Shown: piece after piece, positions 1-64,000 of the stretch
Position numbering within the stretch: the first letter of the stretch is position 1
Layout of the letters: each line of letters starts with the position of its first letter
Assembly: GCA_965637545.1 (NCBI GenBank)
Contig: OZ281497.1
Location: 22,568,001 to 22,632,000 of the forward strand
Reading direction: 5' to 3'
Source of the DNA: Phallusia mammillata
Taxonomy: Eukaryota
Length of the DNA stretch: 64,000 bases
Notes under the pieces: model-generated
Told to the model about the DNA's origin: nothing
Database searches by the model: none
Seen by the model: only the letters and a program-made list of their open reading frames with translations
Made by a program: the position numbers and the translations under genes

Positions 1-192
1 CAAATCTATCAAGACGTAGCAAAGACCAGTGTTTGACAGGTTTTCCTTTTTGAAGTTAATTATTTTGGTTTATTTTTTAGCAGTCAGCACAGGCATATAA
101 TCAAGAAACAATATAGATGTTACGCTTTCGTTTTGAGAACTGATGTGGAAAACCTTATAGTCAAGCGATTGTTTAAAAGTTAAATTTATTAA

Positions 193-234
193 TGCATCAG
201 TCCAGGCGGTCAGTGCAACTATGCTGGTATCTAG
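193..234 (+). pseudogene. Family X 3' fragment
   Basis: Translates to CISPGGQCNYAGI*, matching the end of 16906..17535 (CISSGGWCNYAGI*). The following ~300 bp match the 3' flank at 17534-17900. Confidence 0.7.
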
Positions 235-811
235 TAAATTACAAATACTAATTTTGTTTCTAACATTACATTTAGAACATGTACAAATGTGTATAACTTC
301 ATAACTACGTGGTTTTTGGTTTGAGGAATTTTGGTTTTCGGCATGTTAATTTTCTATTATCATATTAAATTAGAACGTTGATGCTTACTTTCTAAATTCC
401 ACTCTTTTAATTTGTGTCTTATTTTTTATTACTTTGTATGTACACCATACAAACAAAGTTGCGAATCCAAGTAAGTTTGCCGACAGCATAATTTCACACT
501 GCATAGTACATATAAACATTTAAACAAAGTGAACACCACTGCATCGCCGCTTTAGTGTTTTCGTTTCAAAAAATGCTTTTTGGTCGCCCATTTTTGAAAA
601 ACGTTTTGGTCGCCCATATTCGTTTCTGGTACACGGTTGTTCCAGTCCTTGTAAATTTAAACGGAGTATTATCAGTTTTAATATTTTGCACTGTTTGCAG
701 GCAAATACTTTTTATAAAGACAATTACCAAATCAAAATCAAAATTAAATTAAACTGAACTGCGCTTCCAAGATTAGTTTCTGGAAAAAAGTAAACTAAGT
801 GGCAAGTTATC

Positions 812-1471
812 ATGTCTTCATCTTGTTCTTCAACGTGTTCTTCAACTAGTGAAGACGAAAGTATCTTTAAGTTTTTTGTTACCTTAAAGAAACGAAAGCC
901 GGAGCTTAGAAACGGAAATGTCATCTACTATTCGTTGGACGACAGCTTTGTGGATGGATTCTTGTGGAAAATAAATGCAGAAAAAAAAACCCAAACTGAC
1001 GACCGCGATGTAACCGGTACAGCAGAGAAAATTGACACCAAAGGAAACTCTGTATTCGCAAACCAAAAGGAGGCAGAACGAGCAATTTTTCGAGTTTTTA
1101 CCAAATGCGAAATTAAACGTGTGGGGGAAGTTGTTAAAGAGGAGGACGTCGATGAATACGAAGAAGGTGACGTCGCCTTCACTTTGCGAAATGAGCGAAA
1201 CGATTACCCAATATCAAAAACGTGGAGCCTTAAAAAATTCGGAACTGACATAGAATTTAACACAGGAATTCTTAAAACCTACGAATCTGTGCAATGTGTT
1301 CTGGGTCTTGTAGAATCACCGGTTCCTATTCCATTGCTAGAGATGGTTAATATGTTGGGTGAGCATTTTGGTCGTGAAAACGTTAGGTATGTGTCTGTGT
1401 GCAAAAGTCCTATTGGGTGGTGCAAAATTGCTGGCATACCACGAGACGAAGATAGTGACTGTGAATATTAG
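812..1471 (+). CDS. Family X protein, subfamily A (219 aa, intronless, acidic C-terminal tail)
   Basis: Full ATG-TAG ORF sharing motifs IYYS, W[KR][IV], VTGTAEK, VAFTLRN, CVLGLVES, LGEHFGRENVRYV and WCKIAGI with the other intact paralogs. Closest to 41652..42308. Confidence 0.85.
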   Translation: MSSSCSSTCSSTSEDESIFKFFVTLKKRKPELRNGNVIYYSLDDSFVDGFLWKINAEKKTQTDDRDVTGTAEKIDTKGNSVFANQKEAERAIFRVFTKCEIKRVGEVVKEEDVDEYEEGDVAFTLRNERNDYPISKTWSLKKFGTDIEFNTGILKTYESVQCVLGLVESPVPIPLLEMVNMLGEHFGRENVRYVSVCKSPIGWCKIAGIPRDEDSDCEY

Positions 1472-1859
1472 CAGAACCGTCGATACTTTCGTGTGTTGAA
1501 ATATAATTGCACTGTTATGGACTTTATATTCCCATGTAAAACATTCAGTTTATCGCTTGTTGACTTGTGTTTCATTTTTTGATTACTTTGTGTGTATATA
1601 CTGTAAAAATAAAGATGCTGAACAATCTAATGGAATTAAAGGGCAGCATGAGTTAACAGTTGATGATACATCTACCACATAGGCTATGTAGGATTATCTT
1701 TAAAAATTATTAAAATTGACAAAACAAGACGAAACATAAAAAATATATTCAATCAGGTCATTTTGAAAGAAAATAACAGTAACATTATTAAAAAACAGTT
1801 TGTAGCAGTTGGTGAAAGGAATGCCTAATAATGTCACTATTTAAACAGTAAAGAACAGG

Positions 1860-2465
1860 CACACCGCACGAATGATTTACGGGTGGCGATGGTAATACCA
1901 GGTGGTTCCCCAGGTTCTTTTTTGGCGAAACCCGGGTTTTGGAAAGGATAGATTTTGCCGTCCGCAAAAAGCACCGTATGCACGCATAGGTAATAGAATT
2001 GAAGAACTGTAGAAATTTTTGAATTAGTGTCTACCTGCCTGCAAATTTGATTTACATATGATTTAAAAGTACGTCATTACCTATCAAATGTTTTTCAATT
2101 ATACTACGAGAGTTAATTGAATACATACTACGTACACATTTTTTATCCCGTGATTTAAATAAATGGTTTTCCATGATTTTGGTAAAATCAAAAAACTCGG
2201 TTACGAAATACGGATAATCATTGCTTTTTGTGCAGTGGTATGACTTTTGGCTCGTGTTTGCCAGTGAAGGCCGTTGCTTTGATTCCTCGTCTTCGAGCGG
2301 GTACACAAACGTTTTCGTGTTTGGCATAGGCGGGAGTGTTGCATCGTAAATAACCTACCTTTTTCGCTAGGTTCGCTGAACCTATTAGTCGTAAAGAAGT
2401 GTACCGAGTTTTCGTGAAATCTGAGCATCAGTCTGCGATTTTGGGTACAGTACAAGTTACACCTA
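1860..2465 (-). pseudogene. Degenerate copy of an unidentified minus-strand gene ('family Y')
   Basis: Frameshifted translation RFHENSVHFFTTNRFSEPSEKGRLFT / PNTKTFVYPLEDE aligns with DFNKDYVHSITPKMFYDLSQKGAMLFT / PESTNKF-VYPF*DE at ~34.8 kb. YGAFCGRQN here matches HGAFCERQN there. Confidence 0.5.
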
Positions 2466-2484
2466 TATATATATATATATATAT
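2464..2484. repeat. (TA)n microsatellite
   Basis: Run of tatatata directly visible. Confidence 0.85.
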
Positions 2485-3401
2485 TGTAATTTTTTTGCGT
2501 CAGGGTTTTTGTCGCAACAGTTTATTTGCGATTTCGATCAGTATGTTTAAAGTGTTGCTAAAGTTTTACTCTGCTGCATATTCACTCTGTTTTCAGCAGT
2601 AACAATTTGTTGATAAATCCAGAACCCCTTAAAAAAATTTGACGTTATTTAGAAAAGGCGAAGCTGGCTATGAAAGTGCCGTTTTAACCATAACGAACTA
2701 AGTCAAGAGCTGTGACCAAGTGAGTGTCGTACAGTAAAAAAGTGATAAGCCTAATTCTAAAACCTTTTATACCAAGCGACACAGTTCTTTACATGTAACC
2801 AAATACTATTTTAAAATTACAGTTTTTCGCAATGCGTGTAAAAGCAATTTGGCTCTTGTTAATTTGATAAAATGAAAATGCAATGAAAAGATTTTCGATT
2901 TTACCATTTTGCCAGAGATACTAACACCATAGCTCTTGACAGACAAAAGGTAAAATTAGATAGGTTACGTTGTCTAACACAATTATTAAAATACCAGTTG
3001 GTAGGATAGAAACTTGCGCAACTAAAACCTGATCCCAGGTCGAAACCTCGTGAGACGGGGGCGATAGGGTTCATGAACAATGTTTTAAACTTAGTTTGCC
3101 TGTTATGTTTGTTATAAGACTTTACTCCAACCCAAAATATTTTAAACCACCAGCAGATTTGAGGAAATCCTTTTAAATGAGAGCCAATTTTCTTTGCGCT
3201 GATACTGATTTGCTCAGTTTATTTGTAACTTAAGCAAGGTCAAAGCACAAAGAAAAAGAAATACGTCTAAAGTAGGATTATCAGACGTCCGGAATTCTCT
3301 GTTAAGTGAGAAAATATTTTTTCAATACACTCCCTAATGTCCGGAATTTAGTGTTTAGCAGCTTGGAAGTTTTTAAAGTGGCCGAAATTGCCTTGCTGGG
3401 A

Positions 3402-3761
3402 CAGAGTTGCAAGTCGGGCCGGGCTTTTCGGGCCGCAAAAACTCAAAACGGGCCTGCCTTTACGTTCCGTTTCCACCATTTTAGTAACAATTCTCTGGCT
3501 TTGACCTAATGCCCACCCTTCTCTAAAACGTATTGTTTACCCCATTGTCTACTATTGTTTGTTGTGTTTGTTGTCTTTTCTCTCTTTTTTTTCTCATACT
3601 TTGTTGCAACTTGCAAGGCTTTCGTGGATAGGCCTGTCAATCAAAATTTCGGGCCTAAACTGGCTGTGCAAAAACGTTTCGGGTTCGGGCCGGGTTTCGG
3701 GCTTATACTTTCGGGTTCGGGCCGGGTTCGGGCTCAGATTTCGGGCCCGCTTGCGACTCTG
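3402..3761. mobile_element. hAT-type MITE (360 bp)
   Basis: Imperfect TIRs cagagttgcaagtcgggccg / cgggcccgcttgcgactctg. Perfect 8-bp TSD tgctggga at 3394-3401 and 3762-3769. Internal ttcggg repeats. Confidence 0.85.
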
Positions 3762-4390
3762 TGCTGGGATGATTCAAGCAAGTGGACAAATGCCTCATCA
3801 TCCGTTAATATTTAAGAACGACTGCTTGGTTTCTTCCTTATTTCTGCGAACAAGGATGTCTAAAGCGCTTTACGGTTACTGTTGTCTGTGCGATTTTTTA
3901 AGCACGGATCTAAAACGCACGTAATATGGCCCAGTTTGGTTTCGAGAATAGCATTTATTGAAAGTGTCCGGAATTTGGTCCACTTAGATATGGCAACCGA
4001 GACCTAAATGTCAAATATAAAAGAATATTTTAGGTAAGGAGACGTTATCTCAACATTAAAGTAGCAAAATAGTTTGCTAGTGATTCTAGTTCACATGGCG
4101 CGCACTATAACAATCTGCTAAACATTTTACGAATAAAGAATAAAATAAAAAATTTAATTAGTTTAAAGATGAATCAACCTTTCCTGGCAAACGTAAGCGA
4201 GGTTGTTAAACATGTTCAGTTAACTAATATCACAGCAAGACACATTAAATTCCAAAAGTTATATGTATTGCAGGAAAAAACTTCCTTAAAAGTCCACTAC
4301 CACGAGGCACATGAAATTCTAGTTTACAGTTAACAAACGACTTAATATGGAAATGAAGCGAAATAGTCACAAGGTGGTACGAAATGATAA

Positions 4391-4440
4391 GCTGCATACA
4401 TTGCACAGTGTTTCGACTTGTAAGGTCTAATCAGTGCAGC
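4391..4440 (-). ncRNA. Type I hammerhead ribozyme motif, inverted copy (core-mutated)
   Basis: Minus strand reads gctgca-CTGATTA-GACCT tac AAGTC-GAAA-CA ctgtgcaa TGTA-tgcagc. Stem I is intact, but G8 of CUGANGA is T and stem II has a mismatch, so it is probably inactive. Confidence 0.65.
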
Positions 4441-4491
4441 TGGTGACGGGAGATCGGCCGCATTGGCTAGTGTAGCCTTTCAACGGCACTC

Positions 4492-4539
4492 GCACTGATG
4501 AGACCTTGTAGGTCGAAACAATGTGCACTGTCTGCAGCT
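4492..4539 (+). ncRNA. Minimal type I hammerhead ribozyme, copy 1
   Basis: CTGATGA (4495-4501), stem II GACCT/AGGTC, GAAA (4515-4518), stem III ACA/TGT around an 8-nt loop containing palindrome GTGCAC, GTC triplet 4530-4532. Stem I is only 3 bp (gca/tgc). Confidence 0.75.
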
Positions 4540-4768
4540 TATCATTTATTGGCTCTATGCTTTTACATTGGTACTGTGACTTTGAGCCGACTTCACGGTG
4601 GTTCCCAAGCAGTTGCTTGGCCACTGTGAGCCAGTTTCATTTGTGCTGTACGCCCAGTTGTGGCATCGCACAGGCTAGGTGATGCATGGGGTTGTACCCT
4701 GTTGCTCACCACAAACTGGAGTGCCGCTGGATGGCTACACTAGCCAATACGGCGCATCTCTCGTCACC

Positions 4769-4813
4769 AGCTGCACTGATGAGACCTTATAGGTCGAAAC
4801 ACTGTCTGCAGTT
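4769..4813 (+). ncRNA. Minimal type I hammerhead ribozyme, copy 2
   Basis: Stem I agctgca/tgcagtt (7 bp including one G-U), CTGATGA (4776-4782), stem II GACCT tat AGGTC, GAAA (4796-4799), very short stem III, GTC triplet 4804-4806. Confidence 0.8.
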
Positions 4814-5047
4814 AATCATTTATTGGCTCTATGCTTTTACATTTGCACAAAATAATTATTACTTAACAGAGTGGGTCGATTTAGATTGCAGTTTACAGAT
4901 AAAGGGTTGACGCAGCCGTAGCACATTTTAGTAAATACTCTGTTAAAATCGTAAACAAGATTTTTTTACACTACTGACTACACTACTGATTGTACGCGCA
5001 TCTAAATCAGACAAAATTTTAAAAGAGTATTTTTGGATGAATTATGG

Positions 5048-5822
5048 CTACTTGACGATGAATGACTTGATGGTTGTTATGATGCAGGGGTACTGTGATG
5101 CCATTTCATCTTTTGGAAAACTGCTCGAAAGTTGTAAGTCGCAGAGCTTGCTGTCACAACACCGCGCTTGACACGCACTGTTCAAAAAGTGTTTATAGGT
5201 ATAATTGTTTTATTGCTTCGCTAGAGCAAAACACCACTTTAAAAATATAATTATTATAGAAAATATTATGTTGAAAAGTTTAATGAAAAAAATAGATCTG
5301 TTAGTTGTGGAAAGTTTCACTTGCTGCACAAATTTTCATGACGAGTTGAGAGCATAAATGAAGATAATAAAATAGCATTTTGTTGTCTATTTTGGTAATG
5401 TACGATTTGTATACCTATATTTCGTGAAATCCAAGTACACTCCAGAGCTTTCAAAATTGTTTTCCATTGTTCCCACATGGTCACATAAGTCACTTGGATC
5501 GTTGCATATTTCTTTTGGAACACAAGTTATAACCGCCTGATGCTTAGCAGTAGCGGATTCTGTAAGAAAAAGCATATACGGTTAACGTTAGACGCAAAAA
5601 TGCAACAGATAGTTGAATTTCTGTACTACAGTTTACTACCAATATGAAAACAATTTTTTGGAAATTTTCTGCTTTCTGCTCACCACATATGCCATAACGA
5701 AAAGTGTATTCCAGCCTCGCGCACGTCTGATCTTCTCTACCGCAATCACACTCAACAAGTTCAGCACTACCTTGCGAGAAGACCACAAAAATTACGAACA
5801 GCAATAACTTGAATTTCTGCAT
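5048..5822 (-). CDS. Secreted Cys-rich protein, three-finger (LU / activin-receptor ectodomain)-like, 137 aa, copy 1
   Basis: Exons 5822-5684, 5559-5415, 5177-5048 with GT-AG sites and matching phases (1, 2), no internal stop. Signal-peptide-like MQKFKLLLFVIFVVFSQGSAE, 12 Cys, ends of domain CQARCCDSKLCD. Exon lengths and stop conserved in copy 2. Confidence 0.8.
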
Positions 5823-6873
5823 CCTTAATTATGTACGTAAACCCAATGACAATGTAGAGTTTTTGATAAGGAACAGTTCTCTTTGGTTGTTGCTGAAGTA
5901 GTACAGTGGACAACCCGAATGATGTAACAAAGGACATGTTAACCCAGGTAGATCACGAGTGGTTCCTCTTTGGTGCGACTCGGGTTTCGGTATGCGATGA
6001 CGCTCGCTGAATATTTGGATAAGGTTACAGCGTTTTATGTAAATACTTGCACAAACATTTACTCTACACCTGAGTTACAGCCTTAATTTTCTCTTTTGTC
6101 CGTAGCGTTTCGGACTTTTGAAAAGCAAGAGAAAAGTTTAGGAAATGATATTGTTGGGCCACCGGCAAATAACATTGCTGCTTTAAAGTGCAAAACTTTG
6201 ATTGACATAGCAGTGCACTGATCGTGGGGTAAACTAATGCGATCGTGTGGTAAACTAACCTGCAATCGCGGAGACTGAAGACGTGCATTATGCAAGCGGA
6301 CTACCACTGGATTCCGGTTGCAAGTCATAATTTTGTCGAATATTTACTTTTAACAAACAAGGGCAAAGTCATTTAATAGTGCGTAACATCTACCTTTGAA
6401 ACGCTGGAACATCACGCGTAGCGTAACATTTGCCCAGAACAAATTCTTGCACCGATAGCAAACAATTGATTGATTTTAAATTTTGATTTTAAATGCAACA
6501 ACGTTCGTGGCAAAACTGCAGTGAACTATAATCGTGGGGTAACGAAATGGTCACTTGACGCTGCAAATGTACTTGTTCAGGACTTGCAGCATATTTCAGT
6601 AGATGGTATTAAACTAAGCAGCTTTAGGTGGATGTAATCTTTGTCAAAATTTTACTAACAAACCTTTGTTAGTAGATATGAGATTAAGTTTGATTTAGTG
6701 CACATTAAATTTGCTAAGACAAACAAATGTTGATTGTCAAGTAAACGAAAGCCTTACATTTTGTGTATAATATACTAAACGCAGCTTTCAAATTGAACTT
6801 AAGTAACCAATTTTGCAATTTATGTACAACATTACATTTACGGCCACACAATTTTTGAGAAAATTTAATCATA

Positions 6874-7624
6874 ATGGCACAGTTACCAACAAAAGATTCT
6901 GTAAATTCTGTAAAAGAAATTTTCGGTGATTCTATGGCGCCCCAAGGCAGCATATGAATCAGGAAACATGATTTATTATTCTATGGGTGGAGTTTGGTGG
7001 AGAATCGTGGTAAACCTACGGACGACTGCAACGTAAAAGGAACGGCCGAAAAATGGATGAAAATGGAAGCACAGAAGAAGACGCAAAATCCTTCAACAAG
7101 TCTTTACAGGTTGCACCGTTAACAAAATCAAACAAGTTTCCCAAAACGTTACGAGTGATTTACTGGTGCGTGGGGTTGCCTTTACGCTTCGAAATGATTC
7201 ACAACCTGCTGTTTTAGCGAGTTTGAGTGGTGTAACCATTCCAAACCTAGATGAAAGTGGTATATGTGTACAAACGGGTATATTGGAAAACGAAATATCG
7301 GTAAAATGTGTGTATGAAGGGTTTTTTAGGTTTGGTTTGGGTGACCGCTAAGTAGCTTTAAGAGACCGCAAGTGTTTCATTTAAATACCAAAAAATAGCC
7401 ATATTTGCTTAAACGAAATTTTGGGAAACCGCTGAAGAAATTTGTGGACCGTTTCGGTCCCCCAAAACACTTTAAAAAAACAGTGTATGTATGGTTTTGC
7501 TGAGTCATGTGAAGCTGTTCCGTTGTTAACTGTCGTAAACATGCTGAGTGATTATTTTGGCCTTAGGTGGGTGTCAAAATGTACGAACAAAGGTGCTTGG
7601 TGCAACTATGTCGGCATACAGTAA
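6874..7624 (+). pseudogene. Family X pseudogene (subfamily C), frameshifts plus insertion
   Basis: Motifs GNMIYYS, VAFTLRND and WCNYVGIQ* are recognisable across several frames. Interrupted by a ~172-bp insertion. Confidence 0.85.
7317..7488. mobile_element. Short insertion in family X pseudogene
   Basis: Absent from the paralog at 21355-21385 (aaaatgtgtgtatggttttgc). Flanked by duplicated gtatg. No clear TIRs. Confidence 0.5.
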
Positions 7625-9748
7625 ATTTTAAGTAGTGTGATTGCAATGTATATGTATGTAATGAAGAAATTATGACAAACTGTATATATTTGTAATTGAT
7701 TTTTGATGTTGATCTAATCATGATTGCTCTTTATCGCGTATACTGGAAATATAATTTACGATTTAAATAAAAAAGTTTTAAAGCATTTTTAGGCAAGTAG
7801 AAAGCGTTCGCGCTTGAGCTTAACTCTGCTTTGCAGCAATAAAAAGTTGCAAATAATAGATTTAAATTTTCAGAAACCTCCATGAATGCCTTGAATACAT
7901 TTTATATTGCTAGACAGCCGATTTAAATTGCATTTAGGTTTTTTTATAGTTGTATTGCTAATACTGTTACGTCCTTTAGTTGTCGCCGGAGTGCTTGAAA
8001 AAAAACTGACTGTATTTCACAACCGTAAATTTAAACAGCAATAAAACACACAAAGCTGGGCCAAGGACTCGGCAGTCAACATAGCAGAGGTGCCAATCGA
8101 GTGTTATAAAAGTGTTACATGTATACGATCGAATCTTGATTCGTTACTAACGTTCATTACTTACAGCAAGAGGAAGGGCTTCACAAGGCCTTAGACTTAC
8201 CAGCATTTAGTTGATATTGCGAGTTTAGTAGGCACAACAGGTGCTAACAGAGAGGGCTACACAGTATACCGCCAGACGGCGCACTTGCCGCCGTAAGGTG
8301 GTGCATTTTGCCACCACAAGGTGGCGCAATATATTTTATATTGTTGCCCCCACCCCCACCCCCCCTAAAATCCTGGATACGCCACTGGCCACTATCCCAA
8401 GTTATGTACCATCTACATTACACACTATACAAAATCAATAGTCATAAAGTAAAAGTAAAGTAGTCAAGGGGCAATGTCTAATCATTCGCGTTTAGCTGCA
8501 AATGTAATGTTTTATTGAAACGTAAGTATGTCTGGCTACAGCCTAAACAAGAGAATAGGAAAAAACGGCAAATGCTGTATCAAATGGGCTCAAACTAAAA
8601 CAAAAAAAGGTCAAACACATCCCGAATGCCGTTGAAACTGATAGCAATTAGCAAATACTGACCATTTCCCTGTGCAGCATTGTTAGTGTCAATAAATTCA
8701 AATGTGTAGCAAGTGAATATTTGCGTTAAAAACATAGAAACTTAAGTTCATTTAAACTGTCTTAATGCAAACTAAACTGATGTAGAATAGCAATTTTGAG
8801 ATTGCTCGAGACACACAGTTTTGCGCTAGGTTCGTTAGGTTTCAACCATTAAATTAGTGATTGATACTGCGCTGTATTATAAGTGAGAAATGTAATGTTG
8901 CGTCAATGACCTTGATTTCAGAATAAGTTTCTGTTGCAACAACTAAGACCGGTTTACACCAAGCGAAGCTACAAACGAGAATTATTTTTTCTCTGTTTAA
9001 GCAACGCGTGGGAAAGTCCGATTTCGCGCTTCTCTCCTTTGCGCGCTCCGCCTCTGAGTTGCTCCATGAGCAACAGAAACCACCCTTCGATCTTGCGTTT
9101 TTTGTACAGAAATACTTCATTCCAACCTTTAACCAAAAATGTACGTTACTAAGGAACGTAGGGAAAATAATTTCATTACCTCTACGATTACTTTTTTTGT
9201 ACATCCAAGTTAAATAACCTTTTCAACAGGGCGAATTAATGATCTGCCATGAGCAGTTAAAGTCACATTTGTTTTTCGTTTTTTCTTCGGTTGAATGTGC
9301 TTCATTGCTCTTTGGAAATAACTGTGAGGGATGATAATGGCTTGTGCACCAGAGACCACTTTGAATCTAGTGGATAAACATAACAAATTTTAAAAAATAG
9401 ATATCTGCAAAATCTTGGTTCATCGTGGTTGCATCTCACCTTGGCTATAATACTTGTAACAAACCTTTACAAAATGATTTTATTCATCGCAGCTAAAACG
9501 TCGTATTCCATGTGCGGGACATCACCATTCACGACTATACCTAGTTCTACATTTGAACAGCGTCTGAGGGAGCGTAAGTAGAATGTCGACGTACCTTCCC
9601 TACAGCATTAATTACAAATTTCGTTGCTTAAATGCCGCTGCGCGAATTCGTCTCCTAGAACCGCGTCGAAGCACTGGTTCAGAGGAATGAATGGTTCCTG
9701 CAACAATCTTAGGACCACTCGATCATTTCTAAGGCCACAAATAAATTG

Positions 9749-9814
9749 AAAGACTGTCTTAATATCATTAAAAAGACTGTCTTAATATCATTAAAAAGAC
9801 TGTCTTTAATATCA
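9749..9814. repeat. ~22-bp tandem repeat x3
   Basis: aagactgtcttaatatcatta unit repeated three times. Confidence 0.85.
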
Positions 9815-10639
9815 TCGAATTTCCAGTGACATGCCTGCATACCTATCAACTGTTTCATGAACCTACTTATTTCTTACAAGGATTCATATCGGTCTAATGC
9901 TAGATTCCTTTTGGGTTTACGGTATGCATCAAATTTATCAAGAATTACCTTTCGGATTTTTGCGTTCGTCATTCCTGAGTTCCAATGTATTATAAATGTC
10001 CCGTCCATCCAAGGCGAAAATAACTGCATTTTTTCATGTTAGACTTTCCCGATTATTTGCCGCCAATTTCGAAAGTTTTCTGCAACGTTTCCATTGTGGA
10101 AATTCATTTCCTGTTTGTTGCTTGGAAATTCCATTGTTAAATCACCATTTCTGACACCCTGTACTGATTTATTCCAAGGAGCCAAAAGCAAAACTGCACC
10201 GCATGCACGCACAGTCAGAATGGCCTCTAAGGGAGAGGTAGCATACAAAAAACTACGTAGTGGAAAATCACTCAAGCGAATAATTACGTCATATCGCAAA
10301 TCTAACCGACTTTTGGCATTACAATAGGAGGTTGTTGTGAGCCCATCTGAGACACACAGTTTCTTTAAAGCCGTGTTGTGGCCTTAAAATGTAAAGCAAC
10401 CATTGCTTAATAAAATTTTTTATCCGTGAACGAAAAGGAATGATAGTCGCCAAACCCAGTGTGGAGTGTTTGTTGTTTAGCAGTAAAACGCTGTTTCATT
10501 TAAACACTAATCACGTTATTGCTTGTTGTACTAATACAAACACACCGAAACGGGGGATACTGTTAAATATTGATTAAAAGGTAAAACGCTTTCTATCAAT
10601 AAACAACGAATGTCTGTTTGTTTAAGATACAATCCAGGA

Positions 10640-10890
10640 ACCAGAAACATGATTCATTATTCTCTGGATGGAGTAATTGTTGTGTAAGCTACGGAAGATT
10701 GCAACGTCAAGGGAACGGCAGAAAAATATATATGAAAATGATAGCACCAAATAAGAAGCAGAGTGAATTCTTTAACGTGTCTTTATACTAGGCTCCTTAA
10801 AACATGAGTGATGCAATGGTGTGTAAAGTTCCCTTAACGCTTCGAAATGATTCACAATCTGTGTCAAAGAATTAGATTGGTGTAAACCTT
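10640..10890 (+). pseudogene. Family X degenerate 5'/central fragment
   Basis: DNA matches to aaacatgattcattattctctggatgga, tgcaacgtcaagggaacggcagaaaaa and acgcttcgaaatgattcacaa. Multiple stops and deletions. Confidence 0.7.
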
Positions 10891-11465
10891 TATATTGCGC
10901 TAAATACTTAGCTACGTTTTCTGCTGTAGGTTAAAAAAGAGTAAATAAAGAAATTTGTTTTTGAATACAACTAATAAACAACTTTATTTGCACTTAACAT
11001 TCCCACAAATCCGATATAATTTGTTTTTACAGTTTGATTGGTCTGTATTGTATTACATTTTACGATCGTTAGGTGTCGCCCGAATGCATTGGAGAAACTT
11101 AGTTCATGCTGATGTTCGACATGTAGAAAAAGAAGTCCACTTTGATCCATGCAAAATCTTAAACCTCAGTGTAATTAAAAACTGGAAGCGTCTTGAACTT
11201 AAAAACTCAATAAAATACAACATAAGGCTTAACCTTCGATCCTTTTGTCGTTTGCAATTAAAAGTTTAAATTTTTACACAACTTCCGTTTGCCAAAGTTA
11301 GCCTGTAAGCTTTTATGTTTTACTGCATGATTAGGAGATATGATAAAAAATACAGTAATGCAATTCCACTCTGAGGCGGATTGTGTCGTTTTGCAACACG
11401 TTAGAGTGACAAATTTGTTTTCATGATAATTTACCTCTCTTTTATCACTGTACAGTCATGTAAGG

Positions 11466-11785
11466 CAGTGGTTCCCAACCTTTTGTTTTTTGAAAATTAC
11501 TACCCCAGTTTGAAAAATAAAAAACATCAAACATTTTTTTTCGATTTTCCGCCGATTTAGAGCTGGTTCAAAGCACTATGAGCCAGACAACGCTTAACAG
11601 TGATCTCACACAAACATTTCGCCGTCACAAACAGAATAATTTATTATCACGCCAAATAGTCATGAAATTGTAATTGGGAAACAATTCATAGCCTTGGGAA
11701 ACAACAAAATATCGCTACTAAATTCAGATGCTCTAATTTTCACAAAAACTGGCGACCCAACAGAATTTACAGGCGACCCCTTACA
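11466..11785. mobile_element. Truncated hAT (Charlie/Buster-like) MITE
   Basis: Starts cagtggttcccaacc and is flanked by tgtaagg on both sides. Absent from paralogous sites (29576, 33720). Right TIR missing. Confidence 0.5.
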
Positions 11786-12168
11786 TTGTAAGGTGTTATT
11801 TAAATCACGTAAGTGGGAAGCTGTTATTTTCTGTAACTCAGTCTTCCGAATGATGAATTATTATTGCGTGGTTAAACGCCTGATGTAACCTGATGGTGTT
11901 GTAAATATACATTTGTGATTGTTTGAGCTTTTGTGTGAATATAATCGGCCTTGTAGGAGGTGGCTGTGAGGCCGCCTGAGACGCGGAGTTTCTTTCAAAG
12001 CCAGGATACTTAGTTTATTTTGGTTCAAGCATGAAATGGTTTTATTTTATAACAAAAGTTTTGCAGGTTGTAGCAGTTGATATGTGCGCTTTCAGGCGTT
12101 TTTACAATGCTTAAAACAGTTAGTAGTGTGGCCTGTATATTATAATGTATGTATTTTAACATGCTCCG

Positions 12169-12482
12169 CAGGAGTGTGCAACTTTTGTCATTATGGGGTC
12201 AAATACAACCATAATTAGATCACGGACTGCATCTTTAAAAACAAGAAGGGATTTTACTTCGTTTTATACCAAACAAGTCTACATTGAGTTAACAACGAAA
12301 TTCGCATTTGATTCTAGCCGCATTATTGTCAGATCGCAGAAAAATAGCACCAGGTGCATTAATCTGCTTAAAAGTATAATATAATAACTGGACCCGTTTA
12401 AAATACAAGCGTCTCTGCGGGCCACACAACCTATAATCATTGGACAGTATTTGGCCAGCGAGCGGCAGGTTGCACACCCCTG
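12169..12482. mobile_element. hAT-type MITE, same family as 27993..28293
   Basis: TIRs caggagtgtgcaac / ggttgcacacccctg. Internal sequence aligns with the 28-kb copy. TSD not recognisable. Confidence 0.7.
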
Positions 12483-12746
12483 CTCTAACGTACAAAGTAT
12501 GCAATTTTGCGTAGTTTTCAGTTAAGTGAGCTTAGTACAGTGTCTACTGTTTGGTGTTTAGCAGTAAAGCGTTTTCACGAAAATTGTTTACTTTGTAAAG
12601 GGCATTTGCCTTAATTGCGTTTCAAGTTAATTTAAATATTAACATACATTTAACTAACATGCGTTTCAAAAGTCACATTTTGATTATATATTGTAGATAG
12701 TTTTGTGTTTCAAAATTTGTTACTATTTAAGCCACCATTCTTTGCT

Positions 12747-13397
12747 ATGTCTAACCAACCACCACTACTACCGCCACAACCACAAATACAAAAATACCAG
12801 TTTTCAGTGACTCTTGGCCTTTCCAGGCCGGATTTAATATTTGGAAACATGATATATTATTCCCCCGATGGAGCATATTGGTGGAGGATTCAAGTTGACC
12901 CAACGGCCGATCGCAACATCACCGGCATCGCGGAAAAAATCGATGTCAATGGTACCGCCTTGCTGGCCGACCCGCAGGAGATAACCCGTTCCCTTTCTTG
13001 TGTCTTTACACGTTCGAATGTTAAAAGTGTAACACCAGTTAAATTGCCTCCCACAATCTACCAAAAGGTGTACAATGTTGCATTCACACTCAGGAAAGGC
13101 ACACAATTTCCTGATCCACCGAACTGGACTGGTGTAAATGTAACTATTTCTGGTGTAAACATAAAAACAGGCCCATTAAAGAAGAAAGATTCTGTCCAAT
13201 CTGTGTATGGTTATGCATCCACACCTAATCGTATACAATTACTAAATGTGGTGAACATACTATGTAATTATTTTAGCCCCACAAACGTAAGATATGTGTC
13301 CGAATGTAAGAATCCACTAGGTTGGGGTTTCTTTGCTGATGTAGAGATAGAATTACCAAGATATGCACACATGGACGAATCTTTACTCTGGTGTTAA
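12747..13397 (+). CDS. Family X protein, divergent subfamily (216 aa from first ATG)
   Basis: First ATG at 12747 within ORF 12705..13397. Motifs YQFSVTL, GNMIYYS, NITGIAEKIDVNG, VAFTLRK, SVYGYAS, NVRYVSEC. Confidence 0.85.
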   Translation: MSNQPPLLPPQPQIQKYQFSVTLGLSRPDLIFGNMIYYSPDGAYWWRIQVDPTADRNITGIAEKIDVNGTALLADPQEITRSLSCVFTRSNVKSVTPVKLPPTIYQKVYNVAFTLRKGTQFPDPPNWTGVNVTISGVNIKTGPLKKKDSVQSVYGYASTPNRIQLLNVVNILCNYFSPTNVRYVSECKNPLGWGFFADVEIELPRYAHMDESLLWC

Positions 13398-13930
13398 GTA
13401 CGGAAATATGTATCGACTTGTATTGATTTTATGACTAATCGCTTGTAATTAAATTGATTTGTTTTTTCTGTTTGTTGAATATAATTTTCCCTAGCAAATG
13501 TTTAATAAAACTGACAAATATACAAAGGAATGAAAGGCGTTTTAAGCTGAACATAGCATTTAGTATTCTATGGTTTTACTAAGCGGCAAATGCAAAAAAA
13601 AACTCTGGAGCAAATATAATTACCATGTAAAACTACAAAGCGTTGCTGGAACTCTTTCTAGACGTTACTTAAATATTAACGTAGCAGTTAAATTCGACTC
13701 ACAAAACCGGTTAGTTGATAGTCAGTGTCGAAGTATTGCTCTTTTTGCTCTGTGTCACCCACTTGCGACAAATGTTTAAAGCAGTATTTTTCCACCTAGT
13801 TTCACAAAACATGTTTACCTGCTTAGTATAGCGAGCCTGACTCACATAGCAGAGATAGTTACTCAAGTGGAAGACTTTTATTCCCTGCGACGGTTAATAA
13901 TGAATCGTTTTATTTTATGTCATTTTAAAG

Positions 13931-14596
13931 CAACGGTTCCCAAACTGGGGTCCGTGGTCCTTTAGGGGTCCGTGATGAAAGTTTAGGGGGACCGCGAAGC
14001 GGTTAAAGTAATTGTATAATTCTCAGTTTGTGCCACTAAATAAGTTTAAAACAAAGTAGAATTAAAAATCGACTGTCTCCATTGCTAAACAATAGCCTTT
14101 ATTGTATGACAACTATCAAAAATGCAATTGTTCGCGCACAATCGTAATGCTTTTTGTCTTGTCTGTGATGTCACAAGCTGTCTTAGGATGATTTTTTGCG
14201 CAATTTTGCATAACCGGCTAAAATCCTGGAACCAATTTTCGTTTTTATGAAATACGGATTTAGGCTTAAGGACCGCGAGCACTGGAAATAATGGTAATGT
14301 GACCGTTTTGAAAAAAATATGAAGTTTGGGAACAACTGCTTTAAAGCCATTGCAACGTCCCGTGAACGTGCCCCGGCTATATCGCGGAGCGTCACACGAG
14401 GGAGAAACGCGATTCCTAATGGCCCCCAACAAGCTGTCCACACATGTAGGGTGTTTTTTACATCTTATTGTGCAAAGAGAACCATAGCAGACGAGGGAAA
14501 CGATAGGAAACGGTTTCTACAAAGACATGGCATTAGCGCAGCGCTTTAAACGTATGAATGTAACTTAAAGCTCACCAACAGTTATGGGAACCGGAA
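13931..14596. mobile_element. Degenerate hAT-like MITE
   Basis: Left end caacggttcccaaactggggtccg, possible right end tgggaaccgg. No TSD found. Confidence 0.35.
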
Positions 14597-14965
14597 TAAA
14601 ACATATAACATGGGCGATCCCAGTTCACACACCTAAATACACAATAAGCATGATACTACAATTTTGCTTACCAAGCGATGTAGAGCAACAGTGTAGAAAA
14701 TCATGTTTTTTTACATGTACTTGAAATACAATTGTAAACGCTTTTGAAATAAAGGTTTAAAAGATTTATTTTGGCAAGTAGCAGCTTGGCACGTAATTTC
14801 TAAAAAAATTATTACAAGCGGTTTAAACAATTTGAGTAACTCAAGCCAATTGCCATTGTAACATGGAAGTTTTTATTGCGCTAAATATTTTGCTTATATT
14901 TTGTTTTCTGTTGTAGGAAAAAGGGTGAAAATTTAATCAAATTCTTTTTTTAATACAACTAATAA

Positions 14966-15424
14966 CAGGGAGTCGAACCGGAACTGAACCCGCGAACCAG
15001 TTTGAGCGGTTAATTTCGTTAAACCCGAACCAACCCGAACCGCTAAAAAGATTTTCTGAAAACCCGAACCGGAGTTGAACCCCATATTTTGTTTGGCGTT
15101 GGACCCGAACCGGAACCGAACCAGTAAAAAATGCAGTAGGTTTTATGTTTCGCGATTTTTTTCAAAACAGCGCACCGAAGAATACACGAGATAACACTTT
15201 TAGGGCGTGTCAAAAATAACAGTGCACGGGTACATTTCGTTTGAAGTTTTATAAGGCCAGATAGATAATGGGTAGAATTAAACTAAAACGAATAAAAATT
15301 TGAACCGGATAAAAAACGCAAACCGTTTCGGACCAGATAAACTGCCCGAACCGAACTCGAACCCTTTAAAAACAAATAACCCGAACCGAACCTGAACCCA
15401 TATGACAAACGGTTCGACGCCCTG
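14966..15424. mobile_element. hAT-type MITE (459 bp)
   Basis: 15-bp TIRs cagggagtcgaaccg / cggttcgacgccctg (1 mismatch). Many internal ccgaacc repeats. ctaataa on both flanks, offset by 3 nt on the right. Confidence 0.8.
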
Positions 15425-16905
15425 AGTCTAATAATGGAATTTATTTGCTTTGTAAACTGGAAGCGTATTGAACTTAAAAACTCAACAAAATACAACATAA
15501 GGCCTAACCTTTGACCGTTTTGTCGCATGCAATTAAAAGTTTAAATTTTTCACAAAACTTTCTTTTGCCAAAGTGTGCATGAATAGGAGATATAATAAAA
15601 ATACAGTAAAGCAATTCCACTGTAAGGCAGATCTAAAGTTTGTTTTGCAACACGTTAGTGTGACAAATTTGTTTTCAAGAACATTTACCTTATATCACTG
15701 TACTGTCATTTCAATTGCTGCTGTTATTTCCTGTAAACGATGAATCATTACTCTACGTAGTTTATCTGATGGTGTTTTGAATATACATTTGTGATTGTTT
15801 AAGCTTTAGTGTAATCTTAGGTTGCTGTGAGCCTGTCTGAGATCTAAAACTTTATTTGCGTATCAATGCATAATACATTGACGCAATCTTATTATTAGGA
15901 ATGTGTTTTATAATGCTTGTTGACACTAAAACGTTTTCACGAATTATCTGTAAACAATATATAAGTCTTATAATATCCCATGCAAAGACAAAAGAGCAAT
16001 GGTTTTGGTTTCGCTAGCCATTAAAATTGTACAAATATATTTTGTTTAATTTACCAACTAATTTGGATTGCGTAACACGGGTTTGTGTATTTTATGACGC
16101 GTGTAGATTATTTGGAAAAGGTTTCAGCATTCTGTAGAAAGATCCTGCACAAACAGTAAAAATTTTACTAACAAACCTTCTTTAGCAGGTATGAGATTAA
16201 GTTGTGTGGTTTAGTGTACATAAGATTTATTAAGATAAACAAATTTGCTTGCCAAGTTAAAACCTTACATTATATTTAGAATATACTAAATGTAACTTTT
16301 AAATTAAACTTATGTAAAACATTACATTTGCAGCCACACACTTACTAAGTTTTATATATATTGTTACTCAGAATCGTACTGCAGTGCCAGAGTTCATAGG
16401 GAAACCAGAAAATGGCTCTTTTCTCGTAGATATATTTGGCTTTCTAGTTGTACGGCAGCCCACCAAGATTCGTTCCCAAGAAAGCAAATTCAGTCTTGAC
16501 TTGCGGATGGTTCAAGTTTAAGAAGAAGTGTAGCCAAGATGCTACGTTGCTTGATTTTGAATTTTAGCAATTTTGTTAAATTGTTGATTAGAAAGTTTGA
16601 CAAAAGTTGCTCAAAATAACCAAAAAATTAAAATTTCTCAACTTATGTGATAACTTTTGATCAACTGACTAAAGTGACCTACTCGTCAATAATATGCCTT
16701 ATTTTAGATGCCATCTGGTAGCTCAGACATTGATATGAAGTTGTGTTTAGGTCTTTATGCCATGGAAAGTATTTCTATAAATAGTAAGGACTCATTTTTC
16801 GCTGGTAATCTTACATTGAATGGCAATAATCGTCTTTTCAACCATTTCTTTTTCAAGTTGTTGGACTTTGTAGGCAAAAAGTTTTAATCTTATCTATCGA
16901 ATAAC

Positions 16906-17535
16906 ATGCCTTATGAAACAGCAAAGAATCCAAGCGTGGATCCAGTGGAAAAATACCAGTTTTCCGTGTCGCTCCACTCTGCACGCCGCAGGAATGATTT
17001 GGCATCTGGAAACACTATTTATTATTCTCTTGACGGTGGTTTTGCAAAAGGATTTTTATGGAAAGTTTCGGTAAATCCTGCTCAAAGCCGAAACATCACT
17101 GGAATAGCAGAAAAAATCGATGTAAATGGTCTTACAGTGCAGACTGACCAACAACAAGCTAAGTGGGCTCTTAAACGTATTTTTACCTATTGCAATGTTG
17201 ATAGTATCACACCAGTCACTTGTGCCCCTACAAATGATCTTATGGTCCGTAATGTCGCTTTCACACTTCGAAATGACCCGCAGTTAGTTGATCTGAAAAA
17301 TTTGGCCGGTGTAAACAATATAATACATGTTGATGGTCACAACGTAAATGTAAAAACTGGTCAACTGGCACAAGAAGAATCTGTTCAATGTGTGTATGGC
17401 TTTGCTCAATCAATGGAACCTATTTCGTTGCTAGCTGTGGTAAATATGCTGGGTAATCATTTTGATCATGCAAACGTAAGATATGTGTCCAAATGCATTA
17501 GTTCTGGTGGTTGGTGCAACTATGCTGGTATCTAG
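16906..17535 (+). CDS. Family X protein, subfamily C (209 aa)
   Basis: Full ATG-TAG ORF with all family motifs. The only intact copy ending in WCNYAGI, i.e. keeping the Tyr. Confidence 0.85.
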   Translation: MPYETAKNPSVDPVEKYQFSVSLHSARRRNDLASGNTIYYSLDGGFAKGFLWKVSVNPAQSRNITGIAEKIDVNGLTVQTDQQQAKWALKRIFTYCNVDSITPVTCAPTNDLMVRNVAFTLRNDPQLVDLKNLAGVNNIIHVDGHNVNVKTGQLAQEESVQCVYGFAQSMEPISLLAVVNMLGNHFDHANVRYVSKCISSGGWCNYAGI

Positions 17536-18458
17536 TAAATTACAAATACTAAGTTTGTCTCAAACGTGTCATTTAGAACATGTACGAATGTGTATAACTT
17601 CATAACTACGTTGATTTTGGTTTGAGGAATTTCGGTTTTTCATATGTTAGTTGGCTATTTTTAGACTAAATTTGAACAATCATCAAACCTTTAAAGACGC
17701 TGTATATAAGTTATTATGTATTATTTAAAACGTTGATGTTTAACTTCTGATTTAACGCTTGTTAATTTTTGTCTGATTTAATTACTTTGTATGTATACTG
17801 TACAAATAAATTTGCTAAACAATTTAAGTTTTTTACCGACTGTAAATTTGCCGACAGCATAATTTCACATTGCGTGAAACATTTTAGCATTTACACAGTG
17901 AACCCGAAACATAGAAAATAATTAACATCAAGTTCTTCAGAGACAGTTGGTCGTCGGGATACCAATTAACGTCACTATGCAAACAGTACTGGGCAGCCAT
18001 ACAACACGACTGACACGTAGGTGACGATGGTAACACCAGGTAAATCCCCAGCAGGTTCTTTTATAACGAAACCCCGGTTTCGCTGTGATGACGTATGTTG
18101 ATTTTTCATGACAGGTTGAGGCGCGCCATACACTATGTGTGGAATATACCGTCCACAATATTTTTTTTCCACTCATATTTTATTTGTCACGCTTTGACAC
18201 TAAAACAATTACATAAACAAAATAATGACGAAAGTAATAACTGCGCGACCGAAAAGCACCCAATTCCGACAATAGTAATATATAAGTCTATAGACTTGCT
18301 GAATTTGAAATTCGGATTCATTTTTATCAGTCTTCATTGGTTTTATTGACATGTGATTTATAAGTACGTCGTTATGAACAACGGCCCAATCTGGTATGAC
18401 AAATAACAGTACAATAAGAGTTAAACACGTGAAACGGCGCACATTTGATGAATTATGC

Positions 18459-19239
18459 CTACTTGACGACGAATTTATCGATGCTTGTTAATATGTAGGC
18501 ATACTCTGATGCCAATTCATCTTTTGGAAAATAGCTCGAAAGTTGTAGGTCGCAGAGCTTGCTGTCACAATACCGTGCATGACACGAACTGTTAAAAAAA
18601 GTGTTTTGTGGCTAAACTTGGTTTATTGCTTCGGTAGAGCAAAACACCATTTATTAAAAATATTATTATTTCCGAAAATAATCTGTTAAAAAGTTTATTG
18701 AAAAAATAGATATGTTTGGTTGTGGTAAGTTTCACTTGCTGCACATATTTTCGCAACGAGTTGAGCATAAATGAAGATAATAAAGTAGCATTTTGTTGCA
18801 TATTTTGGTAATGTCCGATTTGTATACCTATATTTCGTGAAATCCAAGTACACTCCAAAGCTTTCAAAATTGTTTTCTATCGTTCCCATATAGTCACATA
18901 GGTCACTTGGATCGTTGCAAATTTCTTTTGGGACACAAGTTATAACCGGCTGATGCTTAGCAGTTGCGGATTCTGCACGAAAAACCTTACTCGGTTAACG
19001 TTAGACACAAATATGCAACAGATAGTTGAATTGCTGTACTACGGTTTACTATAGGATACCAATAGGAATTTTTTTTGGAAATTTTCTGCTTCTTGCTCAC
19101 CACATATGCCATAACGAAAAGTGTATTCCAGCCTCGCGCACGTCTGATCTTCTCTACCGCAATCACACTCAACAAGTTCAGCACTACCTTGCGAGAAGAC
19201 CACAAAAATCACGAACAGCAACAACTTGGATTTCTGCAT
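18459..19239 (-). CDS. Secreted Cys-rich three-finger-like protein, 137 aa, copy 2
   Basis: Exons 19239-19101, 18972-18828, 18588-18459. Same exon lengths, phases and stop as copy 1. The CC motif reads YC here (CHARYCDSKLCD). Confidence 0.8.
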
Positions 19240-20433
19240 CCTTAATTATGTACGTAAACCCAATGACAATGTAGAGTTTTTAATCAAGAAAACTAGCTTC
19301 TGAAGTAATACAGTGGAGAACTTGAATGATGTAATATAGGACATGTCCACCCAAGGCATGTCCTGAGTCGTTCCTCTTTGGTGCGACTCGGCTTTCGATA
19401 CGCGCGATGACGCTCGCTGAATATTTGAATAAGGTTACAGCGTTCTATAGAAATACTTGCAAAAACATTTACTCTTCACCTGAATTACAGCCATAGATTT
19501 CTCTTTTGTCCGCAGCGTTTCGGACTTTTAAAAAGCAGGAGAAAAGTTTGTAAAATGATATTGTTGGGCCACCGGAAAACAACAATGCTGATTTTAATCG
19601 CTAAATCTGTTATTGGCAAAGCTGCGTATACTGAGCTGCGATCGTAGGGTAAACAAAGCTGCGATCGTGGTGGCAGAAGACGTGGATTATAGCGGACTAC
19701 CACCAAATTAAGTCTGGCTTAAATGTATCACCCAATAAGCTAAACGGTTGCTAGTCATACTTTTGTCGAATATTTACATTAAACAAGGACAAAGTCCGTT
19801 AACAGTGTATCACACGTTAAGCAAGTTTCCACAGCATAGCATTTGCGCAGTACAAATTCTTGCACGGTTTAGCAAACAACACTGTTGATTTTAAAGGCAA
19901 CAACGTTGGTGGAAAAACACTGCAGCAAACTTTTTCGCGGGATAACGAAAAAGGCCAATCTTGCTGTACATTTCGATAGCTTGCATTAAACCAACCAGCG
20001 TTGGGTGGATGTAATGTAAATACAAACACTAAGAACAACCAGACACAACGCTTGCCATAACTGATTGCGAGATAGGTGTTTTCGTTTCACAATTTGCATT
20101 GTGCTCAAAGATTGATGTTGCCGAGTTGCACGCACAAAAATGGAGTCAAAGACTTTAGATGGCATCGTTTGCATTATAGACATCATGATTGTAATTCGCA
20201 CACGAAAAGTTATCTTGTTCAAATCTTTGTCAAAATTTTACTAACAAACCTTTGTTAGCAGATATGAGATTAAGTTGTGTGATTTAGTGTACAGAAGATT
20301 TGCTAAGATAAACAAAGTTGACTGCCAAGTTAAAGGTGAAAACCTTACAATATATTTATAATATACTACATGTGGCACCCAAATTAAACTTATGTAAGAC
20401 ATTACATTTGCAGCTACACACTTACTTATCATA

Positions 20434-21513
20434 ATGGCACAGTTATCAACATAAGATTCTGAAATACAAATTTTCAGAGACTCTTGAGTAACCCAAGGCA
20501 GCATATGAACCAGGAAACATTATTTATTATTCTATGGATGAAGTTTGGTGGAGAATTGCGGTGAAACCTTCGGTCGACTGCAACGTTCAAGGAACAGCCG
20601 AAAAAATAGATCAGAGTGAGAGCACAGAAGCAGATGCAGAGTGGCTCCTTCAACGGGCCTTTACAGATTGCACCGTTAACAAAATCAAACAAGTTTCCCA
20701 AAACGTTACGAGTGATTTACTGGTGCGTGATGTTGCCTTTACGCTTCGAAATGATTTACAACCTGCTGATTAGGTTAAAGTCAGACTTGGACAACTAGAT
20801 AATTCTAGTTGTCTAGTTGGGCAAATTAGAGCAAAATGGCGGTAATTCTAGTTCTAATCTAATTTAGAATTATAGAGTAAGCTCTAATTCTAATTCTAAT
20901 CTAATTTACAGTTTTCCCAAAATCGCTAGTTTGTCCAATGGCACTTTTAGGCATGTGATCTGAGCATGCATTTTTTAACCAAAGCCCACAAAACCATGCA
21001 ATTAACAAGACCAAACTACATCACTGAAACACGTTTTTCGGTGAAATTTGGCACTCAGCTCCGTTTAAACACGTTTTAGATGCACCGAATCGTATTGTTG
21101 TAAATGTGCAAATCTTCCAGTTCAAATTTGAAACAAACTAAAGTTGGTTGGCTCAAATCTAATTCTAGTTTAAATTCTAGTTTAATTTTTAGATTTTGAG
21201 AAAATTCTAATTCTAATTCTAATCTAATTTGCAAAAAAATGGGATGCTCTAATTTTAATTCTAATCTAATTTGAAAAACCGAAAAAAAATCTAGTTGTCC
21301 AAGTCTGGTTAAAGTGGTCTATGTGTACAAACGGGTATATTGAAAAACGAAAGATCGGTAAAATGTGTGTATGGTTTTGCTGAGTCATATGAATCTGTTC
21401 CGTTGTTAACTGTCGTAAACATGCTGAGTGATTATTTTGGTCGTGCAAACCTTAGGTGGGTGTTAGAATGTACGAACCAAGGAGCTTGGTGCAACTATGC
21501 TGGCATACAGTAA
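20434..21513 (+). pseudogene. Family X pseudogene (subfamily C), early stop plus MITE insertion
   Basis: ATG GCA CAG TTA TCA ACA TAA, then family motifs, interrupted after VAFTLRNDLQPA by a MITE. Ends WCNYAGIQ*. Confidence 0.85.
20782..21307. mobile_element. hAT-type MITE (526 bp)
   Basis: Perfect 19-bp TIRs cagacttggacaactagat, perfect 8-bp TSD gttaaagt (20774-20781, 21308-21315), subterminal tctaattctaat repeats. Confidence 0.92.
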
Positions 21514-24117
21514 ATTTAAAGTAGTGTGATTGCAATGTAGATGTATGTAATGAAGAAAGTATGAAAACTGTGTATATTTGTAACTATTTTTTGATGTTGA
21601 TCTACACATGATTGTTCTTCATCGCGCTTACTGGAAATATAGTTGAAAACGTTTCGAAGAAAAAAGTTTTGATACATTTTTAGGCAAGTAGAAAGCGTTC
21701 GCGCTTGAGCTATGTAAACTGAGTAACGTAGCCTTGTTGCAATAAAAAGTTGCAAATGATAGATTTAAATTTTCTGAGACCTCTAATAATGCCTTGTTTG
21801 CATTTAATATTTCTAAATTTCCGCCGATTTCAATTGCATTTACAGTTTATTTCATGGTCTATAGTTGTATTTCTTGTACCGTTACATCCGTTAGATGTCT
21901 CCCGAGTGCTTGAAAAAACTTCGAGAGTCTGAGTCGCTTGACCAATACAAAGTCTCAACGCTGATTGCAATTCAAAACCGTGAATTTAAACGGCAATAAA
22001 ACACACAAAGCTTGGCCATGGACTCGGCGGTCAACATAGCAGACTGTCAGTCAAGCAGACTATTGAATTGCATGTTATGCCATGAGGTCTAAAGTTGCTT
22101 GTGTTAAAAGGAAATTTTTGGTGAGCCATGCAATAAAATGGCAATCTCGTAAAACTAAACAAATCACGATATTTCGACACGATGTAACAATCAAAAGATA
22201 AATTTCGAGGTCTTTTTGGCCTAATCTGTGAATCAAATGGGAAATAGCATGCACTTTTGCAATTTAAATTTTACACACTGTTGTTACTAAAACAAAACAA
22301 AAAAAACATTGTGCTGAGCGAGACAGATTTATTTTCAGGTAGCTACAAGTTTGATGCAGGACAAATTCGGTTTGGCGCAAAAAAACACTGTGTTAAACAT
22401 TTTGACAGTAATCTGGTAAAACACTTTCTTTAGTCCGGTACTCGATGCAGAATTGCGTGTCACCATCCAAATATATGTTATATCCTGACAAATCATTTTA
22501 CATTACAGACTATATAAAGTCAATAGTCATAAAGTAAAGTAGACAAGGGACAATGTATAATGTTTGGTTTCAACGAGATTTCTTTCTCTGTTTAAGCAAC
22601 GCGTGGGGAAGTCCCATTTTGCGCTTCTCTCGTTTGCGCGTATCGCGTCTCGGTTGCTTGGTGATCAACAGAAAACGCACTTCGGTGACGTAGCTGTTGT
22701 TTCCTTCAAAAACTATAATTAGTAATTAGTCTATACGTAGGATGGTTAAGCGCTTGACGTAATCTGGAGATGTTTTCAAATTCCTATCTGTGGCATTACA
22801 GCAGTAGTTTGATATGGTTCGTCTGAGAAAATGAGTTTCTTTAAAGTCATCAAAAGGTTTAAAACGTTTTGAAAACAGATTGCTTAGTGCCGTAACACAG
22901 TTAAAATAGAGTAATATTAAATTCAATTATGTGATCTAATTTTAGTAGATTGTATACAACTAAGCAGCTGTATATGTTGAACCCCAGTCATTAATAAAAA
23001 CTACATAAATTTAGAGAGAGAGAGGATTTGCCAGATCATGCATACAATATATTGCACCAAGTGCACACATGTATGCTTCTTGCTCACCACATGGGATATA
23101 AGCAACATCGGTCATATCAACCCCATAGGTAACTCCCAATTGGCCTCTTTTAGAGCAACTGCGGTTTTGGTATTCGATGACGAATGTTGATTATATCGAT
23201 AGGTTTCAGCGAGCTAAAGAATTCTGGAACCAGACACCCATTCTGTACCTGAATTAGAGCAAAATCATTGCTTTGATGTGTCAGTTGTGTTTTAAGCAGT
23301 AAAGTAACAAGCGCTTTTAAAATGTCATGGTGAGTTATAAGATTGTACTTTAAAGTACAAACCGAGCGCGAACGGAAAACGAAAAACGTGTTTTGGTCGC
23401 TCACATTCTTTTTATTAAGGTTTGACCCAAATGTATAGCACAACAAGCAAAAAAGTTTGCTAGTCAACATTTTGACGAATATTTACTTCAAATTTACAAA
23501 GGCCAAAGTCCTTTTACCAGTGCCTAATACTTACTTATGAAGTGCTGCTACATCAAGAGTGAAGTTCCATAGCCTACCGTTTACGCAATACAAATTGTTG
23601 CATCAATAGCAAATAGCACTGTTGATTTTCAAAGCAACAACGTTCAGTGGCAAAATACTGTAGTGAACTTTTATCGTGAAATAACGAAAAGGTCTATCTT
23701 AACGCAGCAAAGGTATCGCGATTATTTACGGGTTCGCTTGATCTGAAATTAAACTAGATTGGAGCAGCTTGGTTTAAACAGGGCAGCTATAGACGTACAC
23801 AACATTTTCAATGATAATTTGGCCTGTTAACCGTTAGGTGTGTACGAAACCACAAATCCAGTAGAATGGTGCAACAAATCTGGTATGCAGTAGATTAAAA
23901 GTACATCAGATTAGTATTAACAAGCATATTCCAGTATTGAAAGTATAGAAATGTTTCTTACATTTGCGACTACGTGATTGACACTTCCATTGATTTGTGG
24001 ACACGTTTTTAAATGTATGCTTTTTCGGCGTAGAAACAAAAAACATAAACATTTAAACGATGTCATTAGATATGTTTTGCTTTTTCAGGTAAAACGCAGG
24101 TTTCAGGTAAATATACT

Positions 24118-24771
24118 ATGGCTACATATTCTTCACGGCACAACACTGCAAGCATTCCTGATATGCAACAAATTTTCCGGTTTTCTGCAATACTGCCAGC
24201 CAAACGAGACCATCATGCAAATGGGCTTTTAATTTATTATTCTCTTAAAAAAAGTTTTGCTGATGGTTACATGTGGCGAGTAAATCTTAATGAAACATAT
24301 AGAGTCAACGTAAGTGGAACAGTGGAAAAATACAAAATTTTAAACGGGCAAGGAGAACCGGTAGAGTTTGATAAAGATGAAGGAAAGGAAGCTATTTCTA
24401 AAACATTTACAAAATGTACAAATGTAGAAATAATATCAGCAGTCAATGCTTCACCTGGGAAAGTAAATTTTAAACAGTTTGCTATAACCTTTCGGTTTCC
24501 CGAAAATTCACTACCACCAACTATTGAAGAAAGGTTTACAATCAACGGCTCCGGTGTGTGGATTAGAACAGGTCCAGTGAACAGCGATAGAGGATGTGTT
24601 TATGGTTTTGCTGAATCTGAAAATGATGTTGGTTTGCTGAAGATGGCGGAAAGCCTAGGAAACTGTTATGGTCGAGAAAATTTGGTGTATGTTGCCAATT
24701 GTTTGATGAAAGAACAATGGCTTAAATTTGCAGAAATAGAAATCCCCCAAACACATTTCCAACAACAATAA
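24118..24771 (+). CDS. Family X protein, subfamily B (217 aa)
   Basis: Full ORF with FRFSA, LIYYSLKKSFADGYMWRV, VSGTVEK, FAITFR, CVYGFAES, GRENLVYVANC. Confidence 0.85.
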   Translation: MATYSSRHNTASIPDMQQIFRFSAILPAKRDHHANGLLIYYSLKKSFADGYMWRVNLNETYRVNVSGTVEKYKILNGQGEPVEFDKDEGKEAISKTFTKCTNVEIISAVNASPGKVNFKQFAITFRFPENSLPPTIEERFTINGSGVWIRTGPVNSDRGCVYGFAESENDVGLLKMAESLGNCYGRENLVYVANCLMKEQWLKFAEIEIPQTHFQQQ

Positions 24772-26688
24772 GAAAAGTTTAGGTGTGATAGCTTTCACCT
24801 CTTTAGTAATTATCTAGTTTATGTTGTACATTTTATTACTGTAGCATATAAAATAGATTTATATGATCAAATAAAGTATTTTTACACAAAAATGACTAAA
24901 GTTCACAAAAAACGAACTGTACTGTATCATTTTGTAATGCATCGCTTTGTAGCTCATCTTTACTTCTTGTTCAAGAAAATGTGTTATTTTTATTCTGGCA
25001 TTGTATGATTTTTGTAGTGTAACTTAAAGGATTTGCAGTGTGTCGTAGTGTTATTTTAACCAATAAAATTTATATAAACAGGTCTCTGTAACATGTTTTG
25101 TAGGGTACAGAAAAAAATCATTTACAAATTTAAAAAAATGTCAGAACGTTAGGAAAGTGCTTTGCCGTAAAAAAAATGTAAAACGCGCAAAAATGCTGTT
25201 TGTTTCGTCACCGATGTGGAAACGTTACTAACTCAACATTTTCAAACGTTATGACAACAACATACCAACTGTAACACAAAAATACAGTAAATCAATCGCT
25301 GAAAATGTTCCTAAATTTATATTTCGTTGCAAACGATTTAGAAACGAAGAAGTTCAAACTAAAGCATCTGAGTTTGTCCTGAGGTGTACATCCTCTTCTT
25401 AAGAATTTTGTTTTATCCTACAGGCCCGACTAAAATATCACCGACTCATTTGAAATCATTTTTCACGATTGGTTACTTTAGCCATACAAAGCCATTTCAT
25501 CATTAATAATTTTGTATTATTATAGCAAAACGTCATTAAGTCAGATATACGCGTCAGACAAGGTCGAGTATAGTTAACTTAATAACCATAAAAGCAAATG
25601 TTTAAACAGCAACCGCTTGTACACCATACAAAAGGGCGGGAATCGTTATCATACTTTGTAGAGCAATGGGGTGTGTTCGCAAGACATGGTATATGTCTTC
25701 CCTATGATTCAAAACTTAAGATCCCGGTTTGTATTCAGGCCAAGTGAAGGTTTGCTAGACTGTAGGTTCCTTTTAGCTGAGTATTATAGTAGCAGTAATG
25801 GAAAAGCGCAGCACTGACAAGTCATTAGACCGTGTTGTCAGTGATTTAAAAGCATTGCTTTAAATTAACTTAGCAGCAAAAGCATTTAAAATTTGGTTTG
25901 TACACTCGATAAAGATGCATTTTCAATTGGGATCAGTCCTGAAGTGTTTCTAAGCTTGTGTAGTAATCGAATTAACCCTTGTTTTAGCTTAAAAATCAAA
26001 TTAAAGATTTTATTTAAAATGCATGATTGTAAATTCTTTCTAAGTCAGTAAGCTCATTTTCTGGTAGAGCAACCATACGTTATATTATGACAGAAAGAAT
26101 CATAAACCAGTTAACTGCAAAGTTTTTGGGGGCTAAATTTTCTTAATTATTTACAAGTGAACCTTCAGTGACCGTGATTTAAATGTTACACGTTTTGTAC
26201 AAATTTTATTGTTAACAAAGCCGACCTGTGATATTTAACAGCAAGCTTGGATCAAAGTCCACCGAAACATGTAGTTTATTTTCCACGAACACTGGTTTGT
26301 CGTTTACGTGGGTTTCGTTGTTGCAAAAATAAAGGGCGCAGCTATTTCAAATTCGGACTACATACAAATCGGGTGAGATGTTCGGTTTCAAATATATATT
26401 TCCTTTTTCCTATGATTTATTACATTATATTATTGGTTGTCAAAAACTTACAAGGCCTTTGTGTACTACAATACAACGTAAACATTTGTTAGTAAAGTAC
26501 AAGTCAAGTTACGTTTGACTTACTATGAACGAGTTGTTTACACAATTGCAAATTGTCTGATAAATTTGGGTTAGAAACTTTTGTATGAATGCACATTGTC
26601 TTTGTACCTGTAGCTTGTAAATTGATCTAATTTTCTTTGCCTTACTTGGGCATGTTTTTTTTACTTTCGATTAAATACTTTTGTAATA

Positions 26689-27285
26689 ATGGCGTCAGCA
26701 ACCGAAGATTCTGTTCATTTTTTGGTGCAAAAATTCAAGTTTTCGGTGACTCTTGAGAACCCCAAGGCAGCATATTTTTGAGGAAATGTGATTTATTATT
26801 CTATGGATGGAATTTGGTGGAGAGTTGTGGTGGAACCTACCTATGAACGCAACGTTAAGGGAACGGCAGAAAAACTGGATAAAAATGGTAGCACCAAAGA
26901 GGAAGCAGAATGGATCCTTCAACGTGTCTTTACACGGAGCACTGTTGACAAAATCGAACAAGTTTCCCAAAGAGCCACGAGATTCACAACCTGCAGTGAT
27001 TCACAACCTGCTGTTTTAGAGAATTGGATTGACGTAAACCTTCCAAATCTAGGTGATAGTGGTGTAAACATAAAAACGGGTAGTTTGGCAGAAGAACCAT
27101 CTGTCCAATGTGTGTATGGTTTAGCTGAGTCATTGGAATCTGTCCCGTTGTTAACTGTCGTAAACTTACTAAGGAATCATTTTGGTCGTGCGAACCTGAG
27201 GTGTGTGCTAAAATGCACGAACCAAGAAGCTTGGTTCAACTATGCTGGCATACAGTACATTTCAAGTACTGTAAATGCAATGTAG
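26689..27285 (+). pseudogene. Family X near-intact pseudogene (subfamily C)
   Basis: ATG at 26689 is in frame with ORF 26788..27285, with one TGA at 26779-26781. The VAFTLRN motif is replaced by a local duplication of gattcacaacctgc. Confidence 0.8.
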
Positions 27286-27992
27286 AACCTAATAAAGAGA
27301 ATATAAAAAAACTGTATATATTTGTGATTGGTTTCTTGCTTAGTATGTTCATGATTGCTTTTTCAAACGTAGTTGAAATACAATTGTAAATGTTTTGAAC
27401 TAAGGGGTTTGAAGATTTTCTTAGGTAAGCAGAAAGAGGCTAATTGCCACCGACATAATCTTGGAATAAACAAGTTGAGTAAGAAAGGTTAATTGTCATT
27501 GTAACATGCGAATGATTTCTTGCACAAAATATTTTACTTCGTTTTCTGTTTCGAAAAACATCTTGAGCAAAGCGGATTGAATTCCACTTAATAAAACTTT
27601 TTAATTGAACTCCTTATAAATGCCTTTATTTGTACTTAACATTCTTTAAAACCCTATTAAAATCGTATTTAGAGTTTTCTTGGTATGTAGTTGTATTACA
27701 TATAGAGTTATGTTCGTTAGGTGTCGCCCGAGTGCTTGGAAAACTTTGATCATGCTGTTGTTTGAGTCTGTGGCGCTTTGACCCACACAAAGTTCCAATC
27801 CTGTACGTCTACAACCAGAAACGTCTAGAACTTAAACAACCTGATACAAAATAACATACAGCTGAACCTTCAATCCATTCTTAACGCCAGCGAATAACAG
27901 TTTAATTTTTTTCCTTTACCAAAGTGTACTTGTGGGGATTTTCAAATAAAACGTGTTTTGATGCATGATTAGAAGACCTAATATACCTACAG

Positions 27993-28293
27993 CAGGGGTG
28001 TGCAACCTTTGTTACTGTAGGGCCAATTATAAATGTCAAAATTGGATCGCGGGCCGCACATGTGCATAACCCAAAGTGATTTTGCTTTGTTTCTTACCAA
28101 ATATGCTTAACTACAAGTATAATTCGTATTTGATTCTAGCCACATTTTGCCAGATCGCAGAAAACTAGCATCAGGCGCATTAATCAGCTTAAAAATATGT
28201 AATAATCGGACTCGTTTGCCAGTACTTTTGAAATCCAAGCGTCTCTGCGGGCCGTATAACCTTTAATGAAGGGCCGCAGATTGCCCACCCCTG
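27993..28293. mobile_element. hAT (Buster-type) MITE (301 bp)
   Basis: TIRs caggggtgtgcaacc / gattgcccacccctg. Perfect TSD acctacag. Empty paralogous sites near 11350 and 15600. Confidence 0.88.
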
Positions 28294-28402
28294 ACCTACA
28301 GTAATGCAATTCCACTGTGAGGCGGATCTAAAGTTTCGTTTTGCAACACGTTAGTGTGACTAATTTGTTTTCAAGATGTACGTCACTTTTATCACTGTAG
28401 AG

Positions 28403-29567
28403 CAGTGGTTCTTATAGTATGGGCCCAAACACGGGTCGCGCAGGGTCGGAAAATGGGTCGCGCTATGGCGAATCAATTCTGCCCAAACGAACTATTAATG
28501 CATTAAGTAAACTCGACCACGTTGTACAGTAAAGTGCCCAATCATTACCACATACAGAAAATAACCTTCCAATTTTACTGTGACGCACATGGCGATTGTA
28601 ACGTCATTGCACGGGATGTAATAGGACAAGTTAATCATGCGAAACTGAACGTGGAGATGTAACAGCGTTTAATGATGAGTAAGTAATCGTACCTGGAAAA
28701 GTTTTTAGATTTGGAATTTACTTCTCTTAATGATCATGGTGCCGCCAAGTCGCAATGTGTGCTGTGTTATGCACTGTTGTCGAAAGAATCGAGAGCCCAT
28801 TTAAAGAGCTCGTTAAGCCTGCAGCCATTTTGTCATGGCCAGACTCCTAAGCGGCGACGACGTGGCCTCGAAATTGCCATTCGTCTCGTTATCGAACAGC
28901 CCAGGTATCACAGAGCTTTCACTGAATATAAAATATAAAGTGGTCTCCCGAATGAAAAATATAGCCGTGCATTGAAGATATTATGAAGGAAAAAATTCGC
29001 TTTTATTAATCACATTAAATAAATAAACCATTTGTTTGTTATAAATCATTGTTTGATAGTACTGTGTACCATAGGTGCCGAGTAGGCGGTGGCTGGTTTG
29101 TGACGTCAAACACACAATTGTCTGACAGTTAATGTTGGACCGCTGCTGTGTGCAAATGTGTTGTAATAAATGATTAATCTTGACGAAACATTTTTTAAAC
29201 GTTGTTGAGCTAATGATAAACGTTACAGCAACGTGTTGAAATTGCCAACTCCACATTATTTCAAACATCTTTTTTCTAATTTTGACGAGCGTTGTATTAT
29301 ATGAAAGTTTGTTTAGCTTTGAATTTGTGTTCTTATGGTTGCACGCATTATTGACGTCACACAAAATGACGTCATATTTTATGTCAGCCACCTTGCAATT
29401 TTGTAAAACTCGGCGCCTATGTTGTGTACTTTAACTGGTTGTCTGTGTCTTTTTCTATTTCATGCATTTTAGAAAAAACAAACATTTTTTTAATGTTGAG
29501 ACTTGGGTCGTGAGATGTCCATAAAACTCAGATTTGGGTCGCGGCCAAAAAAGTTTGAGAACCACTG
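28403..29567 (+). mobile_element. hAT Charlie/Buster deletion derivative with BED-finger remnant (1165 bp)
   Basis: TIRs cagtggttctta / tgagaaccactg. TSD ctgtagag / ctttagag. Internal LEFTSLNDHGAAKSQCVLCYALLSKES resembles the N-terminal BED finger of Buster-type transposases. Empty sites near 11450 and 33710. Confidence 0.8.
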
Positions 29568-30503
29568 CTTTAGAGTCATGTAAGGTACTATTAAAATCAC
29601 ATAAGTGGGAAGCTGCGAATGATGATTCATTACCTTACGTAGTTTGACTTTGCGTGGTTAAACGCCTGGTGTAATATAATAGTGTTTTGACGATTGTTTT
29701 GACTTTGGAGTGAATAAAATCGGCCTAGTTGGAGGTTGTTGTGAGCCTATGTCTGAGATCTAAAACTTAATTCGCATACCAAATGTTTGTGTATATAATG
29801 ACGCGTGGATAAGGTTACTGCATTCTGTAAATATATCCTGCAGAAACAGTTATTCAGCACCTGATTTACAGCCAAATAAAATGTCCGTAGCTCTTTGAAT
29901 TAAAAAAAACGAGAGAAAAGTTATTTTAAAGAGTATTGTTGCACCATAAGCAAATAACATTGTTGCATTTAATCGCAACAACTTTCAGTACCATCGCAGT
30001 GCACTGAGCTGCAATCGTGGGGTAGTGAAAACGGCTTTTTACGTGCAGGTTTGTTTCAAAATATAGCTAAATGTAACAAAGATGTTAGGGGATTAATTAG
30101 GATTAACAAATTAAATGTAACTGTTCTTGACCGAGAATTAGAATGAATTTAGTAGATTGTATGACGCATGTTGATTATTTCGATAGGTTTCAGCGAGCCA
30201 AAGAATTCCCGAAACAAACACCCATTCTGCACCTGAATTAGAGCAAAATCATTGCTTTGATGTGTCAGAATAGTGTTTTAAGCAGTAAAGTCACAAGCGC
30301 TTTCAAAATGTCATGGTGAGTTATAAGATTGTACTTTAAAGTACAAACCGAGCGCGAACGATAAACAAAAAACGTGTTTTGGTCGCTCACATTCTTTTTA
30401 TTGAGGTTTGACCCAAATGTATCGCACAACCAGCAAAAAGTTTGCTAGTCAAAATTTTGACGAATATTTACTTTAAATTTACGAAGGTCAAAGTCCTTTT
30501 AAC

Positions 30504-31005
30504 TAGAGATGTACCGAATATTTGGTTTGCCGAGTTTATTCGGCCGAATCGCTCATTTTTGCAAAGATTCGGTTTCGGCCGGATAACTTGTTGCGATCCG
30601 GCCGAAACCGAATCTTTTACGAACACAAATTTGAAGCGTCAAACGTGTATTTTCTGCTTATTAGGCTGCCACGCAATCTTTTATAAGCCCAAACATAACT
30701 AAAATCGCTTCGCTTTTTATGTTTTTCAACACATTATCGTTTTTCCCACTGTTGTAAAAAAATTAGTAAATTATTGGCAGGTTGCCAATCATTCTTGAGG
30801 CAATTTTAAACCTCACAGAACTGAAATGAGGACGAAACAGAACTATTCTGCACTAATTTACTGGTAGATTTCATGTGAAACGGGTAGCGCAAGGCTTCTC
30901 GTGACGTCATAAATGATTCGGTTGATTCGGCCGAATTTATTCGGCAAAACCGCCGAATATTCGGTTTCGGCCGAATCGAAATTTAGCCGATTCGGTACAT
31001 CACTG
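30504..31005. mobile_element. hAT-type MITE (502 bp)
   Basis: TIRs tagagatgtaccgaat / attcggtacatcactg. Perfect TSD cttttaac. Empty site in the paralogous block at ~23510 (aagtccttttaccagtgcctaat). Confidence 0.9.
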
Positions 31006-31644
31006 CTTTTAACAGTGCCTAATATTTACTTATGAAGTGCTGCTTCATCACAAGTAAAGCAAGTTTCCATAGTCAATCATTTGCGCAATACAAATTGTTG
31101 CATCAATAGCAAATTACACTGATGATTTTCAAAGCAACAACGTTCAGTGGCAAAATACTGTAGTGAACTTTTATCGTGGGATAACGAAATGGTCCATTTT
31201 AACGTAGCAAAGGTATCGCGAGTATTTACGGGTTCGCTTCATCTGAAATTAAAATAGGCTTAGGCAGCTTGTATTAAACAGGGCAGCTTTAGGCGTTTAA
31301 AAAACATGTTGAATGATATTTGACCCTGTAAACGTTAGGTGTGTGTCCGAAACCAAAAATCCAGTAGAATGATGCAACAAAGCTGATATGCAGAAGAATA
31401 AAAGTACTCAAGATTGGCATTAAGAAGCGTATTCCAGTATTGAAAGTGTAGAAATGTTTGTTAATTTTGCGACTAGCGTGGGTGATTGACACGTCCATTG
31501 ATTTATGTATTCCTTTTTAATTGTCTGCTAATTTGCCGTAGAAGTTTAAAAATAATATTAAAAATAATACAATGTCAATAGAAATGTTTTGCTTTTCAGT
31601 GGTAAGCACCTTTTGAGTTAAACAAATTTTACACTTCATTTGCC

Positions 31645-32301
31645 ATGGCTAAATGTTCTACACAGGACACTACTGCAAGCATTCCTGGAATGAGAAAAAA
31701 ATTCCAGTTTTCAGCAAAACTGCCCGACAAACGAGACTATTATGCAAAGGGGGTTTTGATATATTATTCTCTTAAAAAAAGTTTTGCTGCCGGTTACATG
31801 TGGCGAGTAAATCTTCAAAAAACATATAGCGTCAACGTAAGTGGATCAGTGGAAAAATACAAAATTTCAAACGGGCGAGGAGAACCGGTAGAGTTTTATA
31901 AAGATGAAGCAAAGGAAGCTATTTCTAAAACATTTACGAACTGCACAAAAGTAGAAATAACAACGACATTGAAGGATGTGCCTAAAAAAGTTTATTGGGA
32001 TCAATTTGCCATTACCTTTCATTTTGCTGGCGATACACTACCATCTACTGATGAAAGTACTGATGAAAGCAGGTTTATCATAAACGTCCCTGGAGAATCT
32101 CCGAGAAAAATTCGAACAGGCCCATTAAACAGCGACAGAGGATGTGTTTATGGTTTTGTCGAATTTACAAATGATGTAGCCTTGCTCGACGTTGTGCAGC
32201 AGCTAGGCGACAAACAAGGTCGAGAAAATGTAGTGTACGTGGCCAAGTGTTTAAACAAGATAAAATGGCTACAATTTACAGGAATAGAAACAGGCACTTA
32301 A
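31645..32301 (+). CDS. Family X protein, subfamily B (218 aa)
   Basis: Full ORF, close paralog of 24118..24771. Upstream ~1 kb also duplicated (23150-24100 vs 30170-31620). Confidence 0.85.
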   Translation: MAKCSTQDTTASIPGMRKKFQFSAKLPDKRDYYAKGVLIYYSLKKSFAAGYMWRVNLQKTYSVNVSGSVEKYKISNGRGEPVEFYKDEAKEAISKTFTNCTKVEITTTLKDVPKKVYWDQFAITFHFAGDTLPSTDESTDESRFIINVPGESPRKIRTGPLNSDRGCVYGFVEFTNDVALLDVVQQLGDKQGRENVVYVAKCLNKIKWLQFTGIETGT

Positions 32302-32721
32302 AAACACCAATGAAAAATTATAGTTTAATAGTCTTGGAAATTGTCTGATTAAAAACTTTAAAGTTGTTTATTTAGTTACTGTAGCACGTAAATTAAATAA
32401 ATAAGATATGATAATCCAAGCATTTAAAAATATAGCATAAATAAAGTTATCTACTGTACTGTATTTCGCTGTAATGTAGCTTTGTGATTTTTTTTTTGAG
32501 AAATGATTTACTCCATCGTAGCATACAATGATTTTGCCGTGCACGTTGGAAAGGCAATTTGTAGTTTGCTGCAGTGCAATGTTTTATCAATAAAAATGTG
32601 TGTGACACGTCTTTACAGATTGAAAACAAAACGGTCTACAAAATTGAAGAGTTTCCATGTAACGGAAGTTGTGCAACATTACAACAAACGCATTGCAAAC
32701 TTAATTTACCAGCAGGTAGAC

Positions 32722-32861
32722 AATCTGCACCGTTGTTAACTGTCGCAAACTTACTTTGTGATCATTTTGGTCGCGCAAACCTTAGGTGTGTGTTAGAATG
32801 TACGAACAAAGGAGCTTGGTGCAAATATGTTGGCATAAATACTAAATTTAAAGTAGTGTGA
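32722..32861 (+). pseudogene. Family X 3' fragment
   Basis: SAPLLTVANLLCDHFGRANLRCVLECTNKGAWCKYVGI with no 5' part. Confidence 0.75.
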
Positions 32862-33829
32862 TTGCAATGTAGATGTGTCTTATGAAGAAAGCATAAAAAA
32901 CGGAATACTTGTTTGGATTCTTTTTTCGTATGTTCATGATTGCTTTTTACACATGTAGTTAAAATACAATTGCAAATGTTTTGAAATAAAGGCCTAAAGG
33001 TCTTTATTTAGGCAAAGAGAAGATTGGCTCGTAATTTCTGCCGACATTATCACAAGCGCTCTGTATGAACAAGTTGAGTAACAAAGGCCAATTGCCATTG
33101 TAACATGCGAATGAATTTTTGTGCGAAATTTGTGCTTCGTTTTCCGCTTCAAAAATCTAAACATCTTAATAAGCAAACCGGATACCTTATTAATCTTTTC
33201 ATCTAAACCCCGTATAAATGCCTTTATTTGCACTTATTATTTCCTAAAACCCGATTCAAATTGTATTCACAGTTTTCTTGATCTGTATAATTGTGTTACC
33301 CATATACCGTTAAGTTATGTTGGGTGTCACCCGAGCTTGATTCGGAGAAACTTCTATCAAGTTGTTGTTGGAAAGATCTGAAGCACTTTGACCCACACAA
33401 GGTGCTAATCCTGTATGTTCAAATACTGGAAGCATTTCGAAGTTAAACAACTTTATAAACAATACCATAAAGCTTTACCCTCAACCCTTTTCATTATGCC
33501 AGCGAATAAAAGTTTAAGTTTTTCGTACAACTTTCGTTTGCCTTTCGTAAGTGTGCGTGTGAATTAATAAATGTGTTTTGATGAATCATTTGAGGTATAA
33601 TAAACTGCAGTATAATGAAATTCCACCGCGAGACGGATCTAAAGATTCGTTTGGCAACACGTACAGTGTGACAAATTTGTGTTCATGATAATTTACCTCA
33701 CTTTTATCACTGTACAGTCATTTAAGTTGCTATTTAAATCACATAAGGGAAGCTGTAATTTCCTGTAACTCGATTTTACTGCGAATGATGAATCATTAGT
33801 CTACTTAGTTTAACTTTGCGTGGTTAAAC

Positions 33830-34038
33830 ATGGTATAAACGTAAAGACAAGCGAAGACACAGAGGAAGAATCAGTTCAATGTGTGTATGGTGTTGTTCAA
33901 GTATTTTCCCATGCACCTTTTTTGTTGTTAACTGTGGTAAATATGCTGGGTGATCATTTTGGTCGTGAAAACGTAAGGTATGATGTGTCCGAATACATCA
34001 GTCCAGGTGGTTGGAGTACTTATGCTCCTATCTTGTAA
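33830..34038 (+). pseudogene. Family X 3' fragment
   Basis: GINVKTSEDTEEESVQCVYGVVQ...LLTVVNMLGDHFGRENVRYDVSEYISPGGWSTYAPIL* joined directly to 3'-flank sequence of another copy. Confidence 0.75.
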
Positions 34039-34489
34039 CTTACGAATGGTAAGTTTGTCACTAATATCTTATGTAGAACATGTACAAATAACTTCATGAT
34101 TATTTTGTATTTTGATGTGTTTATTGGCTATTAGCTAACTGAAAATTAGCAATATTATCCCACTTTTGTGTAATAAAGAATTACAAATATGCTTATATTG
34201 TTAAATACAAGTTTATGATTAAATTCTGATTTATCCTTGTTGATTTGTTCCTTATCTTTATAATAAAATAAATTCGCCGACCTCAAGCGTTTACATTTGT
34301 TGACACATTGGTTACACCAAGCACTACTCAAGTAGACAAAAAAGACAAAGCAAACTTGAAACAGAGAAAAACATTAATTTCCAAATTGTTTTGAAAGTAA
34401 GAAACAGTAACATCATTAAGAAATATTTCGTAATGGTTCGTAGTCGTGATAACTATTAAAGCCACTGTTTAAACTGTCCAGAGCAGTTA

Positions 34490-35400
34490 CATAACACCAA
34501 TAACTCGTAGGTGGTGATGGTAACACCAGATGAATCCCCAGCCGGTTCGCGCTGGGTGAAACTCGGGTTTCGCTATGATGACGTATGTTGTTCCTTTATG
34601 CCAGGCTTCGGTGCGGCGTAAAACAATCGCCCAAATGGATTTTGCCGTTCACAAAAAGCACCGTGTGCTATACGTCCGATATCTTGTAACAACATGCCAT
34701 TTATAAGACCTTAAAATATAAAACATTTTGCACTAGCCGTCCCACATTTGTTCAAGCAAACTATATAGTTTTGCAAAGACTTGTAGGGCGTTGCCCGGAT
34801 TTTCGTCTCAGAACGGATATACCAAACTTGTTCGTGCTTTCGGGCAGTATTGTCACATAGAAAGTAAACAACATTGCTCCTTTTTGGCTAAGATCGTAAA
34901 ACATTTTGGGCGTAATAGAGTGCACATAGTCCTTGTTAAAATCAGAAAATGACTCTTTGCTTGTAGGTGTGGTAAGGTATGCCTACGCTTTGTAGGTCCT
35001 CTGGTTTTTAAATAGAATTTTTAGGTTAAAGCACTTCATTCCCAACTAACCAATGTATTAAATCTTATTCTGAATAACAAAGCGAAGTTTAATTTTAATT
35101 AAGAGCATTGTTCTCATTCCTTTTCATCTGCTTAGTTGTCAGACAAAATATTACTTGTTCAAGCTATTATTGACATTCTGTATTCAACATACAGGTATAG
35201 TAAAAAGGCGCTTGGATTCGCCGTCATGATCAATGGCACATGGCAACGCAATCTTGAGACTGTTGGTTATAACATCAGGTCAGCTCTTGTAATACTTTCT
35301 CGTACCATTGGCGACGGTCGCAATGACGCTTAGTTCTTTGTGGTTGGGTAACTACTTTATCTGATGTTGGGAACGTAGAGATGTTCCATTCTAAGGTTGC
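34490..35400 (-). pseudogene. Family Y degenerate multi-exon copy
   Basis: Homologous to 1860-2465 by translation. Exon-like segment KELSVIATVANGTRKYYKS*PDVITNSLKIALPCAIDHDGESKRLFTIP ends at a GTATGT donor. Stops and frameshifts present. Confidence 0.45.
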
Positions 35401-35959
35401 TTTATTTCAGAAGTGATAAAATATATCATGTAGCAGTGGACTTAAACATTTTTGTAGAAACCGCTAAGCACGGTATGTCAACGCTACTTTTTTCAGTACC
35501 AATATATCATATAAGGATTACCCGTTTTCAGAGCCAATATATCATATAGGGAATGTTTGAGAGAGTTTTTTTTTAGTTTGTTAAATAAATATCAAATGGG
35601 AATCAGACTTACTTTTGCATAGCTGAATACGTCAGGCAGGCGATTCTAGTTATAAAAATCCCGGCCAACCAAGCTTTAACCTGGACCAGGTTTGGACTTT
35701 TGTTTGAAACAAAACGGCTTGATTGACTTCACTCTAGGTCTCATTGGTGTCGTAATTTCACTTTGGTTAACTTAAACAAAACTATACAAGCAAATGTTTT
35801 GGCGACATCTACACTTGAATTAATAATCACTGAAGTTTCGTTGTCACTTTCCTGTTTCGATGGTACACAACAGCGTATTTCAAACACCTTTTTATCTTCA
35901 GTAAATATTTGCTACTTTAGTTCGAAAAACTTTGTAGGTTACCCTGACTTTGATTTATC

Positions 35960-36607
35960 ATGTCGAATTCTAAACAAATATTTCGAAGCAGCCCTGGTAT
36001 GTACAAATTGTTTCAGTTTTCCGCTGAATTGCAATCGAAAAAAGACTATTACAAAAAGGGTCTGTTGATATATTATTCTCTTGGAAAAAGTTTTGCTGAT
36101 GGATACTTGTGGCGAGTACAGCTTAATCCCACCTATAGCGTCAAAGTAAATGGGACAATGGAAAAAATCAAAATTTAGAACGGGCGACGAGAATCGGTAA
36201 AGATCGGTGAAAAAGAAGCAGAGGAAGCTATTTCTAAAACATTTACAGGCTGCAAAGATGTAAAAATAACAACTGCAGTAAAACCTTCACCGGTGGAGGT
36301 AAAGGCAAAACAATTTGCCTTTCGGTTCGACGGTGATTCAATGCCAGCAACCGTTGCTAACAGCTTTCTTGTCAACGGCTTTGAAGTTGACACTAAAACA
36401 GGACCATTCAATCGCGACAAAGAATGTGTTTACGGTTTCGCAGAATCCAAAACTGATTTTGCCTTGCTGGACATGGCGCTTCAGCTAGGAAAGGAATATG
36501 GTTGCCAAAATGTGGTGTATGTGGCCAACTGTTTGATGAAAAAAGAATGGCTTAAACATGCAGAAATAGAAATTCCGAAACCAAATATGCATACCCAACT
36601 TCAATGA
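35960..36607 (+). pseudogene. Family X subfamily B copy with a single premature TAG
   Basis: ORFs 35960..36178 and 36293..36607 are one frame broken only by TAG at 36176-36178. Paralogs have TTA or TCA at this codon. Confidence 0.8.
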
Positions 36608-37920
36608 AGCACTGTAGTTTGTAAAGTAGCCTCCTTAGGAAAGTGTAACCTTGTTTATGTTCTAGATGTTGTTATTGCAGCATGGAAAAACATCAATATA
36701 AGCACAAAAATCGAAAAAATAGTAGGATGTAGTTCAAACTTGTCAAAATCAACAGGATTGTACAATTTTGAAATGTGTCACTTTTCTCATTGTTGTTTTT
36801 TGGTTTGGGAAAAAATGTTTTTCTCCACTAAGGAATATTACACGTTAAGAAAACGAATTTTGATTTGCTGTATTGTTTTTCAATAAATGTTAGATAAAAC
36901 AGTTTTGAATTTATAAAGCAGTAAACTATTTGTATCTAAGTTTAGATAAACGTACTTTTCGGTTTATTGAGCGAAATAAAACACACATAAACAGTAACGA
37001 AATAAAATGAAAACCACAAAGCAAGTACCGCAAAGGGTATGAGCATAAAATAGAGAAAGTGAAAGTCAAGGCCTTTTCTCGCCGCCGAATGGCGGAAGTG
37101 CATGGGCCCTGAAAGAAACAAGGTAAAGTGATCTGTTACAAAAAATGCATTAAATATATAATCTAAGTTGAGATAAACCTAAATTCATAAATAAGGTCAG
37201 CCCGGAAATATTCGTGCCGACCAGCGATAACGGTATACTCTTATATAACCCCTACGGTTACAATAGTTGAATGTCGCCTATGTTCTGTGATAAACTTTAT
37301 TTGTGCAAGCTATGACAAATAGGAAGAAACTAGTCTTCTTTTGTTGTGAGAGAAAATTAATTAGTCGTCACCTTGATATTGCGCCAAATACATTCCATTG
37401 AGTAAAACGCTTTGTTGTCTCAATTGTTGACTCAAAGTTACTTCATACAATTCTGTACGGCAAACAATACCCTGATGTTTTCTATTAATCAGGGTCAGCG
37501 CTTGGTTTGCTTTGAACTTGCCGACAGCGTAGGGTAGGCGGATTTTTCTTCCAAAGCTGATTAACATTCCAGATTTTTGCAGGTGTAGTCGGAACAACGT
37601 CATTGACGCGATCAAATAGCCCCGCCACCGCACGTGTCCAGTGTAAAACGCCAGTCTAGTTTTAAATGCACCGTTGGGAGGTGTTAATTTAATCTTCATT
37701 TGGTGTTTGAGCAAAAATGTAACATGCGGAATTTCGGCAAAAGAAGATCCGTAACCTCTATTTCAAACAATTGTAGAGTTTACCTTATTGAAGTATTTAA
37801 CCTTGTACTTGTTGGAAACTAAGTGTTATTACACTTGTTTTCGAAACAGACTTTGTTTTGCCGTTGAAGTAGGTTAGTTGCAACGAGATGAACAAAGTAT
37901 TGTTGACTCACAATAAGAAA

Positions 37921-38130
37921 AAGTCGGAGTTAAAAAATGGAAACTTCATTTATTAATTTTTGGCTGGACATTTTACCAATGGATATTCGTGGAAAAATTG
38001 TGATGGACCCAACGCAAGATGAAAACACTACTGGGATAGCATAAAAAATCGATGTGAATGGCATTGCAACATCTCAACAACAGCAAATGGTGAAGCAAAT
38101 GACTGCTCTCTGTATTAAAGTGTTAAACTA
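37921..38130 (+). pseudogene. Family X 5' fragment
   Basis: KSELKNGNFIY*FLAGHFTNGYSWKIVMDPTQDENTTGIA*KIDVNG. Confidence 0.7.
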
Positions 38131-38384
38131 GCAGTACTAAATTGGAATATTGTGGCCAGTATATGAGATGAATCGAATATCGGTGAAAGAAATATATTGA
38201 CGTCCCTAAAGTTTTTGAAAATTATTTCGTGAAAAACCGTTTGCATCGGCTCCCGTATCGATCTTAAAAATAACTGTAAACGTGAAAGCACAAAAATGTA
38301 AATAAGTCAATCTTTTGGTGAACTGGTAGTACTTACAGATTTCATGATTTACGTTTGAATGATACCTGCACGTTGTACTTGCTA

Positions 38385-38516
38385 GTGATTAGCTCCACTG
38401 CAATATCGAGCGAAGTGGTTTCTTCCACCACACTTCAAACATAGCCTTCCTCAGGCAGGACACGTTCTGACGTCATGTAGCAACGAGCAGAATCTGCAAA
38501 CTCCAGGCACTGGAAA
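38385..38516 (-). mobile_element. Ty3/gypsy-like Gag zinc-knuckle remnant
   Basis: Minus-strand CRFCSLLHDVRTCPA*GRLCLKCGGRNHFARYC: paired knuckles, the second a canonical CX2CX4HX4C. Contains a stop. Confidence 0.65.
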
Positions 38517-41500
38517 TTGGTTACCGTTTTGTGCCACATTGCCACTCCATTGCATATAGCTTCATTGTATTTAAATTCAACCGGTTACCTGTAACGACTG
38601 TCAAGTTTAAGACGTGGTGCGCGTTTATATAGGACACTTGACATCATAACACATGGATGAAATCTAGCGATAAATACATACATCACTATCTCCTCTGGTG
38701 GTGTTTTGAATCGCTACTTGTGTTTATTTTGGGCATAATGCCACATACTGAGATGGAAAAAATAATCATAGCAAGCAACAAACAAGTAAAAACCACGTTG
38801 AATATTTAATGTATACCAAAATGAAATAAAAAATGAATGTCAAAACATCTCAACAATTAAATATCATAACATTACAGAGTTGTAAGTCAACCCGACCCGA
38901 TTCCAAATCATGTTTAAAAAAATTTGCTTCGTTGAAATCAAGACATGTCTTTGGTTTCAATTGTAGGCTATTTATTCTTTTTTCCAGAAATATTATCACG
39001 TTCGTTCGATGTCGGGTGGCAAGAAGCACTACCCTTGATTTAGGCAACCCCAATGAAGATGTGTCTAACAAAGTAAGCATAGAAATATATAAATATTTGT
39101 GTCGGCTAGTCCCGTCGCTGTGTTTATAATTGCGCGAATTTGAAATATAGTTGCAATAAGGAGAGTACGTTCAAAAATTTATTTAGGCAAGCAAAAAGCG
39201 ATTGTGCTTGGGCTAAGTTAGCGGTAATAAAGTCTTGTAAGGTGGAAATGATTGCGTGTGCGTTTAATATTACGGTGTCCCCTGACTTAATACCCCTTTC
39301 TATTTTGTATTTATAAACACCCGATGCAAACTCTGATTACCTATTTCCTACTATAGTTGTAAAACATTTTATTGTTGCGTTCGTTAGATGTCGTCCGAGT
39401 GTTGTGAGAAGCTTCGTTCCTGTTGTTTGTTTGAACAAGTGAAAGTGTTCCGTAGCTAAACACAGTGATAATCAAACAAAGTTACATTCTTTATCCATTA
39501 CCATCTCGCAATAATAATCCAGAACGTTGACGCGATGTGCGTGAATTGCTTTATTTGGACGCGAGACCATGTGACTATTTCGACCGCTATAGGCTACTAC
39601 CTTTTAGGCCTCGTGTTGTTTGGACTGATGATTAGAAAACGTGGTTGTGTTAGAACTTTTGAAGTTATACGTTGCCGTTACTGTAATGTCTTGCATTTAT
39701 ATATTTTATTAAACTTGTTTTTAGTTGAGACCCTGTTTGCTGTTACCATGTCACTTTTAGTTTAAGCGATATGTGCAGGGAAACTTGGCATTTACCAGGT
39801 ATGGGCAGTGATCCGGATATAAATGTGTATGGGGTTGATATAAGAAACTTTAACCGGCAAGTTTACATAGCCAACTCTACTTATCTCGAAATCCCCTGTC
39901 AAATTTGGGAACACCAAACTATTTTCGGTCACAAAATGTAAAATAAAACACCAACTATGAATATATTTACGGGAGAACATATGTTACTACCAACGATTCT
40001 GAAACGTCCATTCATGTGTGCTATTTTTAAATGTCCACACCACGATTGGACCAATCTATGCTGGTTACGTACCGTAAGATTCGGTGGCAACCTTAACGAA
40101 AAAAACGAATTAGGGTGATATTTATTATCGTAAGCCAGTCCCCATGATAGCACTTAGACCACACGTAGGTAATTTATTTTGCTTAAACGTCCCGCCTTAA
40201 GTTTGTGGTTTAACCACAAGAAGTCAGGCGCATCACCGACGTATAGTATCGTCAGTGTATTTTGGAAGTCAAGCGCAACAGAACTGTGTGCGGTAAATTC
40301 TTTTCTAAAGCCAGTAAGCTTATTTTCTGGTAGGGCAGCCGTTTTCAAATTTATATTTCGTTGCAAATTATTTAGAAACGGAGAAATTATTGCCAAAAGT
40401 TTTAGCAAAACATGAACAGTGACATTATAATGGCGTATACCAGCTAAAACCACATGGTCAAAAACGATTTATTTTAAGTTTGAGTTGATATTTTCTCCAG
40501 TTTATAGCAGTTACTACATACTTTCTGTTATTTTTTGTCAAAAAACATCATACTAAATTTGCGCGCTGATATGTACATCCCCTTCCCTAGATATCCGACT
40601 TTAATAAAAACAACTAAGTTATTAGTTACTAAAGTCACACGAAGCCATGTCATAAAATTTGTATTATTAAAGCGAGACGTCAGTAAGTCAGGTATACGCG
40701 CCAGACAAGGTCGAGTGTAGTTAACTTATTACCCATAAAAGCAAATGTTTAAACAGCAACCGCTCGTACACAATACAAAAAGGCGGGAAACGTTATCATA
40801 CTTAGTAGAGCGATGGGTTGTGTTCGCAAGACAAGGTATATGTCTTCGCTATGATTCAAAACTTAAGATGCCAGTCTGTATTCAGGCCATGTAAGGCTTA
40901 CTAGATTTTAAGTTGGTTTCAATTTGTTCATTAAAGCAGTAATGGAAAAGTCTAGCACTGGCATTTAAAATGTAAAAGTGCAGCACAAGTTCCATTTTGT
41001 TGCCAGTGGTTTTATTTATTCATTTGAACTTACCACCAATATCATTTTACGTTAGCTTTGTAGGCTTGATAATCTTGTATTTACAACTGGGATCAGTCCT
41101 GAAGCATTTGTACGCTCGTGTAATTATCGAATTAATACTTGGTTTAGCTAGGGCTACCATATTTCTATCCCATAAAGATTTGTTGAAAAGAACATGAAAA
41201 ATTACTTTTTGGAGGCCGAATTAATCAAAAAAACAATTGCCCCACCAAAAAACAATCCTTAGAAATTAAACGGTATTAAAATATAATTCGGATAAAGTTT
41301 AACGTTTATCACATCACCACACTAAAATAACCTTTTTTTCAAAACAAAATGTAAACTCCATCTGTATACTTTAAAAAATAAGCTGCAGATTATTATTTGG
41401 CTGTTTTCAAAGGCATAATTGTCACTCATGTAGTTGGTAAATCAGAAATTCTTTAAAAAAGGAGGACATTCGGGTCAATTAATGGTTTAACTTGAAAATG

Positions 41501-41651
41501 TAGTTTTGTACAAAAATTGTCAGTTTGTGTGGTTTATGTTTAGGTTTTTTCTTTGTTTTATATTTTATTTTTTTCTACTATGTACATAGTTATGTTTAGG
41601 TTTAACATTAGAAAAAAATCGAAAGTTTATTATAAAGCAACTATTTAAAAC

Positions 41652-42308
41652 ATGGCTTCATCTCAACTCGCGACCAAAACTTCCATTTGTGACTCAGAAG
41701 ATTTCCAATTTTCGATCACCATGAACCGGCCAAGGCCGGAACTCAAAGATGGTAATGTGATCTACTACTCATTTGATAACAGTTTTGCGAATGGATACTT
41801 GTGGAAAATATATGCGGGACCAACTGACGACTGCAATATGTCTGGAACGGCGAAAAAAGTTGCTACAGATGGGTCAGCAGTTTTATCAAGCTTGCGTGAT
41901 GCCGCAAAGGCAATTTCATGCACTTTTACTGACAGCCAGATTAAAACAATAAACAGCGTTTCAACTCCGCAGCCTGCTAATGAAGAAAACAAGGTATTTG
42001 ATGTTGCCTTCACACTTAAAAACTTCGAAGACAAATACCCAGAATTATCTCACTGGAGTTTGGAGAAAGTGGGAACTGATATAGAAGTCAGAACTGGAAC
42101 CCTTAAAACTTACGAATCCATTAAATGTGTACTTGGTCTTGCGGAGTCCCCTTCGCCTTTCCTATTGCTACACATGGTTAATATATTGGGCGAACACTTT
42201 GGCAGAAAAAACGTTAGGTATGTGTCAGAGTGTAACAATCCGATAGGTTGGTGCAAAGTGGCTGGCATACCTTTGCACGATGATGATGATTATGATAACA
42301 GGCATTAA
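41652..42308 (+). CDS. Family X protein, subfamily A (218 aa, acidic tail)
   Basis: Full ORF, closest to 812..1471. Last copy of the array. Confidence 0.85.
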   Translation: MASSQLATKTSICDSEDFQFSITMNRPRPELKDGNVIYYSFDNSFANGYLWKIYAGPTDDCNMSGTAKKVATDGSAVLSSLRDAAKAISCTFTDSQIKTINSVSTPQPANEENKVFDVAFTLKNFEDKYPELSHWSLEKVGTDIEVRTGTLKTYESIKCVLGLAESPSPFLLLHMVNILGEHFGRKNVRYVSECNNPIGWCKVAGIPLHDDDDYDNRH

Positions 42309-42465
42309 AAAGCAATCAATCAACACCTGTTTTGTGACGCGCAATTTAAATGCGTAGTTGTGTGCTGCAAGAATATTTCTGCTGTAGCTATTTCTTATTT
42401 GTATATATTTGATGTGACGCACGTATAATTCTTGCTTTTGTTAGGTGTCGCACTTTGTCGCACAC

Positions 42466-42585
42466 GTCAAGTAATTGGTCGAATGGTCTGGCGCGCCTGA
42501 CCCATATACAGACATAAAAACCCTGATCGGGATTCGTCCCCGGGAGAGTCCTGGGTTTGAACCCCGTGAAGAAAAAAAAAAAAAA
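42466..42585 (+). mobile_element. tRNA-derived SINE or tRNA pseudogene with poly(A)
   Basis: A-box-like tggtcgaatgg, B-box-like gggtttgaacccc, A14 tail. The 5' part resembles a tRNA-Leu head. No full cloverleaf seen. Confidence 0.4.
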
Positions 42586-44532
42586 TTGCAAAATAGTGTG
42601 ATTTTATAAAGAGATCCTATCAGACAATAAGTCATTTATAACACAATCGATTGCAAACCAAACACACCCAATTTTTATTGTTTTGTTTAAAATACCGAAG
42701 CGTTTTGATTTTACGAGAAATCAAACCAAAATATTGATAAATATACCAAAAACAGGAAGATGAAAAGTTGGGAAAGTATTCAACGGTGATAATTTAAATT
42801 AAGTAAAACAGGGTTAGTGAGAAAGCGATGCAAGGAAGTAGTCGCAGTTGTCCAGGCCGGATTGTAAAGAACGATACAAGTACACCACAAAACAAATATG
42901 TACAGACAAGAACACAAATATATACAGACAGAGCTTGCCTTTTGTTATAAAGAAGATCTCATAAATAAATGAGGCCGTGGAACTTGGGGTCGAACCGGCT
43001 GAACAATCAACGCGATGACGCTGATTATAACGTCACGAGATGATGACGTCACATGTTTCGTCACTATGGACAGGTTTGAAGAACATTTGGTGGTAGGGCT
43101 GGCGCGTATCGGCGACAAGTACAAAAGGTACAAAGACAAAGGTACAAAGACACACAGCACACAAACAAACAAACACAAATATATACACATATAGATAAAC
43201 ACACACCACAGCAACAAGAAAACACACAGCACAATGTAAGGCACGCGGTTGAATGCATAAAGCACAACACAATGAAAACATTAAAGTTGAATTTTGCAAG
43301 TAGGTAGCTAATTTTAATGAGGAAGTTATAATTATTGTCGTTTGTTGTGAGTTTGTCATGTTACCATTGGTGGTCAGTTTTACTGTTTAGTTGAGCTTTT
43401 GTAAACTAAAACACAGAAAAAGGTACGAAACAACTGCAAAATCACATACAAAAAATTTAAAATTAAGGAATGTTGTGTATATTGACCACAGGAAGGACAA
43501 AAACAGCAACTTAAAACTACAACAACACCTACACAAAACCATAACACATAAGAATTTGTAATAAATCTATAAACGTTTAACAAACGTTGTTTAAATTCTT
43601 AAAATTCTATTTCGCTAGCGATAGGTAGAGTCGGTTTAAAAAACGGAGAAAAAACTGTTACAGCTTTTCGCTGCACAGAGTGACGACAAAACGAAATAGT
43701 GACATCATAATGACGTAACAGTTAAAATTGCGTCGCCAATTCGGTTTCTGGGAAGTGGCTGTTGAACGTTTGCTTTTTTTGCTCTCTTTCGCCTCGTTGT
43801 GGCAATTGTTGTTTTTCTGCAATTTCTGCTAGGTAGCAGCAAATGAAAGCATGTGAGTTTTGTTACCAACTGGGGATCAACAATTAACTTAACAGGATAA
43901 ATGGAAAAATAAAAACGATGACATGAACATTAGATGCAATGCTACAGACAGTTTAAGGATGGCAAGGTATGAATGTCCACAACCTGTGTGTGATTTGACT
44001 TTGAATAGCACCTTAAAAACAAAAATGACTTTACAAATATCGGACATGATTTGAAACCAGTAAATTATGGTCAAAATGCCAATTTTACCAGTTTAAGTTA
44101 CGTTAATAATAAGGTTGTGTGATTTATCTTACAATCATGTCGCTGTTGGCAAAAACTTAGAGCAAAAAACTGATTTTAGGTGAACAATAAAAAAGTTTAG
44201 CACAACTGCAAAGGCAAGACATGATCAAAAACATTTGCGTGTAGCAAAATGAGTCTGCTTTTTGGCATTCACTTGAACAAGTCGATAGCATTCTTTGTGA
44301 CGGCCAACACTTGGAAAGCAATAAAGAAAAATAAACAGACACACGAGCATGACTGGCATGCAACGAGCATAGATAGAAGCATTCGATTGTTTTGTTTGTC
44401 CTAGTCGGCTAAAATGGAAGCCATTCGCTGTGTCATGTCAAACAAGCCTACATGTAAAGCATTAGGCCGTTGTCAGCATCTAAATAGTCGCTTTGCAAGA
44501 AGCACAAGCTCTATGCAGAAAAGCGTTTTGTT

Positions 44533-47500
44533 TTAAGCCGGAATTCCATTCACTTGCTCATCTCCATTCACCTGCTCGTTTCCGTTTTTTAACTGAGCCG
44601 CATTTTCCGACTTTTGTGATTCCACCTTTTCAGCGATTTCCGCGCCTTGTTTCGCGTCAACGCAATTGTCAGTTTCCACCTGTTTGGGATTTATCACCAC
44701 GCAAACGTCGTCCTCCTCGTCGTGGCCATTCACTTGTGCCACTGGCGGCTTGGACATCTGTGCCGGCTTTGCAGGGAGAATGGGCAAGGCTGGGGGCGGC
44801 GGCGGAAATCCCGGAATCGTTCCGTTCATCAGCGGAAACGCGTTCGGATGGTAAATGTAGTGAGCGTTGGCTGGAGCTGGGGGTGGGTTTTGGGGCACAA
44901 AATGCGTTGAAGTGGCTGAGAGCGCGGCTGACTTTGGGGGAGCGCTGATAATCGAGTATGTAAGGATCGGCTGCATTCCCCCTGTGAGAGTAATAGGCGA
45001 TGTGATCACGCTTTGACTGGTGTTGTTCGCTGATGACGCTGAAACGGTGACATCTGTTGGCTGTGGACTGCTGTAGGTTTGAACAACGGTGGCTGGTTGT
45101 GACACCGGGGCTGGACTCGATCCGCTCGTAGCTGTTTCAATTCCTTCTTGCACTGGAGGAGCTGGGATTGCCACCGGTGCTTGGATCATCCCTCCCATGT
45201 TGTATAGAGATTTAATTGGGCGAGCCTTCAAAACGTTTGAATTAAAATACTGCTAAATCTGATAATGTATTTAACCATTCCCAGATAAAAGTATTTACCT
45301 ATTTATATTCAAGCGAATCGGTTTACAATAGGTCAAAATTGTGTTTTTTATCAGGCTATTTAAAATAAACCGTTGACAAAAGCTGTTAAAAAAGGTTGTA
45401 TTTTTTTTCTATTTATTCGAGATTTCGATACCAGGACAAGCCTGAGCAAAATTTCCGATCACTTTGTTTGTGTCAAATGTGGATCAAGCAACATTTTGCC
45501 CAGCAGTTCACTTGTTTGAGTTTACGATTCTTAACGTCAGAGATTCGATTCTCGAGATTCGATTCTCGAGATTCGATATAATATATTGTTAGAAGTTACC
45601 TGGTCACATTCTCCATCTCTGCAGGCCTGGCACAAATCTGAGTTGTGTTGGTTACGTGGACGCCCCGGTCTTCTGTCGATGCGAATTGGCGGCTGAAGAA
45701 AGCCGTAATAAGTCTGGCCAACTTTGTTGTAAACGTTGCACATCACCTTAAGGATTAAAGCAATGCTTAAGTCATTTGCATTTAGGAAGAGATACTGGAA
45801 GTAAACAAGGATTTTTAACTCAAACATTTTAACTGCAATACTTTTAACGCACAAAGAGAGTTAGACGTGGGATGTGCGCTTTAAAATGACTCAAAATGTA
45901 TTTAGAAACAGAAACAAAAACTAAACTTCTAGATAGTTTGTGTGTAGAGAATACATTTTTGTTGGTATTTCATCAAATCAAATCTATACAATACCATACG
46001 TTTAATTGAGATAAAAAAAACTATATAAATTATTGTTATCTACTTCAAATATGTGCTGAACATATACCGCCACTAGAAGGAACTGCACTTCTCATATGAC
46101 AACATTTAAATACGTGGATATTGGTTTCATGTTACGCAGGCAACAGCCATAAATCAGGGTCAGGCAAGGTTTCAATGCATATAACCATAACACGATAGCA
46201 CTTTACATATACAACCGGATGTTCAACCCAATTGTCCCTTGTGCTATTGTTTATGTCAAGAGAAAACCTTTTGTCAATATACTTGCGTGTTTAGCGTTAC
46301 GGCAAAAGGCGTGTTGTATGAAAATGAGCATCGTTGCCGTTAAAAATGCAAATTTGTTTCTTGTTTTTGCATTTAGAGAAGACAAAAGATACCAGTTTAT
46401 AATTGTTTCAATTTTTGTCGCAATATACCCATATTGTTTTATTGTACAAAGTTGAGAAATGTTATGTACAGCACTTGAGAGTATAAATGGTTTAAATAGG
46501 GATCTAAACATTAAACTCGCGCCAATCTCGGGAGACACAAGTCTCCAAGACTACAAGGAATGGCACCATTTAGTTTCTTTACAAAAACTTAAGTTAATAG
46601 TTCAAAAAGTGAAAATGTGTAATTGAAGCTCTGTTGTTTGAGTTAAGACCATTTGTTGCGGCACCTACAGCAACGGTATATCATCAGCAGTACAAAATGT
46701 TACAAAGACTCGCTACAGCGAAATCAAAGTGTTTGGCAAATGGGGAAGGCAGCAGTTTATATTTAGTATTCGATTCCAAAACAATAATTCCCAATAAAAC
46801 GGCACTGAAATTCGGAGAATCCCATAACGGCCCTAAACCCGGCTATTCTAGGCAAATGTGCATCGCCAGAAAGACTCCTAAAACGTGCGCTGCGGGCAAT
46901 TGTGACCGAAACTCCGGATACCGGTCCTGGCTGTTTGAATTCCCACCGACTGAAATGTACTTGGAAAATCGTCCCCACAGCAATTTGCCGGTTTGCGCTG
47001 CGCCAGAGCACAATTTCGGAAACATATTGGCACTGCAGCCTTATTGCTTTTGGGCTCGGACAAACATTTTACTGAGCGTTTACTGGTTTGTGTATTGCAA
47101 CAATATGGCAGCGGCGACATACGCCCGAAAGTCCGTCTTCCTGTTAGGAGTGATAATTTGTCAACCGTTTCTCGCGCTAATCTGCACTGTAAACTGTAAT
47201 TCTCTATTTTGGATGCATGTAATCTGATACTCATGTTATTGCTATTGGAATGAGTACAGTCCTATTTTAAGCTCAGATGCAGAATTACTCCGAAAACTAT
47301 CCGCCCTTTCACTGTTGCAAATAATCATATGTTTTGATTTAAACATGGCAACGGGAAAAAGTAGAAAACAAAGATTTATCAGTCATTCAATATGTTGTCC
47401 AGCACTTAGGAGCGTTTTTAAGCTAAACATAATCTTTTAAATATTTTAATGTAAATGCAATTATTCAGGAGACAAACGCAACTGTGAATAAAACTTTTCA

Positions 47501-50500
47501 AAAAACAAAATCAGGGTGCATAATTTAACAGCAGAACATATACAGGACTTTTAGGATAATATGCAGGTGTCCCTATAAAACCTAAAACGCCAATTTCGAA
47601 TTTTCAAAGCGAACTAGTTTTCTTAAAGAATAAATCATATTGGGCAATTGATTTTCAGCCTCCTAAGTTTTGTGCAAACTAAACACAAAACAAAACTTAC
47701 TTTGGAAACTTCTTCCGGGTACCACATCACGTACTCGAATTTTCCTGAGTTACACTTCTTGCACTGTTGGCCGTACAACTTGAACTGCACGTAGCCGTTA
47801 TTTGTAGCGTAGTCTAAGTGAAACCAGAAGGTCACTCTTCCCTTCATGGAGGTCCAGCCGTTACCACAATCCTAGAAAATAATCAACCATGTTGAGGTCA
47901 TGAAATTTATCGACTAACATTTTCATATGAATGAACTCTTAGAGATAAAGATATTTTATTGCAAGTTACGTTTTAACAGACCACGGGCAGATTTTTGAAA
48001 AGCAGAAGATTGTGTCACTGTTAATAGAAACATTTTAATGAACCCTTTTGACTTTTAGCTGATGAATTTATGCAAAATGTATTAGGTTCAGTTTGTTGCC
48101 AGGACGTTTATCACAAAGTATGTTATTATATATCACACTGGATCGCGTAAATATCTTAGCTTCCTATAAACAAGTTACCTATAACTACCGGACATAGTTT
48201 CAGATTTTAACTTTGTCAGATTTTATTCAACAAAAATAGTAGTTTTAATTTTTTATTTGTTTAATTAGGTGCTCGAAACCGGTAAAGTGTTTACACAAAA
48301 AAAAAACAATATAACTGTTAAAGCGTGAGATCAGTCCTAATTGGAGAAACATGTTTATATCGTGATGTCCAATAGCAAAAAAATGTGCACGCATAAGCAT
48401 TGGCTCGTGCACGACCATAAATTATCTGCACAGCTAAACGGAAAAGCGGAGTGAAGTGGGGTTGACAGGATGGAAGATTTAAACGACGTGGGTTGTCATA
48501 TCGCGTGGGTAAAAAGTCAACTTAGTCTTCGTTTTTGAGCTCCGATAATTTTATCTCTCTCTTATATAACTCAGCTTAATAGGTCATGCGTGGAACAGAT
48601 ATAAGCTATCCACGTGGGTTCGAAATAAGTTTAAAAATGGGTTGGGTGGCAAGCATGGACCACAGACATAAATGTATCATGTTAAATCGTTTAACTAGGC
48701 CTATATCATGGCTGCTTTTGAACGATTCCTACACTACCCTAAATCTTTTTCCAAGTAGGCCTATCCTATTACACTAGTTATATCTAATTTAAATTAAAAA
48801 GCATTTTAGCAGGGATAGTTAGTCAAGGATGTCGTGCACTCTTAAACATCCATTAACTGAGGCTATAGCATATACCTGGAGCAGTTTGCAAAAAAGGCCC
48901 ACAACGCTTGTGTTTTGCAACAAGATCACATGTGTATGATAGTTAAATGGTTTTCAAGAAGAACGTTTTTTGGTCTACCTGGCAACAAAACCGAACTTTG
49001 GCGCTGTCCCGGTGAAATTTCCACTTGAGGGGCGGTGCAGAGTTAGTGATGGTGAGATACCAGACATGAGGGGGGTAGAATGTGCTGAAGAGTCGGCTAA
49101 ACTCCCCATGCCAAACAACTTCCATTCCACTGTAAAAAAATAAATAATAAATAATCCATAGCCTTAAAACATAAGCAAATCAAATTTCTACAAGTAATGA
49201 AGATCTATGTCCTAACAGCAATTATTAATGTATTTATGAAATTAAAGAGTGGTGTAAAACAAACCCACAGAACCAGGCTTGGAGATTAAGTATATGAGTA
49301 CTTAAAACATAATATTCTTATATGTTGGGGCATTGTTGCACGGTTGTCGCAAACTGAATCACGAGTAGCCAGAAAAAGATGTTCAATCTATTGTGTTATA
49401 TTATGCAATGAGTAATAAGGGCTGTGTGCCGAAACTGTGCGTTTATTGATGAGCTCGGATCGCTCCGAAACAAACAATCTGTTCTATCAGGGCGTCCGCT
49501 TTGTGATTCATAAAGCACAAACAATTCATCTATAAGCATGGGGCGCTTCTTTATAGCCAGCATCCATAATTAACTGATCTGTCTCGCAGCGGTTTGCAGT
49601 AAGGCGACCGTTTCCCCTTTAGTCGCGTAACTCGGTGTTCTAAAATTAATAGACCCGCATCACTCGTGAAGTGACTCCTTGCGAAAATAAAAAAACTGCC
49701 AAGCTTTTCAGACTTTTCAAACATTGGCAAAGTCCAATCGTCGCAGAAGACCTTTTAGAAAATTGTGGTTGGATAAACGGTTTTAAAGCCAAAATAGGCC
49801 TGGGTTGGTTGTTTCTTTTCCGGGAGTGGTGAATGGAAACATTTTTGGATTTTTTGAAAACACAGAAATTGTTAAATGCTATGGAAAATGTTTGGAACGC
49901 AAAGAAGTTATGGTTTCGGTGTTTAAACTTGTACCAATAAGCAAAGAGTTTGGTAACGGTTAAGATAAATGGCACCCTTAGTAAAATTGTGACATTTCCC
50001 TTTGCGCGGGGATAAACAATTAATTACGATTACAATGTCTAATTAAAACACGTTGCGAAATATACGCCATTAAGTTGTTGAGATACATTTAGAATAACCT
50101 AGGTGAAAGCGGATTTATCACCTCACGTAACCCCAGTCAAGTGACCCCTTGTTGCCCGCGGATACCGGTTGAACGAGCATACGGCGCCACGCACTGCTAT
50201 ATAACTCTAACATACAGCACAGCAGCACGATGGCCCTCTGTGAGCGTGTGTGTGTGCGTGTATAGAGGGCTGCTGCAGTTGCTAGTGAAGGGAAGCGATC
50301 TTTTAAGCTTCCTGTGCAGTACTTCCGCACAGCATCCAGCCAGCAGCCTTCTCAGGGCTGCGATAATACAGCGATGGCCCGGCGACCGTTTGTCTAACAC
50401 CGTATCTGTCATACCAATGCGCTTCCATACACAATACTATATGCGCACCTATATACTATGGAGCTAATGGATTTACGAAACTGCAGTGCTGTCTACATAA

Positions 50501-51645
50501 GATAGTTTTATGTTATTCATGCATTTATACACGCCCGTACGGCAGAGAATTCACACACTTTAGCTTTAACCCTAAACGCTAAGACGAAAAGTTGTTAACT
50601 TATAGAATTGTCGATTTGGTGGTTTAAATACAAGAGTACAAGACAACTGGGCAATCTTAATTGCAGCACAGGGTTTGCAAATGTCAATGGTATATAAATA
50701 TCAGACAAAAATGTATTCTTCATGTCTAATATTGCTTGCAACGCGTTTAGTGTTTCAAATGAATAAGCAAGAAGACGCTCTGATCAAAATGACGTCCTTT
50801 TCGACATACACGATTACATCAAACATGTGTCACATAGAGACACGTCAAAAATGCTTGCAAATCATTTGTTTATTTTTCGATATATTTTTGCGTCATTTTT
50901 ATCTCATTTATGACCAGCCGCGCATACAGGAAGAACGAGGTATATTATAACGTTGCGACAGTTACGTTGACAAGATTACTCGCACATGGCCCGTGATAAT
51001 TTCCTTTTCAGGCAATCAAGTGCCATTGTCAAAAACCGACGTTAATAAATATATACACCACCTAATAAGGTATTACCCTGATGCTATCTTACTGTACAAC
51101 GGGCTTATTTATAGGGTCAAGCTTATTTATAGCTTATTTCTATTTGAAATAAGGTTTGGTTGAAAGATTTGGATTGAGCTTTTAAACGTACATAATGAAG
51201 TATTAAACTTATGATACTTAATTCGGAATCATTTGTTTAAGGACACGTGTCAAGGAAAAACTATTCGAGCATGACAATGTTATCTTTCGTTTCAAGTCTA
51301 AAACTGTTTAAACATTAGTGAATTAACACGATCAAACTTCTTATTTACGAACACTTGGCATTATTACGTCACAATGCAACAAACAGTACACATTAAGTTT
51401 CAAATTTTAAAAGAAAACAAGACTTACTCGTTGTAGCAACCTCCTCCAACTGGAACTATGGGAACTTGCATTGTGTGAAGTGGAACGTTTTGAAACGTAG
51501 CTCCTCCATTAGTGGGGTTGGCCCCATATGCCGTGGTGATGGGTATGGTTGTCGGGGGCAGGGGTCCAGGAATGGGTCCGGGAAGGGGGCCTGGGATTGC
51601 CCCAGGAAAGTTGTAGAACTGCGGGATGGCGACTGTCGATGCCAT
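44533..51645 (-). CDS. zf-3CxxC (receptor-transporting protein / RTP-like) zinc-finger protein, 459 aa
   Basis: Exons 51645-51428, 49129-48979, 47871-47701, 45746-45600, 45225-44533, all GT-AG with consistent phases (2,0,0,0) and 1380 nt total. Motifs RFCCQDC..WTS..VTFWFH, YGQQCKKC, HNSDLCQAC..GEC. Pro-rich N- and C-terminal extensions. Confidence 0.85.
45541..45577. repeat. 14-bp tandem repeat in intron
   Basis: agattcgattctcg x2.6, near the donor of RTP-like exon 4. Confidence 0.8.
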
Positions 51646-54600
51646 GTCTTCTTGAACACGTTGCTGGTGTAATGATAAAATTTACAGGTTTGCTAAAAGT
51701 CCGTCTACGTAGTTTCTTCCTTTCTCTGCTTCGATGAATAGCAAATTGTTATACGCCGTTTTTTCACGGGATGAAACTGGATATACACAGAAATGTTCAA
51801 TTCTCTTTACTCTGCTGAAACTTCGGGGTGACAAACAACAAACAGCAAACGCCGATTACAAAAATGATTTCTGATCGACCGAAGGAAAAACGATCGTCTT
51901 AACTGCTACTGGGTATCTGGATATATGCACTAACAGCTTGTGGCAGCTTGCTTCTCATAGCTACTACGGTGGCGTAACGGAAATGCGTGCGAAAAAGGAC
52001 CAGCAGCCATTTACATCAGTGGCAGCCTGTTGGTGCTATACACGCGACTGCAACGCTTCTTGCCTGCCTGCCGATGAGCTTAGATATGTGTCTGTGCCTT
52101 GCAAAGCCGCTGGATAAAATGCAAAACACTAGTGCCAATGTGGTAACACCGCACCATTTTACACATGCAATGCGACTGTTTGAAAAAAAAAATGAATTTG
52201 GAAAAAAATATTAGGGTCGCTTATATTTGCTGTTTAGTTTGTATGATAGTTATTATAATGATAAGTATCTAGCTCTGTAAAAAATTGCAGAGCTTGCCAC
52301 ACACGTGTTTCTGGATGCGAACCAGCTTGGTCTAACGCCTTATCCGTTTGTGTATGCGTTACAACATATATATAAAGTCTGAAATGCGCATATCATTATA
52401 AGCTATTTATTATATTTGCATCCGTCAGTGGAAATGCATGCAGTTCATTAGGAACCCTTTTCTAACAGTCACGGTCACCTCAATATATTTTAAAAATCGG
52501 TAAAACCGCAAAGTTTATGAATAACTGGAGTTTAAAGTCCTGACATGACAGTCGTCAGGAAGTATATACGCAACAGTCAAATTACGTTACATGACATTTG
52601 CATAATTGATCATTGCAGTCGCTAGCAAACTGTTTTTGAGCAAAACTCTTATCTCCAAGGCCAAGCGAATAGCATACACAGTTCTAAACCTAATGATTTT
52701 AAAAACCAAATAACACCTTTGTTTAACAAAGTGCGCCACATAACAGCGAAAGTAAGGTATCAGGAGGTGTAAAAGTGATACTTTAGGAATAATTTGTCTA
52801 CTCTTGTAACGTCTCACATCTAATTAACACAGGAAGGAGGTTGCTTTGCTCTATCGGCACTGACCAAACTTATAAGACTTCCGATTTTATGGTTAAAGAG
52901 AAACTTCTTCTCATTAACATATTGCCCGTGTTATGACAATGCGCAGTCCTTGTCCCATACAGACGAGATCTTAACAAATTTGCAAAAAACAACTAATGCT
53001 ATTTTAGTGTGCTGTTTGCCATTCAAAATGTGTAACAAATCGCGGTTTTTCAGCTAGTCTAATATTTTTCTATTTGTCTTGCATATACCTCAACAGCAAG
53101 CCGGTTTATAAAAAAATTTTAAGCCGAAATACAGATTAGACATCAAACATCAAACGTAACAGGCTTAAAGGACCTTATCTGAGGATTACTCTAAAGTTGA
53201 CAACTACACAAATTTAGTTTGACAACTAATTCAACAGCAAATATTAAACCAACTTTTCAACTCTATATCATGAGCTGTTTATTCTCATCTTTACAAGCTA
53301 AGAAAGATGAACTATAGCTGCTACCATAATGTCAAGTTCGCGGCATACATCCCTTATATATTCACCGTAATACGAAAAACGTTTGAAAGTTACCAAGGTG
53401 GTGGACATCCGTGTTCACAGGGGCCAATCGCTGTGTGCGGACTTAACCCTGACGGCAAGTTGGCTCTAGACTAGCAGGGGGCATCCAAAACGGCGAGTGG
53501 CTCTACTGGCCAATACGAACGGTGCGAGGATTAGAAGGCCCAGGCGACTTGCATGCGTGCGACTGCATTAAAGCGATGTACAGGAAATATCCCAAATTAG
53601 TGGAAAATCTTCGCTGGGCACATAGATGTTCAGGATACGTACTGACGTTTCTTATCTATCTGTGTCGTCTTGTGTTTTCAGAGAAACTTTAAGAGGTGTT
53701 TGCGGGTGGTTTCCATGGAAATATGACTTTTTGGAATTGTTTTTTGGCGTATAAAATTCATGGCCATGACGATATGAGGTTGTTTAAGTAAAAAGGGTTC
53801 AAACTCATGTCTTGGACATTCTTTTGGAATTGCTAACCTTTGTGGCAATAGAAATATGTAATCCTGGTGACCAAGTATAGGCCTGTCTCTTGGTCCACAC
53901 ACTCAAACGGGTTTTAGCTGCTACGTAGCGATGGAAAATGTCGCCGCGCGATTACTATAAGGTTGAGAACCACTGTATCAATACATGCTTGTATCGAACA
54001 CAAAATTATAACCGACTATATTTTAGACCCACCATACAATGGTTGTCATTTAACCGAAACTTTTTGACCCATTGTTTCCTTGCAACGTTTCGGTTTCATC
54101 CCGAACTGTCTTTGCATTGGGAAGGAAATGCCTGAAGCTTTACAATTAAACAATTGAAACATGCAGTTGTCTTCATAAATAAACGACATTGTTATAATGT
54201 GACTCATGTCAGGCGGAATAATTTAAACAATCAATCAATTTTCTTCAATTTCCATCGTTGGCTCTAAAATCTCAACAAGTTTTTGTCTAATAAATTTTCA
54301 CGCTTTTTAACGAATAACTTGACAACCAAAGATAAAACAACACAACGAACAAAACAGTTGTTGCACCAAAAATGTGATTTAATTACTTCGCCATTCTAAA
54401 TTTAAATTTGGCCCACATTTGCTTGGCGAGACAAAATTTAGCCAATTTCTATTAACATCGTAAACAAGTTACCAAAAATAATTAAACCGACGTAAACTGC
54501 GTACCGGTTTATTATTAATCCAAATTGCGTCAAGTTACGTCGACGTCGATGCGTCAAGTTACGCACGCAAGCTAAAGTGAGCAAAGAAATAATTGCATAG

Positions 54601-55303
54601 ACCAAAAACACTTCAAAATGACCTTTAGGGATCTTAATGTCAACACACAAGGAGGTCGTATACAAATAACCTGATAGTTCCATCCGTGCGCTGAATGGCC
54701 CGATTTATTCGCTGTAACGACAGATCGTTTTTCGAAGCCCGCCGCTTGCTAACGGAACCTGAGTCAGAGCTCGACCTCGCCAGTCACGTGACCTGTTGCC
54801 CAGCAACCGTCAACCAGGGCCGTTGTGACGCAGGACACGGCGTTTCCGCTTTAGGCAGGCGCCCGCCAGGCAGTGTGCTCCGAGGTTTACGCTTAGTAAA
54901 AAAGTAAAACCAGCTTGTTGGACATTCCGGAATGTCACGTGACAGATGGTTAGGTGTTGTTCAGTCGCAATTGCGATGAGAACCGCTTATTGTTAAACAA
55001 TGCCGTTGTAGGAGTTGCCTTGCAAGATTCGTTAATGAGTTTAAAGTCATAGCAATTTAAGAACCTATATTTGGAACAGCTGTCGGATGTAAATCATCAT
55101 TCATTTTCAACATGTTTTTCAAGCACCACGCAGTTGCTCGCACAAACTTTGTGATAACATTTATGCGCATGGTATATACTAGTGACCGGGCACTATTAAA
55201 GGTGTCTTTTGCTTAATAGCTGGCATATAAAAAAGTTATACTGGATTTTTTTAAATTAATTATATCCTCTAAAACAATACACTTGTTTTATCATGGTATA
55301 GCT

Positions 55304-55501
55304 CAGGGGTCGGCAACCATTTTTGCATTGCGGACCGGTTTAAAACTGATTTTTTTGTCACGAACCGCCCTTTAAAAACCACAAATGTTCAGCACTAAAA
55401 ACTTATTACAGTTATTACTTTGATTCAATGTGAACCTTGAGCAAGTTTTATGCGGCCCGGTACACGCCTAACGGACCGGCACGGTTGGTTGTCGACGACT
55501 G
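55304..55501. mobile_element. hAT-type MITE (198 bp)
   Basis: TIRs caggggtcggcaacc / ggttgtcgacgactg. Degenerate TSD gtatagct / gtgttgct. Related to 60921..61158. Confidence 0.65.
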
Positions 55502-55629
55502 GTGTTGCTAACAGAGAAGGTATATGCCAAATATTTTTTTCCGGTGTTGTTTGTAAATCGTTTTGTGTCATTTTATTTGACCTTATGAAACCACAGCTGT
55601 TTTAGTCTTTGAAGTGTTGGTGCCTTGAA

Positions 55630-55806
55630 CAATAAATATCGGATTTGGTTAATCCGGATCTTCGTCTAATTTGGACAAAACTCGAGGTGCAAAAGATTTG
55701 TAATGTGTTAAAGGTTTAACTAATATACATCGGTAAACCGGATCTTCGCCTATTCTAGACAATTTTATAGGTCCAAACGGGTCCGGATTAACCGAGGATT
55801 GGGTAA
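55630..55806. mobile_element. MITE-like inverted-repeat element
   Basis: Inverted ggttaatccggatc / ggtccggattaacc, with motifs shared with 60818..60915. Confidence 0.4.
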
Positions 55807-57759
55807 CTTCATCGTTCCTGTGTGGACAAGTCGAGATTCGATACATTAACCTTACGAGAAGACGGAGCACAATCGTTTGTTGCACTAGACTGCATTGGAT
55901 TTTGAAGATTTACACCAACAGCTGCTTTAATTTCCATTAAAATAAACTGCCTTACTTACACTTTGAGAAAACACAAACACACAAAAAAGTCAATTAACAA
56001 GTGGGTTTACTTTTTGCCAAATGCTAGCGTCAAGAAACAAGCGCTAAACGAGAAGAAAAACATATTCACAACGGTTGGCTCGCGACAGGACGGCGGGACG
56101 GACGAATCGCTGTGAGAACAACAGGCGAGGGGATCTCCCCCATTGGAGGCAAAGGTAAAAATGGGCATGCACGGTTCAATGTACAGGCGTCGGAGTAAAA
56201 CTGACAGCTATACGATGTGTAGTAGGCTTATATATGTAGTTTAACGTTTTGTTCAAATTAACCGATTGACATATTTAAGCTCTGAAGGTCTAAAAGCACA
56301 AAAGACTGCTAGACAAGCTCTTGTATGTGAAAACTAACACATGACAAAATTCACCCGAAAAAAAAAATATTTTCAGGTTGGACAAAATGTTTTACATACT
56401 TTGTGCTCCAATTTCAATTGCTTTAAAGTGGTAATTACAGTTCTTTTTACACTAAACTTGGTACAGACAATTGTGGATAATGGCAACTGAAATGTCCAAG
56501 CGATAAACCGGAATATGCAATTAAATGGTTTTTGCTAATGATATGCTACAGTTAATGTTTTTAGTGTGCAATTACACGGAATTTGCTATTGGCTGGATTG
56601 CGATTAACCGAATCACCTGTAATTTTACTTGTTATTTGTATTTGATTTGAAAGTTAACTACGGAAAAGCGATAAATCCTACAAGACGTTAGGAATAAAAA
56701 ATCGCACAAGACCACCAAGTATGCTTTTATAAATGAAATATTAACATGAATAAGTGTTACTGGTCGCGATGGGGTTATAAGCAACTTAAAGGCAATGAAA
56801 GATTCGAATCAACACGATTCAGAATATTGAATCCCAAAAAAGATCCGGAATCGAAAAAAATTCAACAACTTTGATCAGGATTATATAGGACCCTTGTAGT
56901 GAGATATTCGGAAAAACTATTCTAGAATAATCTAGAACACCTCACTATTATGCTTTGCAAAAGCGACTTCAACGCACAAAAAGACAAAGCTAATATTTCG
57001 TAAATCTGGCATAAATATACAGAAAAGTGAAATTCGCTCGAAAGTTCGCGAAACTACATGTAGAGGAGGAACTAGATAAAATTCTACGCGCATTTATGTT
57101 ACAGAACAGTCTAGTGCTACTTAATATCTCGTGACAATTGCTAGTTCGTCGCGCACGGCACAGCCGGTTACATGCGAGTGATTGTAAAGGGTAATATACG
57201 CACCAGGCCGATATTATTGCACGGGAAAGGACTTTTGGTAGAGCAGCGTCACTACAGGATTGTTTCGGGAATTTTTGGAACGGAGATGATACTAAAATGT
57301 TTGGTTGTTTATGTTTTAGGGCGATCTGGATAATTTTTGTGTAAGGATGTAACAAAACCAATAAGCGTCGCCGTGAAAAAAGATGAAAATTATTTATGCC
57401 TGTGTTTCAAGGCTATAATCGAGGCTTTGTGACACAGCATTTTTTGTGCTTATTTAGCAAAAATCGCGCAAGATGTGTGCTCATTGTTACAACGCAAAAG
57501 GTCTTGTGAGAAATTATAAAGCATCAAAACTATATGACTTGGCGGTATTAAGTTGGTACGAAGTGTTTCAATACAGTTTTGCTTACTTCCTAAATGAGAG
57601 CATTTTTTGAGAGAGTCAATTTTGAATTGATTTTCGGACAGTGGCATTGGATGATCACCAAGAGACAGCGCTGCAAGGGATTGCATTGAAATCGGGAACG
57701 AAAAAAGAAAATAAACGAATTCGCGGCAACAAACGCTAAACCTGGCGACAGAAAAAAAA

Positions 57760-57960
57760 ACTAAACACCTTGTAAAGGACAAGGTCGCATGACGTCATCC
57801 TAGTGTGTGACGTCGTAAAGTGTGACGTCGTAAAGTGTGACGTCACAGAAAGTGTGAAAACTGGACAAAACACCTTGTGAACAAGGATTCGTGACGTCAT
57901 GCTATTGTTTGACGTCATAAAGTGTGTGTGACGTCATAAAATGTGACGTCACAGAACGTG
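57760..57960. repeat. ~100-bp tandem duplication rich in TGACGTCA palindromes
   Basis: Six TGACGTCA (57790, 57838, 57892, 57910, 57929, 57944) and two TGACGTCG (57808, 57823) sites in two similar units. Confidence 0.8.
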
Positions 57961-58032
57961 GGAAAACTGAACTGGCGATAAGAGTGTATGCGGGTAAACA
58001 GCAGTGTCATCTTATTAATGTACACAGCGCTA

Positions 58033-61000
58033 CTAAAGCTTGTAGATTTTGGTCGACGTGTTGTTGCCGTCCGCGGGCGCCACATCGTGGACACCGCTCG
58101 AAACTGTTCCGTTGTCGCCAGGTATCGCTGCTGGGACTGGAGCCGCGTGTTCGGGCACTTCGAGAGATTCGCGGTAGAATTGGCGATGGTTCTCCAAAGT
58201 TCGAGTGAAGGAGTCCTCTAAGCGCTGTAACGAGTTGAAAGGTTACATAAATGTTGATGTACATTATTTAGGTGTTTTAACATGCACAGCAATCAGTATC
58301 ATTAACAAAACATTTTATTGCAGTAAAATCGTAATATTTTTGCTTCGCATTTTTGTCTTATTCGAAAAACTTTCAGTCAGAACATAGAAAATTAAATACA
58401 TGAAAATTTAAGAATAACCGAGTTTAAATCAACGCTATGTTTTAATTTCTAAATACGATTTTCCAAAATTCGAAACACATCCTTAATTATCGCGCTTGCT
58501 GCTAAATTTACGATAAAAAGCATGCAAAGTTCAAGCAAAATCACGATCTCTTCGATCACAATTCTTTGAATAGAAACTAAAATCAGATCCATAATGTCTT
58601 GTCCCACTAGCGACCAGTGATAAATCAACAATAGCATGCATTCACATTTGCGACGTAATGTCGTTTTTGATGAAAAATGCAATGATTTCAGGTATGTGGT
58701 AGTCAAGGCACAATTCAACGAAAAAAAAAAGGTTGAGTTATTAGTTCAAGTCGAGGTCTCAAATTCTATATTATCGATATACCATGAACGTAAGTGTTTG
58801 TTCAAATTTCTTTATCTCTATTAAGTGGTTAAATCAAAACCATTACATTTGTATACAATTCCAGTTACTGCAAAAGCAACTACATTCTCCAAATTGTATT
58901 CTTGCGAATAACTGAAATTTGCAATTAACTGAGATAGTTTATGGCCATTGGCAACAATGTGAAATATGTAATCAACTTTTTTTTTCCCGGCAACTTTAAG
59001 CTACAGTTTAAGATTCAAAAGGCAATAAAACGGAATTTGCGAATTGTACAGCTTTCTAATTGCAATTTTCAGGCTGTTTTTCATTTCCAATTAAACGTAA
59101 CTTTCCGCCCTAAAACTGTTACATATGGGTTAGCAATGTCTTAAACAAAACCGGCAGTCTGATCGAACAAACCAGAATTATACCGGCTTGGTGCAAGTCA
59201 CATTTGATGACATTCAAATCCGGGTTTTCGGAACAAAAACTTAAGTAAAATCAGCAATGCGGCAGTCAAAATTATCTGCACACTACAGGCGAGCGACATT
59301 GGCAGTGCAACCTGCGTAACAAGAGAGTCCGAAGCCTGTCTTCTATGGCCGCCTTCCGCAACAGGGGACCCGCTGTGCAAATCCGACACCGACTTCGAGT
59401 CGGATCTTTTGCGGGAGAAATCCTTCTGCTCGCCCGCCAAAATCGGCAGCGACTTGGAGCTCGACAAGCTAATGTTGTCGCCGTCGCTCACACTAGACCT
59501 GACACTTTGGCGCCCACTGGCGAACGACTCGAACTTGTTAATTTGCCGCTTGACGGTGGGCGAGCTCAATTCTTGGTTTGCACGCAGTAGGTCGTCTTCA
59601 AGTTGCTAACATGAGGTACAACAACACATACAGCTTACATACAACAAAATAATCAACAAAAGCATGGAATTTTAAAGACCATATTTTCAATGTGTCTCAT
59701 TACTTAATTGAAGTTGGGTGTATTAAGTTAATGTGACTGTACCCTACAACATTGATCAAATCTGTAGACAATAGGACTGAATTTAGTCTTTTTTCTTTCC
59801 AGCAATAAATAAAACCACCCTTTGAACAGATTACTGAGCATAAAGTATAAGGCAACTATGTTTTAATTGCTACCTGGAAAAGTGAATGAGTGATTTTTAA
59901 CAAACACGCCAACCTGCATTGAAATCTACCGTTCACACCAAAGTCATTTTTACCGTACAAATGTGATTTTAAGGCTTTAACAATATTTATCAGCGGCATT
60001 TGTAATTTAACTCCATTTTAATCACTGGAGGCATCAACTATTATGTACAGCATACCAGCAGAGGTATATTCTATTGTTTAAGCTGTTTCCTGTAGACCCG
60101 CGGCCCACGATTGCAGCGTGGGCTGGACAGGTACTTTGTCATATCCTAACAAGTGGGTGGCAGTTCTACTTCGGTTTGTGGCACTTAACTAGTGATAATA
60201 CGTGTACGTTTATATGATGATAATGATTGGATGGGTAAAATAAAGTGAGTTTGTGGATGTACACAAATATGATAATAGTTTAAACCTCAAATTTGAATCT
60301 CCATTGCTTGGTAGATAAAGATTTTGAGATGTTTATATTAACCAAGCATCAGGACAAATGACTAAGGTTTTAATGAACAAAATGTGGTGTGTATTAAATT
60401 TAAAAGGTGTCTGTGCCTGTGAAATGCGAAGTAGGCATGCAAACATGATAGTCTACAAACAAACTCTACTTTATGAGCTAATTTATGAACACAACATACA
60501 ACAGTAAGAAAGAGAAGGCCAAAAGTGTTACACAAAACAAGGAAATACTTTGGCAGATTTGTCAAAGCAGTGTTTCTGCCCCAAAATAAATCACACTAAA
60601 AATATCATGCCCCCTGTGTAAGAATATAAAAAAGCGTTACCGTTTGGACACGCTTAACCTTCTTTAAGCTTAAAAAGGTTACAGCTAAAACATCAATGTG
60701 AGAGCTAACTTAAGTTTTGAGTTTGAAAAAATCCCCCCTCCCCCCTCACACATATGCTTAAAATCGGAAAACACTGGTCTAAACCAATGATTATGAAGTT
60801 TTCATATTTATTCAATACAAGTAAACCTCGCTTAACCCGGACCGGTTTGAACCAAAAATATTGTTCTGAATAGAAGATCCGTATTAACCGAATCCGGTTT
60901 AACCGATGTTTCCTGTAGAGCAGTGGTCGGCAACCTTTTTTGCACTGCGCACCGGTTTTGAACCTAAAATTTGATAACGGACCGGCCTTAAAAAACTAAC

Positions 61001-63960
61001 TTACAAGTATTTAGCAATAAAACGCCTGAATTAGTTTATCATTCCCGGGATACATGGGCAAAATGTTTCGGAGCATTTGTCCTGAACAAGTACACGGCCA
61101 GGTAACGAACTCCTCGCGAACCGGCACTGGGCCGCGGACCGACGGTTGCCCACCACTGATGCTGTAGAGTTTAGATATAACGGTGTCATACAGGCCCTAT
61201 AACCCCAGAAGTCAAGAATACATACATATATCACACTATGTCATGCACACGAACCTTCTTTCTCGGTTTTAGCTGTTCCTTCCAAACCCGGTGTTCTTCA
61301 TTGTAATCATCATCAAGGGTTTTCAGTTTCTCAGATTCTCGTTCAACCAGAAGTCGTCTCTTCTCGTTCTGAAGCTGAGTGAGTTCTTTCAAGTTGGCGT
61401 CACATCTTGCTTCCAATTCCTTCTGCTGACCCTCGTGCTTGAATTGGAGTTTCAGTTTTTCCTGCTTTTGCCGTTTGGTTTCGGTGACAGTAAACTGTAT
61501 TGAAAAATCACACAAGATTTTGGTTTTTGGTTGGTTTGCAAATTGTTTCAAGATTTTTTGTAACGTCTCTTTTGGAATTTTCTCGAACGCCCGCGGCCCA
61601 AATTAAAAATATATTTCAGCAAAAGACTGTAGTTACGTAAGTAAATAATGTTTAATGACAAAAATAAAGGCCCAGATAGACCTAAAAAGCGACGTGACTG
61701 ATGTGGCCCCTCATATTGCCTAACATGGCATGAGCACCTGCCGAAACGTTTGAAAAATAAAGCATGTTGCTTTTTAAGTTTATTTGGCCCGTTATATTCG
61801 TCATTAAACTTATGAACAGATCCGTGTATAGTATTCTAAATGAAAATATTTTGTGTATTGCAAGTATGTCGGTTTCATCAACGTTTCAACGTCCTCCCCA
61901 GGTCGCCTTCATCAGGGTAATAACACTTCGACCGTCAATTAAAACCCGAAAGAAACAAAATGAAAAAGGGTAAAATATCACAAACAACGACATGATAAAA
62001 GAGTTAACAACTCAATGGTAATTTATTCCCCACATTACCAAGCAAGATTAAAGCATATTAGAAAATGTAAAACTAATTGTTATGTAGTTCACCTTACTTT
62101 AGAACTTGTACTTCAAAAACCATAGTATGAACAACATACTTCTATAGTCGCTAAGAAACACGAATACATAGGGTGTATTTGTCTGTCAGTGCAAAATCAA
62201 TCGATGTGTTTTACAAATGCCGCAGACAGCATCAAAAGGTCTGCGGTTACTTGTGGACACGGAATTCGAGAGGTTACTTGGGGTCACGAAGGTACAAGAG
62301 GTCATTGAGGTTTTAGCCGGATTAATGAATGAAAGCGGTTTACGTGAAATTGCACTTATGACAACACGTTTGTCCAATGTGCATTTGTTATTGATTATTT
62401 AAAACTTCGATATGAGTGCTTTACTATGCGCAAAATCTTTTTGAATAGGTGTGTTTAGCTTTCAAATACTGTTCAAAAATACAATTTATTTCAATAAATT
62501 GGGGGTTGAACACAAAAAGGGGTGGTGATTTGGTACAGTATGTCCGAAAAACCTATGTCACAATATTTAGTTTATGCAGCACAGATAGTGGGTTACTGGG
62601 TTTGCAACATGTTGTTACACGAACGTTTATGTATGACATATGTGCGTGCCCTTCCACGAATCACAAGCAATACCTGGCACGAACATACATTTATACCAGG
62701 AACGTGTAGGACAAGTAAGGTATGCTATCTGAAAGCGTTCGTTTTATATCTGAATTCTTTAGCACACGGAATTAACAACGAAGAGATTTTGGGTTACATT
62801 TCTAGGCCGTCTATTTATAAGTTTGGCAGTTGTGGCACTTTAAAGCCTGAAAAGAAAGTGTTTAAAAACAATGTTACATGGTACAGGAGAATAAGAAAAT
62901 CCTCTTGTTTTTCACTGGGTCACAAATTTGGTATCTTCCGATGGCCAACTCTGTATATCAAATACTTATGTAGAAACCAATGTTTCCTAAACCTAAACTG
63001 TTCGAAATGTCATAAATAGTTTTTGCAGATGAAATCGTTTACCAAAACTGCGGGTTTCGTGTTAAAAGTAGTCAGAAATACTAAAACACATGTCCCACAT
63101 GCCTGTATTAATGGTTTACACAAAAGATTTTGCCTTGTTGTTGTATTTGCTTCAACTAACCAATTTTTTCCCCCACAACTAAGTGCACATCCCCGTGAGA
63201 GAGCGCTGACACCCACTTTGAAAACCAGGTGAACGTAACAACTTTTCCACACACAAAAAAAACAAGTCAGGTTTTTCACCTGTTTAATTTTGTCGCGTTC
63301 ACTGAGCTGTTCTCCCTGATGAACTTGAATTCTCAGACTTTTCTTGAACATCGACATGCGAGCTTTACCCTCTGTACGTTGGATCTTAGGAAGCCTCAGT
63401 TTCTCCTGACGTTGGCGATCAAGAAGTTCTTCTTCAATCCTTTTGTTGTGACGCAACATCTGTTCTTGCTCCTGAATCGAATAAAGGGCACTGGTTCAAT
63501 ACAACTCAAATGAACAGGTTTTAGCATCAATTTTGCTCCATTTGGGACAAAAAAATGACATTTAGGGTCAGGGAAATGATTTATTTTTTCTGTGTATATT
63601 TAGTAAAAAAAAACACTTACGGGTTCAATTAGCTATGTTAGCAATCATTGACAATGCCAATTATATTTAAATTCAGAAGAAGGGATTAAAATGCACCAAC
63701 AGGTCATCAGTAAACAACTAATTCAGTATCTAAATGGTATAAATTGTTAAATTAACAATGTTAATGTTGCATTTTTTATTTAGGCTGTTATAAAAAGGTA
63801 AAAACAAATTGAACGAAGCTCTCATTCACAACTACCTTGTCATGACGTAACACGAGTTGATGACGTTGCAAGTGGTATTGATCCTTCACTTGTTGTTTGC
63901 AGGTCTGGTATCTCTCTTGTAAGTGACGTTCCTCCAATGTCCAAATCTCACATTCTCGAG
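58033..63960 (-). CDS. SLK: STE20-like kinase SLK/STK10, 3' exons (C-terminal coiled-coil region; gene continues beyond window)
   Basis: Exons 63960-63836 ([41 protein letters not shown]), 63471-63280 ([23 protein letters not shown]...DKIKQ), 61494-61255 (ETKRQKQE...[19 protein letters not shown]...KPRKK), 59605-59312 (probable cassette) and terminal 58224-58033 ([17 protein letters not shown]...*). These match SLK/STK10 C-terminal sequence as I recall it. Confidence 0.9.
60568..60776. mobile_element. Possible hAT-type MITE
   Basis: Short TIRs cagtgtttc / gaaaacactg. TSD ambiguous. Confidence 0.35.
60818..60915. mobile_element. Small Tc1/pogo-type MITE
   Basis: TA-caagtaaacctcgcttaacc ... 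ggtttaaccgatgtttcctg-TA: imperfect TIRs with TA flanks. Confidence 0.55.
60921..61158. mobile_element. hAT (Buster-type) MITE in SLK intron
   Basis: TIRs cagtggtcggcaacc / ggttgcccaccactg. ctgtagag on both flanks, offset by 3 nt on the right. Confidence 0.75.
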
Positions 63961-64000
63961 CTAAACAAAATTTTGATTTGAATATAAACCAAGGGTGTGC

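What the first reader, a model, noticed from the sequence alone, without database searches (positions are those of the whole stretch)
193..42308. 42-kb tandem array of an unannotated intronless protein family undergoing birth-and-death evolution
Seen: at least 15 same-strand copies. Intact at 812, 12747, 16906, 24118, 31645 and 41652; single-stop at 26689 and 35960; insertion-disrupted at 6874 and 20434; fragments at 193, 10640, 32722, 33830 and 37921. They form about four subfamilies that share motif blocks but differ strongly between them. Every neighbouring gene has introns, while these CDSs have none. Inference: heavy duplication, divergence and loss like this is typical of host-defence or recognition genes, and intronless CDSs fit a viral or retroposed origin. 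I do not recognise the family.
Basis: partly seen in the sequence, partly recalled or inferred. Interest (0 to 1): 0.8.

Follow-up and report, generated by a model that had tools for sequence, protein, structure and literature searches.

The report
Ascidian gene cluster, Rep-like fold
A 42-kb same-strand cluster of 16 copies (6 intact) of a sea-squirt-only, uncharacterised 210-residue protein family is real; half of the predicted structure has the shape of a viral/plasmid Rep DNA-binding nuclease domain without its catalytic residues, and in another sea squirt the domain is fused to an immune-type kinase.

Summary
Window 191-42308 carries 16 same-strand loci of one family: 6 intact single-ORF genes (209-219 aa), 4 near-full-length broken copies and 6 fragments, built by multi-kb tandem duplications that include the flanks. 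Intact copies are old paralogues (dS saturated) with pN below pS in all 15 pairs, so this is not neutral DNA. The family has no Pfam, NCBIfam or PDB sequence match. It is not orphan, though: an exhaustive profile search finds 32 hits, 31 of them family relatives, and every named one is ascidian (Phallusia, Clavelina, Ciona), all uncharacterised. In Phallusia the domain is the C-terminal part of a TKL kinase (RIPK/IRAK/TAK1 type). AlphaFold models are very confident (pLDDT 93-95). The whole protein matches no solved structure. The C-terminal module alone has the Rep nuclease/origin-binding fold (TM 0.5-0.6, weak E-values, 11-18% identity) but lacks the His pair and catalytic Tyr. I read it as a non-catalytic binding module of a kinase-linked intracellular pathway, probably immune or cell-death related; this function is inferred, not shown. 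Retroposed origin is not supported. Viral origin rests on fold likeness only.

The parts
191..376 (+). Fragment: extreme 3' end of a family CDS (about 44 nt) plus 3' flank
   Evidence: 85% DNA identity to 17492-17677, the end and 3' flank of the intact copy at 16906
812..1471 (+). Intact family gene, 219 aa, subfamily with 41652
   Evidence: ORF; HMM score 325; 52% aa identity to the copy at 41652
6917..7618 (+). Near-full-length broken copy (2 stops and 1 insertion counted; possibly further small frame changes)
   Evidence: tblastn chain covers residues 18-209 of the closest intact copy at 43% identity; lies in a 3-kb unit duplicated at 18444-22043
10644..10885 (+). Fragment of the N-terminal part of a copy
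   Evidence: DNA similarity of 66-76% to 6963-7235 and 26783-26935; weak HMM match, E 0.046
12747..13397 (+). Intact family gene, 216 aa from the ATG, subfamily with 16906
   Evidence: ORF; HMM score 299
16906..17535 (+). Intact family gene, 209 aa; the copy modelled: N-terminal module about residues 16-104, C-terminal Rep-OBD-like module about residues 113-207
   Evidence: ORF; AlphaFold pLDDT 93.2, pTM 0.88; C-terminal module pLDDT 95.1; fold search
20462..21507 (+). Near-full-length broken copy (1 stop, 1 frame change, 1 insertion counted)
   Evidence: tblastn chain covers residues 16-209 of the closest intact copy at 48% identity
24118..24771 (+). Intact family gene, 217 aa, subfamily with 31645 and the broken copy at 35960
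   Evidence: ORF; 63% aa identity to the copy at 31645
26725..27252 (+). Near-full-length broken copy (1 stop counted)
   Evidence: tblastn covers residues 14-209 at 44% identity in a single frame
31176..31393 (+).
   Evidence: tblastn chain covers residues 137-200 of the closest intact copy
31645..32301 (+). Intact family gene, 218 aa
   Evidence: ORF; the only unsaturated pair, with 24118: dS 0.42, dN 0.235, ratio 0.56
32664..32846 (+). C-terminal fragment
   Evidence: HMM E 1.9e-12; tblastn covers residues 149-206
33820..34032 (+). C-terminal fragment
   Evidence: HMM E 1.7e-20; 60% aa identity to the copy at 16906
35960..36598 (+). Full-length broken copy (1 stop counted)
   Evidence: 55% aa identity to the copy at 24118 over residues 5-217 in a single frame
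37897..38095 (+). N-terminal fragment (2 stops, 1 frame change counted)
   Evidence: tblastn covers residues 21-86
41652..42308 (+). Intact family gene, 218 aa, last member of the array
   Evidence: ORF; HMM score 330

Best explanation
Shown: the window holds a tandem, same-strand cluster of an ascidian-restricted gene family. Each gene has a single uninterrupted coding exon for a soluble protein of about 210 aa, with no signal peptide or membrane segment. The cluster grew by unequal-crossover-type duplication of multi-kb units. It decays by pseudogenisation, leaving 6 intact genes against 10 broken or partial copies. The intact copies are old and constrained. The protein folds into a compact two-module alpha+beta structure. 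The C-terminal module (about residues 113-207) has the fold of Rep nuclease/origin-binding domains but none of their catalytic residues. In Phallusia the whole domain sits C-terminal to a TKL-group kinase of the RIPK/IRAK/TAK1 type. Inferred: the domain is a non-catalytic binding module, for a protein partner or possibly a nucleic acid. It couples recognition to an intracellular kinase pathway of the kind that carries innate-immune and cell-death signals in other animals. The stand-alone proteins of this array would be kinase-less versions that bind the same partner or ligand, acting as adaptors, sensors or competitors. Diversification of what they bind would drive the lineage-specific expansion and turnover.
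For: Array and copies. Beyond chance: 7 long ORFs against 0 in shuffles. Constraint: pN below pS in all 15 pairs; 0.56 for the one unsaturated pair; 0.15-0.51 for the 12 saturated pairs with a defined ratio; undefined for 2. Soluble, no hydrophobic N-terminus or segment, pI 4.5-9.1. Relatives: 32 hits, best E 5e-27; all named ones are ascidian. Kinase fusion: Pkinase at 32-300 plus the family domain at 353-546 in P0001. The kinase scores equally to RIPK2, RIPK1, IRAK4/1, TAK1 and plant receptor-like kinases. P0001's domain is the nearest outside relative of 3 of the 6 window proteins. A kinase fragment 40% identical to P0001's kinase lies 6 kb upstream, on the same strand, of the relative P0005 in five independent contigs. 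Structure: pLDDT 93.2 and 95.1. About 30 of the top 50 PDB hits of the C-terminal module are Rep or replication-initiator DNA-binding domains with TM 0.5-0.6. Catalytic signature absent. Lineage-specific expansion: the window copies are monophyletic. Tandem pairs or clusters occur in other assemblies.
Against: No expression, localisation or interaction data exist for any member. The kinase link rests on one transcript-derived protein from one species plus one suggestive gene neighbourhood. The window itself has no kinase exon in the array. An immune role of that kinase is assumed from its group, not demonstrated. Synonymous sites are saturated for 14 of 15 pairs, so the ratios are rough and no site-wise test of diversifying selection was possible. 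Net charge varies from -15 to +7, which argues against a shared nucleic-acid-binding surface. Foldseek E-values for the Rep-like fold are weak (0.015 and above).
Confidence: 0.4

Rival explanations
1. The family descends from a captured Rep gene of a small circular ssDNA virus or rolling-circle replicon. The nuclease/origin-binding domain was kept as a nucleic-acid-binding module after losing catalysis and the helicase domain, and was then duplicated as a host gene.
For: The C-terminal module's best PDB matches are Rep nuclease domains of nanovirus, circovirus and geminivirus and the plasmid pMV158 RepB OBD (TM 0.5-0.6, prob 0.9-1.0). About 13 partial matches to Rep proteins appear in the viral structure library. 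The single-exon CDS is shared across ascidians.
Against: There is no sequence-level signal: no Rep family in Pfam even at E up to 10 for 31 members; no viral protein identified among the 32 hits of the exhaustive search (all named hits are ascidian and the unnamed ones checked lie on eukaryote-type contigs); no PDB sequence hit. Foldseek E-values are 0.015 or worse and identity is 11-18%. No column has a His share of 25% or more, and there is no conserved Tyr in the terminal helix. There is no helicase domain. An extra N-terminal module has no Rep counterpart. The fold is a common alpha+beta sandwich type, so convergence is plausible.
Confidence: 0.12
2. It is a real, constrained ascidian gene family with a function unrelated to defence, for example developmental, reproductive or metabolic. 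The kinase fusion in Phallusia would be a one-off domain shuffle or a gene-model artefact.
For: The fusion was seen only once among proteins of 300-960 aa. Clavelina P0014 is a singleton among housekeeping genes. There are no immune-type domains in any stand-alone member.
Against: The fused domain is the closest outside relative of half the window copies. A second kinase-adjacent arrangement exists. The tandem expansion with many pseudogenes and lineage-specific monophyly is the pattern usually seen in recognition or defence families (established knowledge, not tested here).
Confidence: 0.3
3. The copies are processed retrogenes or neutral duplicated DNA without function.
For: The CDS is intronless, and 10 of 16 loci are broken or partial.
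Against: There are no poly(A) tails or target-site duplications. Flanks are co-duplicated over kilobases. All copies are on one strand. pN is below pS in every pair despite saturated dS. Six ORFs of 209-219 aa are kept open in 36% GC DNA where shuffles give none. The family is conserved across three ascidian genera.
Confidence: 0.03
4. The ORF belongs to a transposable element that has inserted repeatedly.
For: There are many copies with decayed members. One relative lies 5.5 kb from LTR-retroelement genes.
Against: The arrangement is uniform in orientation and tandem. No transposase, reverse transcriptase or terminal repeats accompany the copies. Divergence between copies is at saturation, with constraint on protein sequence. 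Single-copy relatives sit between ordinary genes.
Confidence: 0.03

Closest known systems
HUH Rep nuclease / origin-binding domains (Rep of nano-, circo- and geminiviruses; RepB of plasmid pMV158; more distantly the papillomavirus E1 DNA-binding domain)
   Same: The C-terminal module (about 100 aa) has the same fold and order of secondary-structure elements. TM-scores are 0.5-0.6 normalised either way, over 93-113 aligned columns.
   Different: No detectable sequence similarity. No metal-binding His pair and no catalytic Tyr. No helicase or oligomerisation domain. An additional N-terminal module. Encoded by constrained host genes in a chromosomal tandem array.
RIPK / IRAK-type signalling kinases that carry a non-catalytic recruitment domain (death domain, CARD, RHIM)
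   Same: In Phallusia P0001 a TKL kinase of this group is followed by a non-catalytic globular domain, which is this family.
   Different: The domain is not a death fold or RHIM (no Pfam hit; alpha+beta rather than a helical bundle). The window's genes lack the kinase entirely. The kinase cannot be assigned to RIPK rather than IRAK, TAK1 or the Pelle-like kinases.
Stand-alone 'domain-only' paralogues of signalling proteins, such as CARD-only and pyrin-only proteins of primates (comparison from general knowledge, not tested)
   Same: Short proteins consisting only of the interaction domain that a larger signalling protein also carries, arising as lineage-specific tandem duplicates.
   Different: Unrelated fold. 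A regulatory role is not shown here. The direction of evolution (fusion or fission) is unknown.

Membership tests
HUH endonuclease (Rep) superfamily | Nuclease-domain fold (antiparallel sheet with flanking helices) | tested here: met
   The C-terminal module model (pLDDT 95.1) matches solved Rep nuclease/OBD domains with TM 0.5-0.6 both ways, although the best Foldseek E is only 0.015
HUH endonuclease (Rep) superfamily | Conserved pair of metal-binding His (or His plus Gln) on a central strand | tested here: not met
   No alignment column of 31 members reaches a 25% His share; the maximum is 19% at one column
HUH endonuclease (Rep) superfamily | Conserved catalytic Tyr in the helix that follows the sheet | tested here: not met
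   No Tyr-rich column in the terminal helix. Tyr shares of 45-59% occur only in strand columns 164 and 196, and of 97% in the N-terminal module
HUH endonuclease (Rep) superfamily | Profile-level sequence similarity to Rep families | tested here: not met
   Pfam scan of 31 members at E up to 10 lists no Rep family; PDB profile search finds nothing relevant
Rep of circular ssDNA viruses (endogenous viral element) | Superfamily-3 helicase domain after the nuclease domain, and similarity to viral proteins | tested here: not met
   The proteins end right after the module. There is no helicase Pfam hit. The exhaustive search identified no viral protein among its 32 hits: all named hits are ascidian and the unnamed ones checked lie on eukaryote-type contigs
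RIP kinases | Protein kinase domain | tested here: not met
   No kinase-like HSP anywhere in the window with P0001's kinase part as query; no Pkinase hit in the six proteins
RIP kinases | Death domain, CARD or RHIM | tested here: not met
   No such Pfam family in the window proteins or in P0001
Processed retrogenes | Poly(A) tract and target-site duplications at the copy boundaries | tested here: not met
   No A-rich tail and essentially no shared flanking 11-mers for the six intact copies; flanks are co-duplicated
Processed retrogenes | An intron-bearing parent gene elsewhere | not testable with these tools
   Only the window is available for this genome. Relatives in other ascidians are also single ORFs
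Birth-and-death tandem multigene family | Same-strand tandem paralogues with co-duplicated flanks | tested here: met
   16 loci, all on the + strand; multi-kb duplicated units at 65-93% identity
Birth-and-death tandem multigene family | Mix of intact genes and pseudogenes or fragments | tested here: met
   6 intact, 4 near-full-length broken, 6 fragments
Birth-and-death tandem multigene family | Purifying selection on the intact members | tested here: met
   pN below pS in 15 of 15 pairs; ratio 0.56 for the unsaturated pair. The other ratios are rough because dS is 1.36 or more
Birth-and-death tandem multigene family | Diversifying selection at particular sites | not tested
   Needs unsaturated orthologue and paralogue sets from close species and a codon-model program, neither of which was at hand

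The most novel reading that the evidence does not exclude
An ancient capture of a Rep-type origin-binding domain gave ascidians a new, non-catalytic recognition module. Fused to a RIPK/IRAK-type kinase in some species and expanded as stand-alone copies in others, it serves as an intracellular sensor family (possibly for foreign nucleic acid) in a chordate lineage that lacks most vertebrate cytosolic sensors.
Probability: 0.07. Interest if true: 0.85.

Novelty: new variant of a known kind. Interest (0 to 1): 0.55.

Why it matters
Tunicates are the closest living relatives of vertebrates, and their innate immune repertoire is only partly mapped. This is a confidently folded, taxonomically restricted domain with no curated family. 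It is physically linked to a RIPK/IRAK-group kinase in one species and expanded with rapid turnover in another. That makes it a concrete candidate for a lineage-specific signalling or recognition module. The Rep-like fold without catalytic residues would add an example of that fold reused as a plain binding domain in a cellular protein, whatever its ultimate origin. At minimum, the family deserves a domain entry and annotation across ascidian genomes.

Tried and rejected
1. Pfam, NCBIfam, PDB sequence and profile searches, Rfam and tRNA scans: nothing relevant. The single-member weak hits (DUF5881, STING_LBD, Flu_PB2 and others) do not recur among members, and I take them as chance.
2. Word-index protein searches returned few or no relatives. 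The exhaustive HMMER search was needed.
3. Exact look-up of a window protein: not on record.
4. Internal duplication of the two modules: hhalign probability 0.5%, the same as a reversed control.
5. Full-length model against PDB: only noise (TM 0.25 or less). Hits to CYTH, dCache and ACT proteins were rejected.
6. P0029, a 1171-aa bacterial protein of prealbumin-like repeats (E 7e-5): judged spurious.
7. Retrogene and transposable-element readings were rejected.
8. The species of the window could not be named. By its nearest relatives it is an ascidian, and it is clearly not human.
One search was made before any tool likened the region to a virus; it printed piece-by-piece match coordinates for the broken copies. 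After, in my reasoning, I recalled a few short Rep motif strings from memory. I stopped, used none of them in any call or in this report, and tested the likeness only by fold search and column shares.

Full report
**1. Observation**

The window is 36-39% GC eukaryotic DNA without N runs. They align over their whole length with 27 invariant columns, at 30-53% identity to the first sequence. ORFs of this length do not arise by chance here: there are 7 of at least 200 aa in the window against 0.0 in 20 shuffles.

tblastn with the six proteins, a profile HMM on six-frame pieces and a self-blastn find ten more loci, all on the + strand.
- **Near-full-length broken copies:**
  - 6917-7618: 2 stops, 1 insertion.
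  - 20462-21507: 1 stop, 1 frame change, 1 insertion.
  - 26725-27252: 1 stop.
  - 35960-36598: 1 stop.
- **Fragments:** six in all.
  - 191-376 carries only the last 44 nt or so of a CDS plus its 3' flank.
  - The other four are at 10644-10885, 32664-32846, 33820-34032 and 37897-38095.

The self-comparison shows that whole units of 1-3.5 kb, flanks included, were duplicated. Examples are 5033-8088 against 18444-22043 at 78-81%, and 23177-24742 against 30161-32290 at 78-93%.

**2. Are they genes?**

Nei-Gojobori estimates give pN below pS in all 15 pairs of intact copies.
- Synonymous sites are saturated (dS 1.36 or more, or undefined) for 14 pairs, so the duplicates are old and those ratios are rough.
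- The one unsaturated pair (24118/31645) has dS 0.42, dN 0.235 and a ratio of 0.56.

This excludes neutral duplicated DNA.

Other features:
- Five of the six intact copies have a polyadenylation hexamer within 300 nt of the stop.
- Several copies, and the relative P0005, have a polypyrimidine-AG acceptor-like site 2-115 nt upstream of the ATG. The CDS is single-exon, but the transcript may not be intronless.
- The proteins have no hydrophobic N-terminus or membrane segment, and their pI ranges from 4.5 to 9.1. They are therefore soluble and intracellular.

**3. Relatives**

Pfam, NCBIfam and PDB sequence searches find nothing. The word-index search was blank. Because the claim rested on absence of relatives, I ran the exhaustive profile search. 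It found 32 proteins at E of 1e-3 or better, the best at 5e-27, most of them 170-226 aa.

Every hit that carries a name is ascidian:
- Phallusia mammillata (P0001).
- Clavelina lepadiformis (P0014, and P0023 with its cluster member P0049, which lie on one scaffold).
- Ciona intestinalis LOC104266239 (P0025/P0043).

All of them are 'uncharacterized' or carry an automatic name. The unnamed ones come from ENA assemblies with Mb-scale contigs and from metagenomes. There the gene is again a single ORF, and several members share a contig. One bacterial repeat protein (P0029) is judged spurious.

The six window proteins are monophyletic in a neighbour-joining tree of 44 members. The array is therefore a lineage-specific expansion relative to the sampled species.

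**4. The kinase link**

P0001 (550 aa) has a protein-kinase domain at 32-300 and the family domain at 353-546. Its kinase scores equally (E 1e-18 to 5e-17) to RIPK2, RIPK1, IRAK4/1, TAK1 and plant receptor-like kinases. It is a TKL-group kinase of the innate-immune signalling type, and the label 'RIPK1-like' is not specific.

P0001's domain is the nearest outside relative of three of the six window proteins. In five independent contigs, a kinase fragment 40% identical to P0001's kinase lies 6 kb upstream of the relative P0005 on the same strand. That could be a second fusion with a long intron, or simply a conserved neighbourhood. No other fusion was found among proteins of 300-960 aa, and the window has no kinase exon in the array.

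**5. Structure**

With a 31-sequence alignment, AlphaFold gives pLDDT 93.2 and pTM 0.88 for the copy at 16906. The model has two modules (about 16-104 and 113-207), each with strands, a helix and a further strand in similar order. hhalign sees no sequence trace of an internal duplication.
- **Whole model:** it matches no solved structure (best E 5e-3, TM 0.25 or less). The viral library gave only partial matches of about 100 columns to Rep proteins of small circular ssDNA viruses.
- **C-terminal module alone** (pLDDT 95.1): about 30 of its top 50 PDB matches are Rep nuclease/origin-binding domains (nanovirus, circovirus, geminivirus, plasmid pMV158 RepB) or the papillomavirus E1 DNA-binding domain. 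TM-scores are 0.5-0.6 in both normalisations, but E is 0.015 or worse and identity is 11-18%.

So the fold is shared, but homology is not demonstrated.

The defining catalytic features fail. No column of the 31-member alignment reaches a 25% His share. No Tyr is conserved in the terminal helix. No Rep family appears in Pfam even at E up to 10. The family is therefore not an HUH nuclease. At most it is a non-catalytic derivative or a convergent fold.

**6. Interpretation**

The birth-and-death tandem family is shown. The proposed function is inferred: a binding module of a kinase-linked intracellular pathway, probably immune or cell-death related, with the stand-alone copies as kinase-less adaptors, sensors or competitors. 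It rests on domain association and evolutionary pattern alone, and I put it at about 0.4.

The rivals are:
- a constrained family with an unrelated function (0.3);
- an anciently captured Rep domain (0.12, compatible with either functional reading);
- retrogenes or neutral DNA (0.03);
- a transposable-element ORF (0.03).

Retroposition hallmarks are absent.

Noticed in passing
window 59198-63459 (- strand): Exons of an SLK/STK10-type kinase C-terminus. Two PKK (polo kinase kinase) domain exons at 61234-61551 and 63013-63459 are separated by an intron (Pfam E 6.5e-9 and 7.4e-10). A Ser-rich exon-like ORF lies at 59198-59569.
   Followed up: partly
window 44533-45231 (- strand): A 232-aa Pro/Gln-rich ORF, the longest in the window, with no Pfam hit. 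It is probably an exon of an unrelated neighbouring gene just past the end of the array.
   Followed up: partly
window 23177-23516 and 30161-30501: A 340-bp upstream stretch is 93% identical between two duplication units whose adjoining CDS and flank are only 78% identical. This could be recent gene conversion or a young mobile insert.
   Followed up: no
window, 30-115 nt upstream of the ATGs at 812, 16906, 24118, 31645, 41652; L004 2 nt upstream of the ATG: Polypyrimidine-AG acceptor-like sites precede the start codons. This suggests a 5'-UTR intron or spliced-leader trans-splicing rather than truly intronless transcripts.
   Followed up: partly
window 4382-4547: A self-complementary (palindromic) stretch of about 170 bp at 73% match, in a spacer between copies.
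   Followed up: no
window 3677-3745, 9749-9815, 57805-57844: Three short tandem repeats (periods 32, 23 and 15). The first is GC-rich and lies inside a 121-aa spurious-looking ORF.
   Followed up: no
L004-L008, about 2800-3530 (+), 6 kb upstream of the family gene: A protein-kinase fragment 40% identical to the kinase of the Phallusia fusion protein lies on the same strand as the family member P0005. It is conserved in five contigs from ENA and JGI metagenome samples.
   Followed up: partly
L001 1-4500 (- strand): Genes of an LTR retroelement (reverse transcriptase, RNase H, integrase, SCAN-like capsid) lie 5.5 kb from the relative P0009. I took it as an unrelated neighbour and did not examine it further.
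   Followed up: no
P0025 / P0043 (Ciona intestinalis LOC104266239): The two annotated isoforms differ by a 7-residue indel and three nearby substitutions inside the C-terminal module. This could be alternative splicing or allelic variation.
   Followed up: partly
L009 9938-10564 and 16614-17234 (+): Two intact family ORFs lie 6.7 kb apart on one strand in a different assembly (ENA ERZ21736675). At least five family proteins map to that 392-kb contig, so clustering is a family trait.
   Followed up: partly

What the first reader, a model, noticed from the sequence alone, without database searches (positions are those of the whole stretch)
4382..4842. Three hammerhead ribozyme motifs forming a retrozyme / Penelope-like module
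Seen: two plus-strand CTGATGA-GACCT-N3-AGGTC-GAAA-C..GTC cores with predicted cleavage after 4532 and 4806 (274 nt apart), plus an inverted, core-mutated third copy (4391-4440) inside a ~95-bp inverted repeat. Copy 2 has a stem III too short to fold as a monomer; copy 1 has a palindromic GTGCAC loop. Established: minimal type I hammerheads in tandem repeats of a few hundred nt occur in animal retrozymes and Penelope-like elements, can cleave as dimers, and can yield small circular RNAs; inverted partial copies are typical of Penelope-like insertions. Inference: a transcript across both cores could release a 274-nt monomer or circRNA. It sits ~200 bp downstream of the stop codon of the secreted gene copy 1, on the opposite strand.
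Basis: partly seen in the sequence, partly recalled or inferred. Interest (0 to 1): 0.85.

Follow-up and report, generated by a model that had tools for sequence, protein, structure and literature searches.

The report
Decayed hammerhead retroelement insertion in ascidian
A 462-bp stretch of sea-squirt (Phallusia mammillata) DNA is one old, partly broken insertion of a small hammerhead-ribozyme-carrying retroelement of the Penelope-like/retrozyme kind, which is real and recognisable but ordinary for an invertebrate genome and unlikely to be working at this site.

Summary
Two plus-strand hammerhead (HHR) cores have predicted cleavage after 4532 and 4806, 274 nt apart. A third, inverted copy has a dead core (G8 to U). 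A full type I HHR descriptor finds one site in the window, against 0.005 expected by chance.

The locus is one compound insertion. A plus-strand copy of 1.28 units (4492-4843) abuts, head to head at 4491/4492, an inverted 5'-truncated copy (4491 to 4382). The plus copy carries 22 nt more at its 3' end.

This is the published insertion signature of Penelope-like elements (PLEs): partial tandem, adjacent inverted truncated copy, and a tail at one end.

- Copy 1 lost the 5' strand of stem I at the junction and keeps only 3 bp.
- Copy 2 is the only complete HHR, with stems of 7, 5 and 2 bp.
- In a transcript of the whole locus, the inverted copy is predicted to lock copy 2 into a duplex of about 110 bp.

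Release of a 274-nt circle from this locus is therefore unlikely. There is no second copy and no RT/GIY-YIG ORF in the 64 kb. Rfam's gathering threshold is not reached. The host genome could not be searched.

Verdict: new member of a known kind, of low to moderate interest.

The parts
4382..4491 (-). Inverted, 5'-truncated copy of the element (110 nt). It corresponds to unit positions 4719 to about 4821 and ends 15 nt past its would-be cleavage site.
   Evidence: Inverted repeat I1/I2; self-BLAST; three-copy alignment A1. The flank beyond 4382 shows no similarity to the unit.
4410..4434 (-). Dead hammerhead core of the inverted copy: CTGATTA (G8 to U at 4429), one broken pair in stem II (AAGTC instead of AGGTC), and GTA instead of GTC at the cleavage triplet.
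   Evidence: 1 mismatch. That G8 is essential for catalysis is established knowledge (G8C abolishes cleavage in PMC11167929).
4492..4532 (+). Hammerhead copy 1. Core 4495-4501. Stem II 4502-4506/4510-4514 with loop TGT. GAAA 4515-4518. The 13-nt stem III region 4519-4531 contains palindrome GTGCAC (4523-4528). C17 is at 4532. The 5' strand of stem I is cut off by the head-to-head junction, leaving 3 bp (GCA/TGC).
   Evidence: The descriptor passes only when stem I is relaxed to 3 bp. The MFE fold does not form stem I.
4533..4806 (+). The one full 274-nt unit between the two predicted cleavage sites. GC is 51%, against 35-41% in the flanks.
   Evidence: As a circle its MFE is -96.5 kcal/mol, z = -2.9 against 200 dinucleotide shuffles, with 66% of bases paired.
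4769..4813 (+). Hammerhead copy 2, the only complete motif. Stem I 4769-4775/4807-4813 (7 bp, one G-U). Core 4776-4782. Stem II 4783-4787/4791-4795 with loop TAT. GAAA 4796-4799. Stem III is 2 bp (4799-4805, 4800-4804) with loop ACT. C17 is at 4806.
   Evidence: Rfam Hammerhead_1 22.8 bits; descriptor hit with stem I = 7 and stem II = 5; stems I and II appear in the MFE fold.
4807..4843 (+). 3' terminal segment of the plus-strand copy (37 nt past the cleavage site). The last 22 nt (4822-4843) are absent from the inverted copy's end, so they form a tail at one end only. The same 37 nt occur internally at 4533-4569.
   Evidence: Direct repeat D2; alignment A1. The flank beyond 4843 shows no similarity to the unit.
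4491..4492 (.). Head-to-head junction of the 5' ends of the inverted and the direct copy.
   Evidence: Repeat coordinates; alignment A1.
4819..4824 (-). AATAAA on the minus strand inside the element, with a second at 4545-4550. These are the only canonical poly(A) signals on that strand between 4300 and 5050, downstream of the stop codon (5048-5050) of the neighbouring minus-strand gene.
   Evidence: Actual use as a poly(A) signal is inference only.

Best explanation
The interval 4382-4843 is one old, decayed insertion of a short, non-coding, hammerhead-bearing retroelement in the genome of the ascidian Phallusia mammillata. The element is an animal non-LTR retrozyme, that is, a non-autonomous derivative of a Penelope-like element.

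Proposed origin (inferred):
- A PLE reverse transcriptase/GIY-YIG endonuclease supplied in trans cut both strands of an AT-rich target.
- It primed reverse transcription on both strands from sites shortly downstream of the hammerhead in a longer-than-unit (multimeric or circular) RNA.
- One cDNA ran 352 nt (1.28 units) and the other 110 nt.
- Their 5' ends were joined at 4491/4492.

This gives the observed arrangement: partial tandem, adjacent inverted 5'-truncated copy, and a 22-nt tail at one end.

In the source family, the hammerhead would process multimeric transcripts into unit-length RNAs. It is a minimal type I motif with no loop-loop contacts and a short or palindromic stem III, so it would probably act as a dimer or with protein help. 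Those unit-length RNAs can then be circularised.

At this locus that function is largely lost. One core is mutated at G8. One copy lacks its stem I. The remaining complete copy is predicted to be buried in a hairpin with the inverted copy.

Shown: the sequence anatomy, the motif statistics and the predicted folds. Inferred: the mechanism of insertion, the ribozyme activity, the existence of a source family and the current inactivity.
For: - The motif is real and far above chance and is weakly recognised by Rfam Hammerhead_1.
- Repeat anatomy: direct copy 4492-4843 and inverted copy 4491-4382 meet head to head, with different 3' ends 37 and 15 nt after the cleavage site, both ending in CATT(T).
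- This matches the published PLE insertion signature: high 5' truncation, partial tandems, an inverted 5'-truncated copy immediately adjacent, and a 30-40 bp tail often at one end only (PMC8557442).
- It also matches the in vitro finding that a PLE protein cleaves and extends both DNA strands at ATT-containing AT-rich sites, from two nearby internal RT start sites that define the tail (PMC11167929).
- Pairs of minimal HHRs 100-700 bp apart on opposite strands were already attributed to truncated PLEs (PMC4209133).
- The 274-nt spacing cannot hold an RT ORF. It lies in the 170-400 nt range of animal retrozymes (PMC7229834), which a recent preprint derives from PLE pLTRs (10.64898/2026.07.22.740005).
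- The unit is more GC-rich than its flanks and folds better than shuffles as a circle.
- Decay: copies differ by about 5-11%; G8U in the inverted copy; stem I of copy 1 reduced to 3 bp.
- The whole-locus fold is a long hairpin at -247.7 kcal/mol, z = -14.3, pairing 4382-4491 with the copy 2 region.
Against: - No second copy of the unit exists in the 64-kb window, and the host genome could not be searched. That the element belongs to a repeated family is therefore inferred, not shown.
- No RT or GIY-YIG domain occurs in any of the 26 ORFs scanned (all 21 ORFs of at least 110 aa, plus five shorter pieces).
- No target-site duplication could be recognised, and no paralogous empty site exists to fix the boundaries.
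- Some features typical of metazoan PLE min-HHRs are absent: there is no extra nucleotide between A9 and G10.1, and helix II is 5 bp rather than 6-8 (PMC4209133).
- The tail is 22 nt rather than 30-40.
- Rfam's gathering score is not met.
- Thermodynamic folds say nothing certain about co-transcriptional ribozyme folding, so residual cleavage at 4806 cannot be excluded.
Confidence: 0.72

Rival explanations
1. The locus is a working retrozyme. A transcript across 4480-4830 self-cleaves after 4532 and 4806, possibly through a double-hammerhead formed by the two copies. The 274-nt product is then circularised by a tRNA ligase.
For: - Both plus-strand cores are intact.
- The spacing and the self-paired monomer resemble known retrozyme RNAs (PMC7229834).
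- Copy 1 has a palindromic stem III region that could extend helix III in a dimer.
- Minimal HHRs can be protein-assisted (PMC11167929).
Against: - Copy 1 retains only 3 bp of stem I because the copy starts at 4492.
- There are only 1.28 units, so the locus fails the criterion of two consecutive units with complete HHRs (10.64898/2026.07.22.740005).
- The upstream inverted copy is predicted to pair with both hammerheads over 56-110 nt.
- Cofolding of the natural segments did not produce the double-hammerhead as the best structure.
- There is no evidence of a promoter or of transcripts.
Confidence: 0.1
2. The element is a DNA-level foldback or MITE-like transposon with terminal inverted repeats of about 105 bp (4382-4491 and 4719-4821). 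Alternatively it is a local rearrangement of satellite DNA, and the hammerhead motif is just passenger sequence.
For: Long inverted arms lie near both ends of the 462-bp interval, and the whole folds as a hairpin.
Against: - The ends are asymmetric: 22 extra nt lie on the right.
- Those 22 nt recur internally in direct orientation together with a second hammerhead. A partial tandem explains this without further events; terminal inverted repeats do not.
- No target-site duplication was recognised at either candidate pair of ends (reading).
- A complete three-helix hammerhead is expected 0.005 times per window by chance. It is the hallmark of PLE pLTRs and retrozymes (PMC4209133).
Confidence: 0.05
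3. Whatever its origin, the insertion now serves the neighbouring minus-strand secreted-protein gene. Its antisense strand would provide the poly(A) signal and 3' UTR end. Alternatively the hairpin would be a source of small RNAs.
For: - The only AATAAA on the minus strand downstream of the stop codon at 5048 lie inside the element, at 4824-4819 and 4550-4545.
- Retrozymes that overlap exons tend to sit in 3' UTRs (10.64898/2026.07.22.740005).
- There is strong hairpin potential.
Against: - There are no expression data.
- The paralogous gene copy (18444-19950) has unrelated sequence beyond its stop and no such element, so the element is not needed by the gene family.
- AATAAA in an AT-rich hexamer context is a weak signal on its own.
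Confidence: 0.1
4. The hammerhead resemblance is a chance match in a local repeat.
For: Rfam's gathering threshold is not reached.
Against: - Three matches against 0.21 expected for the bare core pattern.
- 0.005 expected per window for the full descriptor.
- All core positions, the G10.1-C11.1 pair, A15.1-U16.1 and a cleavable GUC are present in two copies.
Confidence: 0.01

Closest known systems
Animal non-LTR retrozymes (Cervera & de la Pena 2020, PMC7229834; Li et al. 2026 preprint, 10.64898/2026.07.22.740005)
   Same: Type I hammerhead in a non-coding repeat unit of a few hundred nt (274 here; 170-400 published). No LTR, PBS or PPT. The monomer is self-paired. It lies in intergenic or 3'-of-gene sequence. 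The weak helix III suggests dimeric action, as in amphibian retrozymes.
   Different: Only 1.28 units are present instead of a tandem array, and only one hammerhead is complete. Unit GC is 51% (published: below 50%). No loop 1/loop 2 tertiary contact motifs are present. Copy number and RNA products are unknown. I found no description of retrozymes in tunicates in the searchable library.
Penelope-like elements and their pLTR min-hammerheads (Cervera & de la Pena 2014, PMC4209133; Craig et al. 2021, PMC8557442; Frangieh et al. 2024, PMC11167929)
   Same: The insertion architecture matches: 5' truncation, partial tandem, adjacent inverted 5'-truncated copy, and an extra tail at one 3' end. The 3' ends lie shortly downstream of the hammerhead. 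The flanks are AT-rich and the junctions end in ATT. The minimal type I HHR has a G10.1-C11.1 pair and a palindromic helix III region.
   Different: There is no RT/GIY-YIG ORF in the element or in the ORFs scanned in the window. The unit is 274 nt rather than about 3 kb. Helix II is 5 bp without the extra nucleotide after A9. The tail is 22 nt rather than 30-40.
Newt satellite 2 and Schistosoma Sm-alpha hammerhead repeats
   Same: Type I hammerhead in a short repeat. Helix III is too weak for monomeric cleavage, and a double-hammerhead mechanism was proposed (as summarised in PMC7229834 and PMC4209133).
   Different: Those are high-copy arrays with canonical loop-loop contacts and demonstrated transcripts and cleavage. 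Here there is a single decayed locus and no contacts are recognisable.
Marine phage/metagenome type I hammerheads sharing the same core and stem II (loci L001-L129)
   Same: Identical CUGAUGA-GACCU-N3-AGGUC-GAAAC. Some share most of the 5' strand of stem I (for example CAGTTGCA).
   Different: They have stable 4-6 bp helix III hairpins and sit just upstream of ATG codons on phage-like contigs. There is no similarity outside the ribozyme. They are not relatives of the element.

Membership tests
Hammerhead ribozyme, type I (Rfam RF00163) | Conserved catalytic core: C3 U4 G5 A6 N7 G8 A9, G12 A13 A14, the A15.1-U16.1 pair, and H17 at the cleavage site | tested here: met
   Met in copies 1 and 2. 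Not met in the inverted copy (G8 to U).
Hammerhead ribozyme, type I (Rfam RF00163) | Three helices around the core, with helix I open and helices II and III closed by loops | tested here: met
   Copy 2 has helices of 7, 5 and 2 bp. Copy 1 has helix I reduced to 3 bp by truncation.
Hammerhead ribozyme, type I (Rfam RF00163) | Score at or above the family's gathering threshold (34 bits) | tested here: not met
   22.8 bits for 4770-4812. Copy 1 was matched only by the Hammerhead_3 model, at 17.4 bits. The short helix III lowers the score.
Hammerhead ribozyme, type I (Rfam RF00163) | Self-cleavage at the predicted site | not testable with these tools
   Needs in vitro transcription and cleavage assays.
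Animal non-LTR retrozyme | Type I HHR inside head-to-tail repeats of about 170-400 bp | tested here: inconclusive
   The spacing is 274 nt, but only 1.28 units are present. TRF reports no array.
Animal non-LTR retrozyme | [quoted passage not shown] | tested here: not met
   Only copy 2 is complete.
Animal non-LTR retrozyme | Multiple dispersed or tandem copies in the genome | not testable with these tools
   There are none in the window. The P. mammillata genome is not in a DNA collection that could be searched. Metagenome and viral scans found only unrelated hammerheads.
Animal non-LTR retrozyme | Unit-length linear and circular RNAs in vivo | not testable with these tools
   No expression data were available.
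Animal non-LTR retrozyme | Highly self-paired monomer RNA | tested here: met
   Circular MFE -96.5 kcal/mol, z = -2.9, 66% of bases paired. The effect is moderate.
Penelope-like element (autonomous) | Single ORF with a telomerase-like RT and a GIY-YIG endonuclease | tested here: not met
   The element is 462 bp, and no stop-free stretch in it exceeds 57 codons. No RT or GIY-YIG Pfam hit occurs in any of the 26 window ORFs scanned. It can therefore only be a non-autonomous relative.
Penelope-like element (insertion signature) | 5' truncation, partial tandem (pLTR-like), adjacent inverted 5'-truncated copy, and a tail at one end | tested here: met
   compared with the description in PMC8557442. 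The tail is 22 nt, against 30-40 published.
Penelope-like element (min-HHR of metazoan pLTRs) | Extra nucleotide between A9 and G10.1, and helix II of 6-8 bp | tested here: not met
   G10.1 follows A9 directly and helix II is 5 bp (compared with PMC4209133).
Penelope-like element (min-HHR of metazoan pLTRs) | G10.1-C11.1 pair, and a palindromic 15.2-16.2/loop 3 | tested here: met
   G-C closes helix II in all copies. GTGCAC is in copy 1, and ACACUGU in copy 2 is a near-palindrome.

The most novel reading that the evidence does not exclude
Phallusia mammillata, and perhaps other ascidians, the sister group of vertebrates, harbours a still-active family of hammerhead retrozymes of about 274-281 nt, mobilised by a resident PLE and expressed as small circular RNAs. 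This locus would be one fossil of that family. A secondary possibility is that the fossil was co-opted as the poly(A) signal of the adjacent secreted-protein gene.
Probability: 0.25. Interest if true: 0.4.

Novelty: new member of a known kind. Interest (0 to 1): 0.25.

Why it matters
Hammerhead-bearing retroelements (PLE pLTRs and retrozymes) are already known in thousands of copies across many animal phyla, so one more locus changes little.

Its modest value is threefold. It places such an element in an ascidian, a group for which I found only a bare count of Rfam type I hammerheads in Didemnum (PMC8704543). It is a compact textbook example of the PLE double-strand-primed insertion signature, built from a 274-nt non-coding unit. 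That fits the recent proposal that animal retrozymes are non-autonomous PLE derivatives. It also shows that Rfam's gathering cut-off misses this class, so such elements go unannotated.

If the family proved active, tunicates would offer a tractable chordate model for ribozyme-made circular RNAs.

Tried and rejected
1. Rfam at gathering thresholds over the window found nothing.
2. A first core pattern had the wrong spacer length and gave 0 hits. It was corrected.
3. Scans of metagenome and viral contigs for the core plus stem II returned 129 loci. BLAST showed that similarity is confined to the ribozyme. Inspection showed mostly phage-type hammerheads with long helix III.
4. One eukaryote-like contig (L030) has a min-HHR with the same stem I 5' strand, but its organism could not be identified.
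5. I looked for an empty paralogous site to define the insertion boundaries. The duplicated segment starts 190 nt to the right of the element, so none exists.
6. I tested whether the copies extend beyond 4382 and 4843. They do not; alignment scores fall within the shuffle range.
7. I considered using translated ORFs of the unit to find other copies in protein databases. I dropped this because the longest stop-free stretch is 57 codons and the host genome's ORFs appear absent from the database.
8. Cofolding of natural hammerhead segments did not give a double-hammerhead as the best structure, which is uninformative either way.
9. No tRNA-like or tandem-repeat features occur in or near the element.

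Full report
**The observation**

The pattern CTGATGAG-N11-CGAAAC occurs at 4495-4519 and 4776-4800 on the plus strand without mismatch, and at 4434-4410 on the minus strand with one mismatch. For up to two mismatches, 0.21 matches per window are expected by chance, and no shuffle reached three. The GTC triplets end at 4532 and 4806, 274 nt apart. GTGCAC lies at 4523-4528.

A stricter descriptor of my own required the core, helix I of at least 4 bp, helix II of at least 4 bp, A15.1-U16.1 and H17. It finds exactly one site in the 64 kb, at 4776, with helix I of 7 bp and helix II of 5 bp. Only 1 of 200 dinucleotide shuffles had any site.

Rfam finds nothing at gathering thresholds. In E-value mode, Hammerhead_1 scores 22.8 bits against a gathering score of 34 on 4770-4812. 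The very short helix III costs score. The motif is real but would not be annotated by a standard pipeline.

**Anatomy**

Repeat analysis and a three-way alignment show that the 462-bp interval consists of two pieces meeting head to head at 4491/4492.

- The plus-strand piece (4492-4843, 352 nt) begins with GCA-CTGATGA. It runs through one full unit to the second hammerhead and ends 37 nt after the second cleavage site. That makes 1.28 units.
- The minus-strand piece (4491 down to 4382, 110 nt) matches unit positions 4719 to about 4821 at 89% identity. It ends 15 nt after its would-be cleavage site.

Both 3' ends finish in CATT(T). The flanks beyond 4382 and 4843 show no similarity to the unit.

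This has three consequences.

- Copy 1 has lost the 5' strand of helix I. Only GCA/UGC (3 bp) remains, and the sequence upstream of it is the antisense of the inverted piece.
- Copy 2 is the only complete hammerhead. Its helices are 7, 5 and 2 bp, with loop 2 = UAU and loop 3 = ACU. The other two copies carry two tandem CAnTGTn heptamers after GAAA, and copy 2 carries one. Its short helix III therefore reflects a 7-nt indel whose direction cannot be decided from three copies.
- The inverted copy is dead. It has G8 to U at 4429, one broken pair in helix II, and GUA at the cleavage triplet.

None of the copies shows an internal loop in helix I or a loop 2 able to make the canonical tertiary contact. 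These are minimal hammerheads.

**Folding**

Copy 2 alone forms helices I and II in its minimum-energy fold. Copy 1 and the inverted copy do not form helix I.

The 274-nt unit folded as a circle gives -96.5 kcal/mol, z = -2.9, with 66% of bases paired. This is moderately more structured than shuffles, as reported for retrozyme RNAs.

A transcript of the whole locus folds into one long hairpin at -247.7 kcal/mol, z = -14.3. In it, 4382-4491 pairs with the region of copy 2. The inverted copy can also pair with copy 1 over 56 nt. Cofolding of the natural hammerhead segments did not give a double-hammerhead as the best structure, but such models do not capture hammerhead tertiary folding.

**Context**

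Two exons of a STE20-like kinase gene (61234-61551 and 63277-63459, minus strand) are 81/81 and 60/60 identical to the UniRef Phallusia mammillata protein. Identity to Ciona intestinalis is 65-68%. The window is therefore ascidian DNA.

There is no other copy of the unit in the window. No tRNA or tandem array lies nearby. No reverse transcriptase or GIY-YIG domain occurs in any of the 26 ORFs scanned, which cover all 21 ORFs of at least 110 aa plus five shorter pieces.

The element lies about 205 bp beyond the stop codon (5048-5050) of a minus-strand gene with a signal-peptide-like first exon. That gene's paralogue at 18444-19950 shares no sequence beyond 15 nt past the stop, so no empty site is available for comparison.

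**Relatives elsewhere**

The host genome is not in any DNA collection I could scan. Scans of metagenome and viral contigs with the core plus helix II gave 129 loci. Similarity never extends beyond the ribozyme. Most are phage-type type I hammerheads with stable helix III, lying just upstream of start codons.

One eukaryote-like contig (L030) carries a minimal hammerhead with the same ten bases 5' of the core and the same helix II, followed by a (GATA)n microsatellite. Its organism could not be identified. Several phage hammerheads share most of that helix I sequence, so I do not treat this as proven homology.

**Interpretation**

The arrangement matches point for point the insertion signature described for Penelope-like elements. 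[quoted passage not shown]

A purified PLE protein cleaves and extends both strands of an AT-rich target. It starts reverse transcription at two nearby internal sites downstream of the hammerhead, and the sequence between those sites is the tail (PMC11167929).

Here the two 3' ends lie 15 and 37 nt downstream of the hammerhead, both at CATT, and they differ by 22 nt. Pairs of minimal hammerheads 100-700 bp apart on opposite strands were already ascribed to truncated PLEs in Schistosoma (PMC4209133).

Because the two direct hammerheads are only 274 nt apart, the template cannot have been a coding PLE. It was a short non-coding unit. That fits the class called animal non-LTR retrozymes (170-400 nt; PMC7229834), which a 2026 preprint derives from PLE pLTRs (10.64898/2026.07.22.740005).

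I therefore read the locus as one compound insertion made from a multimeric or circular RNA of such an element, followed by decay. The copies differ by about 5-11%.

**What this does not support**

Copy 1 lacks helix I. The locus fails the working criterion of two consecutive units with complete hammerheads. The inverted copy is predicted to sequester the complete ribozyme.

Metazoan minimal hammerheads cleave poorly in vitro even in favourable constructs (PMC4209133; PMC11167929). Residual cleavage at 4806 cannot be excluded.

**Rivals**

- A foldback or MITE-like DNA element is less parsimonious. The ends are asymmetric, the 22-nt end segment recurs internally in direct orientation with a second hammerhead, and no target duplication is seen.
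- Chance is excluded.
- Co-option is possible but untested. The only minus-strand AATAAA signals downstream of the neighbouring gene's stop codon lie inside the element, and the hairpin could yield small RNAs.

**Novelty and score**

This is a new member of a known kind. I found no description of retrozymes or PLE hammerheads in tunicates in the searchable library beyond a count of nine Rfam type I hits in Didemnum vexillum (PMC8704543). The class, its ribozyme and its insertion architecture are all well described.

Interest is 0.25. The main open point is whether an active family exists in the Phallusia genome. A genome-wide search would settle that quickly.

Noticed in passing
window 812-1471, 12705-13397, 16906-17535, 24118-24771, 26788-27285, 31645-32301, 41652-42308 (all +); broken copy about 6994-7624 (+): A tandem family of seven single-exon ORFs of 165-230 aa sharing motifs (for example N.IYYS, GTAEK, VAFTLRN, ESVQCVYG, NVRYVS.C). 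There is also one copy split over three frames. No Pfam domain was found. No homologue of 120-383 aa was found among 5.8 billion proteins, and there was no exact record of the first ORF's (812-1468) product. This looks like a lineage-specific orphan gene cluster.
   Followed up: partly
window 61234-61551 (-), 63277-63459 (-): Exons of a STE20-like/STK10 kinase (PKK domain) are 100% identical to the UniRef Phallusia mammillata protein. This identifies the source organism.
   Followed up: yes
window 5033-6547 and 18444-19950: A segmental duplication (81% identity over about 1.5 kb) carries a minus-strand gene whose first exon (5544-5822) encodes a signal-peptide-like N-terminus and cysteine-rich sequence. 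The similarity stops 15 nt past the stop codon, so the two copies have unrelated 3' flanks.
   Followed up: partly
window 4819-4824 and 4545-4550 (minus strand): The retroelement's antisense strand contributes the only AATAAA hexamers downstream of the stop codon (5048) of the adjacent minus-strand gene within 750 nt. This is a possible transposon-supplied poly(A) signal and is untested.
   Followed up: partly
L030 1430-1500 (metagenome contig Ga0126339_10081008): A eukaryote-like contig carries a minimal type I hammerhead with the same helix II and the same ten bases 5' of the core as the window's copy 2. It is followed directly by a (GATA)n microsatellite. This looks like a truncated PLE-type insertion in an unidentified marine animal.
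   Followed up: partly
loci L001-L129 (marine metagenome and IMG/VR contigs): More than 100 type I hammerheads share CUGAUGA-GACCU-N3-AGGUC-GAAAC, have stable helix III hairpins, and typically lie 10-40 nt upstream of an ATG on phage-like contigs. Several contigs carry two or three of them.
   Followed up: no
window 3677-3745: A short G+C-rich tandem repeat (32-nt period built of TTCGGG-like hexamers, 2.2 copies) lies about 640 bp to the left of the element.
   Followed up: no
window 45540-45854 (-): An ORF piece has a borderline match to the zinc-binding domain Zn_ribbon_3CxxC (21.7 bits against a cut-off of 23, E = 3e-4). This is possibly an exon of an unrelated gene.
   Followed up: no
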